DNA of 64,000 nucleotides from the IMG/VR virus record IMGVR_UViG_3300044670_002562; one strand, 5' to 3'. Shown here in pieces: positions 1 to 64,000 of this stretch. This DNA is from an uncultured virus (IMG/VR IMGVR_UViG_3300044670_002562) (Duplodnaviria; Heunggongvirae; Uroviricota; Caudoviricetes). How positions within the stretch are numbered: the stretch's first letter is position 1; each line of letters starts with the position of its first letter. The notes below the pieces were generated by a model. It ran no database searches. It was not told the DNA's origin and worked only from the letters and a program-made list of their open reading frames with translations. Position numbers and translations under genes: made by a program.

Positions 1-150
1 GGCCCCTAGATACTGCTCTAATAAAGGTGTGAATTGTCTGACTATCTCGCCCGCAAAGCTAGAGTCCCCGAAGATCTGGCTAAACTTCTGGAGAAGAATC
101 TCCATCTCGCTTATGCCGGAATAGTCTTCTTGCGCTGTGCCGGTTGACAT
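1..150 (-). CDS. 5' part of a gene running off the window edge; position suggests tape measure protein
   Basis: ATG at 150-148, 3 nt after the stop of the upstream ORF, frame open to the window edge (MSTGTAQEDYSGISEMEILLQKF...). Function is inferred only from synteny after the chaperone pair. Confidence 0.4.
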   Translation of the reverse strand, partial: MSTGTAQEDYSGISEMEILLQKFSQIFGDSSFAGEIVRQFTPLLEQYLGA

Positions 151-153
151 AAT

Positions 154-534
154 TTACTCTGCTTTTTTGGGGGATCTGCCGGTAACTGCTTTTACGATAT
201 CGTCGAAGTTGTCGATAAGGTTTTGAATTTCAGGAGACGCCTTTTCCGAAGTATCGTCCTGCTCGGGAACAATCCACGGAAATTGCACACTTGACATCTT
301 AGTTAAAACCGAATGCAGGTTTTCAAACTTCTGTTCCTGAATTATAGGCATACCGGTTATGGCCGAAGAGCGAACATGAAGAGACTCCACTACTCGTCTT
401 CGCTCAGCTTCATCTAATACAAGAGTCTCCCGTACCAGACTTTCCGGATCATCTCTCGAGATAGTCGAAAGATCTATGGCTCTGTCGTAAAAGGCGCTAA
501 CCGTTAGGCGAGCCCAGCGCCCTTGTAGAAAGAT
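154..534 (-). CDS. Start-less ORF, probable frameshift extension (GT-like part) of the tail assembly chaperone
   Basis: Frame open from 534 to 154 with no ATG/GTG/TTG until 390; overlaps the last 31 nt of 504..1022 in the -1 frame. Confidence 0.55.
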   Translation of the reverse strand: MFLQGRWARLTVSAFYDRAIDLSTISRDDPESLVRETLVLDEAERRRVVESLHVRSSAITGMPIIQEQKFENLHSVLTKMSSVQFPWIVPEQDDTSEKASPEIQNLIDNFDDIVKAVTGRSPKKAE

Positions 535-1022
535 TTATCTAGTCCCGCAGCAGGCAGTGACTCTGCGAGTCGCAGAAACTCCAGAAGTACGCGAGTAATG
601 ATGACAGGGATATCCTCTCCCATCTCGCCGAACCTTTTGGCGTGCTCGTCCTCCCACTTCTCTGGATCGAAGTCGAGATCGAATACATTTCCGTTGAACT
701 CCCGACAGTAGTATAGGCACTTAATCTTAATGCTATCTGTTATGGAAGCTACTGCCTCGTCGGCGCTGACAGTAAGGAGGGCCTTCTTCATTCTATCGGC
801 CTCGCCTGACGTCAGCATATCGAATCTAGCAGTAATCTGACCGTCAAATAGCCCGTAAGTCTTTGAGAATACCTTACCGGATAGGAGGCAGCGAACGTAC
901 TCTTTCTTTTCCTCCTCGGAAGGCGCAGGCGTATTACCTTCGCTTAGGCTAAAGTGGCAACGGGGGCAAGTCTCTTTCTTTTCGATAGTGCTAGTATCGG
1001 CAGGAGCAGTAGTGTCTGTCAT
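504..1022 (-). CDS. Putative tail assembly chaperone (G-like)
   Basis: 172 aa acidic protein with N-terminal CPRC and an AGGAGG RBS, in the tail module, followed by an overlapping start-less ORF. Confidence 0.55.
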   Translation of the reverse strand: MTDTTAPADTSTIEKKETCPRCHFSLSEGNTPAPSEEEKKEYVRCLLSGKVFSKTYGLFDGQITARFDMLTSGEADRMKKALLTVSADEAVASITDSIKIKCLYYCREFNGNVFDLDFDPEKWEDEHAKRFGEMGEDIPVIITRVLLEFLRLAESLPAAGLDKSFYKGAGLA

Positions 1023-1048
1023 TTTTAAGATCCTCCTATGGGAAATGG

Positions 1049-3646
1049 CTATTTATTTATCTTGTACTGCGATAGGGCTTTATGCACTATAGTACCGTCT
1101 TTGTCTTGTACAAGAAGAGCGTCGGGCGCTTCAAACCTTTCTTTTCCTGGGTAAGGATAGGTTTCTCCTACTACCGCATGGAGCACTGCCTGCTCTTGCC
1201 ATGTGGACTCTGTATCTAGGATCGTCTGCCATTTTGGCGCTACTAGGGAAAACGTACTTGCACCGTATATCTCGGACTTGCTGCTCGGGAAAGCAAATGA
1301 GGGGGACCGCTGCCCCTTCTGCGTAGCTAGTCCCTTATCGATAAACGTCTCGTATATGCTACGTAGAGATGACGTAAATAAGGATGTGACATCTATATAC
1401 TCTGTGACATTCCCCGCCTCCGGGACGTTTAGCTCTATGGAGACTCGCTGTCCGATAGTGATAGGCTCGGGATTTGCGCCTTCGTTCGATATGACGCTCT
1501 TCTCAGATAGGATCTGTCCTTTAGCTAATACCGCGCCTCGGAGACCTATATCTCCGTTAATCTCTACGCGAGGAGCTTCTCGAGGCATCTCGGAGACCTT
1601 ATCTGTAACACCGCTTGCCTCTATAGCAGGATTATCGATAGCTCCTGCGGCCTTATCGACAGTAAGTAACGGGGTGGCTACACTTAAAGATCCTCTAGAT
1701 ACAGCTAGAATAGAGTTGTTCCGCATAAAGACGCCTGTAGCGCTCTCTAGCATGGTAAGCGAGATAGACTGTGTGTATGACGTGAACAGGCTGCTTCCGC
1801 GCAGTGTCGTATTTCCGTTCCCTGAGTCGAAGAGAATGTCGCACGTAGTAGCCTCTGACTCTACACCTCGATCGGTGCCTGCTCCATCTACGTCTGTGGA
1901 GTACCCGGCTCCGTAGATATGGCTACCTAGAATAGATACTCCTGATTCCGGGGCCTTTATCTGGATGCCGGATCCGAATGGCCTGCCCTCTGTTATATCG
2001 TCCTCAGATATATCGTTAAGCGATGCCTGGGTTGATCGGTTCTCTAGAGTAAGCATACCGCCCGCGCTGCCTCCGGAAAGCATTTGAAGGTTCCCCTCAG
2101 CCTTCACGGCAATAGATCCGTCGGTTGATGCTATCTCTACACGTCCCTTAGTGCGATTGATGCGGTTGCCGGGAACCTGCTCTATCAGGTCTCGTCCAGG
2201 CAGAATCTCTACATCTCCGATAGAGGATATAGTTACTTTGCCGCGATTCATCCGGATCTCTCCGCCGTACCCGTCCCCTAGGACTAGTCCTCCGTCGTCA
2301 GACATAAGGAAAACAGAGCTGTTCTTAAACAGCTTGACTCGACGACCCGGGTAGATCTCTTTATCCTCGGACACGATATCGGAGATAGTGTATTCACTCT
2401 CCTGGGAGGATAGGGGACGCACTGTCTGTTCCGATTCTCCTGGAAACACCGCTTCTTGCACTTCCTCTATCGTAGGGAAATGCCAGATTCCGTCATCCTT
2501 CCGTAAGCCTCGGAAGTATGTAGTAGCCTCTTCGTATGATGCAAACTGCTCGTGCATGAGAGGCATAAGTCGATAGACCTCATCTACACTGTCGAGGCCG
2601 AACTGCTCTTTTAGTCTCTCTGCGTCCGTTAAGTCTGCGTATTCTGAGTCCTCCTCGGTATCCTCGGAGGGCGCGGCGCACGCTATATCTTCTTTCTTCC
2701 AAGGGGAAACGATCGCGTAGGTCTTCTCTAGCTTTATCTCTTTAGCTGCGCGGACTCTGTAAATCCCGTCCATCCGCTGCAGCACAGATAAAGTTCCCGG
2801 ATAGGTCTCTTCTCCAAACGTATACGGACCGCCTTCGCTAAAGTCCGTACGCATTGTGCTGAATACGCCCTCCGTAGCTCCGCCGCGAAATGCTTGGTGT
2901 CGAAAGAATCCTGTAGCGTTCTCTGTGGCCGGGACGATTGAGGTAGTTCCGTCCTCATTCTCGTATTCCTGAAGCGCGCTCTGGCCGCCTATGGCCTCTA
3001 GGATAGATAGGGAGTACTGCTCTACATCTGTCGCAACATCCGCTCTATGGATGGCCTCTCGTAAATACGAGATATGGTCCTGCACATAGTTCCGGGACGT
3101 TAGATCCAGGAGAGAGTCGACTCCGTTACATGTTATTGCGCAATCTGGGGAGATTCCGACCTTACACATAAACTCGGATAGAAGTAAGATGCCGCCCAGA
3201 GCTGTAGACTTATACCAGTCTCCGGGCTGCGCATCCGTAAACCTATTGCTAGACCGACTTTGTCGAAGATCTGATCGAGCAGCAGAGGACTTTATAACCT
3301 CTCGATACGCGGCATTGTTTTCTATGCCGGCTAGTGAGTCCTCTTGTATAGATAGGCCGGTAAATGCGCTATCTTCCTGCTTAGGGAAGACGTCGAATGA
3401 TCCTAGTATAAGGTTCGGAGACAGGAAGTATTGGGCTAATGCGGAGGACTCGCGTAACTTAGCAACTAGCACAACTCCCCCAGGGGAATAGCACGTTCCG
3501 CTAGTATGCCCTCCTCGACGTGAGCTCCCTGTCTCTAGCGCCGAGGCGGTGATAGATGCGCCTTCTATCTCTACGAAATAGGTATTGGCGTAGGCCCCTG
3601 CAATAACGATGCGTCCGACATGAAGAGATATTTGCCCTTCCTGCAT
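1049..3646 (-). CDS. Baseplate hub/spike-like protein (gp5/VgrG-like, tentative)
   Basis: 865 aa; N-terminal OB-fold-like segment, beta-helix-like Gly/Ser/Ile repeats (GGEIRMNRGKVTISSIGDVEILPG); directly downstream of tube and sheath; AGGAGG RBS. Confidence 0.5.
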   Translation of the reverse strand: MQEGQISLHVGRIVIAGAYANTYFVEIEGASITASALETGSSRRGGHTSGTCYSPGGVVLVAKLRESSALAQYFLSPNLILGSFDVFPKQEDSAFTGLSIQEDSLAGIENNAAYREVIKSSAARSDLRQSRSSNRFTDAQPGDWYKSTALGGILLLSEFMCKVGISPDCAITCNGVDSLLDLTSRNYVQDHISYLREAIHRADVATDVEQYSLSILEAIGGQSALQEYENEDGTTSIVPATENATGFFRHQAFRGGATEGVFSTMRTDFSEGGPYTFGEETYPGTLSVLQRMDGIYRVRAAKEIKLEKTYAIVSPWKKEDIACAAPSEDTEEDSEYADLTDAERLKEQFGLDSVDEVYRLMPLMHEQFASYEEATTYFRGLRKDDGIWHFPTIEEVQEAVFPGESEQTVRPLSSQESEYTISDIVSEDKEIYPGRRVKLFKNSSVFLMSDDGGLVLGDGYGGEIRMNRGKVTISSIGDVEILPGRDLIEQVPGNRINRTKGRVEIASTDGSIAVKAEGNLQMLSGGSAGGMLTLENRSTQASLNDISEDDITEGRPFGSGIQIKAPESGVSILGSHIYGAGYSTDVDGAGTDRGVESEATTCDILFDSGNGNTTLRGSSLFTSYTQSISLTMLESATGVFMRNNSILAVSRGSLSVATPLLTVDKAAGAIDNPAIEASGVTDKVSEMPREAPRVEINGDIGLRGAVLAKGQILSEKSVISNEGANPEPITIGQRVSIELNVPEAGNVTEYIDVTSLFTSSLRSIYETFIDKGLATQKGQRSPSFAFPSSKSEIYGASTFSLVAPKWQTILDTESTWQEQAVLHAVVGETYPYPGKERFEAPDALLVQDKDGTIVHKALSQYKINK

Positions 3647-3747
3647 TGTACTCTTATCCTCCTATGAAAACTAGACAGTTACGTCTGCTCTGTAGGGACA
3701 GAGTACAGGAACATACACGATATGCAAGGGCCTCCGCCCTACAGGCT

Positions 3748-4269
3748 TTATCGACTACTCGAATCCACCGTTAGCTTGAGCACTTGGAGAGTGACGTTAG
3801 CGTTAACGACAGTGATACCCCCGCCACCGTTAGAGACACTCATGCCGAAGGTGTTGATGAGACATCCCTCGCATACGAAGCTCTGAGCATTAGAGCTCTC
3901 CGACGACTTACAGTTGCCGTCTGAGTCGGTATACGTCCCCGGACCGGTCGGCTTGAGAACAATTACGCGACTTTGAAAGCCGCAGATCTTGCCGAATTTT
4001 TCGAGAAACGTCTTAATAGTACCCGAAGGCCCGATAATCGTCCCTAGGCTGAGGGTCCCGTTAGACTCTCCTGAGATGACATGGGTAAGGGGGCTATTAA
4101 GCGGCGTAATCTGCGACGTGGATCGCTTATACGACAGGTTTACTGACGTTACGATCAGGTCGTCAAGCGGGTCGGCGCCATTATCGCGGTCCCCGAAGGA
4201 TATAACCGCACCGTCCAGGTTCCATGCCTGGCCTATGTTTCTATCGATTCCAAATACATCTTGTGCCAT
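3748..4269 (-). CDS. Tail tube protein
   Basis: 173 aa, beta-rich, immediately downstream of the sheath gene; strong RBS. Confidence 0.65.
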   Translation of the reverse strand: MAQDVFGIDRNIGQAWNLDGAVISFGDRDNGADPLDDLIVTSVNLSYKRSTSQITPLNSPLTHVISGESNGTLSLGTIIGPSGTIKTFLEKFGKICGFQSRVIVLKPTGPGTYTDSDGNCKSSESSNAQSFVCEGCLINTFGMSVSNGGGGITVVNANVTLQVLKLTVDSSSR

Positions 4270-4284
4270 TGTAATATCCTCCTA

Positions 4285-7053
4285 CTAGCTGACTCTAAAA
4301 GTTATAGGCAAGTTGTTTAGAGGATCAGGCATATCCGGATCAATCTCTACGTCGATCGTATCGCGAAGGACCGCATTCCGCTCAAGCTTAGTGACAGTTG
4401 CGTTCAGCATCTGCGGACCGAGCTTATTGGAATAGGTTCTATTCGTGATAGAGCTGATGGTAGCGCTCAATCGGGCCGACAACAGCTCTAGCATAGCCGG
4501 GCTGATGTTGCCTTGTCCAAACAAGTCTGACGTAGCATCGAAGAAGTCTCGGCTAATATGGTCGAGATTAGTCGTCTTCGAGCTCTCCCTCTCGTTAAAG
4601 TTAGCGTAATCGATAACTGATGTGAGCTGGTGCCGTGTAAAGATACGACCGGAGAAATCCTTCTGCACGATCCATACACCGCCGCCTCCGATAGTATTGA
4701 GGTCTGCTCGGCTGAACTTCACGGAAGGGTCTGAGAGAACCGACGAGAGGTTCAACTGAGACTGCGGAGCATGCGGTGGAATACCGGAGCGCTGACCTGC
4801 GAGGGCCGCAGCAGCGTAGAAGATCTCGGACGTACTGCCGTCAGCCTCTACAGGGTTGTCGATATATACGAGGGTAACTCGTCGAGTATCGAACTGCGCC
4901 GCACGAGCAGCGAGTGCAGCAGCGTATTCTGCGGCGCTCTGATTTCGCCAGATCTCGATCTTAAGCGCAACCGCAATTGGACTGCCGACATCCTCTACGA
5001 GAATGAGCTGAGATTCCGAATTGACGCGATCTACCGTGTATTCGTCGTATGTAGTGACTCCTTCTGCGTCCGTGCTGAAGTTGATACGCATAATATCGCC
5101 TGGGCGGACATCGTTAGTCTCGAACAGAGCGCCTACTGCATTTACTTCCCGATACGTATTAACAGGAAAGAGCCCGACAGTAGCTTCTATATCGTCCTCA
5201 TTTGCCCGCTCCGTATAGACATCGGTGATTTGGGACACAGTATTCGGAACCCAAGCGATTCTCCATTGGTTATTAACCGGAGAGCTTCGATCGAGTACGT
5301 GCGTCTTGACTGCCTGATGGATATCCGGATCGTTCGTAAGAGGAACGATGCTGTAGACCTCGTCATTCTCGGTAAGAACATCGAGAGCCTCGTTATATCC
5401 GGCAAGATCGTCAGAGCAGACAGGCACAAAGTACACGCCCAGCTGACCCTCTTGGATAGCGTGAAAGACTGCCTTACTAAGCGGGTTCTTAGGGCTAGCT
5501 GGACCGAGAAGACTTTCGCGTTGCGAATCCGAATCGGCAAAGCCTACTTGGCCGCAGATATCCGTACGAAGCTCTCGAAAATCCACAACAAGTGTGCCTC
5601 CGATTACGCTGTACAGCGCGTCTGTGCCGAGGATATCTGACGTAACCTGCGCGGATCCGTTGATGGTAATCGTATCTTCCGTCAGCGTAGAGTACGTAGA
5701 GGGGAAGTCGACGTCTACCTTATCGAACAGCTCCAGATCAATATCGCCTGAGATGACATGATCGATAGGATCGCGGAGGATAAGCGTACGGATAGGGCCT
5801 TCCGAGGCTGCTGCCATAGAGAAAGAGAATACGCCTGCTGTATTGAACTGCGTACCTTTCTTGAAGACGAGCTCGACATTGTTACTCCCGATCGGATACG
5901 ACACTGAGGTATCGATCGCGAAGTCGGAGGCAGGTACGGTAAGAGTTCCTGCGATATCTGCGCCATTGCTGCTAATGTACGAGATAGTAACATCTCCAGC
6001 CGTTGCGGATGCTGGATCCAACGTACCGCCTTGAGTAACCGTGATGATATACTTCGTGTTGGTGCTGCCCGAGTAGCTCGGAGTGGCGGTAACCTCTAGA
6101 TCAGCTGTGTCAGCCACATCTACTTGGAGGTAGGACTGGGCGATCTCTACTTGCCAGCTGTCGTTAAGGGACACACTACCTGCACCGGAGTCCTCGATAG
6201 TAAACGTAGCTCCGCGAGATCCGAGCGCAGTATCGTACTCTGATCCGTTATAGATAACGTCTGTTCCGAGGGTAATGTCGGTAGTAGTATCTCCGCCTTG
6301 GGAACTAATCCGAAGAGTAGTGCCGTCCAGTCCGCCAGTACCGCCAGTACCTACATTGAGAACGCGGATGGTATAGATGTCTCGCGGGTAGCCGTCGACA
6401 AGTCCGTTATACGCAGTCGCATCTGCTGCGAACGTATATTTAGTCGGGACAGTCGTAGTAGGGACTACTGTATTAGTAATCGACAGGCTGGTATAGGCGA
6501 ATCCGTTATCGCGATAAGGATCCTCGACCGGGACCACGGAGCCTGCTACTTCCTCAGCAACAAACCCGGATACCTGTGTGAGGAGCTCTTGCTGTGCTCC
6601 GCCGTCGTAGGCGCTCGAGGCTCCTTCAACTTCCGGGAACCAGCGAAGACGGGCAAAATCACCTACCTGCACATCCCGATCGCCAAAGACAGTCGAACGA
6701 TTGGTATCGTTACCCGTCTTAAAGACAAGGCTGTCTGAGGTAATCTTATTGCCGGCGGTCTCTGTAAGAGATGCGTTAGAGCTATCTCCGTAGTACTTGA
6801 GGAGAGTGTCCTCCAGCAATACAGACGCATCGTCCAGGTCGACTACTCCCCCGGGAACAGTGTCTGGCCAATTGTATACGGTACTGGATTCGGTATCCAG
6901 ATAATCCCCAAGCTCGGCACGTTCATCATCTACGTCCGGACGGTGCAGTGAATAAAGCGGACCTACGCACGCTGCGTACAGAGGAAGGGCCCCCTGAGCT
7001 TGGGCCTGCTCAAATTCCTGGAAGATTTGTCTTCTAGGCTCTAAGTATGCCAT
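4285..7053 (-). CDS. Tail sheath protein with inserted beta-sandwich domains
   Basis: 922 aa; C-terminal sheath-like motifs (YNEALDVL, AAALAG, ADLNTIGGGGVWIV, P.PLNNLPITF); Thr/Ser/Gly-rich inserts in the middle. Confidence 0.8.
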   Translation of the reverse strand: MAYLEPRRQIFQEFEQAQAQGALPLYAACVGPLYSLHRPDVDDERAELGDYLDTESSTVYNWPDTVPGGVVDLDDASVLLEDTLLKYYGDSSNASLTETAGNKITSDSLVFKTGNDTNRSTVFGDRDVQVGDFARLRWFPEVEGASSAYDGGAQQELLTQVSGFVAEEVAGSVVPVEDPYRDNGFAYTSLSITNTVVPTTTVPTKYTFAADATAYNGLVDGYPRDIYTIRVLNVGTGGTGGLDGTTLRISSQGGDTTTDITLGTDVIYNGSEYDTALGSRGATFTIEDSGAGSVSLNDSWQVEIAQSYLQVDVADTADLEVTATPSYSGSTNTKYIITVTQGGTLDPASATAGDVTISYISSNGADIAGTLTVPASDFAIDTSVSYPIGSNNVELVFKKGTQFNTAGVFSFSMAAASEGPIRTLILRDPIDHVISGDIDLELFDKVDVDFPSTYSTLTEDTITINGSAQVTSDILGTDALYSVIGGTLVVDFRELRTDICGQVGFADSDSQRESLLGPASPKNPLSKAVFHAIQEGQLGVYFVPVCSDDLAGYNEALDVLTENDEVYSIVPLTNDPDIHQAVKTHVLDRSSPVNNQWRIAWVPNTVSQITDVYTERANEDDIEATVGLFPVNTYREVNAVGALFETNDVRPGDIMRINFSTDAEGVTTYDEYTVDRVNSESQLILVEDVGSPIAVALKIEIWRNQSAAEYAAALAARAAQFDTRRVTLVYIDNPVEADGSTSEIFYAAAALAGQRSGIPPHAPQSQLNLSSVLSDPSVKFSRADLNTIGGGGVWIVQKDFSGRIFTRHQLTSVIDYANFNERESSKTTNLDHISRDFFDATSDLFGQGNISPAMLELLSARLSATISSITNRTYSNKLGPQMLNATVTKLERNAVLRDTIDVEIDPDMPDPLNNLPITFRVS

Positions 7054-7074
7054 GTCTAAGTATCTCCTCTGATA

Positions 7075-7788
7075 TTAGGTGAAGGTTGTTTGATGTATAG
7101 CGACTCGTTTAATGATCGGTGATTCAGGAACCACTAACCAGTTATACATATACGACCAATCGAGATTGACAACTGTGTAAAATGAAGTCTTTGACTCGTC
7201 GTTTCGTGTACGGAGCTCGCTAACGCTTTGTGTTAGTAAGCTCCCTAGGTGAAAATCTTTCTTTATTATCTGCTGAAAGTGAAGCATTCTAAAAAAAACT
7301 TCTTGTCCAAGCAGCTCTGCCTCAGCGCCTGTTCCTCCTTTGCAAATAATATTATGGCCTCCTCTAATAACCATGTGATGGCGTTCCCCTGGTCGCCATC
7401 CCTCTGACATACCTAGTGCCGACTGATTTCGCAAAGCAACACTTTCCGATCTAAAAGACTTTCTTTTAATCAAGATCGTAGGCAGCTGCTGGACCTCGGG
7501 CCCTAGCGAGCTCCAGGCGGGCTTTATCAGTATACGGCTAGGTTCGTAATCGTATGCCGATCCCTCTTCAGTTTCCGATACAGCACAGCACTGTGTGCTA
7601 GGTGTCCAGAGGTATCCCTTAAGCAAAGGCTCTTCGATATTATCTGCAACTGAGAAATGGTACTGCAGTAATCTCTGAAAGACCCCCGATAGCATAAAAG
7701 GGTTAGGTCCTGCCGTAGCAAACGCGCTTGGCTGTTCGCACGCCTCTTGCGAGACTCCCCAACAAGGCTCTGGAAAAGTATTAGGCAT
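7075..7788 (-). CDS. Tail terminator / tail completion protein (tentative)
   Basis: 237 aa directly upstream of the sheath; QQLPTILIKR segment typical of tail-terminator-fold proteins. Confidence 0.5.
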   Translation of the reverse strand: MPNTFPEPCWGVSQEACEQPSAFATAGPNPFMLSGVFQRLLQYHFSVADNIEEPLLKGYLWTPSTQCCAVSETEEGSAYDYEPSRILIKPAWSSLGPEVQQLPTILIKRKSFRSESVALRNQSALGMSEGWRPGERHHMVIRGGHNIICKGGTGAEAELLGQEVFFRMLHFQQIIKKDFHLGSLLTQSVSELRTRNDESKTSFYTVVNLDWSYMYNWLVVPESPIIKRVAIHQTTFT

Positions 7789-7789
7789 T

Positions 7790-7805
7790 TAGAATACGTA
7801 TGCTA
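7790..7805. promoter_or_regulatory. Copy of recurrent 16-bp palindrome (TAGAATACGTATGCTA)
   Basis: Fills the gap between two genes; matches six other copies in the window. Confidence 0.55.
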
Positions 7806-8231
7806 CGTCTTTTTCAGTCTGTGAGAGAGGTCCTCGGCGACAGCTCCCACTCCTGCGCCCGCAATCGCAGATAGGATATCTCTACGCAGCGATGGGGATT
7901 TGTTAAGCTTACCCCATAGGTTTGAGGATAATGAACCTATAGCAGCTCCTCCGGCAGCAGCTGTAGTTGTGTGCCGAAGCCGCTTCGTCTGTCTGGCGTG
8001 TTCTTCTAGAGCAGCGCGCTGCTTGTTCAAAGCCTGGAGCCCTTCCTCGTGGCGCGCAGCCTGTGTCTTGTTAGCGGAACGTGCTGTGACCAAGGGGACG
8101 CCTACCATCGCGGCCACGCTAACGAGATTCAACAGTGGCAGAAAAGGTGCCACTGCTGCTACTAGAGCCTCTTTTTCCAGCGTATATCCTTGCGCTGCAC
8201 CCTTAAAATATGATGCGCTTGTGCTAGGCAT
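7803..8231 (-). CDS. Glycine-zipper membrane protein, paralog 1
   Basis: Leader YFKGAAQGYTLEKEA, hydrophobic helix, C-terminal GKLNKSPSLRRDILSAIAGAGVGA. Confidence 0.7.
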   Translation of the reverse strand: MPSTSASYFKGAAQGYTLEKEALVAAVAPFLPLLNLVSVAAMVGVPLVTARSANKTQAARHEEGLQALNKQRAALEEHARQTKRLRHTTTAAAGGAAIGSLSSNLWGKLNKSPSLRRDILSAIAGAGVGAVAEDLSHRLKKT

Positions 8232-8820
8232 TAGAGGTATCTTTATTGTTAGCTACTGTTGCGTAGCCTGCTCCGGCTACCGCTCCTCCGAGGGCTGCTA
8301 TTAGGTCCCGAGCTAGGTCCGGCTTACCGGCCAGCTTGCCCCAGGCTGCAGAGGATATCCCGCCTAGCGCCGCTCCGCCTGTTCCGTAAAGCACCGGGTC
8401 CAAGGCTTCGTCTGAGCTTGTAGGTGCCTCTGCGGTAAGCTCAGGGTGTTTGCCGTAATCGACACTAGCGATACCGTCGTCCTCTGAGCCAGCAAGCGCT
8501 GTTCCGATAGCGGCTCCGCCGCCTCCCACGCCTAAGACCCCAAGCACTGTGGCGAGCGCTTTACCACCGCGAGGAATTCTCTTTAGAAGTTCTAAAGACT
8601 TGGCCCTGACGCCTGGTCTTGGAGCCTGTACTGTTTGAACCGGCCCTGTGGTACGAACCGGAGGACTTACAACCTTTACTATTTTTCTCGTTCGCGGTGG
8701 AGAAGCAGCGGGCGGGGTCTGTAGACCCCTGGACATTAATTGTTCCCACGCTGCATTTAGTGTCGCTTGAGGATTGGCTTCCTTAAGGAACTCTGATAGT
8801 AGATTATCCTGAGTATGCAT
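8224..8820 (-). CDS. Glycine-zipper membrane protein, paralog 2
   Basis: Leader ending FLKEA; C-terminal GKLAGKPDLARDLIAALGGAVAGA. Confidence 0.7.
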   Translation of the reverse strand: MHTQDNLLSEFLKEANPQATLNAAWEQLMSRGLQTPPAASPPRTRKIVKVVSPPVRTTGPVQTVQAPRPGVRAKSLELLKRIPRGGKALATVLGVLGVGGGGAAIGTALAGSEDDGIASVDYGKHPELTAEAPTSSDEALDPVLYGTGGAALGGISSAAWGKLAGKPDLARDLIAALGGAVAGAGYATVANNKDTSNA

Positions 8821-8836
8821 TATTCTATCTCCTAGA

Positions 8837-9292
8837 TTAGCTAGTTGAGCCTACGGCTGCGCCGATTGCGGTCCCGGTTAGGGCTGCGATTAGATCTCTT
8901 TGAAGGTTGGGCTTATCGGCGAGCTTACCGTACACGACAGACGCTAGGCCTCCTCCTGCTCCCCCTAGTGCTGCGAGGCTGGCTGTGCCTAGCGACTCTT
9001 CCGACTTGTCTGCTTCTGAGAAATCTACAGGCTCTTCCTCGGGTCGATCTAGTTTACCGGAATAGTTCACACCACCCCATATCGAAAAGGCGGGAACGGC
9101 AGCAACCCCAGCCGCCCGCGTTTTCGATATGTCGTCAAGAAAATCCCCGGTTTCTTTTGCGCCGCCGCGTATTGCCTTGGATCTCGTAAATTTTTTGATC
9201 CAGGCCCCTAGGCCTGCCTCTTTCTGCGTAAAGGTCTGGGGATTATTCGCGGCAGAATATGCTCGGTTAAGTAATTGCTCTGCTGGGGACAT
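8837..9292 (-). CDS. Glycine-zipper membrane protein, paralog 3
   Basis: Leader ending TQKEA; C-terminal GKLADKPNLQRDLIAALTGTAIGA. Confidence 0.7.
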   Translation of the reverse strand: MSPAEQLLNRAYSAANNPQTFTQKEAGLGAWIKKFTRSKAIRGGAKETGDFLDDISKTRAAGVAAVPAFSIWGGVNYSGKLDRPEEEPVDFSEADKSEESLGTASLAALGGAGGGLASVVYGKLADKPNLQRDLIAALTGTAIGAAVGSTS

Positions 9293-9317
9293 CTGTTATC
9301 TCCACATTAGTATAAGG

Positions 9318-10208
9318 CTAGAAGACTTCGTCGTACGCTATACCTTGTCGCCAACCTAGTGACGGGTTCGAGGTACCTTCTGGCGCCTCTGCCTCGGCCT
9401 GCTCTAAGGGTATAGTGTAAGCTATGTCTGTTCTGGGTAATAGTCGAAAGTCTGTAGGATAGTACACCAAAGGCACAAATCTAACATACGCGGCTACTCG
9501 GATACTGCGAACAACGAATCTCTTATTAGAGGACCCGTGTACCCATATATCGTACGTGTCTAATCGAGGGTAAGCGATACATCTTGCTTGGTAGGATTGA
9601 TTATCCTCCAAGGAGAACCCTTCCTTTACGTCTAAGCTACTGCCGCCTCCGGAGAGATCTACCCAGTATGGGATAGCGTCGTAGTATCCCTTCTGTATAC
9701 CTGTTCCGTAGCATGTCCCGCAAACTGATGAGACAGGTTCGTCTATGTCGTAGTCTACACAGTCTGTGCACTTCGCTCCGCACCATCTCCGCTTTAGGAG
9801 GTACCCTAGGCTACCGGCAGAGGTCTTCACCATCCGCAAGTACTCTTTACGGATGATGTCTCTAGAGAGTTTCTTATCTCTTAGCGGAATGTCTCCTAGA
9901 GTTGCTGCGGGCTTCGACGCGTACTCTCTGTCTCCGTCAAAGGCAATGACTCGATAGAAGATATCGCTCTTATACCCGCATCGCCGCTTATCTTCGTCCA
10001 GATATAGGCAAGCGTTGCAGATAGCGAAGTCTTTGTTAATGCGTTCCCACTCTCCGCCTGCTCGGCTCCATTCGACGTAGAAGATAGGCGTACGGGATCC
10101 GGAGAACTCGAACATAGGATTCAGCTCCCACTCTACGATCGTTTCGTCGGAGGGGGTAACGTAGGCTTCTACTCTACTAAATGTAAATATTTTGGCCGGC
10201 TTAGCCAT
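9318..10208 (-). CDS. Neck / head-closure protein with zinc finger (tentative)
   Basis: 296 aa with CTDC...CGTCYGTG motif; lies between capsid and tail genes. Confidence 0.5.
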   Translation of the reverse strand: MAKPAKIFTFSRVEAYVTPSDETIVEWELNPMFEFSGSRTPIFYVEWSRAGGEWERINKDFAICNACLYLDEDKRRCGYKSDIFYRVIAFDGDREYASKPAATLGDIPLRDKKLSRDIIRKEYLRMVKTSAGSLGYLLKRRWCGAKCTDCVDYDIDEPVSSVCGTCYGTGIQKGYYDAIPYWVDLSGGGSSLDVKEGFSLEDNQSYQARCIAYPRLDTYDIWVHGSSNKRFVVRSIRVAAYVRFVPLVYYPTDFRLLPRTDIAYTIPLEQAEAEAPEGTSNPSLGWRQGIAYDEVF

Positions 10209-10260
10209 ATCCTATCTTACCCTACTCTGTGAATCCCGATTGAGAGATAGTGCTATCTCC

Positions 10261-11172
10261 TTAATAGGATGATCCTCTATCGTGAATTCGGCCGTTCCCG
10301 TAGGATGCTATATCTGTGCTTCCGAACGCGCTGCCTACATTAATTGAGTACTTTTTACGTAGTACCCAGTCGCGGTACTCCTGGATATAGCGGTCTCCTA
10401 AATTTATGTAGAAGCTTGCTTTATCTTTATCGTCTACGCTAAGGCCTCCTGCGGAATACCGTAAGCGATTACGCTCGTAGTGCGGCCCTGCAATCCGAAG
10501 CAATTCGCCTATTACGCCCACTGTCCAGTTGTATCTATAGGGGAAGTTCGCTGGGGTATAGCAGGGCCTTAGTGGAGGTGGCTGCTCGTTCCAGAACTCT
10601 ACAGGACGTCGGATTGCCCATGCAATCTCCGTATCGGAGAACTCTACGTTATCCAGCAAGAAGTTATCTTCTACGCACTTGTCCCGAATAGCGAGGCGGA
10701 TCTCTGCGATTGTAAGAGGACCGGAGCAGGTCGCCCAGTATGCGTTGTTAGCGAGATTAGGGATAACCTCCACATAGCAGGGGAGGCGATAGCGAACATC
10801 TGTTGAGCAGAAGGCAGTCGCGGCTGTTCCCTCTTCTGACGAGGACGATACCTCCCCCTCAAGTGACGGGATGAATAATACAAGCTCCCCTAGGAATAGC
10901 CCCGATCGCGTGAGATCCGAGCAAGGGACAGCAAACGAGGCTGTGCCTTCGTCCGAATCTACGATCCCCTCTGCGTTGAGGTACAGCTGATTTGTGCCGA
11001 AAGCATCCTTCGCCACCAGACATACTGAATACTCATCTAGGGGTATAGCCCGTCCCTGAGCGTCGCGCACAGTTACCGTATACTCACTAAAGGCGTCTTG
11101 GGTGAAGGAGAGCACCGGCCATTCGTTAGGGCACGACTCCCTATCTCCTAAGCAGATATCGGCAAAAGGCAT
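10261..11172 (-). CDS. Head-tail adaptor / neck protein with N-terminal Ig-like domain (tentative)
   Basis: 303 aa; helical C-terminal half (EFSDTEIAWAI...RNRLRYSAGGLSVDD); synteny. Confidence 0.5.
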   Translation of the reverse strand: MPFADICLGDRESCPNEWPVLSFTQDAFSEYTVTVRDAQGRAIPLDEYSVCLVAKDAFGTNQLYLNAEGIVDSDEGTASFAVPCSDLTRSGLFLGELVLFIPSLEGEVSSSSEEGTAATAFCSTDVRYRLPCYVEVIPNLANNAYWATCSGPLTIAEIRLAIRDKCVEDNFLLDNVEFSDTEIAWAIRRPVEFWNEQPPPLRPCYTPANFPYRYNWTVGVIGELLRIAGPHYERNRLRYSAGGLSVDDKDKASFYINLGDRYIQEYRDWVLRKKYSINVGSAFGSTDIASYGNGRIHDRGSSY

Positions 11173-11176
11173 ATTT

Positions 11177-12097
11177 CTACGAGGTCCTCAGTTTAGTCTT
11201 TATACTCTTTACGAGCTGCTCGGTTGCGCTACTCTGTAGCTGACCTGCGCGTCCTGCCTCGCCCTCTGGGCCGTAGACTTGTTCTCTCAAGTCTGTAGGC
11301 ATGCCGGACTTAGCGTACTCGCTGGTTTCTACAACCTCCTGTAACCCTCGCTTATGGCGTATATAATCCACGATATGATAGATCATTACTGCCAGAACTA
11401 CCACGGCGCCTATGCTGCCGACGATGCCGAAAAGCCACATGTATTTCGTAACGGCCATTACTGCCATAGCTACGGATATCAGAACTATCCCAGCTATAGC
11501 CCCTCCGATAGCCTTAGGATTACCCGTAAAGAATAGTGTTACACAGATTGCGATGATAATAGAGCCAGCCAGGACCATGTACAGCATAGCTCTACGCAGC
11601 GCCGCGTTCTTATCTGACTGTGCCTGTCCTAATTGATCCTGAAGCTCTTTATTCTGCTCTTCGCCCTCTAGCACCTTATCCTCTAGTGCGATCGAGCGAT
11701 CCGTAAGCGTCTGTACGTTAAGGGCCAGTCCCTGTAGGGAGACCGCTAATTTAGATACATCTATACCTGCCGCCCGAATAGCCTCGGCCTCGCTTAGGAT
11801 ATTATCTGCTTCTGACTTGATGATAGTAAGGTGAGTTGCTAAGTCTCTTCGCGCGGTAGGAGGGACCCTTATCTCCGCCGTCTCAGCATGTGTCTTAACA
11901 GAGTGCGCAGATACCGTAATACGTGCCGCTGACTGGTCGATCCCTTGGCCGGCAGTGCTGGCTACGCTAGCTGCCTCGCTTAGTGCGGGCCCTGGGGCCG
12001 GAGGCGATGCGGGCATGGGGCTTGTGTGTTCGCAGGCGGCTGCGATGAGAAAGACGCAGAGGATGGCCGGGAATGGGCTAACTATATCAGAGGTCAT
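11177..12097 (-). CDS. Lipoprotein with coiled coil and C-terminal transmembrane helices (spanin-like, tentative)
   Basis: Start reassigned to ATG 12097 (MTSDIVSPFPAILCVFLIAAAC, lipobox-like); heptad region; about three hydrophobic helices near the C-terminus. Confidence 0.55.
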   Translation of the reverse strand: MTSDIVSPFPAILCVFLIAAACEHTSPMPASPPAPGPALSEAASVASTAGQGIDQSAARITVSAHSVKTHAETAEIRVPPTARRDLATHLTIIKSEADNILSEAEAIRAAGIDVSKLAVSLQGLALNVQTLTDRSIALEDKVLEGEEQNKELQDQLGQAQSDKNAALRRAMLYMVLAGSIIIAICVTLFFTGNPKAIGGAIAGIVLISVAMAVMAVTKYMWLFGIVGSIGAVVVLAVMIYHIVDYIRHKRGLQEVVETSEYAKSGMPTDLREQVYGPEGEAGRAGQLQSSATEQLVKSIKTKLRTS

Positions 12098-12677
12098 GGC
12101 GGGACGGGCTCCGAGGGTCGGATGGGGATAGGATAGGCGTGAAGTGCGGTAGGTAGAATAAGTCGTCCGGAGGCACTTTGTCCTTACAGGGAATATTGGA
12201 AGGCAGTACGTGCTCGTATGCTCTAAGGATGAGCTCAGTGCAGTATATAGCTTCGTCGGATTCTGAGGAGAATCGCAAGTCGTAGGGCGTTCCCAACTTA
12301 GAGATAGCAAATCCGGCCGCCTTGCGGATTTCTGCCTGATTTGCTAGTGGCCGGAGTAGGCAGGCGTGATCTGTTCGTAAGAACTGGAGGAGGTCCTCCT
12401 CTATCACGCCTTCGCCTCCTATGGCGTGAATGACCTTCGTCTTAGAGACTGCGATACCTGCGTGGCTGTAGTATCCGGGAACTAGCCGAGATGTGAGATA
12501 CCTGTCGTATCGTCGGAGGATTACATCCCCTGTCTCTATCGTATCGGAGTATGCACGCATCAGCCTCCCGCTAAACTTATAGGAAGTCGATGAGAAGGAT
12601 AAAAAAGGAGGAGTCGGCCATATCTGTATGTTGCCTATCGCTGAGACTATCTGTCTCTTTAGTCTGCTCAACGACAT
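12087..12677 (-). CDS. Permuted papain-like NlpC/P60 enzyme (YiiX/YebB-like)
   Basis: GDVIL...YSHAGI (His) precedes LGTPYD...IYCTEL (Cys), the permuted catalytic order. Confidence 0.8.
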   Translation of the reverse strand: MSLSRLKRQIVSAIGNIQIWPTPPFLSFSSTSYKFSGRLMRAYSDTIETGDVILRRYDRYLTSRLVPGYYSHAGIAVSKTKVIHAIGGEGVIEEDLLQFLRTDHACLLRPLANQAEIRKAAGFAISKLGTPYDLRFSSESDEAIYCTELILRAYEHVLPSNIPCKDKVPPDDLFYLPHFTPILSPSDPRSPSRHDL

Positions 12678-12705
12678 GGCCTATCATCCTAGATTAGGGC
12701 ACTAC

Positions 12706-13329
12706 TTAGGCACCCTTAGTAGCGGTCTTTTTAGGTGCCGCTTTCTTAGGCGCATCTGAAGTAGATTGCTTTGCTGGCCGGCGACCTGGGCGTCGCTTGG
12801 CAGGGGCCTTGGTAGCCTCTCCGGCGGGATTCGGCGTAGGGCTGGCTGTACTCTCCTTCTGCGCCTCTTTCGAGATAGGTGCGGCCTCGCCGTGCGTAAG
12901 TGTCGTATCGGTCTCGAACATCTTCTTAGTGTTCTCAGGACCGGCCGGGAAGTCGATATCGTGCCCTGGGAGTGAGACCTTCTTGGGCAGGTAATCCTCG
13001 ACCGTACCTGTTCCGAAACGAGTATCGGTATCGGCCGTCCCTGTCGAGACCTCCACACTTGTGGCGGATGAGTCTACTATCGGAGCCACATCCGCCGGAG
13101 AGCTGACCGGGAGGTCGGTAATAATAGTAACATCGACAATGCCTCGGCTGATATCGTTAACACAGCAGGGCTTATACCGCTTATGCGATACCTCTGAGGG
13201 ATACGCGCCGTCTACTTCTACCTCTTGTCCGGGGTTAAGGGCCTTGCCGTGCTTGCCGAGCCAGCGAAAAAAGACAGTACCTTTCGCATTACTTTTGATC
13301 CGAGTACGGAGTACGAAATTCTTACTCAT
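12706..13329 (-). CDS. Hypothetical protein with basic Lys/Ala/Pro-rich tail
   Basis: 207 aa, GGAGG RBS; C-terminus PAKRRPGRRPAK...PKKAAPKKTATK. Confidence 0.7.
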   Translation of the reverse strand: MSKNFVLRTRIKSNAKGTVFFRWLGKHGKALNPGQEVEVDGAYPSEVSHKRYKPCCVNDISRGIVDVTIITDLPVSSPADVAPIVDSSATSVEVSTGTADTDTRFGTGTVEDYLPKKVSLPGHDIDFPAGPENTKKMFETDTTLTHGEAAPISKEAQKESTASPTPNPAGEATKAPAKRRPGRRPAKQSTSDAPKKAAPKKTATKGA

Positions 13330-13362
13330 AATATGTAGCCTCCAAAGCTATTGAGTGATTAG

Positions 13363-13400
13363 AAAAAAAAAGAGGGGCTGAGGATGTCCCCAGCCCCTCT
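13363..13400 (-). terminator. Intrinsic terminator after the major capsid gene
   Basis: Stem AGAGGGGCTG/CAGCCCCTCT followed on the minus strand by a T8 tract. Confidence 0.85.
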
Positions 13401-13435
13401 AGACCGGGGTTATACCGGCATGTTACCTAGTAGGC

Positions 13436-14410
13436 TTAGTTCCAGGAAGTCTGGACAGAGCCTGCGGTAAACTGAGCGCGACACACGGCACCGCTGTTCT
13501 TGATGGTAGCTCCGATCATCTCGTAGCAGAACATCTCGAACAGGAAGTTCTCGTGCTTCGTCGAGCAAGTAACGTCCTCGAACGTGAAGAAATCACCCAA
13601 GAACTTCGGCGCTGCGAAGTAGTAGATGACGTCATTCGGAACGAGGTCGGTCTTGATCGTGACGATGTGAGGCACACCCATGATGGAACGCTCGGCGAAG
13701 CCGTTGCGGAACATCTCCTCAGCCAGATCACCACCGATCTCGGTACGGTCCAAAGCAACAATGTCATGGATAGTGACGTTGTTGACAAGGGCAGTAGCCG
13801 CAGACAGGTGACGGGTCGTGCTGGGGAGACCCTTCATGGCAAGTGCCAGCGAGTCACGGGACATGACGTCGACTTCGATATTACCTGCAGCACCGACTTC
13901 CGCGTAGCGGGGATTGGTCCCAGGAGTCTTATCGTTCAACGTACCGACAACGGTATTCACCGCAGCCATATACTTACGGTCTTCCTCGGCGAGGATGTCC
14001 TTAAGCATAAGGTCGTTGAAAACCTGACGGATGTCGAGGTCGTAGGTCATGAGGTTAGCCACATCAGCAATGAAGCGAGCCGACATGATGCGGTCAAACA
14101 TCACGCGGTAGCGCGGGGCGTCGATGTAGTGGTTCATAGGTACGTTGCCAAAAGGCACCGATACGGCGGGAGGCGTGTCCGGCTCAGCATCCTTAACAAT
14201 CACCGGCTTAACCGTATCGACCTGGCGGTCGAGGTCGGCGGGAGTAACCGGGATTGGGGGCTGGATGCGGCGAGCGAAGCCATCTTCACGAGCCTTGAGG
14301 CGAAGATAGTCGTCCACACCATTTTGGGCAGTCTTCTGAATGTATGGATCAGAAGATCCCAAGGATTCGATAACCGTCTGGTTACGAGTACTAGTCTCTG
14401 TATTCAACAT
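13436..14410 (-). CDS. Major capsid protein (HK97-like fold)
   Basis: 324 aa; strongly biased codon usage; last gene of the protease-scaffold-decoration operon and followed by a terminator; sequence pattern (GFARRIQPP...EEDRK...EMIGATIKN) fits large-phage MCPs. Confidence 0.8.
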   Translation of the reverse strand: MLNTETSTRNQTVIESLGSSDPYIQKTAQNGVDDYLRLKAREDGFARRIQPPIPVTPADLDRQVDTVKPVIVKDAEPDTPPAVSVPFGNVPMNHYIDAPRYRVMFDRIMSARFIADVANLMTYDLDIRQVFNDLMLKDILAEEDRKYMAAVNTVVGTLNDKTPGTNPRYAEVGAAGNIEVDVMSRDSLALAMKGLPSTTRHLSAATALVNNVTIHDIVALDRTEIGGDLAEEMFRNGFAERSIMGVPHIVTIKTDLVPNDVIYYFAAPKFLGDFFTFEDVTCSTKHENFLFEMFCYEMIGATIKNSGAVCRAQFTAGSVQTSWN

Positions 14411-14428
14411 GGTATTTATTCTCCTATG

Positions 14429-15055
14429 TTACGGGGTGACTGCTCGTGCGGGCAGGTACACCGGCCAGAACTGAAGAACGTCTTGCCCGTATGTTTCCAC
14501 ACGAGCGCCAGTGGAGACGACTCCGACGATATTCTCTTCCAAGGCAAGTTCGCCGCCGGCCTGAATCGTGCCGACATCGACGGTACCTGCAGCAGCAGAG
14601 ACCAGAGGATCGTTCTCGTTATAGGTGCTGCCGGTCTGGAACTCGGTGGTAACGAGTTCAAAGCCGCCAGTGGCAACGAGAGTACCGACCTTCTTGGAGA
14701 GTACGGTCGAATTATCGCTAGCCAGAGTCTGACCAGCAATATTACCAGCATCCACGCGATAGAGCGGATCCGCACCAGCGCCCCAGGCACCACCGCCTGT
14801 GACATCGAGATCGTAACTAGCATTAATAGCAAACAGCGCCATGGCGTGCTTACCGAGGGTACCGTCCAGATCATTGAAAGGGATCAATTCCCCGTCAGCG
14901 TCCAGACCCAACAATGAACCACGATTCCATTCCGCAGCCGAGTCCCCGTGGCCTTGGAATTGCAGGTCGTGCATTCCCGTGTAGCCGGAGATCGGATCGA
15001 GGAGGTGATCGTAGTTCTGTCCAGGAGTGATATGAGCCATCCTGAAGTCCTCCAA
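14429..15055 (-). CDS. Capsid decoration/cement-like protein
   Basis: 208 aa Gly/Ala/Asp-rich beta-type protein directly upstream of the MCP; highly expressed codon style. Confidence 0.55.
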   Translation of the reverse strand: MEDFRMAHITPGQNYDHLLDPISGYTGMHDLQFQGHGDSAAEWNRGSLLGLDADGELIPFNDLDGTLGKHAMALFAINASYDLDVTGGGAWGAGADPLYRVDAGNIAGQTLASDNSTVLSKKVGTLVATGGFELVTTEFQTGSTYNENDPLVSAAAGTVDVGTIQAGGELALEENIVGVVSTGARVETYGQDVLQFWPVYLPARAVTP

Positions 15056-15087
15056 ATTTGAGGGTTAGTGTTTTTCCCGACTAGTTA

Positions 15088-15573
15088 TTAGCGAGCCGGG
15101 AGGTTGTCAAAACACTGCTCGAATGCCCGATCCGACTCCCGCGATTGCGCAGAGGCAGATTCCTGACCTGTCGGTACAGCGTGTCCCAATTTAGGCATCT
15201 CCGCGCCCGCACTACCAGAATCAATGCGCTGATCCGCGAGCTTATCCAAAAAGGTAAGCAGCGAATTGGCAGCATCTTCCTGGATAGCTTGCAAGGCCTG
15301 CTGGCGACTACCCTCCTTGAGAAATCCTGCTTGGATAACCTTATCTACAGTGTCTTCAATTGCACTGTTAGTAAGGCTAGCCTGTTTATCCTGTCCGCTA
15401 TCGGCGCATGTGCTGCACTGATCGTAATCCTTTCCGCAGGAGCACTTGCCGTCAACGCTGGCGAGCTTCTCCTTCAGGTTACGGATTTCCGCGGACTGGT
15501 CTGAGATAATACTTTGCGTATCTGCGACATACGTAGCGATGTCGGCAGCCGCTTCTTTGGTTAGTTTAACCAT
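15088..15573 (-). CDS. Head assembly / scaffold-associated protein
   Basis: 161 aa coiled coil, several KxA motifs, CSC..CSTC insert. Confidence 0.55.
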   Translation of the reverse strand: MVKLTKEAAADIATYVADTQSIISDQSAEIRNLKEKLASVDGKCSCGKDYDQCSTCADSGQDKQASLTNSAIEDTVDKVIQAGFLKEGSRQQALQAIQEDAANSLLTFLDKLADQRIDSGSAGAEMPKLGHAVPTGQESASAQSRESDRAFEQCFDNLPAR

Positions 15574-15594
15574 AATCGTGTCTTCTCCAGGGTT

Positions 15595-15626
15595 GGAGTA
15601 TTTAGCATACGTATGCTAAATACTCC
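15595..15626. promoter_or_regulatory. Perfect 32-bp palindrome GGAGTATTTAGCATACGTATGCTAAATACTCC
   Basis: Exact reverse-complement symmetry checked base by base; lies in the gap between two head genes; contains the recurrent 16-bp core. Confidence 0.7.
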
Positions 15627-16573
15627 TATTCAGCAGCTGGTGCGGCTGCCTCATCTCCAGTATTCTCCAAAACCTCGGTCATAACTTCGGCCAACTCGTC
15701 TGGACTAACACCAGCTTCCTGGAGTGCTTGGACATCTTCCACGGCTTGTGCGAGTTCTTCGGCAGTAACGCCGGCCTCATCGAGAGCGGAGACGAGTGCT
15801 TCAACAGTAGCGTCGTCGCCCTCTACCGGGGCTTCACCCTCTACCACATCTGCGATGGGAGCAGCCTCTTCAGGAGCTGCGCCGGCCTCCTCGGGGAGAA
15901 TAGCGTCTGGGAATTCCATAGCAACCTTATCGAGGATGCCGGAGATACCGCCAGCTTTCTTGATGAGGCCTGCGTCGATCTGATTCTCTTCACAGGCGGC
16001 GCGGAGATCTTGTTCGTCCTTAGCACGCTTAAGCATACCGTAGAGGTACCCTTCGTAATACTCCTGAGCGGCATCAGCAGCCTGCGCGGCCAGCTTATCG
16101 AGAGCAGCCTGCTCTCCGCTAACCGGAGCGGCCGACTCGGAGGCAGCCTTATACAGGACCTCGAGGATAGCGTTACCGAGGTTCTCGGCACGAGCGACCT
16201 TCTGTTCGCTGTTAATCTCGGTATTCTTTACCGGGCCGATATTTCCTTTCTGCTCAACAGGATCATCAGTGGTAAGGGTCTGGGTGCCTTGCGTGTCGGC
16301 AAAGGTATTGCCGGCGCCCTCTTTGTTATCGGGAGCGGAGCTAACCGTGGATCCAGAATCATTAGCAGCCTGCGTCTGTTCGACGCCGAGGTTGGTCTGA
16401 TCTGTGGGGAGTTCCTTCTCCTTCATCTGTTCCTGGGGCTTGGCGGCGGTGGTGTCCTTAAAGGAACCGTCGGCGGCTTGCTTCAGGGTGGCTTCTTTCT
16501 GGGCTTGGGCCCGAACAGGCTCCAAGAACGTGTTGATCAAGGACAGGCTGTCCTGAATGCTGCGATTACTCAT
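15626..16573 (-). CDS. Scaffold-like acidic protein
   Basis: 315 aa, Ala/Glu-rich, at least seven KxA motifs, between protease and capsid genes. Confidence 0.6.
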   Translation of the reverse strand: MSNRSIQDSLSLINTFLEPVRAQAQKEATLKQAADGSFKDTTAAKPQEQMKEKELPTDQTNLGVEQTQAANDSGSTVSSAPDNKEGAGNTFADTQGTQTLTTDDPVEQKGNIGPVKNTEINSEQKVARAENLGNAILEVLYKAASESAAPVSGEQAALDKLAAQAADAAQEYYEGYLYGMLKRAKDEQDLRAACEENQIDAGLIKKAGGISGILDKVAMEFPDAILPEEAGAAPEEAAPIADVVEGEAPVEGDDATVEALVSALDEAGVTAEELAQAVEDVQALQEAGVSPDELAEVMTEVLENTGDEAAAPAAE

Positions 16574-16592
16574 GGTATGAGTCTCCTATATT

Positions 16593-18053
16593 TTAGGATT
16601 TGGCTTGGTTATGGACTACGACGCGGTGTGCGTACTTGTCTGCCCCGATGCCAGCCAGAAGTGAGATTTGATATTTCGCATATTCTTGCGACAAAACTCT
16701 CGACTCAGCACTCATTGTCGGCTCAACAAACATACTTGCCCGCTTTTGCTGCGGAGGACCGCCTTGGATAACTACAAGTGTTATCCTACGACGAACCGGG
16801 TCATCTTCAATCGAAAAACTTGGTTTTATATCGTTAGCCAAGTCTTCCAACTCTCTCCAATAGTTAGGAGAGAGCGGAGTATAACTTGAATCCGATATAG
16901 CATCTGCCGAAGATCCCATCATAGGAGGGTGTCCGCACCCTGTCTCTGAGAAGGCATTTCGCATGCCTGCGCACATACCCTTAACCGCAGGGATCTGCGA
17001 CTTATCTTTCCTCAAGACTACCTGTGCGAAGGACTCCGGAGGGAGTAGAATCTTATGATTAGAGAGGCACCCCAGTACATCCTCGAGAGGAAACTCTTGG
17101 AGGCGTTTGATAATCTCTGGAGGAAGTTCCTTATCTGAGAATGCTAGAGCGAGGTCTGACTCCTCGGGAGTAAGCCCTCTTGCGATGACCTTCTTCTCTA
17201 TCTCGGCGAGCTTAGCCAAGGCGTGCGCATTGTTACGCTCTGCCTCTGTCCCTACTTTATTGATAAGGGACAAGGGGAGGAGCATATTAGGTGCGGTGTC
17301 CTCGCCTGGGCCTCCTCCCGCGCTGGCGACCTTAGCCAAAGCAAATGCGATCCGATCTGCAGGGACTACTACTTCCGATATGTCGTGGAAGTGCGGCCGA
17401 TCGTTTATTGCATAGACCTGATGGCCTTCTTTAGTGATCCCCAGCTTATTGTACTTCAGGTGATCGCAATAGGTGGCGCGTGTCTTAGCCTCGTTACCGC
17501 ATACTGAGCAGATATCAAAAGGTACTCCGCATCCCATAGAGAATAGTACAGGCTTATCCGATGCCAGCTTATTCAGAGAGTCGGCCCACATATCGTTATC
17601 GAGGCGGATAACCAGCTCGCCTCTATGCATTGCAGGGTTACAGGCCTCCAAGACAATGTCTCCGAGAGATGTAGCTCCTTTTCTGGAATTGTGGTGCTCT
17701 CTATATACCCCTCCGTACTTACTAAATGTACTGTGGTACTTAGTGAGACCTCCCTCTAGCTTCTTCTGGTACTCTCGGCCTGTTTTATGATGCTTCGGGA
17801 TAGTTACGGTGCCTTCCTTCTCGTTGAAGAAGTCTGCGTTGTTATTAGGGCCGTAGAACTCCCCAGCTCCTGTTGTGATGAGGTGCACGAAGCTCTTGCC
17901 CTTCTCAGGCCTGATATCCATCTGCATGACGTACTCGGATGCGGCGATCTTTGACATCTGCATCTTATCTACTCCTCGACTATGCACATCGATAAGATGT
18001 GCAGTCGGGCGATCCTGGAACCAGCTGGATGGGTGTATCGTCTTAGGTATCAT
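16593..18053 (-). CDS. Prohead maturation protease (tentative)
   Basis: NNNADFF...YREH..., FSMGCGVPFDICSVCGN...YCDH zinc insert, FHDISEVVVPAD: pattern of herpes/HK97-type phage head proteases. Confidence 0.7.
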   Translation of the reverse strand: MIPKTIHPSSWFQDRPTAHLIDVHSRGVDKMQMSKIAASEYVMQMDIRPEKGKSFVHLITTGAGEFYGPNNNADFFNEKEGTVTIPKHHKTGREYQKKLEGGLTKYHSTFSKYGGVYREHHNSRKGATSLGDIVLEACNPAMHRGELVIRLDNDMWADSLNKLASDKPVLFSMGCGVPFDICSVCGNEAKTRATYCDHLKYNKLGITKEGHQVYAINDRPHFHDISEVVVPADRIAFALAKVASAGGGPGEDTAPNMLLPLSLINKVGTEAERNNAHALAKLAEIEKKVIARGLTPEESDLALAFSDKELPPEIIKRLQEFPLEDVLGCLSNHKILLPPESFAQVVLRKDKSQIPAVKGMCAGMRNAFSETGCGHPPMMGSSADAISDSSYTPLSPNYWRELEDLANDIKPSFSIEDDPVRRRITLVVIQGGPPQQKRASMFVEPTMSAESRVLSQEYAKYQISLLAGIGADKYAHRVVVHNQAKS

Positions 18054-18057
18054 AAGC

Positions 18058-19548
18058 TTAGACTTTGGGAGGGGGGGAGCCCTTATCCTTATTCTTATCC
18101 TTATCCTTATTCTTATTAGGAATAACTGCGCCTACTAGACTCCCTATTGCATCACCTGCCGATTGTGCTACAGGCTTAAGCCCTGTATTGATAGGTATAG
18201 GAGTCGGCCTCTCCGGCTTCTGCGCCTCCAGCCTTTCTCTATGCGCCATCTCTCTGTCTTCTCGTAGAACATCGCTCTCACGAAGCCGTTTAGAGATATC
18301 CGCTTCTTGCTGTAGCTCGAACGTATCTTTAAGGCCTGATGACTGTAGGTTCTTAATCATCAGGTTACTGAGGATATCGGGCTTATTGTACGCTTCTGGG
18401 ATAGTGCTAACTGCTGAGTTATATGCCTTTAAGAGCTCGGCATGGTTGTATGCCCTCAGCTCCGGGTGATACAGTGACAAAAGCAGGAAGGTTCTCTTTG
18501 CCTCTTGTCCCTTCAGCTCGTTGAACTGATCTGCGTCGAGCATCTCTTCCTCGATGGATTTAACATGCTTCCGGGCAGACATGGCGTCTACGATCTTATC
18601 TGAGGACACCCCTGCCCCTGCCAGGAAATTAGCTAGAGCGTTGGCTGCGAAGTTTGACCCAAACTCCCCTCCGGCTGCCTCTTTCTCCGCGAATAGGGAC
18701 AGCTCTACTTCAGCCTTAGACATATTCTCGGCCGCTGTATACAGCCTATTGATGGTGACGTAGGGCTCTTGTGTAGGGAAGCAAACGCAGTTCGCTGTCT
18801 TAGACATCTCTGGAAAAGATACGCGTGCCTTGTGCTCTATAATATCGAGCAGCCCTTTACCGGTAGTGGGATATCCGTTAACGATATACTGCGCTACTTT
18901 GCGCAGTCCTCTAGGAGTAAGCGGAGCCAGGTGGGCGCACACATCCTCCAAGGCGCGCTCGAACCCCATCTTATGGAACTGTATCCTCATGCGCAGCTCT
19001 TCTCGAAGCCTCTGCGTGACTGCTTTCTTCTCCAAGCAGGCTTGCTGCAGGAGGCGGCTGCATGTGGCCTCCATCTCTGGCGATAGCTCCTTATCTGTAG
19101 CGGGAGGTGTCCGCAGGTGCTCGGAGGCGGTCTTGGCGAATGCTGTTAGGCTAGACGCTTCGCTAGTTTGAATGTGAGCGGCGTGTGCGGTCTCCCTGAT
19201 CTCTTCCTTAGAGAATGAGGGCAGCGCGAACGAAGATGCTGTCTTCTCTGTGGGCACATAGATGGATCGTAGGATCTCCTGTGTGTCTGCCAGGTCGAAG
19301 GGGCGGGCGCGCTCTTCTTGAGATGCCGACTTAAAGACGTGCACTGACTTGGACTTATTGAAGGCCTCTACCATGCGGCTGATCTTCTCCGGTCCGTATT
19401 TCTTATCCGATGCTACTTTAGCGATCGCAGTGTTCGGTGACAGTCCACTATGGGTAAGTCCTATGGACTGCTCAATCGCACTAACTAATTCGTTCTCTTC
19501 TCTAGGCGAGAGCATTTTCATGTAACGTATTCTCCAAATGTGGAACAT
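18058..19548 (-). CDS. Hypothetical head-module protein with multiple KxA motifs
   Basis: 496 aa (start may be the downstream MKML); KVAS, KSAS, KTAS x2, KTAN, KEAA; KDKDKN tail. Confidence 0.7.
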   Translation of the reverse strand: MFHIWRIRYMKMLSPREENELVSAIEQSIGLTHSGLSPNTAIAKVASDKKYGPEKISRMVEAFNKSKSVHVFKSASQEERARPFDLADTQEILRSIYVPTEKTASSFALPSFSKEEIRETAHAAHIQTSEASSLTAFAKTASEHLRTPPATDKELSPEMEATCSRLLQQACLEKKAVTQRLREELRMRIQFHKMGFERALEDVCAHLAPLTPRGLRKVAQYIVNGYPTTGKGLLDIIEHKARVSFPEMSKTANCVCFPTQEPYVTINRLYTAAENMSKAEVELSLFAEKEAAGGEFGSNFAANALANFLAGAGVSSDKIVDAMSARKHVKSIEEEMLDADQFNELKGQEAKRTFLLLSLYHPELRAYNHAELLKAYNSAVSTIPEAYNKPDILSNLMIKNLQSSGLKDTFELQQEADISKRLRESDVLREDREMAHRERLEAQKPERPTPIPINTGLKPVAQSAGDAIGSLVGAVIPNKNKDKDKNKDKGSPPPKV

Positions 19549-19579
19549 ATATTCCTAGTATTAGGAACATACACCGTCT

Positions 19580-20500
19580 TTATTTATCTAAAACTCGTTT
19601 TGAGAGTTCTGCGTTAGGCTTAAAATGGGGAGATATCCCCGGCTCGTAGAAAGTTCTAGCCTCTTTTACCAGGGCCGGGATGCTTGGATCCATAAGTGCC
19701 TGCTCTAGGGACTCTAAGACACTGCGCCCGGTCTCCTCTGTAAGGGAGCCAGTGCCTAGAAGAGTTTTAGCCGCCGCGGAGTTCTGCATATTCCAATGCC
19801 GATCTGCGTGGTCTAGTACGGCTAGAGCATCCTGTCTATACATATTACGCAGGCTGGATGTAAGGTTAAATTCGCCGTATGCTCGTCTGAAAGAGCTTAT
19901 GTCTCTGAACCACGACTTTATAGTATCTGGCAGGAGGCCGCCGGCCCGGAAAGCGACAAACTCTCTGAACGCGCCCAGTCCTTGTGTATACGCAATGACC
20001 TTCCATGTAAAGTCGCAATCTGTTGAGGTATGCGTTTTGGTTAAGGCCTGGGCAAGCACGCTGCACAGTACGTTGGCCTTACGGTGTCTATAGTGATCGA
20101 TATCGAAGTACACTTTGCGGTACATCTCTATAGTCTTCTCGCCGTGTAGGGGTTGAAACTCTGCTGCGATCTCTGCGTTTGTAGCATCAGTCATCAGCAT
20201 AGCCTCTACAAGCCACCTATACCCTCCATTATCACCTGCATGCAGGTGAATCATAAAGGCCTCGTGCATAGTCGGATATTTAGAGATATACTCGGGATTG
20301 CGCTCTACGATCTCTTGCCGGCTCCGGTAAAACTCGCACGCAGTAACTAGATGCGTATCTCCAGCTCGGCGCGCTTCCCGGATCTCCTTCTCTGCTGTTA
20401 TAAGAGAACTGTCTACGAAACACCGCATGGCGATAGTCCACCGCCAATTAGGTGCTCGTAGATAGGATGGGATCTGGGCTTGGTGCCGAACCAGATGCAT
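19580..20500 (-). CDS. Hypothetical protein
   Basis: 306 aa ORF translationally coupled (TAATG overlap) to the upstream gene. Confidence 0.75.
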   Translation of the reverse strand: MHLVRHQAQIPSYLRAPNWRWTIAMRCFVDSSLITAEKEIREARRAGDTHLVTACEFYRSRQEIVERNPEYISKYPTMHEAFMIHLHAGDNGGYRWLVEAMLMTDATNAEIAAEFQPLHGEKTIEMYRKVYFDIDHYRHRKANVLCSVLAQALTKTHTSTDCDFTWKVIAYTQGLGAFREFVAFRAGGLLPDTIKSWFRDISSFRRAYGEFNLTSSLRNMYRQDALAVLDHADRHWNMQNSAAAKTLLGTGSLTEETGRSVLESLEQALMDPSIPALVKEARTFYEPGISPHFKPNAELSKRVLDK

Positions 20501-22704
20501 TATACCGCGATATCCTCAGAGAGTGATCCAAAAATATCTTCCGAGAACGTCGGATTATAGGACGTCTTTTCTCGGAGGAAGAGTACTAGGTCCCCGGTCT
20601 TCTTGAAGACGTTAGTGAGGGTGTCTTCCAGCTTTGTGAGGTCCTCCTTGCCGTAACGAGCCTCAAACTCGTCATTATGCCAGTAGAACAGGAACAGCAT
20701 ACGTCCGACTTTATCCATGCCTACTACCATATCTGATATATAGTCCTTACGGATCTCCGAGATATCGGCCTTGTCGATTAGTCCTTGGAGAATGCGGACG
20801 TCAAAAACCTCCTTAATCCCCTGCTCTGCGGCTTGCGTCGCTTGTTCGATAACTGCCCCGGGTAAGACGGGAGAATTATCGGACGCAGACGGCGTGGTGA
20901 GAGACTTGCCCTCTAGGGTGCTGACCTCTTCGGTTACTGCCTCTTCTTGGGAGGTAGAGGGTCCGCCCATCCACGGAGGCTCCGAATATCCGTAAGCCGC
21001 GGTATCGTAGGGCGCTGCGTGCTTAATGAGATATCCTTTATACGCATGAGGAGACGCTTCTGCCTCTTTCAGGATCTGTAGTGCCTGTCCTCCGCCTATA
21101 CCGTGTCGCCAGATGAGGTGCTTAGCTGCGGCCTCTTTTGAGATAAGCCCTGTGGACTGCTCCCCGAACAAGACCTGAGCGTTAAACTCTGTGCTGTGTA
21201 CGCGGAGATGGCGGAGATTGGCCTGCTTATGGATGACTTGGTGCAGCACCGTCGAGGAGTCCCCTAATGATACTTCTCGAGGGGTGTGTTGTTTAGGATA
21301 TGCGGGAGTGCGGCCGTCGAACAGCGTGCGGCGAGTAAATACTCGGGTTCCCTCGGGCACGAATAGATAGCCTGTCTCAAGGCGAAGTTGGGCCTCTGGT
21401 CCGACGAACTCTACCCGCACTACACTACGGTCAGTGCCGCCTTCGAACGACAAATGTCCGTCCGTATAGCCGGCACTGTTGCGGACCGTAACGGAGAAGG
21501 ACCCGTCTGGGTTGCCCTCTCTGTTGATGATGCGTGTAGCGATAGAGTTCTCTGGATTCTGAACAAATAAAACACCTGTGTCTCTGTTGAGTCCTGCCAA
21601 GAGCGTACGAGACGCCTTCTTTCCCCCTTGGATACCGGCCATCTCGTCTGCTGTCACGCTTGTGGCCGGCTTACAGTATACATCAGATGACCGCTTACTT
21701 GTATAGCTCTGCGGATTGTCGATATCCACTAGGCATACTTGGCGATTCTCCGACGAGCGGAATCGGCGCGATGTGATCGACGTATCTGAGATGTGTTTCG
21801 GGAGAAAGATAATAAAGGTTTTGAACGAGCCGTCTGAGAGCAGCACATCGTATAGACCGGGAGAGGTCGGATTCTGCAGGACAGAGCTATCTACCTCCTC
21901 CTGGAAGATCTTAGACAGGGTAGTTCTATTGTCCTTAACGTAGATGCCGTTACGTACCAGTAGTTCTTTTTCTCTATCTCCGAGATCCTTCGCCTCTTTA
22001 GAGGTCATATCGGATATAATGACGACATCATCCTTCGTGGGCTTATTGGGCGTAGCTGCTGAGAACGCTGCGGATTTGGCCATAGATGACACTTGACCTA
22101 CGTCGTAGAAAGAGAATAGAGAGTTACTGAATTCCGGACTGTTGAGAAACGTCTCCAGGAACGCACGAGACGCTGCTTTCCCTAGCTTGGGGATATCCGA
22201 CATAAGATCGATCGGGGAGAAGTTGGTTGCATTAAGTGCGGCGAGCTTTGTCTTCATCCGCAGCCACGTGCTCTCTGTAATAATAGCGTTATCGTCGAAC
22301 GCGGCCTCCTTACCCAGCGAACTGTACCCCTCGTCCAAGATCTGAGTATTTTCTGGGGACGCCTTCTCGATGTTCTCATCGCCGGCTAGCTCGGACTTTC
22401 CGATAGCCTTAGTTCCCTGTTCCTTGATAGACGAAATCCAGTTATCTAGTGCCGGAACAAAGATATCCTTCTGCTTAACGTAGATTAGGTCTAGTCCTTT
22501 AATGTTTCCTTTTAGAAAGAATACAGGGATATATAGCCATAGGTTATTCACAACAAAGGCTGCGACGCCTACTGCTTTCGTGTCATCCTCCGTCTTATCG
22601 ATGACTTGAAACCCTACTCGGTGCTCTACCAATGACGGCAGCTTCTCGCTGATCTGGGAATCGGCTAGCTGTCCAAATTTATGCTCAAAGCTGACGTCGG
22701 CCAT
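20500..22704 (-). CDS. Hypothetical head-module protein with multiple KxA motifs
   Basis: 734 aa ORF with RBS; KEAA, KLAA, KAAS, KSAA, KQAN, KHAA. Confidence 0.75.
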   Translation of the reverse strand: MADVSFEHKFGQLADSQISEKLPSLVEHRVGFQVIDKTEDDTKAVGVAAFVVNNLWLYIPVFFLKGNIKGLDLIYVKQKDIFVPALDNWISSIKEQGTKAIGKSELAGDENIEKASPENTQILDEGYSSLGKEAAFDDNAIITESTWLRMKTKLAALNATNFSPIDLMSDIPKLGKAASRAFLETFLNSPEFSNSLFSFYDVGQVSSMAKSAAFSAATPNKPTKDDVVIISDMTSKEAKDLGDREKELLVRNGIYVKDNRTTLSKIFQEEVDSSVLQNPTSPGLYDVLLSDGSFKTFIIFLPKHISDTSITSRRFRSSENRQVCLVDIDNPQSYTSKRSSDVYCKPATSVTADEMAGIQGGKKASRTLLAGLNRDTGVLFVQNPENSIATRIINREGNPDGSFSVTVRNSAGYTDGHLSFEGGTDRSVVRVEFVGPEAQLRLETGYLFVPEGTRVFTRRTLFDGRTPAYPKQHTPREVSLGDSSTVLHQVIHKQANLRHLRVHSTEFNAQVLFGEQSTGLISKEAAAKHLIWRHGIGGGQALQILKEAEASPHAYKGYLIKHAAPYDTAAYGYSEPPWMGGPSTSQEEAVTEEVSTLEGKSLTTPSASDNSPVLPGAVIEQATQAAEQGIKEVFDVRILQGLIDKADISEIRKDYISDMVVGMDKVGRMLFLFYWHNDEFEARYGKEDLTKLEDTLTNVFKKTGDLVLFLREKTSYNPTFSEDIFGSLSEDIAV

Positions 22705-22760
22705 AATGGATATCCTCTAAACTCCTAAACTTCGTGAAATGATAAAAACTAAACCTAAAT

Positions 22761-25031
22761 TTACAACCTGACGGGGTCCAACACTTTAGGAACATACGAC
22801 GTTCCCTCGTGAGGGCTACTTGATCCTAACCGCGCAGACTCTAGGAATGACTTCTTAAGGCCGAATCCTGATAATCTTACTTTCCAGTCGGGATCGCTTC
22901 CAAGAACACCCATCGCTCTAACCACATGCGGTTCAAACCCCGGGCCTTCTTTATGAGTAACAATAGTCTCTACCCCACTATCTTCCAAATCTTTCGCAAT
23001 CTTTGAGGTTACTTGGGTACCAATCGAGTAATGTAGTACCGGCTTCTCGAGATACTTACCTACTGCGCGCTTGGGTTTGGCCTCTGCTGAATCTTCTCGC
23101 GGCTCGTACTCACTAGCGAGCTGCGTGTAGGGCACAATGTCTGAAATTGCGTATCCCATTACTCCCTCTGGGCGTGTAATCCGCACTTTATCGAAGAACG
23201 CTCGAGAGAGTACTTCAACATTACGTCTATGGGACGGCACACCGTTCTTTGTTAGGATCTCGTAGAATTTATCTTGGAAATATTTCCTCCCCTCTCCTAA
23301 TCCTTTCATCTCTGCAATCTGCGCAGGATTTGGGGTGCCGTCTGAGATCGAATCGCCAGCAGATACGTCGTTCCCTATACGTACGGTAAGTTTACGAGTA
23401 TCGGGCACATACACTACCTCGTTATTTATGTACACATATCTGCCACCTTGGGGAGCATCTGTGATGTTAGTGATTTTGCCGGCCTGGGGCGCTAGGACCG
23501 CGCCTCCCTTGAACGTCTTAGGTACCTGCACGAACTGGTTTACCTCATCGAATCCTGACACATTAGAGTCATTTACCCCGACTACTCCGCCTAAGTGTTT
23601 TGCGGAGAGAGCCAGCTGCTGTGTCATAGGCTCCGAGAGTACTCGGGCGGACTCTATGCCTATATACGCTCCCATTGGAGGGAATCTATTCTGGTCGCGC
23701 TTCCCTGAGCACATCTGACATACGCCTTCTGGCATCTGACAGGTGAGTAGGGAGCGGATCATGACTTTCTTGCCTCGGAGGGTCGCTAAATCTTTGCGAG
23801 AAACCGCTGTGTTGCGAGCTATGCCGCCTATATCCTTAGCCACGACTGATCCTAGTATTTCCGGATCATCTCCAGCAACCATAAGACCTACGTCAGATGC
23901 CCCGCAATCCTCACCAGTTACCCTTATATGCTGGGACATGGCGGCCAGCTGCTTCCCTAAGAATCCTGTCTTAGCTGTGGCGAACTGCACGTCTGAGTTA
24001 CTAACAATGAGTCCGTTAGCTAGAACAAACCTATGATCTGGGTGATCTACTTCTAAGTCGTATGTAGGCCTAAGGCCTATAGGCGTAATTTCTTCTCTCT
24101 TTTGCAGGAATCCCGGCACATCATTTGCCTGCTTATCTAAGATAATAGTCCTATCACTGACCCGCCCCCTCTCCGCGGAGGTAATAGGTACCATCTCCCC
24201 GTCAGCCTCCCCCAGTATCTTATGGTCTGGGGTGGCTTCGATGTATATTGCGCGCCCTTCTCCGAAGTAATATCGGTAGATTACGTGGACTCCGTTATAG
24301 TGTCGGGCGATTACCTCTACCGGGTATGTCTTCCCGTCCTTATCTGCGCCTAGTACAACATCGCCGGGAGCTATATCCTCTATGCGCTTTACAGACGTGT
24401 CGGCCATTCGTACGAGTGTGTTTGGAGCTAAGCAGTATCCTTTACGAGACGCGTATGAGCCTGCCCAGAACTCTGGGCCCGTTACGCCTTCCCCGTATCC
24501 GTGCAGACCTGGAATTGGCACTGGCTGGTCCTTGTGATCGGCCACTAGCATATCCCCAAACAATAGCTGCGTTAGCTGAGTCGGAGATCCGCGAAGCCCT
24601 TGTTTTACCATCTCTCCGTACGCATTAGGGCGTTCCTCTAGCTCTGCTAGTAACGTCTTCTGTATAGTAGGCATAGCCTTCTGCATAGTGCTCATTATCT
24701 TCTCGTCCTTTTGCTTGGACGTTAGAACACGACTTTGGGAGATGCTCCTGATCTTTTCCTGTAGCTGTTTTCTGTACGCCTTAGTCTTGGGAGGTAGGCG
24801 CAGGTCCGTTAGACGTAGTGAGGATGTTCCCCCGTACTCTGTTGCAACTATGCGAGAAATATCGGACAGCTTTTTCAGTACTGTCACGTACTCGTCAGGA
24901 TGCTTTTCGGCAAGCTCTTGGAAGAACGCTGATGATGTCTTCTTATTAAAGACGCGCTCGGGATCACGCATAGAGTCAGGAATTGCCTGATCTATCAGTA
25001 TCCTACCTAGAGTTGTCCGGTGTCGGGGCAT
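22761..25031 (-). CDS. RNA polymerase beta' subunit, C-terminal part (RpoC2-like), containing a mini-intein
   Basis: TTLGRILI start, bridge helix (FWAGSYASRKGY/SDVQFATAKTGFLGKQL), Zn site (DCG...RSLLTC...VCQMCSG), trigger loop (SEPMTQQLALSAKHLGG). Confidence 0.9.
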   Translation of the reverse strand: MPRHRTTLGRILIDQAIPDSMRDPERVFNKKTSSAFFQELAEKHPDEYVTVLKKLSDISRIVATEYGGTSSLRLTDLRLPPKTKAYRKQLQEKIRSISQSRVLTSKQKDEKIMSTMQKAMPTIQKTLLAELEERPNAYGEMVKQGLRGSPTQLTQLLFGDMLVADHKDQPVPIPGLHGYGEGVTGPEFWAGSYASRKGYCLAPNTLVRMADTSVKRIEDIAPGDVVLGADKDGKTYPVEVIARHYNGVHVIYRYYFGEGRAIYIEATPDHKILGEADGEMVPITSAERGRVSDRTIILDKQANDVPGFLQKREEITPIGLRPTYDLEVDHPDHRFVLANGLIVSNSDVQFATAKTGFLGKQLAAMSQHIRVTGEDCGASDVGLMVAGDDPEILGSVVAKDIGGIARNTAVSRKDLATLRGKKVMIRSLLTCQMPEGVCQMCSGKRDQNRFPPMGAYIGIESARVLSEPMTQQLALSAKHLGGVVGVNDSNVSGFDEVNQFVQVPKTFKGGAVLAPQAGKITNITDAPQGGRYVYINNEVVYVPDTRKLTVRIGNDVSAGDSISDGTPNPAQIAEMKGLGEGRKYFQDKFYEILTKNGVPSHRRNVEVLSRAFFDKVRITRPEGVMGYAISDIVPYTQLASEYEPREDSAEAKPKRAVGKYLEKPVLHYSIGTQVTSKIAKDLEDSGVETIVTHKEGPGFEPHVVRAMGVLGSDPDWKVRLSGFGLKKSFLESARLGSSSPHEGTSYVPKVLDPVRL
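23997..24434 (-). mobile_element. Mini-intein (146 aa, no endonuclease) in the beta' bridge helix
   Basis: C1 CLAPNT, block B ATPDHKI, block F PTYDLEV, C-terminal IVSN followed by +1 Ser; excision restores a continuous bridge helix. Confidence 0.9.
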
Positions 25032-25633
25032 TACTTTCTACTGGCGAGCCATGACCCTATAATAGGAACTGAGCTTATTCTTCTTGTCCAAGTGTCTGAC
25101 TCCTCGGAGCTTGACGCATTGTCGCGGAACCTGTTCGCGAGCTCTAGAAGCTTAGCTTTTTTTGTAGGATTTGCCTCTGCCTTAGCCGCTTGTTCAAATA
25201 ACTGCCCTCGGAGGCGCTGCGCCGCCAAAAGCCTAAGATTCCCTACTCTAGGCCGAGCTTCTCTGCGAGTTTCAGGAGTATCCGGTCCTTTTAGGACTGG
25301 GTGCAAGGACGATGCAAAATCTTTTTCCTCTTCAGAGATCTCCGATGAGGGGTTCGCCAGCACATAACTTTTATATTCACCTAGCGAATCAAAGTCTTGG
25401 CGACGCCCTTTCATTAGCTCTCCTGCTGCAAGCCCCGCGCCTGCTCCTAAGCCTCCTCCGATTAGATACTTGTTAAAAGTTCTGTCGGACTCTGGGACTA
25501 GCTTACGCGTCAGAGCTACCCCGATGACAGCGCCTATTGGCGTTGTTATAAGTGACGGATTAATTGGGTCCTTCATTTTTTTAGCGCTACTCCGCGTATT
25601 GCCCCAGAGCTCTGAGGACTTGGATGAGTGCAT
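25031..25633 (-). CDS. Glycine-zipper membrane protein
   Basis: IGAVIGVAL and IGGGLGAGAGLAAG helices; coupled to the beta'-C gene. Confidence 0.65.
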   Translation of the reverse strand: MHSSKSSELWGNTRSSAKKMKDPINPSLITTPIGAVIGVALTRKLVPESDRTFNKYLIGGGLGAGAGLAAGELMKGRRQDFDSLGEYKSYVLANPSSEISEEEKDFASSLHPVLKGPDTPETRREARPRVGNLRLLAAQRLRGQLFEQAAKAEANPTKKAKLLELANRFRDNASSSEESDTWTRRISSVPIIGSWLASRK

Positions 25634-26399
25634 TATCCTGGTCGGCGGCCTCTAGCTGCTGAGGCATACTTGCCGGAGACATGGGCATGCCTTGCTCTGG
25701 CAGGGGAGGCAGCTCCTCCGGCAGCGGCATAGCGCTCGGCATAGGCACGGTGCTGAGTGACTCGTCGGTCAAATTTGCTACACTAGGCGGGAGAGCAGCC
25801 TCGCCATCCGGCACAGTCTCTGGAACTGCTACCCCCATCGTGTTCGCCATCTGCACAAGCAGGGCCTCTAGCTCATCGATGCGAGATTCCAGCTCCTTAT
25901 TAGTAACTCGAGACGACTCGGTATCCTCGCTAGGCTTTGCTTGTTCGGCAGGGGCCTGGGCTGCAGCGGCTGCTTCGATAAGCATCTGGAGATCTTGGGC
26001 AGATAGGGTAACGGGCTGCATTTCCATTCCGGCCATTCCGGCGGCGGGAGGCATACCGGCCATGCTAGGATCCATAGGAGGCATACCGGCCATGCTAGGA
26101 TCCATAGGATCCATAGGAGGCATAGGAGGCATACCGGCCATGCTAGGATCCATAGGAGGCATAGGAGGCATACCGGCCATGCTAGGATCCATAGGAGGCA
26201 TAGGAGGCATACCGGCCATGCTAGGATCCATAGGAGGCATACCGGCCATGCTAGGATCCATAGGAGGCGCAGCAGCGCCTGCCAGAGCAGGATCTTGAGC
26301 AGGAGCAGTCGCTCCTAGTTGCCCCGGCGAAAGAGTAGGTGGAGTGTACGCTTCCTTGGTAAGGTTGAGTACTTTATTTAACAAGTCTTTATCAATCAT
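25587..26399 (-). CDS. Pro/Met-rich low-complexity protein with short coiled coil
   Basis: Leader ending TKEA; PPMDPSMAGM repeats; ELESRIDELEALL coil. Confidence 0.7.
   Translation of the reverse strand: MIDKDLLNKVLNLTKEAYTPPTLSPGQLGATAPAQDPALAGAAAPPMDPSMAGMPPMDPSMAGMPPMPPMDPSMAGMPPMPPMDPSMAGMPPMPPMDPMDPSMAGMPPMDPSMAGMPPAAGMAGMEMQPVTLSAQDLQMLIEAAAAAQAPAEQAKPSEDTESSRVTNKELESRIDELEALLVQMANTMGVAVPETVPDGEAALPPSVANLTDESLSTVPMPSAMPLPEELPPLPEQGMPMSPASMPQQLEAADQDNALIQVLRALGQYAE
26047..26268. repeat. Coding tandem repeat, six nucleotide-identical copies of CCGGCCATGCTAGGATCCATA (DPSMAGM) with 9-nt PPM sub-repeats
   Basis: Directly visible in-frame 30/39/48-nt units. Confidence 0.9.
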
Positions 26400-26431
26400 C
26401 TTTACTGAGCCTCCTAAGGCATACGATATGG

Positions 26432-26989
26432 TTAAACGGGCTGATGTCGAGTGTTCAAGTACCCTGCAAAAAATCCTCTAGTTTTCGAATCTTGCTGATA
26501 AGAGGCGCACTTCCACTTTCTGCGGGCTTTGCATATTCTTTTATCCGGAGTTCTGGAGCAATCTATGCTATGCATCTTTCTTTGGCCATCCGAGCGGGCG
26601 CAAAAACTTTTACGCCTCTTAGAGGCTTTACCTCCTTTCTTAACTTTACCACTAACGGGGGCCTTTAAATTACTTCCAGGGTTCTGTCTTTCATAAGACT
26701 TTCTACCTTTCTCGTTAAGGCCTCCTTCGCTATTCTGACCTTCTCGCCTAGTCCAAGCCGCGTTTTTTTTCTTTTTAGCTGCCTCTTTACATAGATTTAG
26801 AATACGTATTCTAAAATCTGTGCGATCCGAAGCTTCTTTTGCCACAGATGTTGCGTATTCTTTTAGTTTTGCCTCTGACATACTGTCTGCTATCTCCTTT
26901 ACTTTTTTGGAAGCGTCGGGATTGTTTCCCCGTTTATACGCCAGCGCAGCTCCGAATAGGCGCTGCTGTGCTGTAGAGGCGGCTGGCAC
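26432..26989 (-). CDS. Basic two-module protein (DUF3008-like plus DUF6321-like modules)
   Basis: MPAASTAQQRLFG...LKEYAT module, then AAWTRREG..GGLNEKGRKSY..RRKSFCAR..RRKWKC module, separated by two KEA motifs; family names recalled, not searched. Confidence 0.65.
   Translation of the reverse strand: MPAASTAQQRLFGAALAYKRGNNPDASKKVKEIADSMSEAKLKEYATSVAKEASDRTDFRIRILNLCKEAAKKKKNAAWTRREGQNSEGGLNEKGRKSYERQNPGSNLKAPVSGKVKKGGKASKRRKSFCARSDGQRKMHSIDCSRTPDKRICKARRKWKCASYQQDSKTRGFFAGYLNTRHQPV
26796..26815. promoter_or_regulatory. Perfect 20-bp palindrome TTTAGAATACGTATTCTAAA (recurrent motif, intragenic copy)
   Basis: Exact symmetry; contains the 16-bp core. Confidence 0.5.
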
Positions 26990-28221
26990 TACTCTTCCCT
27001 CTTCTTGCGGCCGAACATCTCCGGGGATATGCGGAGCTTAGTTCCGGGATCGTATCCAGGAAAGTCTTCTCGGCGTCTTTTTAGGTTGACTGCGTCTGCC
27101 ATAGATTGGACGAATGTATTAGAGTTTATCCCTTTTCCGATAATATTCTTCCATACAGGCGGATAGAAGTGAGGATTCTCTCGCTCATTGTATCGGTACG
27201 CCTCGCCCGCATTAAGGATTTTTGATATAATCTCATCCGTACTCTTGCCTTGGTTTATAGAACGGCTAATATGAGTTTCCCAGAACTTATCCTGCCTAGG
27301 GCTGCCTTGGGTGCTGACGTATTCCCTGAACGCTTTGACGTCATTACCGTAGTTCCGGTGGTATCTAAGCCGACGTTTGCTAAAGAACCCCGGCTTCACA
27401 TTATATGCTCCGACAAGTACTGCCGGCGTGTCCCCGAACTTAGTGACCGCGTCTCCGAACTTCTCCGGGTCTTTGGGAACTAGTACAAAGAACTGGTGCC
27501 TGCCTATGGGCGATTTTCCAATCCCAGTATCTACAGCAACCCTGCGAGATCCTAGGTAGATGCCGGGCGGGAGGGTCTCCTTTGCTATAAGCTCTGTTCC
27601 GGTAGACTTAGCTGCCTTAAAGAGCTTCTTAGGCAGGCGGAGATCTCCGCCTATATCTCCTTTTGGGAAATCTCGACGACGTTTGTCGATACCGGCTACG
27701 TCCGCCATAGTCTGCGCGAACGTATTAGAGTTGGGGTGCATACCTAGAAGATTCGGAACCAGGGCAGGGTAGTACACTGGTCGCTTCGCCGTATTCTTAG
27801 CGTAGTTCCTCCCTGCCTGCAGCACTCTCTGGATAGTCTCATCTATGTCCCTCTTAGGGACGATCGGACGACTTAGTACAGGGTTCCAGAATCGATCAAC
27901 GTCTTTCTTTGAGTGGGTCGCTGTATATTCGCGTATTGCCGATAGGTCGTCTCGCTCGTTTCTGCGGTAACCTAGGCTTGGTCTAGACAGTATTTTTTCT
28001 GACGGGACCCTGTATCCTCCTACCACTATTCCGCGATTACCGTTCCCTAGATCGGCATCCAATCCCTTAAACTTTTCAGGATCTTTAGGGACCAGTACAA
28101 AGAACTGATGTCTGAAGTAGTTTGGGTTTACTTTGCTGCGGGGATCGGCCACTCTGCGGGTCCCTAGGTATATTCCAGGACTGAGTGTTCCACTCTCTAT
28201 AAGCTCTTCGTGCTTCTTCAT
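26989..28221 (-). CDS. Protein of two tandem ~200-aa domains, papain-like fold tentative
   Basis: Both halves carry PGIYLG.RRVA, RHQFFVLVPKDPEKF and NSNTF.Q.MAD. Confidence 0.7.
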   Translation of the reverse strand: MKKHEELIESGTLSPGIYLGTRRVADPRSKVNPNYFRHQFFVLVPKDPEKFKGLDADLGNGNRGIVVGGYRVPSEKILSRPSLGYRRNERDDLSAIREYTATHSKKDVDRFWNPVLSRPIVPKRDIDETIQRVLQAGRNYAKNTAKRPVYYPALVPNLLGMHPNSNTFAQTMADVAGIDKRRRDFPKGDIGGDLRLPKKLFKAAKSTGTELIAKETLPPGIYLGSRRVAVDTGIGKSPIGRHQFFVLVPKDPEKFGDAVTKFGDTPAVLVGAYNVKPGFFSKRRLRYHRNYGNDVKAFREYVSTQGSPRQDKFWETHISRSINQGKSTDEIISKILNAGEAYRYNERENPHFYPPVWKNIIGKGINSNTFVQSMADAVNLKRRREDFPGYDPGTKLRISPEMFGRKKREE

Positions 28222-28227
28222 AGGTAC

Positions 28228-31200
28228 CTAATTAAGTATCGTAATGGGGTCGTCTATTGATATCTTGCCTGCCCTGTATGCTCGCTTAGCCTCATCCACT
28301 GTATTGAATACTGCTGGGGCTTTATCGGACGGAGCCTTAGTGGCTAGGTACAGTCCCTGCAGATATTCGTTGGATAGCTTGTATGAGGCTTGTCCTGATC
28401 TTGCGGACAGGAGGTTGCGGTCAGGCATCATGCGATCGATTACCTGTGATACTGCTTCATCCGATACAGGTACGGTAAACGAGGCGGTGTCTCCATCGTA
28501 GTCCATAGCGAATGGCCCTACTATTGCAGGAGGCACCTGCACAGTAGAGCCCTTCACCAACACCGGCCAGAATCCCATAACGCTATACTTATGTAAGGTA
28601 GGCGCTCGATTTAGGATGACAGGGCGGCGCGTAATAACGGTCTGGAGCGCCTTATAGGCTAAGGGGCTTTGATCTTTTACGGCTGTGGCGGCTTCTGTGG
28701 CTGAAACTCCCTGTCTTACCAAGTCTCGTATAATAAAAGGCTCGTACAGGTTCCAGGCTAGCTTTTCTGGGATTCCCGCCTGATTAAGCAAAAGCGACGG
28801 GTTTGGCGCAACAACTCCAAGACCTGCCATATCAATATTGGTTCCTAGTACTCTACGCTGAATGAACCCTGTCTTAGGGCTCCCTTTGCCGAAGATATGC
28901 GGCAGAATACCTTTTACATTCTTCTGGACGAGCTGGTCCTTCTTAGGGTCCGATGTCCCGATAAGCGCTTTATAGCTGTCCCACAGCTCTGTACGGGCCT
29001 CCTGTCGCATTTGCGCAGGTAGTCCGTCTGTCTCCTTATAGTCAGCTATAGCCTCTATTAGCGATTTATACAGGTAGTTAGGATCCGCGACCATAGTCAT
29101 TCCGCCTTGGGCCGCTATTGGACGAAATCGAGGAGGAAGTACAGGTACCCTAGTCATAAGGAAATCTGCGGGGGTTACCTTGTTCGTTTCGAAAGCGTGC
29201 AGGAACCGGAACTTCTTTATTGCGTCATCTCGCTTGGACCGGATACCGTGCTTAATCTCATGCAGCGCTTTAGCTTTCTCTGCCTTAACATCGACCTTCG
29301 ATAGTCTGCCGGCTAGTGCTTCTTCGCCCTCAGCGATTAGCTCCTCCATTTCCGTCCTCTTCAGTCCAAGTATTCGCCGCATAGGGTCGGTCATAATAGG
29401 ATTAGGTAGGGGAGTAGGTAGCTCGATATATGCCCACCTGTCTCCGTTAGCCGCACTGCCTGTAGCGTCTGGGTCAAACAGTCCGCCTGGAATAGGTTTC
29501 ATGCCCTTTGCCGTATAGGTGGCTCCCTTATATATCTGTCGATTACCTGTCAGGTCTTTTGCCTGTTGATCTGTCATGGAGAATATATCGTCTGAGAAAG
29601 CGCCTTCAGATAGATGGACTCCGCCTGCTCGGATCAGGTCCTTAAACTTTTCGTACACTAAGGGAGTCTTTGGCATAGTCGGAGTTTGTCCGAGCTTAAG
29701 CTGTCGCCAGAACATGTCATTCTTCTGTCCCTTGATAAGCTTCATATCTTTAAGGACTTCTGTAGCTCCGTGAGCAAGTAGGGCCTCTTGGTACATCTTC
29801 CCTAGATGCTTCGCGCCTGTCTTACCTCCCTTTGCGGGCTGGTCCTCGGCGGTATACTTGGCCTGGGATCGCGATTTGCCCTTACCCTCAGAGGTGTGTT
29901 GCATCTTGTAGAAGTAGGTCACTCCCGTAAAGATCTGGGGGATCTTCTTGTTCGTCCTGGGGTCTACTAGGTCTTCTCTATCTGAGAGTCTGTGCTTCTG
30001 GAGCTCCTTATGCGTAAACTCGATCATATCCTCGTCGGAGAATCCGGGAAGGATATACGGCTTACCTGTCTTCTCCGCGATCTTACCTAGCTGTGCCTCT
30101 AGCTTCTGTGCCGGATTCGTTCTGCTTACCACGCCTAGCGGAGATAGGATAACGTCCATCTTCCTGCCCCTAGGGTCCGTAGGCATCTCGGAATCCTTCA
30201 CTACCTTCGAGATAACGCCTTTGCCCCCGTGACGCATAGCTAGCTTGTCGCCTACGCCCATTGGGATATTTGTGCGGATGTTAATGTAGTATCGCTCTTT
30301 CCCCTCAGTAGCGTCTGTGACTACTCCGGGGTGCTTCTTCTCCCACACTACCGCCTTATTAGATCGGATACGTCTTCCGAGGCTCCCTCCCTCTTTGGGA
30401 TCCTGCTCGGAGACAGCCAGCGCTAACGGATCCCCGTATCGGACAATAGATCCCGGCTTAATCATACCGGTAGCCTCATCTATCTTCGCCAACTGGTCCT
30501 TATTGAAAGCGGCGGGGAAGTTGGCTCGGAACATCTCCTTAGATACCTTGAGATCCTTCTGCTTCGTAAACTTAGTGTGGTACATGTGCTCGGATGTAAG
30601 TTTCTTGGCTGCTGCCTCCGATATGACAATAGCGTCCTCAAATACTAGCCCGTCGTAGTTCCAGTAGGCTACTCGTAGATTAGTGCCGAGTGCCGCTACT
30701 CCTTTATCGCTGGTGAAGTTGCTAGCGGCTAGGAGGTCCCCTTTCTTTACTCTATCTCCGGCTTTAACTGAGGACTTATTCCGGATATACGTAGATCTGG
30801 CGTACGGGAAGTTCTCGTACAGGTCGACAGAGCCCTCTGTACCGTCCGCATAGACTAGGTCTATGCGGTTCTTCCGCACAGCCTTTACCGTTGCATCTCC
30901 CGATGCTCTCACTGCGCCCAGGTGCCCGGCAATGCGCCTCTCTGTACTGGTTCCGCTGCTAGGGTCAGACGTCTGTACCAGCGGAGCCTCTCTACTCACT
31001 AGCGGAAGTGCTTGAGGTCCGAATTTCGAGTTATGTACGAAGACCCCCGCGTCTACGGCAAAGACCTTGTCCCCTAAATCAAGATCATACGTCACATCAG
31101 ACTCCGGAACCTCCACTACAGATGCGACTCTGTCCCACATCACGTTACTACCTATCCACGGACAGTCATCGACCGTAAGCCTTTCTGCTAGGGTGTCCCT

Positions 31201-33936
31201 AGTGTGCTGATCCACATAGGACCTATGTCTAAACTGCTCTTTCCTGCTGGAGCAGCTCAAAATTTTCTTGTGAAGTTCCGAGTATTTAGGTACCCAGTAT
31301 ATGTCTTTCTTGCCGGACCATGTAGGATGTTTCGACAGACGTTCATCCTTACGCGGATGACCTATATCCGGGAGACGGCTAATGTGCTGAGGCCGGATCT
31401 CTACCTTGTAAAAAGGAGCTCCCTTCACCGCGGATGATGTCTTGGTAGAGTCTATTCCTATAGTTCCGAGCAAAGTCATGAAGTCTCTTGCCAGATAGGG
31501 GCTCCTAGTTCCCGCATACACTCTGGCGTACCCTCTGCGAAGACCTACGCCTCCGTCGCCCGCAAGATATCCTGACACTAGTCCCTCTCTGAACTTTCTT
31601 CCTGCGTTCATTAGTGTGCCTGAGATCTTCTTGCTATAGGACCCTGAAGAGCAGTGCGTATAGAACAAAGAGGCAAGCTCTCTGCTATTGACGACATTAT
31701 CGTATCCGTCTGGGTATCTTCGGTTCCCTTTTAGTCGGTAGCGAATTCCCTTCTTCTCGCACCACGCGCGCAGCCTGTCCTGGACAAAGGTCTCTATTCC
31801 GGCGATGCTGATGCGGGAGCACGGCTCTCCTTTGCTGTTTATCTTTGTCAGAGTCCCTTCTGCTACGTACAAACCAAATATCCATCCGTCTTCACGGTCT
31901 GTGAGATCTATCTTAAGATCTCCTAGCTGGATGGACGTGTCCTGGGCATCCCCAAATAGATGGGACATATCCCCTGTGCGTGGTATAGGGGTATTTTTAC
32001 GTAGATCCCGTGCCAAGATCTCTTCTAGCTTACCGTCCGGCCCCATCGTTACCCACTTGTGGTTATCTGTGGTGATTACCCGGCGTCCGGACTTCAGAGT
32101 AATCATCAGCATAGTTTGCTGAGGCTGTGTATTCTCTTTTATGCCAGCTATAGGAGACCACTCTGTCCCTAGTGTATCTTCGTTGACACTTATGGTCTCG
32201 TCCCCTTCTTTCCATGTGTACTCTCCTACACATGTCTTATATACGTCGCCGTCTCGACGGATCATTAGATCTGTGTTCTCGTGTAGACAGCCCATCAAGA
32301 GGCGCATGCCCTTGTCTCCGGACTTGAGCGGAACCAGGTTTGCGCCATCTGAGAACATGTCGTCATTACTGGGAACGATGTAGTCCACGTCTTCTTTCTT
32401 TACCCACGCCATCCCTCGGTTAGGTACCATGGCAATCACGTAAGGCTCTGTGCTCTTTCGAGCTTCCGGCCATGCTAGGTTCTTACGCGCAGCCTCTCTA
32501 ATCCCTACCCACTTCTCTTTGCCAGTCTTAGCGTCGATAAACTTAGAGTACAGTTGCCGGTCCGGGCCTCGTCGAACATTGCGAGACATCTTCATATCTA
32601 CGCCGATCTTGAGGGATTCTGGCGCTCGGACGGGGTCGATATAATTGAGGTACGTAGGCTGGACTCCGCGAGCCTCTTTGGGGACTACATCCACGCTGGA
32701 CATGGCTCCCTCACCTAGTCGAAGTATGCGTTGATTCTGGTCGTACATATCCAACGGATTGATTTCTTCGATAGTTTGTGCCATGCCCGAGCTGTTAAAG
32801 AGGTGCTGGACGTGCTTATCCAGCGGCGCTGTGGGGACAGCCGATACGTCTCCGTTCTTTTTGGTGAGCTTCCACAGGATCTGCCGCAGAATGCCGTTCT
32901 GATCGTGTGTTACCTTATCGCTGAGGAAGTCTGAGATGTCCCACACATCCTGGAACTCCAAAGAATCACGACTATCTGAGTCTTCCTTTCCTTGTGCAAC
33001 GCGCAAGATCTTACCTGTTGCGGACATCATCGCTTCCGGGGATACGTTCGAATGGGCCTCACCTATCGTAACTTGTGTAACTCTAGGATTAAGCCCGATC
33101 TTACCGAACTCCTCCTCTAATCCCTGTCGAACTGTGTCCGTGTACAGGTTAGAGATCGCCGCTCCTGTCTTCTGCTGGAGTAGCTGCGCAACAACGGATC
33201 CCGCCTTAGCGTCTACAGATAGCGGTGCGTTAGCTTCGAGCGGCTCAGGCGCTGTGGCGAACCCCTTCAGGAAATTAACAGCATACGGAGATTTCTCTAA
33301 GTCTTTGTTCTTCTCCGCAATACCTTTTCCCCACTGGGCTTCGATATCCTCGTGCTGCTTTCCCATAGCTCTGAGGATAGGATATAATGGGAGCTTCCTA
33401 TTCTTATACTTCATGTAGAAGTGCGATGTGGCTGGCTCCATATAGATACGGAAGGATGCTCCTGACCGAGGCATAGCGTTAAACTGGGCCTCTACGTTTG
33501 CGTCATCTGTTACTCGCGTATAGATGCCCGAGTTAAGCCGTAACTGCTTTGCTATTGTATACTCAGATCCGTTACGTACGTATGTCCCTCTATCCGTTAG
33601 GTAGGGTACGTTCATGAGTGTCTTACGGCCAGTCTTGCCTATAGCCTTGCCCGACTCTTTATCTACTACCTCCCACCGGCCCGTTACCTTATCGCTAAGC
33701 GTCCTACCTTCCAGTATCGCCGACTTTTGCTGGGCGAGAGAGAATCGGTTCTTCGGCTTGGCATAGGCAACATCTACGGCTCTTAGGAGATACGTATCGT
33801 TCTCCGAAAAAGCAGACGTCGCAACAGCAGAGAGGACCTTCTTTCGTAGGTCCTCTCTGACTGCGTTGTAGTCTGTGTAGTTTAGCAGCCCCTTGCCGTC
33901 TGAGAAGTCTGGGGCTGGGGCGGGCATCTCCGGCAT
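28228..33936 (-). CDS. Fused RNA polymerase beta + beta' N-terminal part, intein-containing
   Basis: beta motifs (PYLTDRGTYVRNG, IDPVRAPES, FEDAIVISE, GDKLAMRHGGKGVIS, KMQH, GAKHLGKM) run in frame into beta' motifs (GGLFD, VPVLPPRFRP, NRAPTLHK, FAMDYDGD). Confidence 0.95.
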   Translation of the reverse strand: MPEMPAPAPDFSDGKGLLNYTDYNAVREDLRKKVLSAVATSAFSENDTYLLRAVDVAYAKPKNRFSLAQQKSAILEGRTLSDKVTGRWEVVDKESGKAIGKTGRKTLMNVPYLTDRGTYVRNGSEYTIAKQLRLNSGIYTRVTDDANVEAQFNAMPRSGASFRIYMEPATSHFYMKYKNRKLPLYPILRAMGKQHEDIEAQWGKGIAEKNKDLEKSPYAVNFLKGFATAPEPLEANAPLSVDAKAGSVVAQLLQQKTGAAISNLYTDTVRQGLEEEFGKIGLNPRVTQVTIGEAHSNVSPEAMMSATGKILRVAQGKEDSDSRDSLEFQDVWDISDFLSDKVTHDQNGILRQILWKLTKKNGDVSAVPTAPLDKHVQHLFNSSGMAQTIEEINPLDMYDQNQRILRLGEGAMSSVDVVPKEARGVQPTYLNYIDPVRAPESLKIGVDMKMSRNVRRGPDRQLYSKFIDAKTGKEKWVGIREAARKNLAWPEARKSTEPYVIAMVPNRGMAWVKKEDVDYIVPSNDDMFSDGANLVPLKSGDKGMRLLMGCLHENTDLMIRRDGDVYKTCVGEYTWKEGDETISVNEDTLGTEWSPIAGIKENTQPQQTMLMITLKSGRRVITTDNHKWVTMGPDGKLEEILARDLRKNTPIPRTGDMSHLFGDAQDTSIQLGDLKIDLTDREDGWIFGLYVAEGTLTKINSKGEPCSRISIAGIETFVQDRLRAWCEKKGIRYRLKGNRRYPDGYDNVVNSRELASLFYTHCSSGSYSKKISGTLMNAGRKFREGLVSGYLAGDGGVGLRRGYARVYAGTRSPYLARDFMTLLGTIGIDSTKTSSAVKGAPFYKVEIRPQHISRLPDIGHPRKDERLSKHPTWSGKKDIYWVPKYSELHKKILSCSSRKEQFRHRSYVDQHTRDTLAERLTVDDCPWIGSNVMWDRVASVVEVPESDVTYDLDLGDKVFAVDAGVFVHNSKFGPQALPLVSREAPLVQTSDPSSGTSTERRIAGHLGAVRASGDATVKAVRKNRIDLVYADGTEGSVDLYENFPYARSTYIRNKSSVKAGDRVKKGDLLAASNFTSDKGVAALGTNLRVAYWNYDGLVFEDAIVISEAAAKKLTSEHMYHTKFTKQKDLKVSKEMFRANFPAAFNKDQLAKIDEATGMIKPGSIVRYGDPLALAVSEQDPKEGGSLGRRIRSNKAVVWEKKHPGVVTDATEGKERYYINIRTNIPMGVGDKLAMRHGGKGVISKVVKDSEMPTDPRGRKMDVILSPLGVVSRTNPAQKLEAQLGKIAEKTGKPYILPGFSDEDMIEFTHKELQKHRLSDREDLVDPRTNKKIPQIFTGVTYFYKMQHTSEGKGKSRSQAKYTAEDQPAKGGKTGAKHLGKMYQEALLAHGATEVLKDMKLIKGQKNDMFWRQLKLGQTPTMPKTPLVYEKFKDLIRAGGVHLSEGAFSDDIFSMTDQQAKDLTGNRQIYKGATYTAKGMKPIPGGLFDPDATGSAANGDRWAYIELPTPLPNPIMTDPMRRILGLKRTEMEELIAEGEEALAGRLSKVDVKAEKAKALHEIKHGIRSKRDDAIKKFRFLHAFETNKVTPADFLMTRVPVLPPRFRPIAAQGGMTMVADPNYLYKSLIEAIADYKETDGLPAQMRQEARTELWDSYKALIGTSDPKKDQLVQKNVKGILPHIFGKGSPKTGFIQRRVLGTNIDMAGLGVVAPNPSLLLNQAGIPEKLAWNLYEPFIIRDLVRQGVSATEAATAVKDQSPLAYKALQTVITRRPVILNRAPTLHKYSVMGFWPVLVKGSTVQVPPAIVGPFAMDYDGDTASFTVPVSDEAVSQVIDRMMPDRNLLSARSGQASYKLSNEYLQGLYLATKAPSDKAPAVFNTVDEAKRAYRAGKISIDDPITILN
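31030..32289 (-). mobile_element. Intein with LAGLIDADG homing endonuclease (420 aa) in RNAP beta
   Basis: C1 CLHENT, block B TTDNHKW, LAGLIDADG motifs FGLYVAEG and VSGYLAGDG, terminal FVHN followed by +1 Ser; excision gives RLLMG-SKFGPQALPL, equivalent to RpoB RALMGxNMQRQAVP. Confidence 0.95.
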
Positions 33937-33943
33937 GTTATGT

Positions 33944-35059
33944 CTAAGCTCCCATCAGCTCGGTATACAGATCGTCGGATTCGGAGACTCCTAACTCTGC
34001 CGGGAGCTTCGGCGCGTCTGCTGACTTCACCGCCGCTGCGGACATGGACGTAGGCGAGGGTTTTGCACTAGCCTGGACAGCGCCTGTATCCGATACCTTC
34101 GCGGGCACAGGCAGCTGAGAGGCATCGAGAAGGACAGGGGATTCGGTCATCTTCTGCCTGTGGCTCATCAGCTTCTTGAGCTCACTCATTCGCTTACGTG
34201 AAGGGTCGTTCTTATCTGAGAACGACCGCATAGCCTTATAGGAGAATGCAAAAGCAAAGGCCGCCCACAACCAGTAGAAATTAGCAAAGGCTTTCGGATA
34301 TCTAGAGGGGGAGGTCAGCGTGTCGCGTGAGCTCGGGATTTGGCTGGTGATCTCGCTAGCGAATACACCGTCGCCTGCTACTTTCTGACCCGGCGCGCCT
34401 TTTACTCTCTTGTATTCGTCGTAGATCATCTTGTCTACTTTATTCTTAGTATCTGCGATACTCACGTCCAGGCGAGAGCGACGCTCAGCATCTTCTAAGT
34501 AATCAGCTAAGCGCCAGCCGCCCGCAGTTGCCGCAAAGACTGCGGCTGTAGCCAGGGCCAAGTGTGCCGAGTCGTGCTCCTTAGATGAGATGTCATGTAA
34601 GAACTGACCTGTAGCGCCTGATATGCCGTCTGCCACAAAGCTAGAGTTAGCCTGCTTTTGCTCCGAGACATCTCCCCCGCCAAGCAATAGTCGCTCCTTA
34701 AGGGCTTTCTCTTCATCTATATCGGATACGTCAGGGTCGATCGATAATGTAGGGTACTTCCCTGCTGTATATGCCGCGGTGTCCTTCTTGCTCAGCTCCT
34801 GATTAATTCCGAGCATTTCAGACTCCTTCAGCTTATGTAGCTTACGGAGCAGGAACGCTAAGCCTCCGTACCCGACGCTAAGGCCTCCTGCGTGCAGAAG
34901 CGCTTTCTTCGTAGGGCTTGCGGACGGGGAGACGATAGTTCTATCGAAGGCGACGGGATTAAAGAAGGTGTTAAGGAGGCGAACCATATCGTCCTTATTG
35001 GCCTGTTTCTGCATATCAGGAGTAGATTCTGAAGACATTCTAAGAGCTCTCGGTATCAT
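33944..35059 (-). CDS. Membrane-type protein with KxA motifs
   Basis: 371 aa; QKQAN x2, QKVAG; three hydrophobic helices. Confidence 0.7.
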   Translation of the reverse strand: MIPRALRMSSESTPDMQKQANKDDMVRLLNTFFNPVAFDRTIVSPSASPTKKALLHAGGLSVGYGGLAFLLRKLHKLKESEMLGINQELSKKDTAAYTAGKYPTLSIDPDVSDIDEEKALKERLLLGGGDVSEQKQANSSFVADGISGATGQFLHDISSKEHDSAHLALATAAVFAATAGGWRLADYLEDAERRSRLDVSIADTKNKVDKMIYDEYKRVKGAPGQKVAGDGVFASEITSQIPSSRDTLTSPSRYPKAFANFYWLWAAFAFAFSYKAMRSFSDKNDPSRKRMSELKKLMSHRQKMTESPVLLDASQLPVPAKVSDTGAVQASAKPSPTSMSAAAVKSADAPKLPAELGVSESDDLYTELMGA

Positions 35060-35111
35060 CTGGTGCTGTTGGTAGAAAGTAGGATCGAGTAAGGTTACTC
35101 GTTATTTAACA

Positions 35112-35127
35112 TAGAACACGTATGCTA
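35112..35127. promoter_or_regulatory. Copy of recurrent palindrome (TAGAACACGTATGCTA)
   Basis: In an 87-nt intergenic gap upstream of the 33944..35059 plus RNAP genes. Confidence 0.55.
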
Positions 35128-35146
35128 AATTGTAACCGCAATACGG

Positions 35147-35725
35147 TCACAGGGAGTCTTCTGCGTCTTCTTCAGCAGGGATGTCTCGCATAGCTTGCAG
35201 CAGGTGCCCGAGGTAGCTGCCCGCGGAGCTATATCGACTACCGTCTTCGCTCGGGGAGGCTTCCTCATCGCTATGCGGAGAAAACCTATCCTTAGGCCCC
35301 TCGGTGTTTGTTTCAGGAAAGACTATTGTCTTGGGCTTCGACTGCGTCGAGGACTCTGCGGCCTCTACCGCTTTAGGCGGGGCGAAATAGTGCTCCATCC
35401 ATCGCATAAGCACTCGCCAGCTCTTGATGTCGTTATCGTACACCTTTTCTTCGAAGGAGATAGTAGCCAAATTATCGCATACCTTCTGGCCAACTGCCCT
35501 GTACTGCTCTAGATCCGCCTCTTGGCTAAGGTCGAACTGGGCACAGCATGCGTTGCTCTTTAGCTGTGGGCGGAGGTCGTCGGAATCGTCTTCTTTGAAC
35601 GGATGCGGCTTACCGATATAGGGCAGGCCGTCGTATTCGTATCCTTGTCCGTAATCCCGCAGAGCTCCGTACGCTTTAAGAGGAGATCCTGCGCTAAATG
35701 GATTAAATGCGGAGCGATCGTGCAT
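35147..35725 (-). CDS. Hypothetical protein
   Basis: Start reassigned to ATG 35725 (MHDRSAF, GGGAGG RBS), avoiding a long overlap with the next gene. Confidence 0.65.
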   Translation of the reverse strand: MHDRSAFNPFSAGSPLKAYGALRDYGQGYEYDGLPYIGKPHPFKEDDSDDLRPQLKSNACCAQFDLSQEADLEQYRAVGQKVCDNLATISFEEKVYDNDIKSWRVLMRWMEHYFAPPKAVEAAESSTQSKPKTIVFPETNTEGPKDRFSPHSDEEASPSEDGSRYSSAGSYLGHLLQAMRDIPAEEDAEDSL

Positions 35726-36071
35726 CGCTGCCTCCCTGCTTAGCCTCTTCTTCCAGTTCGGCCTGGGTCTTATTCCGCGCCAGGTCGGCCTCGAGTTTAC
35801 GAATGTCTGCGAGTTCGATTGCCTTCTGCACAGTCTTAAAGTCCAGCTTAGAGGGCGAGGTGATCTTTGAGTGAATAGCCCCGCCAAACCCTCCTACTAC
35901 GGCAGGCAAAGCTAGTAGATACGGAAGTATCTCGCTAGATGCGGTAACACCTGTCTCAAGAATTTTAGTTATGGCTTCCGGTATACCGGCAGTCTTTTCT
36001 ACTCCGCGTGACTGAGGCTGGGCATTAGCGTAGCCTCCTGTAAATCCTAAATATGTATCTGGGTTCGTCAT
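35703..36071 (-). CDS. Small glycine-zipper membrane protein with GY...KTA leader
   Basis: YLGFTGGY...VEKTAG; LLALPAVVGGFGGAI helix. Confidence 0.7.
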   Translation of the reverse strand: MTNPDTYLGFTGGYANAQPQSRGVEKTAGIPEAITKILETGVTASSEILPYLLALPAVVGGFGGAIHSKITSPSKLDFKTVQKAIELADIRKLEADLARNKTQAELEEEAKQGGSDARSLRI

Positions 36072-36502
36072 TTTCCAAACTCCGTGAATATTCCTGTACT
36101 AGTAAGTGCTCCCGCTATAGCCCCTGCTACGCTTAGGCGCTTAGAGACAATAGATGGTAATGAAAATAAAGATGAGGCGGCTCGGCCAAAAAGATATCCT
36201 GCTCCACCGCCAGCGCCAGCCGTTATTGCGCTTCGCATTAGAGATGTCCCGCTAGTTAGTCCGTATCTCTTCTGCTCTGCGTTTTCAAATAAAGTAGCTG
36301 CGATGTCCTTTTGGGTAATAGATAAATATGGATCCCCTTTTATAAGCTGCAGGCTTTCGGATATCGGCACATTCTTAGAGTTAAGAGCTATATCTTTGTT
36401 AAGTACATACGACGCTGCCTTATGGAGGGAGGTTGCCTTGTGTGATGAGGCTAAGGCGGAGTACCCTTCCCGGTATCCTATAGTTTGCGCAGAAGTAGAC
36501 AT
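36068..36502 (-). CDS. Small glycine-zipper membrane protein with GY...KAA leader
   Basis: IGYREGY...LHKAAS; AGAGGGAGYLFG; VAGAIAGAL. Confidence 0.7.
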   Translation of the reverse strand: MSTSAQTIGYREGYSALASSHKATSLHKAASYVLNKDIALNSKNVPISESLQLIKGDPYLSITQKDIAATLFENAEQKRYGLTSGTSLMRSAITAGAGGGAGYLFGRAASSLFSLPSIVSKRLSVAGAIAGALTSTGIFTEFGK

Positions 36503-37003
36503 CTATCGGCCCCCTCTTTCGTCGGTATAGGTCTGGGAATACTCGTAGGCGGGGATTGCTTGTGCTCGAATTCTCTTATACGCATCCTGTTTATCCTGAA
36601 ATACGTGTTTATATTTCTGCTTATACTTAGGGTCAAGTAAGCTCTGCGCTGCTCGTCCCCATCCCGCGGAGGTATCCATATGCTTAAACACAGGATACGC
36701 GACTCCGGCCACTCCTCCTAGAGTAGACGCTATCCGGCTTATTGTCTGCACCGTGCCGTCCTCCTCTAGCTTGCGTAGAGCCTCTGCCCGTTGCTCAGGG
36801 GGCACTCTAATTAGAAGCGTCTTCACCAAGCCGTCTGTTATCTTCTTAGCTGCGAAGTGCCCGCCTACGGCTCCTAGGGACCCCAGTAGTGCGGCCTCTG
36901 CCCAGGGTGCTTTATCTGTAAGGGATTTATATCCCCGTAGTGCTCCCTGTGCGGCGGAGGAAGCTGTGTCCATAAATGTACTTTTACCAGCTGCTGTACT
37001 CAT
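36503..37003 (-). CDS. Glycine-zipper membrane protein
   Basis: ALLGSLGAVGG and LGGVAGVAY helices; coupled ORF. Confidence 0.65.
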   Translation of the reverse strand: MSTAAGKSTFMDTASSAAQGALRGYKSLTDKAPWAEAALLGSLGAVGGHFAAKKITDGLVKTLLIRVPPEQRAEALRKLEEDGTVQTISRIASTLGGVAGVAYPVFKHMDTSAGWGRAAQSLLDPKYKQKYKHVFQDKQDAYKRIRAQAIPAYEYSQTYTDERGGR

Positions 37004-37938
37004 AGCGGCATTCTCCTGTAGGTAGGTTGTGCGAGCCTTACCGGTTGATTGCTCTGCCCTAGTCTCCGGTACATAGCCTCAGACAGCGGGCTCCTTGCCG
37101 GCACTTGCTGCGGTCTTGCCTGAGGAGTTGCCTGAGGAGTTGTCTGTTTTTTAGATAGCAGTAGCGAAGCTAGCGGGGCTAGGGCCGCTATTCCGCCTAG
37201 AGCCCACGGAGCAGCTTTGCCAATAGCGGTAGACGCTTTATCTCGAGCTTCTCTTATGACTTGTGCCTTGACTTTGTCTCGACTCGATGAGTGTGCGATA
37301 TAGTTTGAGAGCCTTCTTATCTTAGCGTAGTCTTTATCTGCATGTGCTTTTTTTAGAGCCTGTTCGAACGCCACGCTTTGTGACGAGGGCTCGAGAGGGA
37401 GTCTGCCTCCTAGGTCTTTTGATAGCTGGATGACTTCTTTGCGAGTTGCGTGAGGGTATCGGGGTAGGATTTTTTCCTCAAACAGCTTATTGAACTTCTC
37501 TTTATCGCTAAGATCTACTCGCTGGTATGCCCCGCCTCCTTGCTTGCTCCTATAGATGTCGGCAGGTTTAGGTTTGGAAAGCGTATAATTGCCGACCATG
37601 CTCGCTGGACCGGAGTAGCTATGATCCGCTGGCTTCGCTGGCCCATGTCCATCATACTCCGGCGTCAGGTTGCTGAGGCGGAACTTATCCCACCAGCTAC
37701 GTTCCGGATTAGCTGGGGACATCAGTCCAGGTTTATTATCTTCCTGAGGGCCCTCGAAGATGGGCGTGAACGCCTCGAATGCTTTGGAGATCATAGGTCC
37801 GTACTTTAGTATATTCTTTTCAGAAAGAGCCCAGTCCTCCATCTTGCCAACTAGGCCGCCATCTGCCTCCTTAAGGAGGCAGGGAGCCGCATAGCCGTGC
37901 CTGTATGCTAATGGAAAGGATGTGCCTTTATCTGACAT
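37000..37938 (-). CDS. Hypothetical protein with GY...KEA leader and C-terminal membrane helix
   Basis: LAYRHGY...LLKEAD; WALGGIAALAPLASLLL. Confidence 0.7.
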   Translation of the reverse strand: MSDKGTSFPLAYRHGYAAPCLLKEADGGLVGKMEDWALSEKNILKYGPMISKAFEAFTPIFEGPQEDNKPGLMSPANPERSWWDKFRLSNLTPEYDGHGPAKPADHSYSGPASMVGNYTLSKPKPADIYRSKQGGGAYQRVDLSDKEKFNKLFEEKILPRYPHATRKEVIQLSKDLGGRLPLEPSSQSVAFEQALKKAHADKDYAKIRRLSNYIAHSSSRDKVKAQVIREARDKASTAIGKAAPWALGGIAALAPLASLLLSKKQTTPQATPQARPQQVPARSPLSEAMYRRLGQSNQPVRLAQPTYRRMPL

Positions 37939-37946
37939 AAGTGTCT

Positions 37947-39650
37947 TTACTGCTTACCCCGAGCGTTCCAGAGACCCTTTCTCGCGCTTTCCAAGTCATA
38001 ATCGCGAATCGGTCCTACCGGCCGATATTCCCGTAATAGCTCCTTAATTTTATCTGTTCGCTTTTCGGGCGTTGTAGTAGTCGCAGGAGTAGGAGTAGTC
38101 TCAGGAGCAGGAATAGCTAGATTCCTTAGTTCCTCCCTACTCTGCTGTGCCAGTGCCTTGCTCGCGGTAATAGGGTTCGAGTCGCTAGCGGCCCAGCCAG
38201 CGTTCAAAATTCTACCTAGAGCAGTATTACTAGTAGAGGAATTAGTAGCTGCAGTAGTAGCAGCAGCAGCAGGAGCAGCAGCAGCAGCAGCAGGAGGAGC
38301 AGCAGCAGCAGTAGTAGTAGTACTAGAGGAATTAGTAGCTGCAGGAGGCGCAGCAGCAGTAGTACTAGTAGAGGAATTAGTAGCTGTGGGCTTTGCATCC
38401 TGTGCGACTGGAGGAGTAGCTGCAGGAGCAGTAGCAGCAGCAGCAGCAGCAGGAGTAGTAGCAGGAGTAGGAGCAGCTACAGGATTAACGAGTAACTTAT
38501 TTAGACTTGGTTGAGCCCAGTCGGGCACTTCTTCGCTTAAAGGGCCGTCAAACCAGGCGGGTCCTGCGTCTTCTCCTACCGTAAACCCGGCGGCGGAGCC
38601 GGCTGCCTTTGCTCTCTCAGCTAGATTACTCTCTATTTCACTAAGCTTCTTTGCTCTTTCTGTTAGAGAAGCTATTTCTTGATTCATGCTAGGATCATCT
38701 ATAACTCTGATCGTTTCTATTCTATTTTTGACGTTCTCTAATTCTGACTGGTTGATTGAGCGAATATGGGCTGTGGCTTGTATTGCTTTTTTCTGATCGT
38801 CGCTGAGAGATATATTACCCTGTGCTGCCACAGAAATAGCTTCTTTAAGGGCTTCCGTAGATGCGTTGTCTGCTTCATACAGTGCTGAGTCTTGTCTAAA
38901 TTGTTCTAAGTTTTGTTCAGCATTATAGCCAAGGATCTGTAGCGTCCTGAGGCCTTCATATTTTGCAGTAGCATTAACATTTTCGCCGTTCTTTAGCTGG
39001 CCTGAAATTCTATCCGCTAGTTCGTCTTTATACTTACTAGGCAGATTGTTTGCTTTGACTAGTAGGTCTAATTGAGTGCTCACACCAATGTCCGCTGGTG
39101 AGTCTGTCATGGATTTAATTTTTTTAGCGAGCGCTTCTCCTTCTGGCGTTTTTTGTCCGTCTACGGTGAGCAGATTTTTGATTGCTTGCGTGTTTCTTGT
39201 AGCCAGTGCGTCTTGAGAGTAGCTCATAGCTTCTTCTACACCTACTCCAAACTTAGACATAATGTACAAAGCAATAGTGCCTATCACAGAGCCTGCCAGC
39301 ATTCCTTTGCCGCCTCCTAGTAGGCCTCCCAATATAGCTCCTATAGGAATACCTGCTGCGGCCATAGCTAGTTCGGATTTAGTTCTGTCGCTAGCTACGC
39401 CAAAGGCTGTGTTCTTCAGCAGAGTGTCCCCGGAGTACATTAGCAAAGCATTTATCTGGTCTAATTTATATCCTTGGCTTTCGCCGACATTGTACAATTG
39501 CTGAATGTCGTTAGGCCGGAGAACGCCTAGACTCCTCTCTGGGTCGTAGGTAGGCTCCTCCGCTTTTTTTTGCAAAGCTTGCCCGGACCATTCGGAAAAG
39601 AAATCTACAGCATTGTCTTTGTTTAATCTATGGCTATTAATTTTTATCAT
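37947..39650 (-). CDS. Glycine-zipper, coiled-coil and Ala/Thr-rich protein
   Basis: Leader ending QKKAE; GIPIGAILGGLLGGGKGMLAG; low-complexity C-terminal region. Confidence 0.75.
   Translation of the reverse strand: MIKINSHRLNKDNAVDFFSEWSGQALQKKAEEPTYDPERSLGVLRPNDIQQLYNVGESQGYKLDQINALLMYSGDTLLKNTAFGVASDRTKSELAMAAAGIPIGAILGGLLGGGKGMLAGSVIGTIALYIMSKFGVGVEEAMSYSQDALATRNTQAIKNLLTVDGQKTPEGEALAKKIKSMTDSPADIGVSTQLDLLVKANNLPSKYKDELADRISGQLKNGENVNATAKYEGLRTLQILGYNAEQNLEQFRQDSALYEADNASTEALKEAISVAAQGNISLSDDQKKAIQATAHIRSINQSELENVKNRIETIRVIDDPSMNQEIASLTERAKKLSEIESNLAERAKAAGSAAGFTVGEDAGPAWFDGPLSEEVPDWAQPSLNKLLVNPVAAPTPATTPAAAAAATAPAATPPVAQDAKPTATNSSTSTTAAAPPAATNSSSTTTTAAAAPPAAAAAAPAAAATTAATNSSTSNTALGRILNAGWAASDSNPITASKALAQQSREELRNLAIPAPETTPTPATTTTPEKRTDKIKELLREYRPVGPIRDYDLESARKGLWNARGKQ
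38221..38480. repeat. Low-complexity GCA/GTA repeat with three ATNSS(S/T)T units
   Basis: Repeated AGAGGAATTAGTAGCTG blocks and GCA triplet runs. Confidence 0.85.
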
Positions 39651-41515
39651 TGTACTGGTACCTGTCCTTGACGTGCTAGTTGGACCCCTTGGGTCGCTGC
39701 TTGATTTTCCAGCTCACTAAGCCGGGCCTTAACTTGCGCATACAGCGCTTCATCTTGGTGCTTAAGATCGGATAAGGTGCGCCGACGAGTGAGCGGATCG
39801 GATACGACGAGCTCTTGTGCTATCTGATCCGCGTTGGTTAGTAGATCGTCGATAGTTGCTCCGACGCCTGTAGCTCCTCCGATAGCTCCAGAAGGCTGGG
39901 AAGGAGGCATAGGAGCCGCTCCTTGTGCCGCAGGGTCGCCTGCTTGTCCCTGCGCGGCCATGGCCGCTTGCTCTTCTTGCATAAGAACTTGCTGCCCTGG
40001 TCCAGGAACTGTCGTTGCCTGTACGTTCGCCATCTGATTCTCCATCTGGCGTTGGCGCTCTTCCATATCCTCGGCGTGGGCCTCTTCCTGATCGAGCAGC
40101 TTTTTACGCTCCTGCTCGTAGTCTATGCCGATGGTCTGCATCGCCGTATCTTCCGATATCTTACCAGCGGCCGCTAGCTGGATCTTGAGTCCGCGGACCT
40201 CTGGATCCTCATATAGAGACACTGGCTTCACGAAGGCTCGTACCGTCTCCCAGCTAAGCATATCACCTTGTTTATTAACTACCCAAGTAGCCCACTTATT
40301 GAGCTGGTTAGCAAAGTGCTGCCATGTCCGCTCGAACATCTTAAAGCCGATAAGAGGACCTGCTGCTGCCTGGAATCCGGTGATAGAGGATTTGTAGAAC
40401 TCTGGAGGGATGCCCATAGAGTGCAGAAGGCGCATCTCAAAATGCTCCATGATATCTACAGGGATTAGGCTCTTTGCTTCACCGCCCAGCGTCTGGTACT
40501 CCAGCGGATACGGTAAGAAGTTCCAGTCTGTTGGGTTTCTGCGGTGACGCTGTATCATCCCCATCACAGAGCCTACAAAGTCCTTCATGTTCATATTGAG
40601 CATAGGGTCCTTTGTTCCTCCTGCACTAGGAGGAGAGAATACGCGAAACGGCATTAGATATTCTACAAGGATCGTCTCTACGTATTTATCTAGCATCGTC
40701 ACTAAGACTGCTGTCTCGAAGTCTGCCATAAACGGAGGAAGTCCCCAGCCTTTAAGGTTAGGAATAGAGCACGCTGCGACGGGAAAGGACATATGGTAGA
40801 TCTCATCATCCGCGAATTCGAACTCGCTGCCGCGGCAGATTGCCTCAATCACTTCCCAAGGCGTATCTTCGAGAAAGACTAGGTCTCCTCGCCGTACCGG
40901 GGCAGACAGCGCATCGTACTGTTTTAAGTCGATACTGTACTTAGTTCGCTTAGACATAGGGTGCTGCTGGATACGCATGAACTGCGGCGGCCATCTAGTG
41001 ATTACTGGCTTAGCCTTCTCTTTGGGTAAAAGCGAGTCCTCGTGCGGCATAGTGCCCTTGTACGAGCAGGACGGACACTCTGCATGGAATTTACAGTTCT
41101 CGAACCGAAGTCCCTGCTTAAACTGCTTGAGGGGGGCCCGCATGCTGCAGCTCGGGCAGATCAGCAGCCGTAGAAACGGTCGGTGTATGGATGTGAAGGA
41201 ATTTCCGAATGCCATAAAGTCATCCCCGATGACTGCGAGCTCTTCGATCATATCGAAGTTCTCCGAGATGGCGTCTAGGTAGGTCTTCCTAGTGCGGAAG
41301 TCCAGGTCGTCGCCCTCTACATCTAGCTCGGTCATGAAATACCGCACAGCGGACGAAATAGACTGCGAGTACATCCCGTGGTGCATCCACAGCTCCTCTG
41401 CCCATGCAAAGGTCTCTCGGATAGTCTTAGGGTAGACTCTCCGCGTAAGTTTCGTGAAGGGGGATGTTACGTCCTTATCCCACCGAAGGCCGGCGTCTTG
41501 GATACCTGAAGCCAT
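39647..41515 (-). CDS. Portal protein with zinc-ribbon insertion
   Basis: 622 aa; GDDFMAFGNSF, IYHMS...GWGLPP, LHSMGIPPEF, GIDYEQER match large-phage portal patterns; CPSC...CPSC insert. Confidence 0.75.
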   Translation of the reverse strand: MASGIQDAGLRWDKDVTSPFTKLTRRVYPKTIRETFAWAEELWMHHGMYSQSISSAVRYFMTELDVEGDDLDFRTRKTYLDAISENFDMIEELAVIGDDFMAFGNSFTSIHRPFLRLLICPSCSMRAPLKQFKQGLRFENCKFHAECPSCSYKGTMPHEDSLLPKEKAKPVITRWPPQFMRIQQHPMSKRTKYSIDLKQYDALSAPVRRGDLVFLEDTPWEVIEAICRGSEFEFADDEIYHMSFPVAACSIPNLKGWGLPPFMADFETAVLVTMLDKYVETILVEYLMPFRVFSPPSAGGTKDPMLNMNMKDFVGSVMGMIQRHRRNPTDWNFLPYPLEYQTLGGEAKSLIPVDIMEHFEMRLLHSMGIPPEFYKSSITGFQAAAGPLIGFKMFERTWQHFANQLNKWATWVVNKQGDMLSWETVRAFVKPVSLYEDPEVRGLKIQLAAAGKISEDTAMQTIGIDYEQERKKLLDQEEAHAEDMEERQRQMENQMANVQATTVPGPGQQVLMQEEQAAMAAQGQAGDPAAQGAAPMPPSQPSGAIGGATGVGATIDDLLTNADQIAQELVVSDPLTRRRTLSDLKHQDEALYAQVKARLSELENQAATQGVQLARQGQVPVQ

Positions 41516-42318
41516 TAAGCAGCGCTCCTAATCATTACTTGTATACCGCAGTCAGTGAACGGAAGTTCAAACTCTATACCGGGAAAGTATACTTCATACG
41601 TGGTCCCATCACACGTTACCGAAAACTCCCCGGCAGATGTAGGGGGACTAAAGACCTGTGCCTCTCGATCATACACTAGGATAACGAACGAATCTTCTAC
41701 GTATACGTAGCTATATGTGCCTCGGTAGCTTCCGAAGCTGCCTTCCATCTTAACGCGTATAGGCTCCGGGTCCTCCTTGGACACAGTATCCTCTACGTCC
41801 GCTTGGAGACCTACACGGACTGCCTCTGCTATCATCTTAGACATGGCCTTAGTCGATAGGGCAGGGGCGGGCAGGAGGTCGATCTCCTCGTCCCCCGGTG
41901 CGGCGTCATGTATATCTAAGTGATCTGCTGCGTCCATGATAGCCTGCAGCTGCCTCTCAGCATCTGATACCTCTTTCGGGACGTTTGCGCTAGTGGCTGC
42001 GGGCGCTGTCTCGGCTTCGTTATCGCTAGAGTTAAAGTACGCCCGCAGGTGAGTTGGCTCGAACTCTTCCGGAGAGTCGTACAACTCTCCGTCCTTATAC
42101 CGATAAGTTTTTCCGACTACAATAGATCCGAAAGGCGAGGGCGAGTTCCGCAGCTCTCCTTTTCTATTAGTAGTAGGAACGATCGTCCCCTGCATCGAGC
42201 CCTGCAGGGCTCCAAATTTATACTCATCCGCTGTGTCTGGGTCGGCAAGGGAGATCGCACTGTGTGATGTGCTGCCTTTCGTCGCCGTATCCGCCACCTT
42301 TATAAATCCGTCATTCAT
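41515..42318 (-). CDS. Hypothetical acidic protein
   Basis: 267 aa coupled to the portal gene. Confidence 0.7.
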   Translation of the reverse strand: MNDGFIKVADTATKGSTSHSAISLADPDTADEYKFGALQGSMQGTIVPTTNRKGELRNSPSPFGSIVVGKTYRYKDGELYDSPEEFEPTHLRAYFNSSDNEAETAPAATSANVPKEVSDAERQLQAIMDAADHLDIHDAAPGDEEIDLLPAPALSTKAMSKMIAEAVRVGLQADVEDTVSKEDPEPIRVKMEGSFGSYRGTYSYVYVEDSFVILVYDREAQVFSPPTSAGEFSVTCDGTTYEVYFPGIEFELPFTDCGIQVMIRSAA

Positions 42319-42334
42319 AGTCGCCTCTCCTGGT

Positions 42335-42562
42335 CTAGTCTTGTACTTTCTTTATGAATACCAGTGCCGCTGCTGCGCTTTCTGGGTATAACTGACCTAC
42401 TATCGCCTGTGCTATAGGCTCTGTGACCTTGGCCGCAGATGATAATACTCCGTCTTTCTCAAATATATAGTGATATCGCCCGAGTACGAGGCCTCGGCCG
42501 CCTCCGCTCCTCGGATAAAATAAGGGCTCTCCTGTCCACTCTACTGCGTTGCTGGTTGGCAT
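42335..42562 (-). CDS. Hypothetical protein
   Basis: 75 aa ORF filling the gap on the coding strand. Confidence 0.55.
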   Translation of the reverse strand: MPTSNAVEWTGEPLFYPRSGGGRGLVLGRYHYIFEKDGVLSSAAKVTEPIAQAIVGQLYPESAAAALVFIKKVQD

Positions 42563-42593
42563 CTATAGTCCTATGTGAGAATAAAGGTTACTA

Positions 42594-43661
42594 TTAGGTA
42601 CAAGGATCTTCTTCTACTATTACATTCGGCTCTTGTATAGGAAATACTACCTGTAGTGCATTGATAGCTGATGCTACGGCATCTCCTAGCTTATCCACGT
42701 CTTCCTCGGTTGTGTGCCTCCCTACTCGAATAAGGAGGTTGCTGTACCGGGCAGGCTCTTCAAACATATACGAGGTGAGGGGCGTACATCGCTGTACGTT
42801 CCTTAGCCCGTCTACCGTATCTGTAACTAGCAGTCCTGATTCGCGAAGGGCGAGTGTCAGCGGCCGAGTCCATATGCCCTCTATATGAAAGTTAGCTGTA
42901 TGTTCTGCCTTCGGCGCGCCCTGGAAGTTGAGGTATACTCCGGGTATCTTCTGTAGGCAGGCCTCTAGGCGGGTCCGCATATTCCGAACCGCCCGCACAT
43001 CCTCATCCTGTATGTCTATTACCGCCCTGATACCTTCTGCTACTCTACTGCAGGATCCCTCATGAAGGTACCCCGCTCTCATACCGAATTGCTGGTGCCC
43101 TGACGCGGTATTTACAGAGATGTGCTCAGGGTCTTTAGCCCATATAACGCCCACATGCGGCGCTCCGCAGAAACTTCCATCGAATAGCACTACATCTGTC
43201 GTGTCTACGATCCCTCGGAAATAAGCAGGATCCATTGCGTACGATAAGTCCGCTAATACAACTGTACTCGGGGCTATGCTTTTGATCATAGCCGATAGCT
43301 CGGGAAGGTCCGACACAACTCCGTACTCCGCATTCACTGCTGAGATGAATGCGTGGGAGAACTTACCGGGATCTGTGAGATACGTATTCCACGCTCTTAT
43401 CCCTGATCGACGGATTGGGAGTATGCTGCAGTGGGGGAGCGTCGTGACCTCTTCTGGCTCTAGGAAGGACGCTATCACAGAATAGGATGGGTGCAGCACC
43501 TTGCTGAGAGATTCAGCCGAGCCTGCCGTTACTACAACTACTCCCTCTTCTGTATCTAGTAAGGTCTTAGTGCTGTTTACAATCTCCCGCATAGCGGACG
43601 TAAGTCTGTCATGTTCTGCCAAGTCTGGCGGAAATATGGATACACTATCAAAGCATGTCAT
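42594..43661 (-). CDS. Degenerate aminotransferase class V / cysteine desulfurase (NifS/IscS)-like protein
   Basis: Recognisable scaffold (TAGSAES, VNAEYG, GMRAG, IRVGRHTTEEDVD) but lacks the SxHK lysine and GSAC cysteine; start reassigned to ATG 43661 (GGGAG RBS). Confidence 0.7.
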   Translation of the reverse strand: MTCFDSVSIFPPDLAEHDRLTSAMREIVNSTKTLLDTEEGVVVVTAGSAESLSKVLHPSYSVIASFLEPEEVTTLPHCSILPIRRSGIRAWNTYLTDPGKFSHAFISAVNAEYGVVSDLPELSAMIKSIAPSTVVLADLSYAMDPAYFRGIVDTTDVVLFDGSFCGAPHVGVIWAKDPEHISVNTASGHQQFGMRAGYLHEGSCSRVAEGIRAVIDIQDEDVRAVRNMRTRLEACLQKIPGVYLNFQGAPKAEHTANFHIEGIWTRPLTLALRESGLLVTDTVDGLRNVQRCTPLTSYMFEEPARYSNLLIRVGRHTTEEDVDKLGDAVASAINALQVVFPIQEPNVIVEEDPCT

Positions 43662-43727
43662 GTATTTAATCTCCCTATTGAATCGCCCCGATAGTGTACT
43701 CGCGCAGGAGATATGCCGCAAGTAGAT

Positions 43728-43771
43728 AAAAACAGAGAGGCCGTTCCCTTTCTAGATAAAGGAACGGCCTC
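43728..43771 (-). terminator. Intrinsic terminator
   Basis: Stem GAGGCCGTTCC/GGAACGGCCTC followed on the minus strand by a T-rich tail. Confidence 0.7.
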
Positions 43772-43843
43772 GGTATTCCTACATTTGCTAACAGGAATAA
43801 TTAGCAGATTCGCTACGCAGGCTCCGCTAAGGTCTCGATAGAG

Positions 43844-44248
43844 TCAGATTAGAATAGAGTGCCCAGGTATCTGTCTCTCTACTTTCTTTGGTTTTGGCGT
43901 TGGCTGTTTGCCCTGCTGTCGTCGGAAGTTTTCTCTAATTTGCTCAGGAGTATTAGCCTCTCCCTCTTTTTTATTTGGGGTAGCTTTCCCTCTTGTCATT
44001 CCTTTTGGTTTAGAGGCATTAGGGCCTGTGGTTTTGGAGGGCATTAGGGCCTTTATATCTTCAGCACTAAGGCCTTTAGATTTATTAGATCTAGCAAACG
44101 GAGGACGTCCCCTCCAATTAAACCGCTTAGCTCTAGTAGATGGGTCAGACTTAAATAGGCGGTCGATATTAAAGATTGGGTCAGCTGCGGTTTTCACTAG
44201 CTCGGAGCTATCGGCAGTGTATCCGTCATAAAAGGCTGCGGTATTCAT
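43844..44248 (-). CDS. Small very basic protein with FYDGY...KTA leader
   Basis: Start likely ATG 44248 (MNTAAFYDGY...LVKTAAD); Lys/Arg/Pro-rich remainder. Confidence 0.6.
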   Translation of the reverse strand: MNTAAFYDGYTADSSELVKTAADPIFNIDRLFKSDPSTRAKRFNWRGRPPFARSNKSKGLSAEDIKALMPSKTTGPNASKPKGMTRGKATPNKKEGEANTPEQIRENFRRQQGKQPTPKPKKVERQIPGHSILI

Positions 44249-44275
44249 AGGGCTATGGTCTCTTGCTGCCGTAGT

Positions 44276-44291
44276 TAGTCTACGTATGCTA
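44276..44291. promoter_or_regulatory. Degenerate copy of recurrent palindrome (TAGTCTACGTATGCTA)
   Basis: Two mismatches to consensus; lies between the stop at 44293 and the start at 44248. Confidence 0.45.
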
Positions 44292-44292
44292 T

Positions 44293-44901
44293 TTATCCGA
44301 ACAGACGACGAATCCACGATGAGTTTTTTTTATCGTCTTCGCCCTGCGCCGGATCGTCGGAGGATTTTACATCTGGTAGAGTAGGATATAACATCTCGTC
44401 GTCCTCGTCTACAGGAGCAGGTACAGCGAGGTCTCGTCGTAGGTCTAGTATCTCTTTGACCTTATCCTCGATAATGATTTCCGATTTACGTAGGCTATCT
44501 CGCAGCTCTTTGAGCTCGTCTCCCTGGACACTGATCCGATCGCGCAGGGCATCGATCAGCCGCTCTTGCGCGAGCTTGTAAGCGTTCGCAGACTCCAGAG
44601 CTCGTGAGGTCTCGGCTAATTTAATGCCCTGTCCTGCCATGTCTGAGCGCCAGCGGAACTCTAACTCTTCGCCCTGCTGCGCCCATACCGCATACCCGGC
44701 CAATACTGCATCTTCCTTCGAAATAGGCGCACGGGTTCGGTCTAGCGCCTCTTCCAGGATGTTGTTGCGGGATAGGGACGCTGACGACAATAAGACCAGG
44801 CTAGCGAAGATCGCTATGTGTCCGTACCCTAGGATCACTGTGCTTGCTCCGTACTTCTCGATCGCCTCGTGGTGGCGTGATATCAACTCTCGAATACTCA
44901 T
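44293..44901 (-). CDS. Membrane-anchored coiled-coil protein
   Basis: N-terminal hydrophobic helix, coiled coil, C-terminal amphipathic SSWIRRLFG. Confidence 0.65.
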   Translation of the reverse strand: MSIRELISRHHEAIEKYGASTVILGYGHIAIFASLVLLSSASLSRNNILEEALDRTRAPISKEDAVLAGYAVWAQQGEELEFRWRSDMAGQGIKLAETSRALESANAYKLAQERLIDALRDRISVQGDELKELRDSLRKSEIIIEDKVKEILDLRRDLAVPAPVDEDDEMLYPTLPDVKSSDDPAQGEDDKKNSSWIRRLFG

Positions 44902-44924
44902 GCTCTCCTCCGTATATAGCTGTG

Positions 44925-46427
44925 TTAGGGAACTTCTACGAGGTGAATAGGCATCTTCTCATGCTTATTCCACTTACCTCGCCAGACTCCGTCCCGATCC
45001 TTAGTAAGAGCGCAGATGAAGTCGTCCTTACGGGGTCCGAGGAACAGGGTAGGCTTTCCGTCTACCTCTCTCATCTCCCATACCTTCTCCAAATCTGCTT
45101 TCCCTTCCTGGAGTTGTCCGTTATCCGCCAAGGATATGACTCGCTTATCATGTCCTACACGGATATACACAAACCGCTTGCCTGTAACTGTAGCTGCGTG
45201 TTTTGTTCCTGCGGCTATCTGCTTTTTAACTAGTCCGTCCGGAACTAGCTCGATGTCCATTCGCTCGTGATTGTCCCACTGGCCTCTCCACCGACCGCCT
45301 GGAGTTTCCTCCTTTAGTACACAAGTAACAGAGTTCCCGACTATACACAGCTCAGGACCTTCATCCCCGTCTTGAATATACCACCCCTTCTCAAGCTGCG
45401 CTGAGCCTTTGCCGATAGTGTTGTCCGGCAGGAGCTCCATCTTTCGCTTATCGTGCCCGATTCGATGGTACGTGAATCGGTTATTGGCTACCCTATCTAC
45501 GGCCGCTTTCCCCTTCTCCGATTTCGGTGCCGGGAATTCGATCTTCCCGTCCCATACGTCCTGCAGCTCTTTTAAGAACTCCAGACATCTGTCTTCCATG
45601 AGGAACCCGTGGATGCGGGGATTCTTGCCTGTCAGGGACCACTTCTGCATATTACGGTGCTGGAAGATGCGCTTGTCGTCGAAATCATGCTGACACATGG
45701 TTGCCCGTAGCGGGTGGATCAATCTCGAGGGCATGGAGTAATTTGTCCCGCAGATATGCCACGCCATGTGAAATGTGTCTTTGTCTCCGTGGATGTGCGT
45801 ATAGTAAAAGTCGGAGTGCTCATTCAAGTGCATGGTAGTATTAAGCTCTTCCCAACACCGACGCTTATCTACTACGATCTGACCTGACTCAAACTCGGGC
45901 TCGTCCCTATACTCCACCCCGCAGATTTCCCATATCTGTCGCGTGCGGGCTAGTCTGCCGTAGTCCGGCCAGAAGATGGCTCCGGTCTCTCGGTATTGCG
46001 GAGTATCGAAGAGTACCTCTGGATCAATGAGTGGGACATTATCCGCGTCCAGGAAGATCACCTCTTCGAAGCTAGAGTGGATGATGGAAAATGGATTACA
46101 TTCCCATCCGAACAATCTACGGGCCGGATACTTCTTACGAACCTCGTACGCATCTATGCACTTAACGTCATACGGTCGGATAAGGTCCCGCATACGATCA
46201 TCCATTTCGCATACCCCGAGATGCCAAAACTCTATAGGAAGCGTGCAGCCGTGCTGCCTAAGCATCTTTACAGTCACCCACGCATTAGTAAAGTACCGAG
46301 GGCCTCCGGCGCATATGACAATGCCCTTCCCGCTAAATCGGTGATCTGGGTAATCCTCTAGGTTCTCTCGAGCATTCTTTACTAGCTCTTGGTATTTGGA
46401 AATAATCGGGTTGGTTGCAGCCGCCAT
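44925..46427 (-). CDS. GT71-like (Mnn2/Mnn1-type mannosyltransferase) glycosyltransferase with two C-terminal repeat domains
   Basis: KGIVICAGG, LPIEFWH, SFEEVIFLDADN, GAIFWPDY, EFESGQIVVDK, GDKDTF. Confidence 0.85.
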   Translation of the reverse strand: MAAATNPIISKYQELVKNARENLEDYPDHRFSGKGIVICAGGPRYFTNAWVTVKMLRQHGCTLPIEFWHLGVCEMDDRMRDLIRPYDVKCIDAYEVRKKYPARRLFGWECNPFSIIHSSFEEVIFLDADNVPLIDPEVLFDTPQYRETGAIFWPDYGRLARTRQIWEICGVEYRDEPEFESGQIVVDKRRCWEELNTTMHLNEHSDFYYTHIHGDKDTFHMAWHICGTNYSMPSRLIHPLRATMCQHDFDDKRIFQHRNMQKWSLTGKNPRIHGFLMEDRCLEFLKELQDVWDGKIEFPAPKSEKGKAAVDRVANNRFTYHRIGHDKRKMELLPDNTIGKGSAQLEKGWYIQDGDEGPELCIVGNSVTCVLKEETPGGRWRGQWDNHERMDIELVPDGLVKKQIAAGTKHAATVTGKRFVYIRVGHDKRVISLADNGQLQEGKADLEKVWEMREVDGKPTLFLGPRKDDFICALTKDRDGVWRGKWNKHEKMPIHLVEVP

Positions 46428-47480
46428 TTATGTCTCCACACGCTGAAGGGTTATGTCTGATTTCTCGAAGTGCTCCCAGCGGCCCTGCCATAGATCGCCA
46501 GCAGGACTTAGTTGAGCTTTGAATGTCAGGTACTCCTTCCAGCAGGCCGCTGTGTGTCCTGTAGCCCAGAGCGCTATCCCATGCGCCCTCTGGATAGGAA
46601 ACCACCATTGCTCAAGGAGCCCAGAATCCTGTATGGTCCCGTCTGGCCGAAGTATAACGGTAGCTGCGATCTTTCCCTTAGGTCCGAGGTCCCTCGTATA
46701 TGTGTATGTGCCCGATAGTCGCTCAAATTCCTCTTCAGCTACTGTCACATACGAGCGACTATTCTCCGACCGTGCGAAGATCTCGAAATTATCCGATATC
46801 TCTGTAGAGAAGTCCTTCCGGAGGCTCTTCCTCGTGGTCTTCATATCTCTGCCGATCTTATGCGCGCCGATTACCGGCATGCCTTTATCCATCCAGTCCC
46901 CTGACGACTGGACCCAGTTATATCGGCGATCTATGTAGTGGATAGGCAGGCGCATCATCTGGGCGGCCATGTTTAGAGACGTCTGGTCTTTGAACTGTAC
47001 CCAGAATCGCGCCTTCGGGTGCTTTAACTTAATTGTCTTAGGATCTAGTTTATCTATGATCCTCTCGTAGCATCCCTTAGCTGCGGATAGTAGGTATCTG
47101 CACGGCTCTCTGTGCAGTACGAGGAAGCCTGAGTTGAAGTATTTATCCAGCTCTAGATTAAACCCTTCCGCATCCATAGAGATGTGGCCGGACCTGTTTA
47201 GATCCCTGACTGCGCCTAGCCCGCCCATCGTCTTCTCGGCAAGTAGTCGAGGATTCCATTCCCGCATCCACCATAGATCCGAGTCAAAATAGAATACGCA
47301 TTCTGATTGTACTATATCGAAGATATAGTACTTCAGGTGGTGAGGGAACGGCAGGTCGTACTGCGCTAAGTGCTCGTCCCCTAGTACGACGCACGGTAGA
47401 CCGGTAGTTCGTCTAAAGCTATCCGCGGCCTTGTCCGCCAGGTTGCGGAAACTGCCTGTGCCTATGGTTACTCCTGTCAT
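46428..47480 (-). CDS. GT8-like glycosyltransferase with one C-terminal repeat domain
   Basis: YFDSD (DxD), YFNSG, DQTSLN, RYN. Confidence 0.8.
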   Translation of the reverse strand: MTGVTIGTGSFRNLADKAADSFRRTTGLPCVVLGDEHLAQYDLPFPHHLKYYIFDIVQSECVFYFDSDLWWMREWNPRLLAEKTMGGLGAVRDLNRSGHISMDAEGFNLELDKYFNSGFLVLHREPCRYLLSAAKGCYERIIDKLDPKTIKLKHPKARFWVQFKDQTSLNMAAQMMRLPIHYIDRRYNWVQSSGDWMDKGMPVIGAHKIGRDMKTTRKSLRKDFSTEISDNFEIFARSENSRSYVTVAEEEFERLSGTYTYTRDLGPKGKIAATVILRPDGTIQDSGLLEQWWFPIQRAHGIALWATGHTAACWKEYLTFKAQLSPAGDLWQGRWEHFEKSDITLQRVET

Positions 47481-47494
47481 TTTACTATACTTCC

Positions 47495-47824
47495 CTATAC
47501 TGGGATCTCTATATACTCAAACTGATGAGGTCCGTTCGATCCGTCCTCATTGCATAGGTACCAGCCATCTATATCCACCCATCCTATCTCGTGTGAATAC
47601 GGAGAACCTATCGTCTCTCCGTCATCCCACATAGCTATGTGTAGCTGCTGCGGTTTCCCAATAGGGCGCATGAGCAGCGTATCGGGCTTAGGCGTATCAG
47701 CTGTAACAGGAGTCCATTCTGAGCTCTCCATGCGCCTCATCTTCAGGATATCGCACCTATGTGTGCTGAGGCGCGGGTCGTTCCACGTATACCCGCAGCT
47801 CGGGCATGTACTGTAGCTGCTCAC
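47495..47824 (-). CDS. Small hypothetical protein with N-terminal CPSCG
   Basis: 109 aa coupled ORF (ATGA overlap). Confidence 0.6.
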   Translation of the reverse strand: MSSYSTCPSCGYTWNDPRLSTHRCDILKMRRMESSEWTPVTADTPKPDTLLMRPIGKPQQLHIAMWDDGETIGSPYSHEIGWVDIDGWYLCNEDGSNGPHQFEYIEIPV

Positions 47825-48372
47825 TGTATTCCGTCTCCTAAGCTCTCACGTATCCGATCCATGCGGGCGGGACTATTAGTCGCTACTGCAAAGCCTTTGT
47901 GAGGAAATACCACATACTCGAACTTACTAAGCGCGGCATGGTATCGAGATCTCTGCGCGTCGTGTAGACATAATACGGTGTCCTCATTATGCTCACGAGC
48001 GTACTGATATACGCGCTCTACGCACTCTGCCCTGCGGCGAGAGTCAACGAAGAATAGATCAAATAGCCCGGACTCGAACATGCCGGGATATCCCGTTATG
48101 TAGTGCTCGGACTCTACCTTCATATACAGGACGGTCTGTCGCTTAAATTGTACGTCGGGAATCCAGCGCTTTTCTTGCTCCACTGATACGACGTTCTTCA
48201 CGTTATACTGTAGGGCCATCTCCGTGTTCTTGCCGGGACCCCACTCGTATACTCCGATCGGCTGCGCAGCCTCTAATACTTTCTGGTAATGCGGAACATA
48301 GCTCTGCACACCCTGGGCGCAGGGGCAGTTATGTCTGTGTCCGCAATAGGGGAACTTTGTAGCATCTGCCAT
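47821..48372 (-). CDS. Class I SAM-dependent methyltransferase-like protein
   Basis: YEWGPGKNT motif I, VVSVEQ, FDLFFVDS, LHDAQR. Confidence 0.7.
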   Translation of the reverse strand: MADATKFPYCGHRHNCPCAQGVQSYVPHYQKVLEAAQPIGVYEWGPGKNTEMALQYNVKNVVSVEQEKRWIPDVQFKRQTVLYMKVESEHYITGYPGMFESGLFDLFFVDSRRRAECVERVYQYAREHNEDTVLCLHDAQRSRYHAALSKFEYVVFPHKGFAVATNSPARMDRIRESLGDGIQ

Positions 48373-49251
48373 CTACTTAACCTCCGGTAGCTGGAACGGG
48401 ACATACGGCTGTTCCTTCCAGCCGGGGAGGTAGCAATGCATCTCGCGCCCGAATCGAGCGTCTGTCCAGTACTGTCCTGCCGACGTTCCTGCGGACACTC
48501 CTCCTACGTGTTGTATAAGCCCTATGGGGGTCGCATAGCGCGTCCATTCCTTATCACTCCATGCTCCGTACAGCAGGTCCGCAGGGTCGTCTGTCTCGTG
48601 CTTCTTTAGATAGGATAGTAGGCTAGGTACGCACTCTCTGTCGTAGTAGATTCCACAAAGACCTGCAAATGGACCTCCTCCCGAGCAGAAGTATTGGCCG
48701 CGGTAGAATGGATTCTTCCCTATGTAGTGGCCTGTGCTGTAGAACGTAAGCGTATTCCCGTCTTGCCGGAGCTGGTGGGATCGCATCTCATTAATAGCGT
48801 CCAGTGCGTATCCCCAGAATCCGTCTGCGAATACGACATCGTCTTCACATATAAGGAATCCCTTATCTTCTGTCGATAGCGCAAACTCCAAGGCCCGGAT
48901 ATAATTCCGAGTGAGCTTTCTATGCGGGGTACGTGCGCCTTTATTCAGATCTCGAGGAGGCGGGTGGACCTGCACTCGATCTGTATGTCTGTAGAACCAA
49001 TCCAGATAGTTGGTGGGACCGTTCCCTACTAGTAGATCTACGCCTGCTACTTCATGGCTCTTAGGGTCGCACATCCACAGACTAGATAGCGTCTGGTAGA
49101 TGTAGTGCTCTCCTTTTGCTACCTTTCGTCCTCCTTGGATGCCGGATCGCTCTCTACGATTACAGGTAAAGAACAGCACTCGTATATCGGCCGCTGTGAG
49201 CATACGCGTATGAGCATCTGGTCGTAGTTTATCTTTTAGTGCATAGGACAT
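48373..49251 (-). CDS. GT-A fold glycosyltransferase
   Basis: FLICEDDV DxD-like motif, PADLL, LIQHVG. Confidence 0.7.
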   Translation of the reverse strand: MSYALKDKLRPDAHTRMLTAADIRVLFFTCNRRERSGIQGGRKVAKGEHYIYQTLSSLWMCDPKSHEVAGVDLLVGNGPTNYLDWFYRHTDRVQVHPPPRDLNKGARTPHRKLTRNYIRALEFALSTEDKGFLICEDDVVFADGFWGYALDAINEMRSHQLRQDGNTLTFYSTGHYIGKNPFYRGQYFCSGGGPFAGLCGIYYDRECVPSLLSYLKKHETDDPADLLYGAWSDKEWTRYATPIGLIQHVGGVSAGTSAGQYWTDARFGREMHCYLPGWKEQPYVPFQLPEVK

Positions 49252-49284
49252 AGTTTGTATCTTTCGAAGGTCTGCGGTGAGGGA

Positions 49285-50616
49285 CTACACGTTAGTGTAG
49301 TCTTCTAGGCGACGCAAGCGGCCCTGTTCGATATATTCGGCTACGAGGCGCTTCTCTGCTTCAAAGGGGTGCCCGCTCCATCCCCCATGCGTGAAGCCGA
49401 CTAAGTATATCTCGTGATCCTTCCATTCTGGTTGGTTCAGGGCCATATAGATAGATACCATTCCTGTACTAGGCGTGTCGAACTTGCGCTGGAACTTCTT
49501 GAGGGCTGCGTCCAGATCTCCCCACAGCTCTTGAGACGGATACTGTATCTGGACCTCCTCTCGGAACTGTTGCGCTTTGATGACGTGTCCCGAACGGTCC
49601 TTACCAGCAGAGTTAGACCACAGGTGCGGTCGAGAGAACCATACTCGCTCTATCTCATCACCTACTCGTCCGCCTGGAGTAAGGTACTTCTTAGGGCTGC
49701 AGAATTTGGGGGCCGCTCCTTCTCCGGCATTAATGCAGGCCCATACCGTGGTCTTCTGTCCCATTCTCCGCTGTTCGTTGCCGTAGCCTATGCAGAGGTT
49801 CATTCGGATGACCTCATCCATGTCGTTAATGATAGGGCAGTAGTTGTCCAGCTTGTTGTGGTTATTCGCTACTAGAGCGATCTTCTTCTTGTCGGATGGT
49901 GGATCTATCCACTTGCGTGCCTTCTTCAACATATTGCCGTTGCCTCCCCCTGCCCATAGATGGTATGCGAAGGGCACTCTATGTGCTCCTCCGAATTTAT
50001 CTTCGATACGAGCCTTGTCCCACCCCTTCTCCGCTAGTTCTCTGAAGAAGTCCAGTCCTCCGCGATGCGATCCCAAGGACCATACGTAGAAGTCCCTCTT
50101 AGTCGCCACGGTCGTGATCTCTTTATGCTCTCTAGCCATTCTAGTCATCAGACGCGGCCCGAACATGGTTCTATCCACCTTACCGTTAGCGGCTTCTTCT
50201 AGGTACTGGTCCAGGTGTGTCCACGCAGGCGAGAACTTAGAGAGTCCGATAATGCCGTTAGCGATAACCTTATTCTTATCCCATCGCCTATCGTCCGTCT
50301 GGCGGGTGAGGAAGAAGTCTGCTTCGATGCTGTACTTGTCGAATATGTCCGACATAGGTCGCAGAGGGACGAAGTCGCAATCGAAGTACCATCCCCCGTA
50401 TCGCTTTAGGGCAGATAGCCGGAGTATATCCGACTTAGAGCAGAACTGCGGGGCTATATCGTAATACTTCTTATACTCAGGTAAGAGAACTTCCTCTCCG
50501 TGTACTGTGACCTCGTATTCTGGGTTACGCTCAGCGAACCACTGTATGCACTGCTGGCCGAAGTCCGGTAAAGGCTTATCGCCCACCCATATAAAGTGGA
50601 GTTTCTTTGGAATCAT
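49285..50616 (-). CDS. Bifunctional glycosyltransferase: GT32 (DXD) domain + GT29 sialyltransferase-like domain
   Basis: Start MIPKKLHFIWVG at 50616; SDILRL..YGGWYFDCDF..FGP; then IALVANN..DEVIRMN..MGQKT (L-motif-like), PSTG..EIYLVGF (S), GHPFEAE (VS). Confidence 0.8.
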   Translation of the reverse strand: MIPKKLHFIWVGDKPLPDFGQQCIQWFAERNPEYEVTVHGEEVLLPEYKKYYDIAPQFCSKSDILRLSALKRYGGWYFDCDFVPLRPMSDIFDKYSIEADFFLTRQTDDRRWDKNKVIANGIIGLSKFSPAWTHLDQYLEEAANGKVDRTMFGPRLMTRMAREHKEITTVATKRDFYVWSLGSHRGGLDFFRELAEKGWDKARIEDKFGGAHRVPFAYHLWAGGGNGNMLKKARKWIDPPSDKKKIALVANNHNKLDNYCPIINDMDEVIRMNLCIGYGNEQRRMGQKTTVWACINAGEGAAPKFCSPKKYLTPGGRVGDEIERVWFSRPHLWSNSAGKDRSGHVIKAQQFREEVQIQYPSQELWGDLDAALKKFQRKFDTPSTGMVSIYMALNQPEWKDHEIYLVGFTHGGWSGHPFEAEKRLVAEYIEQGRLRRLEDYTNV

Positions 50617-50698
50617 CGCTATTCTCCTGTGGGGCGTATTCCTGCTCAGGGATATTCTTTTCGTTTTTCCATTCAAAAGCTGGGAAGAAGGAGGCGAG

Positions 50699-51304
50699 CT
50701 ATTCGGAGATCCCGAATGTCTTAAATAACAGCCCAAATAGCCGCACATTCTTGCGAGGCGCGTGGGATTTGTAGTGCTGGTAGACCTTAGAGTCCGCGGC
50801 ATATAGGTAATATCCGTGTCTCCGCATTATCTCCACATAGTCAGTCAAGTCTCGGTTGAATACAGGAGGAGTTCCCGGTCGTCGCCACTCCCTTCCCAAG
50901 ATCTCCGCAACGCAGACATACGGGTGATCTGCCTGGCGGATATTGTAGAGAACGTGATCCAAGGTAGTGTCGTCCATGTGTAGAAAGACTGTATAGGCCA
51001 GCGTTACGTCTGCGGTAGGGTACTCGCTATCTACCCTAACTTCCTTGAAGGTGTATCCCGGGTTCGCCTGCTTTGCTTGTGCGATAGCTCCGGGATTCAG
51101 GTCGGTACCTATGTACTCCTCTGGGCCTCGTACAGAGCATAGACGTCCCCTACCGCAGCCGATATCGTGAACTACCTTGATATCCGGAGCCGCAGTTAGG
51201 AGCTCTCTTGTGAATTCGACTACATCAAACCCCTCCGGGCAGTCTGTCCGCCCAGCAGTTATGTTATGTCCCTGATCCTTTGTCCAATAGCTCTTAAAAT
51301 CCAC
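50699..51304 (-). CDS. Class I SAM-dependent methyltransferase
   Basis: VHDIGCGRG, YIGTDLN, TVFLHM. Confidence 0.85.
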   Translation of the reverse strand: MDFKSYWTKDQGHNITAGRTDCPEGFDVVEFTRELLTAAPDIKVVHDIGCGRGRLCSVRGPEEYIGTDLNPGAIAQAKQANPGYTFKEVRVDSEYPTADVTLAYTVFLHMDDTTLDHVLYNIRQADHPYVCVAEILGREWRRPGTPPVFNRDLTDYVEIMRRHGYYLYAADSKVYQHYKSHAPRKNVRLFGLLFKTFGISE

Positions 51305-51321
51305 TCTGCCTTACTGCGCTC

Positions 51322-52506
51322 CTATTTCACATAGATATGGGCCATGTCTCTTTCGCCGCACGCTAATCGTATACCTACTTCGCTAACACACGTTATGACA
51401 TGCACTGTTCCTTTGGGAAGAAAGACTACGCTGCCTTCTTCTGCTAATATTATCTCGTCAGGAGATTTATTGAGATCTCCAGAATTTGCATAGTTCCACA
51501 GTTCGTATCGGAAGCACCCTTCCACAATAAACCAGAACTCCGCCTTAGACGCATGGAAATGTTTCCTGCACCCTTCTCCTTTGTACTGGCAGATGAGGCC
51601 TACTTGGTCCTTATCCGATAGCACTACCGGCACGGTCCCCGGACGGCCGCCTAGGGCCTCCTTAGCGTCAGCTAAGGTAGTTACGCGTTTATTGCTCTCC
51701 GAGTCGGTAAGGGGAGATCCGTCTCGAGATATCAGCTCCTCTAAGTTTGACTCAATTCCCAATACCAGGTCGGGATTGAACTTAAATTTGCCTACATCCT
51801 CAGCAGATCTTTTATGGGCCAGACACGCCTCTATAATGTAAAGGTCCTGCGGAGAGTCTAGCTCTAGCGCGTCCATCTTAGGAATATTCACATACCCTAC
51901 GTCACCGTTAAAGGTAGGTCCTGTCTGGTACGAGCCTATAAACTCTTCCTTCTTCCAAGCGCAGATGGCCCACGATATACTTGTAACTGGCACTAGCGTC
52001 TGCGTGGGCTGCTTTCTGCAGGGGGAGAAGTTTATCGGAGTAGCCTCTAGGAAGCTCTCAATGTAGTTTTCTACTACAGCGAACTGACTATCGACACCAG
52101 TCTTTACGAACGTGGCTACAAATTGCCGAATATACTCCGGCGAAATTAGCGGTGAAGTCGTGTGGATCATGACGACATTGTCCGCATTAGCGACCGAGGT
52201 CATAAAGGAATATATGAAATGATCCGCTACCTGACATCGATCTCCTCGACAAGTAGCGGAAGAATTGCTCATTATACAGGAGGTGCCGCCTAGCTGGGGT
52301 ACTCTCTCCCTAAACGTAGCTCCCAAGCTCTCAACAAGAGGCCTTAGCTGAGTGAGGTCACTATCTACATATACTCTATCAAAAACGCCAGATTCTATGG
52401 CTGATTGGACAACGTAGTATATTGCGGGATACCCGTTTATGAGGATAAGGTTCTTATCCTCTACTCGAGTAGACCCAGAGAGCGCGGGAATTAGGGCTAC
52501 AGTCAT
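51322..52506 (-). CDS. Acylneuraminate/ulosonate cytidylyltransferase fused to a C-terminal cupin
   Basis: ALIPALSGSTRVEDKN (PARxGSxRxxxKN-like), TTSPL, ELDSPQDL; cupin KHFHASKAEFW...PKGTVH. Confidence 0.85.
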   Translation of the reverse strand: MTVALIPALSGSTRVEDKNLILINGYPAIYYVVQSAIESGVFDRVYVDSDLTQLRPLVESLGATFRERVPQLGGTSCIMSNSSATCRGDRCQVADHFIYSFMTSVANADNVVMIHTTSPLISPEYIRQFVATFVKTGVDSQFAVVENYIESFLEATPINFSPCRKQPTQTLVPVTSISWAICAWKKEEFIGSYQTGPTFNGDVGYVNIPKMDALELDSPQDLYIIEACLAHKRSAEDVGKFKFNPDLVLGIESNLEELISRDGSPLTDSESNKRVTTLADAKEALGGRPGTVPVVLSDKDQVGLICQYKGEGCRKHFHASKAEFWFIVEGCFRYELWNYANSGDLNKSPDEIILAEEGSVVFLPKGTVHVITCVSEVGIRLACGERDMAHIYVK

Positions 52507-53075
52507 AGGTCTCTACCGATCGGCGCGCTCTTCCGTACCTTCTCCGCTGAGATAAGAGGGCACCTATTTCCCGTAGCCACGACCAACTCGTAGAATAGGA
52601 TCAGAGTCAATATCTCGGTTACGTGAAAGTAGTCTGTCTTTAGGGCTACGTTATTGACCCCGTCTATCTCGGACTCGTGTCCGCTAATGAGGTGGCACGA
52701 TACATTCTTTGTTGCACTGTAGTGCTCCAAGGCTTTGACTACATTGGCGGACGTTCCCGAACAAGACAGGCCGATGATAACAATATCTTCGTCTTTATCT
52801 GCTACGCCCTCCAGATCCAACCACCTCTGGAATATCTTATCAAATCCGTAATCGTTGGCAATAGATGTCATCAAGCACTGGGAGTCTAGCGAGGTAAACA
52901 CCTTACTAGTTAATCTGGTCACGTCGTCAGACCCGTGCGAAGCCACGGCCCATAGGCCCCCGTTTCCGAAGGCGTATACCTTCTTAGTGCTCATTACATC
53001 AGCGACTAGCTTAGCCCATTCCTTAGTCTGTACTACGGCGGCGTGCTTCTCTTCTATGCTGTCTAGGTCTAGCAT
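52503..53075 (-). CDS. SIS-domain phosphosugar isomerase (GmhA-like)
   Basis: FGNGG, SIANDYGFDKIF, GLSCSGTSANVV. Confidence 0.8.
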   Translation of the reverse strand: MLDLDSIEEKHAAVVQTKEWAKLVADVMSTKKVYAFGNGGLWAVASHGSDDVTRLTSKVFTSLDSQCLMTSIANDYGFDKIFQRWLDLEGVADKDEDIVIIGLSCSGTSANVVKALEHYSATKNVSCHLISGHESEIDGVNNVALKTDYFHVTEILTLILFYELVVATGNRCPLISAEKVRKSAPIGRDL

Positions 53076-53084
53076 TCGTGTCTC

Positions 53085-53828
53085 CTATGGGGTCGGTTTA
53101 TCACTACCGAGCTGCTGTTGTAGTAGAAAGTCATCCAAGATTACCCTACTGTCGTTCTCGATTAATGATAGTATATATTTTAGTTGATTTTCGCCAGAGG
53201 CGTGACTAGAGGCTATGATGTGCTTTTTGGCCCTTCTTGGGTTCTCCAAGCCCTTGCGATATTTAGGGACATACCCTGTCCTGTAGAACGAGAGCCCTGT
53301 GATATATAGCGATTCTATGTCGTACCGCAGGATGTCCCATATAGCATTGGTGCCGGTATTAGGTTTACCTTTACAGCCCCAGTACGCTTTTCGCCAATGC
53401 TCGGCATCCATGACAGGCACAGGAAATTTTCCGCCCACCACTTTTAAGAAATTTTTAACAGTCCTGAATGAGTATAGATCCGACCCAAACCCTTCGCGCA
53501 GCATAGCCTTGCCCATTACACCCCATACTACAAACTTGTAGTTTTGCGATCTGATGAACTTCTTGTTCGCTAGCCTGACTCCCCCTGCCGTCTGCGTAGG
53601 GACCAAGCAGCTGTATAGGACATCTGTTCTAGATCCTATATCTTCGTGCCAGCACTCCCATGCCCAGAATTGTTTGTTTATACGTACGACAACATCGTGA
53701 TCGTCTATGTACTTACCTTTCCCTGTTTCTAGCGCCGTAGATGCTGGGCCGACTAGCGCAACGCGTTTCCCTTTTAGATACTCCGCATATCTCTCGTTAG
53801 CCTCTGTAGCTGTCATAAAGTACTCCAC
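53085..53828 (-). CDS. GT29 sialyltransferase-like glycosyltransferase
   Basis: RVALVGP..GKYIDDHDVVVRIN..DIGSRT (L-motif-like); PNTG..LYITGLSFY (S-motif-like). Confidence 0.75.
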   Translation of the reverse strand: MEYFMTATEANERYAEYLKGKRVALVGPASTALETGKGKYIDDHDVVVRINKQFWAWECWHEDIGSRTDVLYSCLVPTQTAGGVRLANKKFIRSQNYKFVVWGVMGKAMLREGFGSDLYSFRTVKNFLKVVGGKFPVPVMDAEHWRKAYWGCKGKPNTGTNAIWDILRYDIESLYITGLSFYRTGYVPKYRKGLENPRRAKKHIIASSHASGENQLKYILSLIENDSRVILDDFLLQQQLGSDKPTP

Positions 53829-54883
53829 ACCTTGGTTGCCGCTTCCGTAATTTCTGAATCCGCTACATCTTGGTAAAGTGATAGTCGGCCCTGCCCTTCA
53901 TACAGCACTGCGGACAGCTCCGGACCTATTCTTTTCTTATCCCAGCGCATGTAGTACGTAACGTCAGGTATTTGTATGTCCCGTAATTTGCCGGGGTCCG
54001 GCATGAAAGGCGATATGCACGTCAGGTTATACTTCCGAGCCTCTTCCGTTATCAATCCCCGGGCCTCCGCCACTCGGTCCGCCACTAGTATGCCTACCAG
54101 GACCGCCTGTCCGTGGGGTATCGAGAAAGCTGATGCTGACTCCAAGGCGTGCCCAAAGCAGTGTCCGTAGTTGCACAAGTTTCTCCGGCCTTTGTCAAAC
54201 TCATCAGACTCAAAATAGGCTCTTTTTATGCACAAGCAGTCGTATATTATCTCCTCCAGCTCGGCATTCGATATACTATCCTGCGCTAAGCGGCTGCTTA
54301 CCTCCTTGACATTAGCGCTGCTGGCAGGGGCCATGAGGTTAAACTTTATGATCTCCCCTACTCCGCTATTAAACTCATCAAGGGATAGGGAGGAGAGTAG
54401 GGTAACATCCAGGTATATGCAGTGAGGGGGGTAGAACAGTCCTAGGGTGTTCTTTTTTTCGCCGAGGTTGATAGATACCTTAGACCCTATGCAGCTGTCT
54501 GCTTGCGACAACAGCGTCGTAGGCACATACACCCATTGTACTCCTCTATACAGAGTGGCGGCTATAAATCCAGACAGATCCTGTAGGACGCCTCCGCCGA
54601 TAGTTATTAAAGTGTGATTTCTCCGGAATCCTCCGTCTATCAGACGCTGCATCCACTTGGATACTGCCGAATACTCCTTTTCCCTCTCGCTGGCGACTAC
54701 TTCAAAAACTATCGAGCTTTTAGGTAAGGACGTGAAGAAATCTCTATAGATGTCGCAGACTTTGCTGTCAGCTAAAATATAGCACGGTCCCTCGGCTATT
54801 AACTTGCCTACTTCCTCAAAGGCATTCGGTACTATGCTTAGTGCGTATTCTCTTACCGAGCTGGGTATGTATAGTCTACGCAA
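53813..54883 (-). CDS. 3-dehydroquinate-synthase-like sugar phosphate cyclase
   Basis: GGGVLQD, PTTLLSQADSCIGSK, KNTLG, GEIIK, NYGHCFGHALE, HGQAV, DKK. Confidence 0.9.
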   Translation of the reverse strand: MRRLYIPSSVREYALSIVPNAFEEVGKLIAEGPCYILADSKVCDIYRDFFTSLPKSSIVFEVVASEREKEYSAVSKWMQRLIDGGFRRNHTLITIGGGVLQDLSGFIAATLYRGVQWVYVPTTLLSQADSCIGSKVSINLGEKKNTLGLFYPPHCIYLDVTLLSSLSLDEFNSGVGEIIKFNLMAPASSANVKEVSSRLAQDSISNAELEEIIYDCLCIKRAYFESDEFDKGRRNLCNYGHCFGHALESASAFSIPHGQAVLVGILVADRVAEARGLITEEARKYNLTCISPFMPDPGKLRDIQIPDVTYYMRWDKKRIGPELSAVLYEGQGRLSLYQDVADSEITEAATKVWSTL

Positions 54884-55604
54884 GAGTCTCTCCTCCGTCT
54901 ACTACTATGTCTTGCCCTGTTATGTAGGTGTTTTTATCGGAGCATAGGAACTCAACGACTGCAGCTATCTCTTCCGGATCCGCTAGACGCCTCCGGGGGA
55001 TATGGTTAACTCGGCTCAGTATCTCCGCAGGCGATAAAGCTTTTGTTACCATAGGAGTCCGGGTCGTACCTGGAGAGACTGTATTGGCAAGGATGCCTCG
55101 GGGAGCTAGGTCTAGAGCTATTGCTCTAATTAGCCCTTGGATACTGCCTTTAGACGTCCCGTACGTCACACCGCCTGCTCTCGGCTTTTTTGCCGCTATA
55201 GACGATATAGCCACTATTCTGCCTGGGCTCTGTCTGTTTGTCATGCCAGCAGTAGCTGCCTTTATGATCTGGGTAGGCGCTATCAGGTTGACCATCAGCA
55301 TGTGCTTCCAATCGCTATCTCTATATTGCTCTGGCCACGCTCTGTCGAACACTCCTGCGCATATAACAACGACGTCTATAGGGCGCGTGCTTATTTTGCG
55401 ACATGCCGAATCTACACTATCCTGTGACGCTAGGTCCAGCTCTATCTGCTCGGTGACTTGTTCGGGTATTTCGTCTCCAGGGCCTACGGATCTAAAAGTC
55501 CCTATGACTGTGTCGCCGTTTGCTCTAAACTCTTCGGCGACAGCTTTACCTATGCCGGACGCTGCTCCTACGACCAAGGCTACTCGTTTTCCTTGAGTAT
55601 TCAT
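54876..55604 (-). CDS. Short-chain dehydrogenase/reductase
   Basis: GAASGIG, SS, YGTSK, PG, YITGQ..VDGG. Confidence 0.9.
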   Translation of the reverse strand: MNTQGKRVALVVGAASGIGKAVAEEFRANGDTVIGTFRSVGPGDEIPEQVTEQIELDLASQDSVDSACRKISTRPIDVVVICAGVFDRAWPEQYRDSDWKHMLMVNLIAPTQIIKAATAGMTNRQSPGRIVAISSIAAKKPRAGGVTYGTSKGSIQGLIRAIALDLAPRGILANTVSPGTTRTPMVTKALSPAEILSRVNHIPRRRLADPEEIAAVVEFLCSDKNTYITGQDIVVDGGETLA

Positions 55605-56332
55605 TATACTATGACAAAACCTCCGTCTACGATTATATCCTGCCCTGTTATATGGCCGGCCTTGTCAGATACTAGAAATCTAACCACCTCGGCTATTTCT
55701 GCGGGGCGCGCCATCCTTTCTAGGGGTATCTCTCTGCATAGGGCCTTTCTGTCCTCTTCGGATAGCATAGCCCGAGTCAATTCCGTATCTGTAAAACCGG
55801 GACAGACATTGTTTACTGACACATCGTAAGGAGCTAGCTCCAAGGCTACCTCTTTTGTAAATGCCGATAAGCCTGCCTTTGAGGCTGAGTACGACGCGCG
55901 CGTGCTTCGAGATACTGTCCCAAATATAGAGCCTATATTTACTATCCTGCCTTTTTTTGCAGCCCGCATCTTAGGGACAACTGCTTTAGTGACTCGCATA
56001 GGTCCGGACAAATTTACAGACAGTATCTTATCCAGAGTACCGGTGGTCAGGTCTAGTATCCCCTGCCTCTCGTTTATACCTGCGTTGTTCACTACCACGT
56101 CCCATCGCATCTGGTATATAAAATCCGGAAGCCGGCTATTAAGTAGATCTAGTTTTTTGTAGTCAGCGCCCTCTATTCTGCCCTTATCCGACAAGTCCGA
56201 AGTCCCTGTATACGTGACTAGATATCCAGCATCTTGTAGGCATTCGACGATAGCTTTACCTATGCCTCTAGTGCCTCCTGTGACTAGCGCTAGCCGAGGA
56301 GGGCTAGCGCTACTATCTATTGAATCTAGCAT
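55604..56332 (-). CDS. Short-chain dehydrogenase/reductase
   Basis: TGGTRGIG, NNAG, YSASK, ITGQ..VDGG. Confidence 0.9.
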   Translation of the reverse strand: MLDSIDSSASPPRLALVTGGTRGIGKAIVECLQDAGYLVTYTGTSDLSDKGRIEGADYKKLDLLNSRLPDFIYQMRWDVVVNNAGINERQGILDLTTGTLDKILSVNLSGPMRVTKAVVPKMRAAKKGRIVNIGSIFGTVSRSTRASYSASKAGLSAFTKEVALELAPYDVSVNNVCPGFTDTELTRAMLSEEDRKALCREIPLERMARPAEIAEVVRFLVSDKAGHITGQDIIVDGGFVIV

Positions 56333-57243
56333 ACGTATTCTGATTCCTCTACGCAGTGTGCGTGCAGCTCCTCTGCCAGCTCGTCAAATGTAGGAACATC
56401 TGGGTAGCCCGCCATCTCCCATAGGAGGGCATGCTCTGCAGGGGCGTCCGTGCCTACCCGCACAGATTCTTCAGCGCTCCCCGGGCGCTGTGTATCGACC
56501 ACCGACATGCGCTCTTGCCTAAAATGAGAGATAAGCGATACTGCTTGGTCGAATACGCTAGTGACGCCTTCCGACATGAGGTGGCGTAGATTGTCTATTT
56601 GCTCTCTCTTCGCCTCGTCTCGGATGAGCCCCCTAACAATCTTAGCAAAGGCGAGAGTCGTTATGGGCTGAGAGTATGTATCCTTTGCTACGTCCAGGAC
56701 GGACTCTGTCTCATAGATAGTGTCTAGCAGATTTCCCGGGATACGAGGTCCTATGATATCTGCTCTGAGATGGTAGACTCCCTTTGTGCTCACTTCTCCG
56801 ATCGCGCTCGATCTTCCGTATACTGTCGTAGCGTCTGTCGCAGATGTCTCTGTCCGCAGGTCGCCACTTGGCTGAAATACCGCGTAAGACGACGGCTGAA
56901 TAGTGATCGCCCCAATCCGGTTTACTTCCGAGGCTACGATGCGCGGCAATAGTGAGTTAAGGAGTAGCGCCTGCGCTATATCCTCCTCCGACTCCTCAGG
57001 AGGCGCATAGAGGCAGTTGACGACCGCCTGCGGCTTGGCGGCCTCTAGCACCGCTTGCAGACGCTCTGTGCACGCTCCCCGGCCTGCTGGAGGCTTAAAC
57101 AATAGGTTCCGACAATCGTCGGAACCTCGCAGCGTCCGGTCAGCGAATGTTACCCATGCCTGGGTATCTTGATCTCTTGCGAGAATCCGTACTATCTCGC
57201 GACCTATGCCGGACTCTCCGCCTAATACTAAAACGCTAATCAT
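56326..57243 (-). CDS. RmlD-like (dTDP-4-dehydrorhamnose reductase family) protein, catalytic Lys replaced
   Basis: LGGESGIG, KPQAVVNC, NSLLP, YGRSS in place of YxxxK. Confidence 0.75.
   Translation of the reverse strand: MISVLVLGGESGIGREIVRILARDQDTQAWVTFADRTLRGSDDCRNLLFKPPAGRGACTERLQAVLEAAKPQAVVNCLYAPPEESEEDIAQALLLNSLLPRIVASEVNRIGAITIQPSSYAVFQPSGDLRTETSATDATTVYGRSSAIGEVSTKGVYHLRADIIGPRIPGNLLDTIYETESVLDVAKDTYSQPITTLAFAKIVRGLIRDEAKREQIDNLRHLMSEGVTSVFDQAVSLISHFRQERMSVVDTQRPGSAEESVRVGTDAPAEHALLWEMAGYPDVPTFDELAEELHAHCVEESEYVC
56327..56342. promoter_or_regulatory. Copy of recurrent palindrome (TAGCATACGTATTCTG)
   Basis: Spans the stop/start overlap of the RmlD-like and SDR genes. Confidence 0.5.
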
Positions 57244-57350
57244 ACTATTGTCCTCCTAGGTTGAGCTAGCTTCTAAACTTAATTCCGGCGAGGATAAGCC
57301 CGATATTATTATCTTTGTGTCGCATGACTCTCGGGCCTCTTCAGGTAGCG

Positions 57351-57545
57351 TCATGCTGCATCGTAATCCGGCCGTGTAGTGATCTCAAGTAATCGTCCTA
57401 TGCGTATGATGGTACGTGAGGACGTTCGACAAGCTCTGTTACGGATAAACAGGTCAAGGTATATCGTCCATGTATTCGATAAGGGCTCGAGCGTACAGCT
57501 CACTGCTCCCCTTGTCCACGGACAGTTAATACTCATCGTCATCAT
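57351..57545 (-). CDS. Small hypothetical protein
   Basis: 64 aa; overlaps the stop of the Lar-like gene. Confidence 0.35.
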   Translation of the reverse strand: MMTMSINCPWTRGAVSCTLEPLSNTWTIYLDLFIRNRACRTSSRTIIRIGRLLEITTRPDYDAA

Positions 57546-57772
57546 TGGTTATGCCTGCGGTCCCACTTCTCCAATGCATCCGCGCGATTATTGCCGGTTT
57601 GGGCTACAGCGCACTGATAGTTTGAGCAGCGGAATTCGTATGCATTCACCGCGCCAATCATAATTGCAGAATGGCGCTCTATCGCGTCAGCGCCGCAAAA
57701 AGGGCATGGTCTCGCACAACCCTCCGGTGCAGCTAATTCGCTATCGCTCATGACTGACCTCGGCGATATCAC
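57542..57772 (-). CDS. Lar-family (restriction alleviation)-like zinc-ribbon protein
   Basis: RPCPFCG...CSNYQC...ALEKWDRR. Confidence 0.65.
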   Translation of the reverse strand: MISPRSVMSDSELAAPEGCARPCPFCGADAIERHSAIMIGAVNAYEFRCSNYQCAVAQTGNNRADALEKWDRRHNQ

Positions 57773-59529
57773 TCGCCGTCCGGTGCGGCTTGGTCAGCGT
57801 CTGCTTTATCTTTAGCGGCTTTCGCCTCTGCTAGCTTCGCTCTGATTTCCGCGGCTTTAGCCTTAGCCTTCTCCGCCTCCTTCTTACGACGCTCCGCCGC
57901 ATCCGCCTCTAGCTGCTCCCTGTTATCGATAGCGTGCTGGATCTTCTCCTGTACTGCGGGAGGCTTCTCGAACTCTTTAATCTTCCACTCCTTAGGATCT
58001 TCTGCGGAGAAGTCGTAGGAGTCTTGATACATGCGCACCTTATCCAGTACGCTGTCCACAGTAATCATGTCCATACACTTAGGGATGATCTGACCGGATT
58101 CTGCTACAACCGGCATATGACATAGCTTAGACCCGTCCTCGCTGTCGTAATCCTTCTCATCGCCGTCAAGTAGGGGTTCTACTCGAGATTTCCAGCACCC
58201 TCCGTGCGAGTTGCACGGCAGCGCTCCGCATGTGTGCATATACTGGTGATGAGAGTAGGCTTCCCACATCGTAGGTTCTCTACCTCCTGCGATGACAACG
58301 CACGGTCGGGTGAGCCTCTTATATCTGGGGTGCATCTCTACGGCCGCAGCTAAGTGCATAGGGTACGAGATAGGCGTAACGACGCCGGCAGCGTGATACA
58401 TCAATCGTATAAACTGCCGGTGCGTGGTCTTGCCTCGGAGGTCTATGACATTATCTCCCTCCAGTGTCGGGTGATAATGCAGAGGATTATCCGCCCCTAC
58501 TTGGACCCAGGTGATATCGGGCGTACGAGTCACTAGCTCTTGGAAGCGAGAAACCTCCCAGAGCTTGGCAGTATAGTCATTCTTGCGCCCAGCATCGATT
58601 ATCCAGAAGGGAATATCCTTTCCTGCGATCTCATGCACCTGAGAGTACCATGCCTTCTCCTGCTCGGAGAGGTAGATAGCTCCGTGAGCCGATGTCTGAT
58701 CGATAGGAAGCCCTAGCTTAGCCTCTAGGTCCTTACGGAATCCGTGACAGAAGTGATGGGCACCGGCGTTGGAGGTGTTCACCAGGTTATACTCCATACG
58801 CACCCACATAGCCTCCGGATCGGAGTCCTCGATGTGCGTATGGTTCGGGTTATTCTCCCATAGCTCGTGCGCAGCTGTGCGCATACATGTGATGAACTTG
58901 CCCGGATATGACCTGTGTAGGTCATCTACTGCTCTGGTTAGCATGATGAGATCTCCCGGGCTCTGGTGCTGGGAGATGAAGAGCTTAACCGGTGTCTTGC
59001 ACTCCTCTAGTATACTAGGGGCACCTGCGGGGCGAGGAGACAGGACCATCTTATTGAGGGCAGCTGCGTGTTCCATGAATGCGGACAACGCTGTGCGCCC
59101 AGGCAGACCGTCAGAGCTTGTCGCATCCGCTGGCGATACGGGGATATTCTTTGTGCTCTTCGGCAGTTTAGCGGTTTTCGCCACCAGCCGGTCTCGCCGA
59201 AGGATCTCTGTGTAGCGCTGCTCGATCTGCACTCTGGGGGGCTTACTAGGCCTCGGCCCTGTCCGCGTGGCGGCTTGTGCCCCTTTGCGCACGAACTCCA
59301 CTTTCCCTGCCTTCAGCTTCTCGACAAAGTCCGGAGATACTTGGATCTTCTTAGACTTAAGGGAGTCTACGGGCACGCCTAGTTTATTCGACAGAAGAGT
59401 AAGAGCCTCTCCATCTAATAGCGTGGTCGGCTCCTCGTTTGCCGAACCAGCCGACACAGGCGGCACCTCTGCCTCATTAGCCGCAGGGACTAGCTTCAGC
59501 GCATTAGAGTTTATAAGCACGTCCGACAT
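57769..59529 (-). CDS. GT9 (heptosyltransferase-like) glycosyltransferase with N- and C-terminal extensions
   Basis: QSPGDLIML, LWENNP, VIDLRGKT, MHLAAA, PCVVIAGGRE. Confidence 0.85.
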   Translation of the reverse strand: MSDVLINSNALKLVPAANEAEVPPVSAGSANEEPTTLLDGEALTLLSNKLGVPVDSLKSKKIQVSPDFVEKLKAGKVEFVRKGAQAATRTGPRPSKPPRVQIEQRYTEILRRDRLVAKTAKLPKSTKNIPVSPADATSSDGLPGRTALSAFMEHAAALNKMVLSPRPAGAPSILEECKTPVKLFISQHQSPGDLIMLTRAVDDLHRSYPGKFITCMRTAAHELWENNPNHTHIEDSDPEAMWVRMEYNLVNTSNAGAHHFCHGFRKDLEAKLGLPIDQTSAHGAIYLSEQEKAWYSQVHEIAGKDIPFWIIDAGRKNDYTAKLWEVSRFQELVTRTPDITWVQVGADNPLHYHPTLEGDNVIDLRGKTTHRQFIRLMYHAAGVVTPISYPMHLAAAVEMHPRYKRLTRPCVVIAGGREPTMWEAYSHHQYMHTCGALPCNSHGGCWKSRVEPLLDGDEKDYDSEDGSKLCHMPVVAESGQIIPKCMDMITVDSVLDKVRMYQDSYDFSAEDPKEWKIKEFEKPPAVQEKIQHAIDNREQLEADAAERRKKEAEKAKAKAAEIRAKLAEAKAAKDKADADQAAPDGE

Positions 59530-60222
59530 CTATTGCTCTCTGTTCTCTAAGTGCTGCTTACGGAGGGCCTGCCCCTCCTTAATAACCTCTATGTAGTCAT
59601 CGAGCCTACGTAGAAGCGGCGCGGCGTTAATTGTGGTTGGCCAGAATCCCTCCTCTGCCCACTCCGTAACGACCGCTCGACGCAACTCCGGTGAGAGGCC
59701 CGCCAAGACTGCTATCATGCCCTGAAACTCGCTGTCTCGCTCTTCTAGGGGCCGTATGCCGATCGCCATCCGAGGGACAGTGAACAAGTAGCAGAAGTAC
59801 GACTGTACGAAGAACGAGCAGAACACCGAGTAGATCTCTTTGCCTCTGTTATGGGAGCGGATCTCCTCGTACATCTGCCTGAAGTATGCGATTCCTTGTA
59901 GGTTGTCGGCTACGGATTCGTTCCATACCTTAGCGATTAGCTGCCCGACGCAGTCCAATAGCTCGAGCGCCTCCTCGTCTTCCTTATACAGGAGCTGGGA
60001 GGCGGCTTGTAGGCTCTCCTTCATAAGGAAGGGCATACAGTGTCCGATATCCCGATGCACGGGATCGCAGACAACCTCGGCAACGGCGGACTTTACTCCG
60101 GCGAAGGAAGTAGCGTACTTGCCCGTGCTATCAAGTAGCTGAGTGTTGCGAACATGCGCGGCGCCGCTCCAGTCTCCCTTAGGAGGCGTTGGGGTCGCTG
60201 TGTCTGTAGATGTATTTTCCAT
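59530..60222 (-). CDS. Hypothetical protein
   Basis: 230 aa helical ORF within the operon. Confidence 0.65.
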   Translation of the reverse strand: MENTSTDTATPTPPKGDWSGAAHVRNTQLLDSTGKYATSFAGVKSAVAEVVCDPVHRDIGHCMPFLMKESLQAASQLLYKEDEEALELLDCVGQLIAKVWNESVADNLQGIAYFRQMYEEIRSHNRGKEIYSVFCSFFVQSYFCYLFTVPRMAIGIRPLEERDSEFQGMIAVLAGLSPELRRAVVTEWAEEGFWPTTINAAPLLRRLDDYIEVIKEGQALRKQHLENREQ

Positions 60223-61516
60223 GATGGTCTCCCTTAATTGTACGTAGCTGGACTACGTTCTTATGCGGTAGGTACTTGCTCCAAATAGGAGCGAGGTCTT
60301 TTGGCGAATCTAGCGCTACCTGCTCGAATAGAGCATATAGCGGACGGACTATGGCGTTCTTTTTACAGCTAGAGCATCCGGCTGACTTTGCGGCTGTTTC
60401 GAGATCTTTTTCTATCTTCTGCAGAACATCTGCAGGGAATAGGTTCGGTGCTTCGTCCCTAAACTTAGGAACGAGCGCTACCAGGTCGGATGGGCGAACT
60501 ACTTTGTTCTTAGTGCGTTCTTGCTGGGAGAGCTCTTTCCGCACATCCGCAGCAGATGTCTTAAAGATATCCGATAACGTCAGGTCTTTAGCGAAGGACG
60601 TCTGGTATCTGCAATGCTCTAGTAAATGTGCTGCTGGGTATACCGGGATCTCGAAGGGAGAGCTATCTATTGCCGATATGCGGATACCGATCTCCGAGAA
60701 CTTCTGGAAGATAGTAGGGAATATCTGCTTTAGACTGGTGTAGGTTTTGCGCTTTCTGTCTGCGTCCTCCTTGCTTGGGATATCTCCCGAGAAGTAGAAA
60801 TCCGATAGCTCGGTAGATAGATCTACCCCGGAAAGTACGATATTACTGAATCCTAGGGCTGCCGCTAAGGACATGCCTATGGTTATCGACGTGCGTACTC
60901 TCATAAAGGACAACTCCCTAGGCTCGGAGAGGAAGGCCTCTACTGTGCCGGAGAACGCCTTAATGGATAGATTGGCAGGAAGCTGCTTAGGGGTGATAGA
61001 GAGCTGCCTATTGCGACGGAAGTCGTATAGGGGCTTATCGTAGAACTGCTCCAGTATAAAGGATATCGTATGCTGGCTGCTGAACGCTGCTGGGTGATAC
61101 GATAGGACGTCTCTTGTCCCTATCCAATAGTCCGCAAACGGAACTGCGGCGATGGCATTGCCTAGCGCGATAATAGGGATCCCTAGCTTATGTGCTTCCT
61201 CTAGGCGGGCCGGGCTGAGGCTAGGCCCGGCTCCCGCTATTACGCACATCCCGTCTGCGTGAACAGGCGGAATACTTATAGGAGATAGCGCCTCCACGCG
61301 CTTTCGGAAGAGCTTGCCCTGGTCTACGGCCTCGTCATTGTAGCTCAGGGTATCTCTATGGGCTCCTACTTCTATTACAATAAGATCGTCAAACTTCTTA
61401 GTTTCTTCAAACAGCTCCCGTTTAGGGGTACCCGCCTCGGCCGAGGCTAGGAGTACGCGCATATCTCTGCTATGTACGAATCCGGGGCGCATACCGTATC
61501 TAGTTGCTTTACTCAT
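60179..61516 (-). CDS. Maf/DUF115-like (GT-A variant) protein
   Basis: CVIAGAGPSL, IIALGNA, TSITIGMSLAAALGFSNIVLSGVDL; C-terminal GCSSC. Confidence 0.7.
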   Translation of the reverse strand: MSKATRYGMRPGFVHSRDMRVLLASAEAGTPKRELFEETKKFDDLIVIEVGAHRDTLSYNDEAVDQGKLFRKRVEALSPISIPPVHADGMCVIAGAGPSLSPARLEEAHKLGIPIIALGNAIAAVPFADYWIGTRDVLSYHPAAFSSQHTISFILEQFYDKPLYDFRRNRQLSITPKQLPANLSIKAFSGTVEAFLSEPRELSFMRVRTSITIGMSLAAALGFSNIVLSGVDLSTELSDFYFSGDIPSKEDADRKRKTYTSLKQIFPTIFQKFSEIGIRISAIDSSPFEIPVYPAAHLLEHCRYQTSFAKDLTLSDIFKTSAADVRKELSQQERTKNKVVRPSDLVALVPKFRDEAPNLFPADVLQKIEKDLETAAKSAGCSSCKKNAIVRPLYALFEQVALDSPKDLAPIWSKYLPHKNVVQLRTIKGDHHGKYIYRHSDPNAS

Positions 61517-61688
61517 GCCTATGCCTTTTCTTAGTTGGGTCGCTCTCTCGGATCTCTATAGAGGCGAATCGCACATCACAGGATGTGCAATGGCGTTCCC
61601 TAAGAACCTTGCAGTCTCCTTTCTCGGAGTACGCTGCTGTGCTGAGGACCTTGGTCCGTTGTCCACAATCTCTACACTTCATATGTAT

Positions 61689-61871
61689 TCACGTTGAAAT
61701 AGCACACGTATTCTGATTCTCTTTCAGAGCCTTGTCAACTACTGTAGGTACGTGTAAGTCCTCCGACACATCCAGGGGATTTACGATAGTCGGGCCGTGA
61801 GGCTTCTCCATCAAGGCGTCGGCCTTCTCCTCTTTAGCTATAGCTGAGCTATCTTTGTCTGCGGTATCCAT
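61689..61871 (-). CDS. Small hypothetical protein
   Basis: 60 aa with GGAGG RBS. Confidence 0.5.
   Translation of the reverse strand: MDTADKDSSAIAKEEKADALMEKPHGPTIVNPLDVSEDLHVPTVVDKALKENQNTCAIST
61700..61715. promoter_or_regulatory. Copy of recurrent palindrome (TAGCACACGTATTCTG)
   Basis: About 190 nt upstream of the first gene of the glycan cluster. Confidence 0.5.
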
Positions 61872-61941
61872 ATACCCTCCACATATTCTGTATATATGCA
61901 GTAACGGTATAGTATATCTCTAGCAGATCAACTTAGACTAT

Positions 61942-61981
61942 AAAAAAAAAGCCCCCATCCCCCCTGCAGAGGGAATGGAGG
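61942..61981 (-). terminator. Intrinsic terminator
   Basis: Minus-strand stem CCUCCAUUCCC/GGGGAUGGGGG (G-U pairs work on this strand only) followed by U9. Confidence 0.75.
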
Positions 61982-62082
61982 ACTGGGAGGCGCTGGTCGG
62001 CTGACACACACAAACAACAACAACCGCGCTCTCTGGGAGTACGTAAACTTAACCTGGTATTCTCATTATGTTCATCCTATAC

Positions 62083-62148
62083 AAAAAAAAAACCTCCTAC
62101 TAGGGTGTCGCAGAGGGGAGGCAGTGCGGACAGGATCCTAGTAGGAGG
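62083..62148 (-). terminator. Long-hairpin intrinsic terminator
   Basis: 12-bp stem CCTCCTACTAGG/CCTAGTAGGAGG with an inner stem, followed by U10 on the minus strand. Confidence 0.75.
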
Positions 62149-62221
62149 ATTCGGGAGAAAAGGGCCCGATGTTTTCGGTTTATCTATGCTATATAGACTC
62201 CTACTCGCAAGGGGCTGATTG

Positions 62222-62797
62222 TTACGCCATCATGGCCTTCATCTTATTGCGCTGAGCAAGGCCCTGGATCAAAGCACCCAGAGAAGCTCCGCCGACACCC
62301 ATGCCGACGGCCTTGCCCAGGTTAACCCCTTCACCCTTTCGTGCGTCACCTGCCAAGGAAAGTCCTACACCGGTCGCGCCTCCGATCGTTGCGCCGGGAG
62401 CAAGGGACGTCAGGATCTTCCTAATAGCCTCTCTGTTATCCCGAGCTGCAGGGGCTTCCGGAACGTCTGCTTCATACAGTGGAAGCTGCATAGGATCGAC
62501 GCTAAGGTCGTCTTTTACCGGATCTATCTTCTTCACTTCCTGGCCCATGGTAAGGGAAGGAGTGCTCCACGGATCAGCGTCGTCGGTCGTCTCCGCAGGT
62601 TCACTCGGACCCAGTTTAAGTTTCGGTACGCCGCCGAAGAGATTCTCGTTACTGAGAGCTCCACTCCCTACTTGACTGAGGGAAGCTGACGTGGGCTGGG
62701 TGTCGACGCCGTCAGTGCGGGCTGCCTGCTTGTGGAGGTAGCCGAGTTGGAAGCCTTGAGCGGGAATGCTGTCTGATGCGAATGTCTGGGTGGACAT
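62222..62797 (-). CDS. Glycine-zipper protein with GFQLGY-KQA leader
   Basis: QGFQLGYLHKQAA; LAPGATIGGATGVGLSL...GVGGASLGALIQ. Confidence 0.75.
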   Translation of the reverse strand: MSTQTFASDSIPAQGFQLGYLHKQAARTDGVDTQPTSASLSQVGSGALSNENLFGGVPKLKLGPSEPAETTDDADPWSTPSLTMGQEVKKIDPVKDDLSVDPMQLPLYEADVPEAPAARDNREAIRKILTSLAPGATIGGATGVGLSLAGDARKGEGVNLGKAVGMGVGGASLGALIQGLAQRNKMKAMMA

Positions 62798-62956
62798 ATA
62801 TGTCTCCTGGGTAGATAGATTATGTAGTCAAGTAACGATAGCGTATAAAGATAGTCTGCGCAAGTATAACCGTAGGTGTGTGCGGCTCCCTACTTTTTTT
62901 GGGTGCCCTACTCTAGACTAGGCGCTGGTATTTGTGTGGCCGAGGGAGCATCCTCT

Positions 62957-63460
62957 TTACTCTTTGGTGCTAGCGATCTTACTCCAATCGTGATCAGGAT
63001 CTAAGCCCTGCTGCTGCTCCCACTCACGCATCTTGCCTCTGAGAGCCTTTACTAGTAAGGCAGACTTGCTGTCTTTATCTAGATCTGTTGTATAGTGCGC
63101 ACTACCTCCCCCTAAGGGGTGGTCAGGATGGGACATAACAACGTGCATGTCTTTTACGCCTCTTTTCCTGGCTTCTTCCTCAATATATTTTATAAACTTA
63201 TTTAGGTCGGGCTTTGGGCTTGCATGGTACACGTACTTGTCTTGCTCAGGGATTTTCTTAGGAAAAGCTGAAGATGGCATATGTATTCTAAATCCCGTAG
63301 GCTTGTGCGTTACACCTACAATGCCTTTGTCCCTACTGTCGATAGAGAAGTCCGAGGGGCTCTCTTGTATAAGCGAGCGGAGTATCGCGACCTTTCTAGG
63401 ATAGTCGCGAACATCGCTATACGCTTTTGCTTTCTTTAGCTGCTGTAGGGCTGAGGGCAT
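62957..63460 (-). CDS. Hypothetical protein
   Basis: 167 aa ORF on the coding strand; ends SKIASTKE. Confidence 0.65.
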   Translation of the reverse strand: MPSALQQLKKAKAYSDVRDYPRKVAILRSLIQESPSDFSIDSRDKGIVGVTHKPTGFRIHMPSSAFPKKIPEQDKYVYHASPKPDLNKFIKYIEEEARKRGVKDMHVVMSHPDHPLGGGSAHYTTDLDKDSKSALLVKALRGKMREWEQQQGLDPDHDWSKIASTKE

Positions 63461-63471
63461 CGCAGGTACGT

Positions 63472-63999
63472 TTAGCTTATTTTACCGAAATCTATATATC
63501 CCTGCACAGCAGAGGGGAGCCGGGACGAGGAGATACTTTCTTCTCTATCCTTAGTAACTCCTTGATAGGCTAGCTGTAGAAGCGCTCCGGCAGGTGCTCC
63601 CATCATCGCGGCAAGGAGAGCGCGTCTGACGCTGAGGCCCTTCTTAGATGCAGCGTCCACCAACAAGGAGATCCCTGTGCCGGCAGTGGCCCCTATTGCT
63701 GCTCCAGGGGCAAGAGACTTAGCTTTTGCCGTATATGTCTTTGGTTCTGGGTCGCCTTTGCGGTTGTAGCGCTGGACGTCTGCGTGCGCTCCTACGACTA
63801 TGGGATCGTCCTTGCCTATTTCTTCCTCTCCTACTAGCTGTCGAACAGCTGCCGCTACCACAGGAGATCTGCTGGGTCTCTTTGCCCCGGAATCTATGAT
63901 GTCGGTGTCCTTTACATTGCTTGGCCCTTTTAAGACATTGGCTAATGTAATGTCGTCAAGTTTGGGGACTTTGTCTATATCTCTTAGGAAGACTCCAGA
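63472..63999 (-). CDS. 3' part of a glycine-zipper protein (start outside window)
   Basis: Frame is open to the window edge; LAPGAAIGATAGTGISL...MMGAPAGALLQ. Confidence 0.7.
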   Translation of the reverse strand, partial: SGVFLRDIDKVPKLDDITLANVLKGPSNVKDTDIIDSGAKRPSRSPVVAAAVRQLVGEEEIGKDDPIVVGAHADVQRYNRKGDPEPKTYTAKAKSLAPGAAIGATAGTGISLLVDAASKKGLSVRRALLAAMMGAPAGALLQLAYQGVTKDREESISSSRLPSAVQGYIDFGKIS

Positions 64000-64000
64000 A

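Follow-up and report, generated by a model that had tools for sequence, protein, structure and literature searches.

We propose that an uncultured phage related to Salmonella phage Arash, represented by a stretch of 64,000 nucleotides (the window), fills and matures its head by a Lys-x-Ala (KxA) code. The head protease encoded at 16593-18053, predicted to have the fold of T4 gp21, would cut after the alanine of hydrophobic-x-Lys-x-Ala, and an aromatic-x-x-Gly-Tyr (GY) leader would act as a separate tag that loads small, fast-changing proteins into the prohead, to be removed from the loaded cargo by the same protease. For this reading as a whole we estimate a probability of about 0.6; among its parts, KxA is probably the cut site of the head protease, with the cut after Lys-x-Ala, and the balance tips slightly towards a GY leader that is a loading tag separable from that site. 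If T4, SPN3US and the herpesviruses are a guide, those core proteins that carry many sites would be fragmented and cleared, about 28 residues would be trimmed from the capsid protein, self-cleavage at K241-V-A243 would release the catalytic domain of the protease, and fused cargo modules would be separated where KxA joins them.

The genes on which a sequence-only reading had built such a code all exist on the minus strand, named by their low coordinates, and its observation that KxA recurs in the protease, scaffold, 15088, 18058 and 20500 proteins is borne out: these five head proteins hold 38 KxA against 15.8 expected from 2,000 within-protein shuffles (p<=0.0005) and 24 hydrophobic-x-K-x-A against 3.8, with control motifs at 3 vs 9.0 (RxA), 14 vs 15.6 (KxxA) and 9 vs 15.8 (AxK). 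When 2,000 gapped pairs are ranked for the head cluster, KxA comes first (42 vs 18.5 expected, p=2e-6), the Glu-type motifs LxE, IxE and AxE are absent from the top eight, and the top four pairs in N-termini include YxxxY, GY and KxA. In the comparison which that reading had proposed, head genes are enriched and tail and enzyme genes are not: no enrichment is seen in the tail/neck block (7 vs 7.6), the enzyme block (27 vs 25.8), the RNA polymerase (RNAP) chains (11 vs 16.3) or the portal-like protein 39647 (1 vs 2.6; 44 vs 48.0 for the portal family over 15 genomes), and the sheath and tube proteins, where the motif had been called inconspicuous, contain none.

Conservation follows the same division. 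Orthologues keep 56/65 KxA pairs of head and cargo proteins in the relative G001 and 83/139 in farther genomes, whereas other K..A spacings are kept at 34-47% and 10-27%; KxA in other genes is kept at rates similar to control spacings (30/57 and 12/60). A site profile built from 26 proteins of other genomes, with their 284 internal sites as training set, picks out 32 sites on the contig, spread over 23 genes and including 10 of the 11 leaders listed by the sequence-only reading (several gene starts were placed by hand with the motif already known), and has no match in RNAP, sheath, tube or sugar enzymes. The residue two before the lysine is preferentially L (3.1x), F (2.8x), M (2.7x) or I (2.2x), that after the alanine preferentially small (A 1.9x, S 2.6x), and the sites are predicted to be helical. 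Counted over their full length, the 11 leader proteins have no more KxA than chance would give (11 vs 10.0; 15 vs 13.6); the signal of leader KxA lies in its N-terminal position and context.

The protease gene lies in the head cluster, upstream of the scaffold and the major capsid protein (MCP); its product is homologous to phage G gp19 and to the E3 gp77 'prohead protease', and comprises a catalytic domain, which spans about residues 16-243 and contains a Cys-rich insert, and a helical C-terminal part. Its AlphaFold model (pLDDT 87.9) has T4 gp21 (5JBL) as its best VIA-align match, at the top of 48,161 chains (Z 9.0, rmsd 3.1, 139 aligned), and also matches herpesvirus assemblins (Z 6.8 for VZV, then 5.1 and 4.2), these matches ending at model residue 244; Foldseek with the full protease model gave no match. 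The catalytic residues would include His120 and Ser172, which do not vary across 100 homologues and 19 distant rows; when a Ser-His-His triad was looked for, His107, His120, Ser172 and Asp224 all proved invariant across the 100 homologues. The K241 site, in a low-confidence linker of the model (241-257), is KxA in 100/100 homologues and in 17 of the 19 distant rows, including Arash, D69 and phage G, and the K35 site in 94/100 and in 18 of 19 (one shifted). Strands 16-30, which align with T4 gp21, precede the K35 site, and cleavage at that site would therefore interrupt the fold. A third KxA, K162-L-A164, lies inside the catalytic domain, is kept in 79/100 close homologues and lost in distant rows, and is unlikely to be cut. 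The KxA-reading head protease postulated earlier thus gains support from the gp21 fold, the confinement of the motif to head proteins and leaders, and the conserved flanking sites, from which we infer cleavage.

The QKTAQ noted earlier in the MCP N-terminus is confirmed at K26, whose column is KxA in 9/12 full-length rows. The MCP has no Pfam match, and so none to PF07068, which the available part of one source gives as matched by the MCP of mReC RNAP-encoding Caudovirales (PMC7481178). Enrichment extends through the families of the scaffold (42 KxA vs 18.4 expected over 5 genomes), 18058 (86 vs 41.5 over 8) and 20500 (118 vs 52.7 over 11). The scaffold, probably so by position and composition, also carries a leader-like internal segment, YYEGYLYG. 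By position and by eye, 18058..19521 resembles Arash gp220 plus gp221; Arash gp220 has 10 KxA vs 3.0 expected. Major virion cargo such as RNAP is without the leader code.

Table 1. Features of the phage discussed in the text, with positions in the window.
Feature	Position	Strand	Basis or remark
MCP, 324 aa	13436..14410	-	28% identity to Arash gp226 MCP
Predicted 28-residue MCP propeptide, ending K26-T-A28	14327-14410	-	KxA column
Putative core protein, 4 KxA	15088..15573	-	
Acidic putative scaffold/core protein, 8 KxA	15626..16573	-	position and composition
Prohead protease, 486 aa	16593..18053	-	fold, invariant residues, homologues
K241-V-A243, predicted release site after catalytic domain	17325..17333	-	column conservation
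K35-I-A37, predicted N-terminal self-processing site	17943..17951	-	column conservation
Putative core protein, 8 KxA	18058..19521	-	
Putative head-interior protein, 734 aa, 11 KxA	20500..22704	-	
RNAP chain, C-part of beta'	22761-25031	-	no KxA enrichment
RNAP chain, beta and N-part of beta'	28228-33936	-	no KxA enrichment
Variant leader Y-x-x-G-x-x-x-G-Y, K20-E-A22	8166..8231	-	gene 7803-8231
Gene with KxA-ended leader (K13), no GY	8224-8820	-	
Gene with KxA-ended leader (K24), no GY	8837-9292	-	
Pro/Met-repeat protein, KxA-ended leader (K15), then Y/F-x-P-P/Q	25587..26399	-	
DUF3008 and DUF6321 module protein	26432..26989	-	absent from the sequence-only list
Weak case, KxA at residue 11, start-dependent	33944..35038	-	alternative start at 34987
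GY leader F10-x-x-G-Y, K26-T-A28	35988..36071	-	gene 35703-36071
GY leader Y10-x-x-G-Y, K28-A-A30	36413..36502	-	gene 36068-36502
GY leader Y12-x-x-G-Y, K23-E-A25	37864..37938	-	gene 37000-37938
Weak case, KKA at residue 28; Ala/Pro-rich, glycine-zipper-rich	37947..39650	-	
GY leader F6-x-x-G-Y, K19-T-A21	44186..44248	-	gene 43844-44248, basic body
Compact GY leader F16-x-x-G-Y, K23-Q-A25	62723..62797	-	gene 62222-62797; kept in G001

Of the 68 contig genes encoding at least 100 aa, 9 have strict [F/Y]xxGY within the first 26 residues, where 0.28 are expected. Five of the six genes for which [F/Y]xxGY plus KxA had been claimed are among them, and the sixth, 7803, lacks the strict motif; the other four are 35147, with no KxA following, and 64029, 65228 and 67119, just outside the window. 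G001 keeps GY and K-V-A in the orthologue of 43844, the variant GY form and KEA in that of 7803, and, for 37000, GY and KEA in frame upstream of the called start. Four relatives encode a fused protein whose C-terminal half corresponds to the body of 36068, with a KxA at the fusion joint, so that KxA precedes this domain both when fused and when free behind a GY leader. Of five further leaders said to end in KxA, three stand: 8224, with no orthologue called in G001, 8837, which scores below the site-profile cut-off, and 25587, whose site is present in the G001, G002, G012 and G013 matches. The other two are weak: the 33944 site is in frame in G001 only and absent from farther orthologues, and the G001 orthologue of 37947 has KWA at 20 and YKAGY...KTA further in, without keeping the place of KKA. 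The 26432..26989 protein has two KEA in its linker and, C-terminally, a GY segment. The leader proteins, described as otherwise unrelated, mostly are so, and include several paralogues: 7803, 8224 and 8837 have a common C-terminal segment, and 62222, with its glycine-zipper-rich body, has another in common with 63472. The idea of injected effectors is unsupported, no effector domain being found in the 11 window proteins, and only 5/80 leader proteins of relatives have a Pfam match; once loaded, the cargo would most likely be a DNA-binding filler or an ejected membrane-associating protein.

The GY leader is a dialect of a sub-clade, not a lineage-wide signal. It is found in G003 (16 vs 2.6), G005 (12 vs 2.4) and G013 (7 vs 1.7), is absent from G008, G010 and G012, and is not significant in G002, G015-G025 or Arash. 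A six-frame search placed 36 of 41 cassette matches within 14 residues of a start codon, and a scan of the collection matched the pattern in 44 stretches, compared with 5 when its elements were reordered as a control; Met, which is not in the pattern, stands two residues before the first Lys in 13 of 30 distinct matches. In two of the three genomes tested the leader is kept as peptide and not as DNA: codon identity is at chance in G005 (160/361 vs 148) and G013 (35/72 vs 32), with G003 above it (144/197 vs 89). GY-leader proteins are net basic in 24/37 cases, compared with 745/2,431 others. The earlier parallel to the capsid-targeting leader (CTS) of T4 thus holds for a short shared N-terminal leader ending in the head motif, through which loading may occur, and is restricted to the sub-clade.

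This protease family, together with head genes rich in KxA, also occurs in cultured phages, namely Arash, Vibrio phages D69/D148/D181 and Bacillus phage G; Arash and D69 also have gene order and RNAP in common with the window phage. A strong N-terminal KxA site is present in 7/63 well-detected Arash virion proteins vs 3/172 others (p=0.004), in a noisy table with one row assigned by assumption and a phage without the GY dialect; the remaining 56 of the 63 include RNAP, sigma factor and helicase. At face value, the coverage in Table 2 of the Arash report argues mildly against cleavage, leaving no room for a removed MCP propeptide: the 41 missing MCP residues are one over-long tryptic peptide (237-277), and gp221, gp223 and gp242 have 100% coverage. 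Coverage reaches its theoretical maximum even for proteins with 2-3 unique peptides, however, and thus looks saturated by weak matches, so that these data cannot test cleavage. The phage G MCP has no KxA and a solved chain of 280/282 residues; the texts on Arash and phage G that were searched contain no account of processing.

Among known systems, T4 is the closest: besides the predicted gp21 fold, the core proteins resemble gp22, gp67 and gp68, with many sites in the core and one N-terminal site in the capsid protein, and the leaders resemble the CTS of IPI-III in being short and common to small basic, poorly conserved proteins. T4 cuts after L/I-x-E, however, and its CTS has 10 residues, of which 4 and 7 serve targeting and 8 and 10 processing (PMC9026906, available part), whereas the window-phage leaders span 13-30 residues with variable spacing and a dialect that changes between sub-clades; the T4 roles are measured and those of the window phage predicted. 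The leaders are also unlike MKSYNEFISE, MKSFQDFLQE and MKSFNQFLSE of three neighbouring T4-type cyanophages. With phiKZ (gp175) and SPN3US (gp245) the phage has in common the large myovirus type, a virion RNAP and a C-terminal propeptide of the protease; in the accessible portion of PMC10052503, some head proteins of these phages have N-terminal propeptides and about 80% are uncut, comparable to the Arash virion proteins without a site. They differ in their A-x-E motif, in their RNAP and capsid families, and in a processed portal. Herpesvirus assemblin (VZV, HCMV, KSHV, pseudorabies pUL26N) is released by a cut after an Ala that directly follows the protease domain (PMC4498786, in part), where the window protease has K241-V-A243, but its fold match is weaker, it has no cargo-leader system, and two residues before Ala it has a hydrophobic residue in place of Lys.

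Were the GY element only a docking element or an ordinary propeptide without cargo choice, KxA would still be the protease site; the compact cassette, with GY at a fixed distance from KxA, the differing leaders of 35703 orthologues (one without GY) and the leaderless majority of Arash virion proteins fit this. We consider it unlikely, as the GY-to-K distance in the window varies from 2 to 13 residues, GY occurs without a following KxA (35147, the 36503 variant, the 26432 C-terminus), core proteins have strong KxA sites without GY, and the T4 leader also separates targeting from processing. That KxA instead stays uncut and serves prohead-core proteins as a helical motif for binding or assembly is quite improbable: its predicted helicity, the conserved K162-L-A164 of close relatives and the Arash coverage spanning KxA sites are weighed against the location of sites at domain borders (protease flanks, MCP N-arm end, fusion joints, module linkers), the small residue after Ala, the lack of enrichment in helical RNAP and sheath, and the DUF6321 module, which follows an x-x-E triplet in three Glu-type T4-like cyanophages and KEA here (3 vs 2 phages).

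A cut after Lys would change only the register, giving the I/L-x-E rule of T4 with reversed charge. The hydrophobic residue two before Lys recalls P3 of T4, and the HK97 protease cuts after Lys. Such a cut would have to place an invariant Ala at P2', behind a P1' that is large and variable, while T4 and SPN3US, in the available parts of the sources, fix P3 and P1, leave P2 free and, in SPN3US, favour Ser at P1'. The pseudorabies assemblin sites, most likely YLQA-T and VQA-S, fit K-x-A followed by A/S (PMC4498786, same part). We regard the cut after Lys as improbable, and the register with P3 Lys, free P2, P1 Ala and small P1' as likely. An origin in composition, helix periodicity, a DNA-level element or start choice, or a second peptidase (C92 family, 12087-12677) as the enzyme, is by now barely credible. 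The motif was picked after the fact on this window, with starts set by hand, and G003 leaders do share codons, but held-out genomes, shuffles, spacing controls and the six-frame search oppose an artefact, chance-level codon identity in G005 and G013 opposes a DNA element, and C92 is encoded in only 3/16 genomes; these tests have already largely refuted it.

For the Ala cut with a separate GY tag, the logic of tag, load and cut is that of T4 and the code differs. In the literature examined, all T4-type phage head proteases with measured cuts act after Glu; a Lys-x-Ala code, if true, would extend the specificity of this family towards the Ala-cutting herpesvirus enzymes, and would make it possible to predict, for the orphan genes of a large uncultured lineage with 275 matching stretches in the viral collection, which products are mature virion proteins or head cargo. 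It could be tested in cultured Arash, D69 and phage G, where Arash lacks a significant GY leader and phage G an MCP site. More tentatively, and doubtful as yet, these phages may belong to a wide, undescribed myovirus branch with an Ala-cutting, herpes-like protease, in a sub-clade of which a copy-and-paste cassette (ribosome site, Met, aromatic-x-x-GY helix, KxA) would recruit 10-20 genome-specific orphan proteins to the capsid for delivery to the host. Cargo modules would swap flanks between the KxA and T4 Glu codes, and if so, the cargo of a virion could be deduced from its sequence and also programmed.

The window is the opening 64 kb of a virus record of 75,208 bases (G000; relatives' records are numbered G001-G025), whose minus strand carries nearly all genes. 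It encompasses genes for tail and neck, a head cluster, a pair of intein-bearing RNA polymerase (RNAP) chains, one portal-like gene and a block of sugar enzymes (see table). MCP, protease and RNAP alike indicate one set of cultured relatives, namely Salmonella phage Arash and the Vibrio phages D69, D148 and D181, which have a similar gene order, and the portal family takes in Arash gp204, annotated as portal. Membership in mReC was rejected by comparison with the accessible text of PMC7481178. Searching the viral collection with a protease profile gave 275 matching stretches, from which 78 loci were kept, and lineage-wide counts refer to 16 genomes: 14 whole records (of 26 checked), Arash and the window's own.

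The triplet Lys-x-Ala (KxA) occurs 38 times in the five proteins of the head set against 15.8 in shuffles, and hydrophobic-x-K-x-A 24 times against 3.8, with the control patterns RxA, KxxA and AxK at chance or lower. When 2,000 gapped pairs were scanned without bias, KxA again came out top for the head cluster (42 vs 18.5, p=2e-6); at N-termini the same scan brought up YxxxY, GY and KxA. No enrichment is seen in tail (7 vs 7.6), RNAP (11 vs 16.3), portal (1 vs 2.6) or enzyme genes (27 vs 25.8), and genome-wide counts are flat across the 16 genomes (ratio 0.94-1.26); the signal is local, not genome-wide. The recurrence of KxA in head proteins, as well as the head versus tail and enzyme comparison proposed in the sequence-only reading, thus holds up.

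A site profile trained on 284 internal sites in 26 proteins from other genomes prefers a hydrophobic residue two before Lys, E, T, V or Q in the middle, and A, S or E after Ala. On the contig it marks 32 sites in 23 genes, including 10 of the 11 leaders picked out by eye (8837 is missed), and nothing in RNAP, sheath, tube or sugar enzymes, in line with the earlier remark that KxA is inconspicuous in sheath and tube. Because a profile built from internal sites of other genomes marks the leaders, leader ends and core-protein sites are one motif; among the five leaders described as ending in KxA, 33944 and 37947 make weak cases. Four head-interior families lead the enrichment across the lineage (105 vs 28.5, 42 vs 18.4, 86 vs 41.5 and 118 vs 52.7), with the portal family flat (44 vs 48.0). 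KxA pairs of head and cargo proteins are kept in orthologues in 56/65 and 83/139 cases, against 34-47% and 10-27% for other K..A spacings, an excess absent from genes outside these groups; one site, in 41515, is lost in G001, which has KVS there. Nine of 12 full-length MCP rows carry KxA at one column; of the other three, two show K-x-S and one has its KxA earlier. Arash gp220, gp222, gp223, gp225 and gp242 and D69 gp268, gp270, gp271 and gp273 are KxA-rich, the tail genes of both phages are not, and in phage G the motif is found in gp19, gp7, gp11 and gp21 and is missing from the MCP, whose solved chain spans 280/282 residues. Pattern counts in 20 further records gave matches in five (control: 1).

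The second element, [F/Y]xxGY starting within 26 residues, opens 9/68 genes of the contig against 0.28 expected, several gene starts in the window having been chosen by hand with the motif already known. The nine comprise five of the six genes originally listed, 35147 and three just beyond the window edge; the sixth, 7803, has only a variant form, and some of these "otherwise unrelated" proteins are paralogues. In G001, KxA lies at the same place in 9/10 orthologues compared, often with a different middle residue, and GY is kept in all six. N-terminal [FY]xxG[YF] is enriched in G000 (9 vs 0.6), G003 (16 vs 2.6), G005 (12 vs 2.4) and G013 (7 vs 1.7), weakly so in G001 (5 vs 1.7), not significant in G002, G015-G025 and Arash, and absent from G008, G010 and G012. 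On the portal tree the GY genomes fall in one part, the tree not settling the placement of G003 and G012. By eye, other genomes share their own KxA-ended leaders, for example, among the matches listed, MNxKAYL[IFL]KxA in G008 and AFxDELxKIA in G018/G019. The compact GY form reads M-x-K-x-A-[FY]-x-x-G-Y-[ML]-x-K-x-A, and a six-frame search of 11 genomes, independent of gene calls, found 41 such cassettes: 36 sit no more than 14 residues from a start codon, two are internal or tandem copies, and three are likely due to chance. Codon identity between cassettes exceeds chance in G003 (144/197 vs 89), which suggests recent copying, and is at chance in G005 (160/361 vs 148) and G013 (35/72 vs 32), where it is therefore the peptide that is kept. 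In the whole collection, 44 stretches matched against 5 for a reordered control; among 30 distinct matches, 13 have Met two residues ahead of Lys and the remaining 17 resemble chance hits, and 1/28 records matched the protease, most records being fragments of 3-30%.

Coordinates of features (G000 unless stated; single numbers are low coordinates of minus-strand genes)
Position	Feature	Observation
3748-4269	Tube (putative)	Named in the sequence-only reading
4285-7053	Sheath (putative)	Named in the sequence-only reading; homologous to Arash gp236
7803, 35703, 36068, 37000, 43844, 62222	Genes first listed with GY leader	
8224, 8837, 25587, 33944, 37947	Genes first listed with KxA-ended leader	
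12087-12677	C92 peptidase	Permuted papain-like; downstream of capsid gene
13436-14410	MCP	
14429-15040	Decoration-like gene	
15088, 18058, 20500	Head set	
15626-16573	Scaffold (putative)	Head set
16593-18053	Protease	Head set
22761-25031	RNAP, separate C-part of beta'	Intein signatures; Arash counterpart among top virion proteins
25587-26399	Leader gene	Many PPMDPSMAGM repeats following conserved KxA leader
28228-33936	RNAP beta fused to N-part of beta'	Intein signatures; Arash counterpart among top virion proteins
36503-37003	AAQGALRGY N-terminus	Like leader GY, without following KxA; same in G001
44925-61516	Sugar-enzyme block	Mannosyltransferase, DXD glycosyltransferase, methyltransferase, cytidylyltransferase, SIS, GT29-like, dehydroquinate-synthase-like, two SDRs, RmlD-like, GT9; likely glycosylate virion or host surface
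64029-68411	Three more compact-leader genes	Just past window; 64029 and 65228 recent duplicates
G001 44387-45445	Most KxA-rich family (105 vs 28.5)	Also in eight other genomes; distant from head cluster; missing from window's contig; Arash gp242 resembles it
G001 94489-97080; G013 147211-149805	Protease orthologues, ~860 aa	Insertion directly past catalytic S-M-G motif, probably an intein
Arash L006, about 10200-10680	Open frame between gp225 and gp226	Outside GenBank table; probably the paper's Gp225.1; placed as the decoration-like gene is in the window

The leader and its cargo look modular. The domain of 36068 forms the C-terminal half of a single protein in G002, G013, G005 and G003, with KxA at the joint, and is free-standing in G000 and G001 behind a GY leader ending at KxA. 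In two G001 orthologues, those of 64029 and 67119, the cassette is complete but internal; in one of them it has a Met of its own and an upstream ribosome-site-like sequence, as if a stop codon had been lost. In 26432, DUF3008 is joined to DUF6321 via two KEA, and in three T4-like cyanophages an x-x-E triplet precedes DUF6321 and T4-type leaders open neighbouring genes; this apparent switch of flank, seen in three phages against two, is a lead only. The scaffold has a segment, YYEGYLYG (residues about 170-184: YYEGYLYGMLKRA), that resembles the cargo leader and is loosely kept in five genomes; the leader may mimic it.

An AlphaFold model of the protease from 100 homologues (pLDDT 87.9) aligned best, by VIA-align, with T4 gp21 (Z 9.0, rmsd 3.1, 139 residues), followed by the VZV (6.8), HCMV (5.1) and KSHV (4.2) proteases; Foldseek with the full model gave no match, and a profile search by sequence found no solved relative. 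His120 and Ser172 are invariant among homologues. K35-x-A37 is kept in 94/100 and K241-x-A243 in 100/100 homologues, and in 18/19 and 17/19 of the distant rows, which include Arash, D69 and Bacillus phage G gp19; the protease of Rhodococcus phage E3 has neither flanking site. K162-L-A164 lies within the domain and is conserved only in close homologues (79/100, gone from the distant ones); some KxA triplets are thus not sites. K35 comes after strands that align with gp21, so that cleavage at this point would nick the fold. Long protease homologues, similar to the two in the table, match LAGLIDADG/Hint. The C92 peptidase was rejected as the enzyme, since its presence in 3/16 genomes does not account for a motif found throughout the lineage.

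We propose that the head protease would cut after Ala of KxA, with Lys at P3, and give the KxA step a probability of about 0.8. In the accessible texts, the T4 (L/I-x-E) and SPN3US (A-x-E) sites likewise have P3 and P1 fixed and P2 free (PMC9026906, PMC10052503), SPN3US preferring Ser as the next residue (PMC10052503), and pseudorabies assemblin is released after an Ala directly behind its protease domain, where the window protease has K241-V-A243-S (PMC4498786); a cut after Lys instead is less likely. Loading of cargo by the GY segment is less firmly indicated than the cut after Ala, at somewhat better than even odds: GY and KxA are separated by a variable 2 to 13 residues in the window, GY is present on the domain when this is a separate gene, and the T4 leader also splits targeting from processing (PMC9026906, accessible text). 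The system would then work like T4 gp21 and its CTS, outside the Glu-specific system.

Most GY-leader proteins are found in one genome only. They are often net basic (24/37 vs 745/2,431 others) and rich in glycine zippers (18/37 vs 181/2,431), without an excess of strong hydrophobic segments (4/37 vs 334/2,431). The idea that they are injected effectors is not supported: nothing identifies effectors, and a Pfam scan of 80 leader proteins (73 from among 133 candidates, and 7 more) matched five, two to DUF5661, one to GNAT and two below the curated cut-off. A single-sequence fold of 62222 is of low confidence (pLDDT 52.7; Atlas matches <0.9). For Arash, which lacks a significant GY signal, the accessible virion proteomics (PMC10585845; 115/116 table rows used, one assigned by assumption, gp225.1 left out) place a strong N-terminal site in 7/63 well-detected proteins against 3/172 detected weakly or not at all (p=0.004). 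Although their genes are not in the structural module, gp97 and gp100 are among the well-detected proteins; 56/63 of these, RNAP included, have no such site. That the 41 missing residues of the Arash MCP are a lost propeptide was rejected, as they are one over-long peptide in a coverage column that looks saturated; at face value this column spans the predicted propeptide and is of no use as a cleavage test.

In literature searches that covered few subscription papers and extended to DUF6321, DUF3008 and DUF5661, we found no description of a KxA code or an Ala-specific phage protease, and the accessible text of two phage G papers (PMC12484599, PMC8570332) does not discuss processing. The pattern itself, in motif statistics, placement and conservation, is real and would represent a variant of the T4-type scheme, and the proposed KxA code is open to direct test in cultured phages.

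What the first reader, a model, noticed from the sequence alone, without database searches (positions are those of the whole stretch)
22761..33936. Cellular-type multisubunit RNAP with beta-beta'N fusion and separate beta'C, embedded in the head morphogenesis module
Seen: one ORF runs from beta motifs straight into beta' (junction near 29600) through the catalytic loop; the rest of beta' (starting at TTLGR) is a separate gene 3.2 kb downstream, after four intervening genes. The split lies very close to the cyanobacterial/plastid rpoC1/rpoC2 boundary. No alpha or sigma gene is recognisable in the window. Known: phiKZ-like phages package a virion RNAP, and a metagenomic lineage of tailed phages with deeply branching multisubunit RNAP (mReC) has been described. 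Inference: location between portal and protease suggests a virion-packaged, minimal two-polypeptide RNAP.
Basis: partly seen in the sequence, partly recalled or inferred. Interest (0 to 1): 0.8.

Follow-up and report, generated by a model that had tools for sequence, protein, structure and literature searches.

The report
Two-chain phage RNA polymerase with inteins
An uncultured large tailed phage encodes its own bacterial-type RNA polymerase as two oddly cut proteins (all of beta joined to the front of beta-prime, the rest of beta-prime separate), each interrupted by a self-splicing intein; the layout is real and is the norm in a large, barely studied phage family whose one proteomically examined member carries the enzyme in its particles.

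Summary
Window 28228-33936(-) is one 1902-aa ORF. It holds RNAP beta, then beta' from about E. coli residue 18 to about 552, including the catalytic MDYDGD loop, with no linker at the junction (nt 29595/29596). Window 22761-25031(-) holds the rest of beta' (756 aa). Four poorly conserved genes lie between the two.

Each RNAP gene carries an intein: a 420-aa LAGLIDADG intein in beta and a 146-aa mini-intein in the bridge helix.

The layout is not unique:
- All 120 best metagenomic homologues are fused.
- 244 IMG/VR loci encode relatives.
- Four cultured phages share it: Salmonella phage Arash and Vibrio phages D69, D148 and D181.
- Earlier findings of this scan reported the same family on other DNA.

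In a tree the family sits apart from 22 bacteria of 12 phyla, so recent capture is refuted.

It is not in the published mReC tables, whose phages have separate, adjacent beta and beta' genes.

No alpha was found. A gp10-like sigma occurs in 7 of 7 complete relatives, just outside this window.

Virion packaging rests on Arash proteomics and on the portal-to-capsid gene position, so it is an inference.

Verdict: a new member of a known but biochemically unstudied kind.

The parts
28228..33936 (-). Fused gene for RNAP beta plus the N-terminal part of beta' (P0001, 1902 aa; 1482 aa after intein removal)
   Evidence: Pfam Rpb2_6, Rpb1_1 and Rpb1_2 in one ORF. Best PDB matches are all bacterial beta and beta'. 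96% identical to the intein-free P0003.
29596..33936 (-). Beta portion (P0001 residues 1-1447, intein included). The N-terminal lobes are shortened, the flap-tip helix is not conserved and the rifampicin-pocket residues are diverged.
   Evidence: BLASTP and MAFFT against Salmonella RpoB. K1065, K1073 and H1237 are kept. Positions 516, 526, 531 and 572 read E, Q, L and D (the residue roles are recalled).
31030..32289 (-). Intein 1: 420 aa, Cys1 ... His-Asn | Ser+1, with a TxxH block and two LAGLIDADG motifs. It is inserted in beta between G and S of '..RLLMG|SKFGPQALP..', which aligns with E. coli 'RALMG|ANMQRQAVP'.
   Evidence: Pfam Intein_splicing and LAGLIDADG_3. Exactly absent from P0003 (96% id) and P0004 (90% id). 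Motifs checked.
28231..29595 (-). Beta' N-terminal portion (P0001 residues 1448-1902, about E. coli beta' 18-552). It has the clamp helices and the catalytic MDYDGD (nt 28489-28506). The zinc ribbon is deleted.
   Evidence: Alignment blocks. Coordinates verified. A1 invariant D1392, D1394, G1395 and D1396.
22761..25031 (-). Beta' C-terminal gene (P0002, 756 aa; 610 aa after intein removal). It has the bridge helix and the trigger loop with its conserved His. The C-terminus is shortened.
   Evidence: Pfam Rpb1_5 and Rpb1_4. PDB beta' matches. Alignment. Found downstream on the same strand in 68 of 80 related loci.
23997..24434 (-). Intein 2: 146-aa mini-intein, Cys1 ... Ser-Asn | Ser+1, inserted in the bridge helix ('ASRKGY|SDVQFATAKTG').
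   Evidence: Pfam Hint and Hom_end_hint. Boundaries. Also present in the closest relative G001/L003.
25031..28221 (-). Four intervening genes (410, 185, 270 and 200 aa). They are lineage-specific and not RNAP core parts.
   Evidence: Homologues found in only 1, 7, 1 and 1 of 80 related loci. Only DUF3750 (weak) and DUF3008+DUF6321 domains. The 270-aa protein has Met/Pro-rich decapeptide repeats.
20500..22704 (-). Conserved 734-aa gene directly after beta'C, of unknown function. It is a possible virion or RNAP-associated partner.
   Evidence: Present after beta'C in 56 of 80 loci. Weak match to Arash gp218 (E 7e-5), a virion protein with 1149 spectra. No fold match.
39647..41515 (-). Portal protein gene, 5.7 kb upstream of the fused gene on the same strand
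   Evidence: tblastn to Arash portal gp204 (E 8e-53) and its D69 counterpart (E 3e-59).
13436..14410 (-). Major capsid protein gene (HK97 fold), downstream on the same strand
   Evidence: phrog_2522 (E 1e-5). NF042927 (E 3e-7, below cut-off). D69 homologue (E 1e-24).

Best explanation
These two genes encode the only RNA polymerase of a roughly 165-kb tailed phage of the 'Arash type'.

Shown:
- The core enzyme is made as two chains: beta fused head-to-tail to beta' residues about 18-552, and beta' from about 572 to the end.
- No split intein joins the two chains.
- Both chains are under strong purifying selection and keep the catalytic residues.
- Each chain first has to splice out an intein that sits in an essential element (the fork-loop region of beta, the bridge helix of beta').

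Inferred, fairly likely:
- The core needs no alpha or omega homologue.
- It uses a phage sigma of the Arash-gp10 type, docked on the beta' clamp helices. This sigma is encoded outside this window.

Inferred, moderately likely:
- The genes sit in the late head-gene block. The enzyme, with its sigma, is loaded into the capsid and delivered with the DNA to start early transcription without the host polymerase.
- It is probably insensitive to rifampicin.
- Because there is only one RNAP set per genome, newly made enzyme probably also serves later transcription.
For: Architecture and catalytic residues.

No split intein: P0001 aligns to beta' up to its last residues. P0002 begins 5 residues before the conserved TTxGR motif.

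Selection against the closest relative: pN 0.06-0.11 against saturated pS 0.71-0.79 for both RNAP genes, like the portal.

Family:
- The best 120 of 1541 hits (8000 candidates scored) all carry both beta and beta' domains.
- 244 of 251 IMG/VR stretches encode relatives.
- Beta'C lies downstream on the same strand, 986-6690 nt away and never adjacent, in 68 of 80 loci.
- The portal is upstream on the same strand in all 25 of 80 loci where it was detected.

One RNAP set and no alpha (PF01000) in 3 of 3 complete genomes: G001, Arash and D69.

Sigma:
- A 238-aa G001 protein has Sigma70_r3 (26.3 bits) and r4 (25.6 bits), both over the cut-off.
- It is homologous to Arash gp10 (E 5e-18).
- Homologues occur in 5 of 5 further near-complete genomes.

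Modelled beta'N with sigma (collected):
- Score 0.66, best of 3 controls 0.00. This mark was reached by 116 of 157 solved complexes and 2 of 215 mismatched pairs. The counts hold only roughly, because my own alignments were used.
- The runs agree in at least 39% of contacts. The partner's pLDDT is at least 72.
- The interface at residues 1186-1234 overlaps the stretch that aligns to the clamp helices.
- Sigma-clamp-helix complexes are solved, so the pass may only reflect likeness.

Packaging, from Arash virion mass spectrometry:
- Gp206 had 128 unique peptides and 3516 spectra, the most of all proteins.
- Gp216 had 40 peptides and 1210 spectra. Sigma Gp10 had 24 and 467. The portal had 32 and 877 (passages read).

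Rifampicin pocket: positions 516, 526, 531 and 572 read E, Q, L and D.
Against: - Nothing here measures packaging for this phage.
- The Arash preparation yielded 116 proteins, including ribonucleotide reductases, a ligase and a primase. Its authors themselves allow carry-over of abundant infection proteins.
- Arash is only about 29% identical.
- In this window seven extra genes separate the portal from the RNAP gene.
- The portal was detected in only 25 of 80 loci.
- Beta'C was missing from 12 of 80 loci. Three of those had a full 10 kb of downstream sequence.
- The flap-tip helix, which docks sigma region 4 in bacteria (recalled), is not conserved.
- Sigma region 2 is below Pfam's cut-off in the G001 and Arash sigmas.
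- The sigma gene was not seen for this contig itself, because it lies outside the window.
- Absence of alpha was tested with one Pfam model only.
- No prohead protease was found, so the 'module' is only partly annotated.
Confidence: 0.6

Rival explanations
1. The enzyme is a non-virion polymerase. It is made in the infected cell for middle or late transcription and is not packaged. Its detection in Arash particles would be carry-over of an abundant protein.
For: The Arash particle preparation held 116 proteins, including replication enzymes. Its authors name carry-over as a possibility. There is only one RNAP set per genome in 3 of 3 complete genomes, so the same enzyme must in any case act inside the cell if late genes are not read by the host enzyme.
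Against: Gp206 is the most-detected protein of all. By my own division of the published spectra by length, Gp206 (about 2.3 spectra per residue) and Gp216 (about 2.0) exceed the portal (about 1.5). The genes sit on the same strand within the portal-to-capsid block in the family. A polymerase made only with late genes is of little use unless it is carried over to the next cell; this last point is inference.
Confidence: 0.27
2. The genes are a recent capture of a host rpoB-rpoC operon that was then rearranged.
For: The best solved-structure matches are all bacterial beta and beta', so the enzyme is of the bacterial type.
Against: Identity to every bacterium examined is only 28-33%, in the best 80 of 593 confirmed matches from 12 or more phyla. 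That scan was cut at 600 rows. In the tree, 18 fused-type phage rows and 22 bacteria form two sides of a branch with SH-aLRT 100 on both, about 2.9 changes per column apart.
Confidence: 0.02
3. It is a member of the published mReC lineage (Weinheimer and Aylward 2020).
For: Both are tailed phages from metagenomes with bacterial-like beta and beta' that branch away from cellular clades. The two lineages occur in the same metagenomes, for example 3300017987.
Against: Metagenome numbers 3300017987 and 3300017991 occur there only with other contigs. mReC rows list separate, mostly adjacent beta of about 1000-1400 aa and beta' of about 900-1370 aa, and some contigs have two sets. Cobetia phage Carin-5 has that kind of layout (sigma, beta' 1083 aa, beta 927 aa). 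In the tree it did not join the fused family but sat alone on a branch of 3.8. I could not obtain a verified mReC sequence, so a deeper common origin is not excluded.
Confidence: 0.1
4. The genes are decaying: the inteins, the deletions and the split mark an inactive relic.
For: The zinc ribbon is lost, the flap tip and beta' C-terminus are shortened, and two inteins lie in essential elements.
Against: The reading frames are intact. Catalytic Asp triad, beta Lys 1065 and 1073, His 1237 and the trigger-loop His are kept. pN is far below pS. Both inteins keep Cys1, the TxxH block, a terminal Asn and a Ser+1 nucleophile. The same deletions are shared by all five phage rows aligned, including virion-detected Arash.
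Confidence: 0.02

Closest known systems
Salmonella phage Arash gp206 (1525 aa) + gp216 (606 aa), with sigma gp10 (OQ632216.1; PMC10585845)
   Same: The same beta-beta'N fusion and separate beta'C downstream of the portal. The same clade in the tree. One RNAP set and no alpha. A gp10-type sigma is shared with this phage's closest relative.
   Different: About 29-30% identity. Arash has no inteins, only one small gene between portal and RNAP, and nine genes (some on the other strand) before beta'C, including a helicase gp217 that has no match here. The paper annotates the genes as beta and beta'. The passages I read do not remark on the fusion or the split.
Vibrio phages D69, D148, D181 (OZ195729.1 and relatives)
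   Same: The same architecture and order: portal-like gene, small gene, fused gene, beta'C. They are sister to Arash in the tree. Together with Arash these are the only 4 of 50,697 phage records that cover at least 80% of the fused protein.
   Different: About 29-31% identity. Their genes are annotated 'hypothetical protein'. D148 and D181 carry a homing endonuclease within the region.
mReC phages (Weinheimer and Aylward 2020, PMC7481178)
   Same: Uncultured tailed phages with bacterial-like beta and beta' that branch apart from cellular clades (abstract and sections 6-7 read).
   Different: They have separate, mostly adjacent beta and beta' genes of other lengths, sometimes two sets per contig. 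This family's contigs are not listed. The main text does not contain 'split', 'intein', 'sigma' or 'virion', and uses 'fused/fusion' only for crAssphage.
phiKZ / AR9-type jumbo-phage multisubunit RNAPs (virion and non-virion)
   Same: They are phage-encoded, lack alpha and omega, and have beta' split after the catalytic double-psi barrel domain. One set is packaged in the virion (PMC7824862 passages; PMC13282480 passages).
   Different: Those phages have two sets. Their beta is split into two or three chains rather than fused to beta'. They have no recognisable sigma-70 factor (a gp68 or gp226 subunit takes its place). They are far more diverged from bacterial enzymes. They did not appear among the best 60 PDB matches.
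Cyanobacterial and plastid rpoC1/rpoC2 (gamma and beta') split
   Same: Beta' is cut into two genes a little after the catalytic domain. The gamma chain matches P0001 up to gamma residue 551 of 624.
   Different: The phage cut lies in the variable loop before the TTxGR motif. That is about 20 aligned residues, plus the loop, upstream of the cyanobacterial cut, by projection. Beta is not fused in cyanobacteria (recalled).
Natural rpoB-rpoC fusions of Helicobacter and Wolbachia (recalled, not tested here)
   Same: Beta is joined head-to-tail to beta', showing that such a fusion is compatible with function.
   Different: Those are full-length cellular enzymes with alpha and omega. They have no downstream split, no zinc-ribbon loss and no phage context.
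Virion RNAPs of N4 (single-subunit) and crAss-like phage phi14:2 (fused two-barrel)
   Same: In function they are a polymerase carried in the particle for early transcription (PMC7824862 passage; the phi14:2 abstract was seen in the listing).
   Different: They are unrelated or extremely diverged folds. The mReC paper reports that the crAssphage RNAP gave no recognisable homology to its cellular beta and beta' HMMs. They are not sigma-70 dependent.

Membership tests
Arash-type fused phage RNAP (beta-beta'N + beta'C) | Beta and the N-terminal part of beta' in one reading frame without a linker | tested here: met
   Single ORF. The junction is at P0001 residues 1447/1448. The same junction is seen in Arash, D69, L019 and L040.
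Arash-type fused phage RNAP (beta-beta'N + beta'C) | Separate beta'C gene downstream on the same strand, starting at the TTxGR motif | tested here: met
   P0002 lies 3.2 kb downstream. The same holds in 68 of 80 family loci.
Arash-type fused phage RNAP (beta-beta'N + beta'C) | Groups with Arash and D69 to the exclusion of bacteria | tested here: met
   18 fused-type rows form one side of a branch with SH-aLRT 100. Quick search, 41 rows x 2015 columns, no outgroup, with long-branch and composition warnings.
Arash-type fused phage RNAP (beta-beta'N + beta'C) | Presence of the chains in virions | not testable with these tools
   Known only for Arash.
Bacterial-type multisubunit RNAP core | Catalytic residues: DxDGD triad in beta', two Lys and a His in beta, bridge helix, trigger-loop His | tested here: met
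   MDYDGD, K1065, K1073, H1237 and H936 equivalents are present. The residue roles are recalled.
Bacterial-type multisubunit RNAP core | Alpha dimer and omega as assembly subunits | tested here: not met
   PF01000 was absent from 3 of 3 complete relatives while it was found in 14 of 14 control genomes. Omega was not searched. The beta' C-terminal region is shortened.
Bacterial-type multisubunit RNAP core | Beta' N-terminal zinc ribbon (Cys70, 72, 85, 88; recalled) | tested here: not met
   31-33 residues including all four Cys are deleted in all 5 phage rows.
Sigma-70-dependent holoenzyme | A sigma-70-family factor encoded by the phage | tested here: inconclusive
   None in the window. One is present in G001 (r3 and r4 over the cut-off) and in 7 of 7 related genomes. 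Its position in G001 falls about 5 kb outside the window's equivalent.
Sigma-70-dependent holoenzyme | Sigma region 2 docks on the beta' clamp helices | tested here: inconclusive
   The model supports binding: score 0.66, best of 3 controls 0.00. The mark was reached by 116 of 157 solved and 2 of 215 mismatched pairs. The runs agree in at least 39% of contacts and the partner's pLDDT is at least 72. Like complexes are solved, so the pass may be from memory. It is not a measurement.
mReC lineage | Listed among, or grouping with, the 97 mReC contigs | tested here: inconclusive
   None of 14 identifiers tried matched one of this family's contigs. No verified mReC sequence could be fetched for a tree.
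mReC lineage | Separate beta and beta' genes, as tabulated in the paper's Supplementary Dataset | tested here: not met
   mReC rows have beta of about 1000-1400 aa and beta' of about 900-1370 aa on neighbouring gene numbers. Here there is a fusion of 1482 aa plus a chain of 610 aa, after intein removal.
phiKZ-like virion RNAP | Two paralogous RNAP sets, with beta split into several chains | tested here: not met
   One beta and one beta' catalytic match per genome in 3 of 3 complete relatives. Beta is whole and fused.
Class-1 inteins (Hint fold) | Cys/Ser at position 1, TxxH block, C-terminal Asn, nucleophile at +1, and exact absence from close homologues | tested here: met
   Both inteins meet the motif features. 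Intein 1 is absent from homologues of 96% and 90% identity. Intein 2 lacks the penultimate His (it has Ser-Asn) and was not seen absent from a close relative, because G001 carries it too. Splicing itself was not tested.

The most novel reading that the evidence does not exclude
The two chains plus a co-packaged gp10-type sigma form a complete, alpha- and omega-free bacterial-type holoenzyme. It rides in the capsid and is injected. That would make it the first sigma-70-dependent virion RNA polymerase. These phages would then be independent of the host enzyme from the first minute. The family would be a lineage of bacterial-type RNAP that lies outside all sampled bacterial phyla and is distinct from both the phiKZ and mReC types.
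Probability: 0.35. Interest if true: 0.75.

Novelty: new member of a known kind. Interest (0 to 1): 0.5.

Why it matters
This family offers a naturally streamlined bacterial-type RNA polymerase: about 2,090 residues in two chains against about 2,750 for E. coli beta plus beta'. It has no alpha, no zinc ribbon and a diverged flap tip, yet it apparently still uses a sigma factor. That makes several things directly testable:
- which parts of the bacterial enzyme are really needed for assembly and for sigma-dependent initiation;
- how a large multisubunit enzyme is loaded into and ejected from a capsid.

The family is large: 244 IMG/VR loci and over a hundred fused metagenomic proteins. It has cultured members (Arash, Vibrio phages), so experiments are possible.

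In five literature searches and the passages read, I found no paper that describes the fusion-plus-split layout, its sigma or its intein load.

The family is also an intein hot spot. Large insertions occur in 39 of 80 fused genes and 18 of 68 beta'C genes at recurrent sites, including the catalytic loop. This is of interest for intein biology and tools.

For this particular window the result is confirmation and annotation, not a first sighting. This scan has reported the same family on other DNA.

Tried and rejected
- No whole genome is held for the window, and there were no earlier notes at this place.
- The conserved 734-aa gene after beta'C gave nothing. The protein atlas had no usable hit. 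The AlphaFold2 model from 38 sequences reached mean pLDDT 67.6 and pTM 0.35. Foldseek against the PDB gave no match at E <= 0.001. BFVD gave only one uncharacterised Caudovirales protein (1.2e-15).
- Fetching a verified mReC polymerase failed three ways. Carin-5 beta' as a query in IMG/VR found no relative. None of the 6 metagenome numbers from those stretches that I checked is in the mReC table.
- A PDB search with the first 120 residues of beta'C matched only actinobacterial beta', no cyanobacterial chain. The comparison with rpoC1/rpoC2 therefore rests on projection.
- A prohead protease was sought with Pfam, PHROGs and NCBIfam and not found. ORF 12087-12677, which PHROGs calls crotonase-like, is a Peptidase_C92/YiiX-type amidase by Pfam and NCBIfam.
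- The four intervening genes were considered as extra RNAP subunits and rejected, because they are conserved in only 1, 7, 1 and 1 of 80 loci.
- A split intein joining the two chains was considered and rejected. There are no intein halves at the break.
- Rows left out of the tree: phage loci L012 (beta'C ORF of 1208 aa) and L026 (intein); 29 of the 50 complete bacterial rpoB-rpoC pairs (21 were picked by hand for phylum spread, plus Salmonella); Acinetobacter; and Rhizobium phage RHph_Y65, in which no beta was detected.


Full report
**What is there.**

All genes in this part of the window run on the minus strand.

The ORF at 28228-33936 (P0001, 1902 aa) has these Pfam matches:
- RNA_pol_Rpb2_6 at residues 1050-1370 (E 1.3e-43);
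- Rpb1_1 at 1579-1684;
- Rpb1_2 at 1698-1833 (E 8.5e-18);
- an intein splicing domain with a LAGLIDADG endonuclease.

The ORF at 22761-25031 (P0002, 756 aa) matches Rpb1_5, weakly Rpb1_4, and a Hint module.

Against all PDB chains, the 60 best matches shown for each protein are bacterial beta or beta'.

Between the two genes lie four ORFs of 410, 185, 270 and 200 aa.

No sigma-70 or alpha domain was found in the 62 window ORFs scanned.

**Anatomy.**

I aligned the intein-free versions with Salmonella RpoB and RpoC. This gives E. coli numbering, once 38 mis-annotated N-terminal residues of the RpoB record are removed. The alignment included three other bacteria and four family members.

Junction:
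- The beta part reaches the very C-terminus of beta.
- It continues directly with beta' from about residue 18, at P0001 1447/1448 = nt 29595/29596.

Features shared by all five phage rows:
- The beta' zinc ribbon is deleted (31-33 residues, all four Cys).
- The segment aligned to the beta flap tip is shortened and not conserved.
- The beta lobes and the beta' C-terminus are shorter.

Residues kept:
- the catalytic MDYDGD (residues 1811-1816);
- beta Lys1065, Lys1073 and His1237;
- the bridge helix;
- the trigger-loop His.

The roles of these numbered residues are recalled, not tested here.

The rifampicin-pocket positions 516, 526, 531 and 572 read E, Q, L and D. I therefore predict insensitivity to rifampicin. 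This is inference.

The break:
- P0001 ends at about beta' 552 and P0002 starts at about 572. The variable loop between them is gone.
- No intein halves sit at the break, so these are two separate polypeptides.
- By projection from the PDB tables, the cyanobacterial gamma/beta' break lies about 20 aligned residues, plus the loop, further on. The two breaks are close but not the same.
- A search with the first 120 residues of P0002 found no cyanobacterial chain that would sharpen this.

**Inteins.**

Intein 1:
- It spans P0001 residues 550-969 (nt 31030-32289).
- It has Cys1, a TxxH block, two LAGLIDADG motifs, a terminal His-Asn and Ser+1.
- It splits the conserved 'RLLMG|SKFGPQALP' element of beta.
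- It is exactly absent from homologues that are 96% (P0003) and 90% (P0004) identical. It has therefore moved recently.

Intein 2:
- It spans P0002 residues 200-345 (nt 23997-24434).
- It is a 146-aa mini-intein in the bridge helix.
- The closest relative also carries it.

Across the 80 related IMG/VR loci:
- 39 of 80 fused genes and 18 of 68 beta'C genes carry insertions of 110 aa or more.
- The sites recur, and include the catalytic loop, the bridge helix and the trigger loop.
- I did not verify each insertion as an intein. Many homologues do carry intein Pfam domains.

**How common.**

- A search with residues 975-1902 found 1541 proteins at E <= 1e-10 among 8000 scored. All 120 listed carry both a beta and a beta' domain. 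Intein-free ones are mostly 1450-1490 aa. Contigs reach up to 216 kb.
- IMG/VR holds 244 confirmed loci.
- In the best 80, beta'C lies downstream on the same strand in 68, at 986-6690 nt and never adjacent.
- Of the 12 loci without beta'C, nine have less than 10 kb of downstream sequence and three have the full 10 kb.
- Where my BLAST detected a portal (25 of 80), it is upstream on the same strand.
- The four intervening genes of this window recur in only 1, 7, 1 and 1 loci, so they are not core parts.
- A 734-aa gene follows beta'C in 56 of 80 loci. Its function stayed unknown.
- Among 50,697 deposited phage records, only Arash and Vibrio phages D69, D148 and D181 cover at least 80% of the fused protein.
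- Earlier findings of this scan describe the same family on other DNA. I reached Arash independently before reading them.

**Origin.**

- A scan of one genome per prokaryotic species was cut at 600 rows. Its best 80 bacterial beta' matches are all 28-33% identical and come from at least 12 phyla.
- I built a maximum-likelihood tree (41 rows, 2015 columns, LG+C20 PMSF, quick search, SH-aLRT only).
- It puts the 18 fused-type phage rows on one side and the 22 bacteria on the other, both at 100, about 2.9 changes per column apart.
- Arash and D69 form the basal pair. This window sits with G001 and L019.
- Caveats: there is no archaeal outgroup, so the root is open. The tool warned of long branches meeting and of odd composition in 11 rows.
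- Recent capture from a sampled bacterial group is refuted. 'Deep-branching' and 'fast-evolving' cannot be told apart here.

**Relation to mReC.**

- The paper's text says nothing of a split, inteins, sigma or virions, and mentions fusion only for crAssphage.
- Its Supplementary Dataset lists separate beta (about 1000-1400 aa) and beta' (about 900-1370 aa) genes on mostly neighbouring gene numbers. Some contigs hold two such sets.
Numbers 3300017987 and 3300017991 occur there only with other contigs.
- Cobetia phage Carin-5 has that other layout (sigma, beta', beta). It sat alone on a very long branch.
- I could not fetch a verified mReC sequence. Membership is unsupported, but a deeper link is not excluded.

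**Partners.**

The closest relative, G001, is a complete 164,893-bp genome with terminal repeats. It is collinear with the window over its positions 77,942 to about 141,600.

G001, Arash and D69 each have one beta and one beta' catalytic match and no alpha (PF01000). The same models found their targets in all 14 control genomes.

The sigma:
- G001 encodes a 238-aa protein with Sigma70 regions 3 and 4 over Pfam's cut-offs, at 72,133-72,849. That is about 5 kb outside the window's equivalent.
- It is homologous to Arash gp10 (E 5e-18).
- It has homologues in 5 of 5 further near-complete family genomes.
- A second, weak sigma-like ORF of 164 aa lies near 160 kb in G001.

- Score 0.66, with the best of 3 controls at 0.00.
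- This mark was reached by 116 of 157 solved complexes and 2 of 215 mismatched pairs. The counts hold only roughly, because my own alignments were used.
- The runs agree in at least 39% of contacts, and the partner's pLDDT is at least 72.
- The contacts at residues 1186-1234 overlap the stretch aligned to the clamp helices.
- Sigma bound to clamp helices is a solved, textbook interface. The pass shows likeness, not proof of binding.

**Packaging.**

In Arash, virion mass spectrometry gave:

| Protein | Unique peptides | Spectra |
|---|---|---|
| Gp206 (fused chain) | 128 | 3516 (most of all proteins) |
| Gp216 (beta'C) | 40 | 1210 |
| Gp217 (helicase) | 38 | 1148 |
| Gp218 | 36 | 1149 |
| Gp10 (sigma) | 24 | 467 |
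| Portal | 32 | 877 |
| Capsid protein | 30 | 1333 |

- Divided by protein length, which is my own rough arithmetic, the polymerase chains exceed the portal.
- Against this, 116 proteins were detected, including replication enzymes, and the authors allow carry-over.
- For this window, packaging is thus an inference from a 29%-identical relative plus gene position: portal at 39647-41515, capsid gene at 13436-14410, all on one strand.

**Function is maintained.**

Against G001, pN is 0.06-0.11 while pS is saturated at 0.71-0.79, for both RNAP genes, the 734-aa gene and the portal.

**Literature.**

- Five searches found no description of this fused-and-split phage polymerase.
- Neither did the passages read in the Arash paper, the mReC paper, the 2021 jumbo-phage comparison, a 2025 metagenomic paper and a 2026 jumbo-phage review.
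- bioRxiv supplements and subscription journals were not searchable.

**Verdict.**

- It is a new member of a real, widespread, biochemically unstudied family.

Noticed in passing
window 7790, 15603, 26798, 35112, 44276, 56327, 61700, 63275 (16-nt sites): A palindromic motif TAGCATACGTATGCTA (consensus about TTTAGCATACGTATGCTAAAT) occurs 8 times at up to 3 mismatches, against 0.34 expected by chance. Most sites are at or near gene boundaries on the coding strand, but at least two (26798, 63275) lie inside called ORFs. The flanks are not conserved. The complete relative G001 has 13 sites at up to 2 mismatches and 0 for the reversed control. One sits just upstream of the weak sigma-like ORF. It is a candidate promoter, operator or hairpin of the phage's own transcription system.
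   Followed up: partly
window 42594-61516 (-): There is a long sugar-biosynthesis and glycosyltransferase block next to the portal. It holds a cytidylyltransferase, a dehydroquinate-synthase-like enzyme, two short-chain dehydrogenases, an RmlD-like reductase, a SIS domain, a methyltransferase and several glycosyltransferases, one with a short DXD-region match to the TcdA/TcdB family. The target (virion, DNA or host surface) is unknown.
   Followed up: no
window 20500-22704 (-): A 734-aa protein of unknown fold follows beta'C in 56 of 80 family loci. It weakly matches Arash gp218. In the Arash virion spectra, gp218 (1149), helicase gp217 (1148) and beta'C gp216 (1210) have nearly equal counts. 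That hints at a co-packaged set.
   Followed up: partly
window 25587-26399 (-): The 270-aa intervening protein holds about ten Met/Pro-rich decapeptide repeats (PMDPSMAGMP). They are encoded by a 30-nt tandem repeat at 26047-26295.
   Followed up: no
window 26989-28221 (-): The 410-aa gene directly after the fused RNAP gene contains an internal duplication. DNA repeats lie 612 nt apart (families D8 and D14). There are two overlapping tblastn matches in the relative. It has a weak DUF3750 match.
   Followed up: no
window 37947-39650 (-): The 567-aa gene next to the portal carries a long GCA/GCT-rich low-complexity repeat at 38076-38505. It is poorly conserved in the closest relative: 32% identity over 219 aa, against 90% for the portal.
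   Followed up: no
window 12087-12677 (-): A Peptidase_C92 / YiiX-type permuted papain-like amidase (Pfam E 9.5e-18) lies just downstream of the capsid gene. PHROGs labels the same ORF crotonase-like. It overlaps the 377-aa ORF 11177-12310, so one of the two calls may be wrong.
   Followed up: no
L012 15940-19563 (IMG/VR relative): In one relative the beta'C reading frame is 1208 aa, twice the usual length. Homology to beta'C covers only the first 1.8 kb. This may be an extra domain or an unrecognised insertion.
   Followed up: no
PMC7481178 Supplementary Dataset (file 5): Several mReC contigs list two different beta/beta' pairs on one contig, for example a pair of 1362 and 1009 aa and a pair of 1019 and 899 aa on a 308-kb contig. 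In the passages and sections I read, the main text does not discuss two polymerase sets.
   Followed up: no
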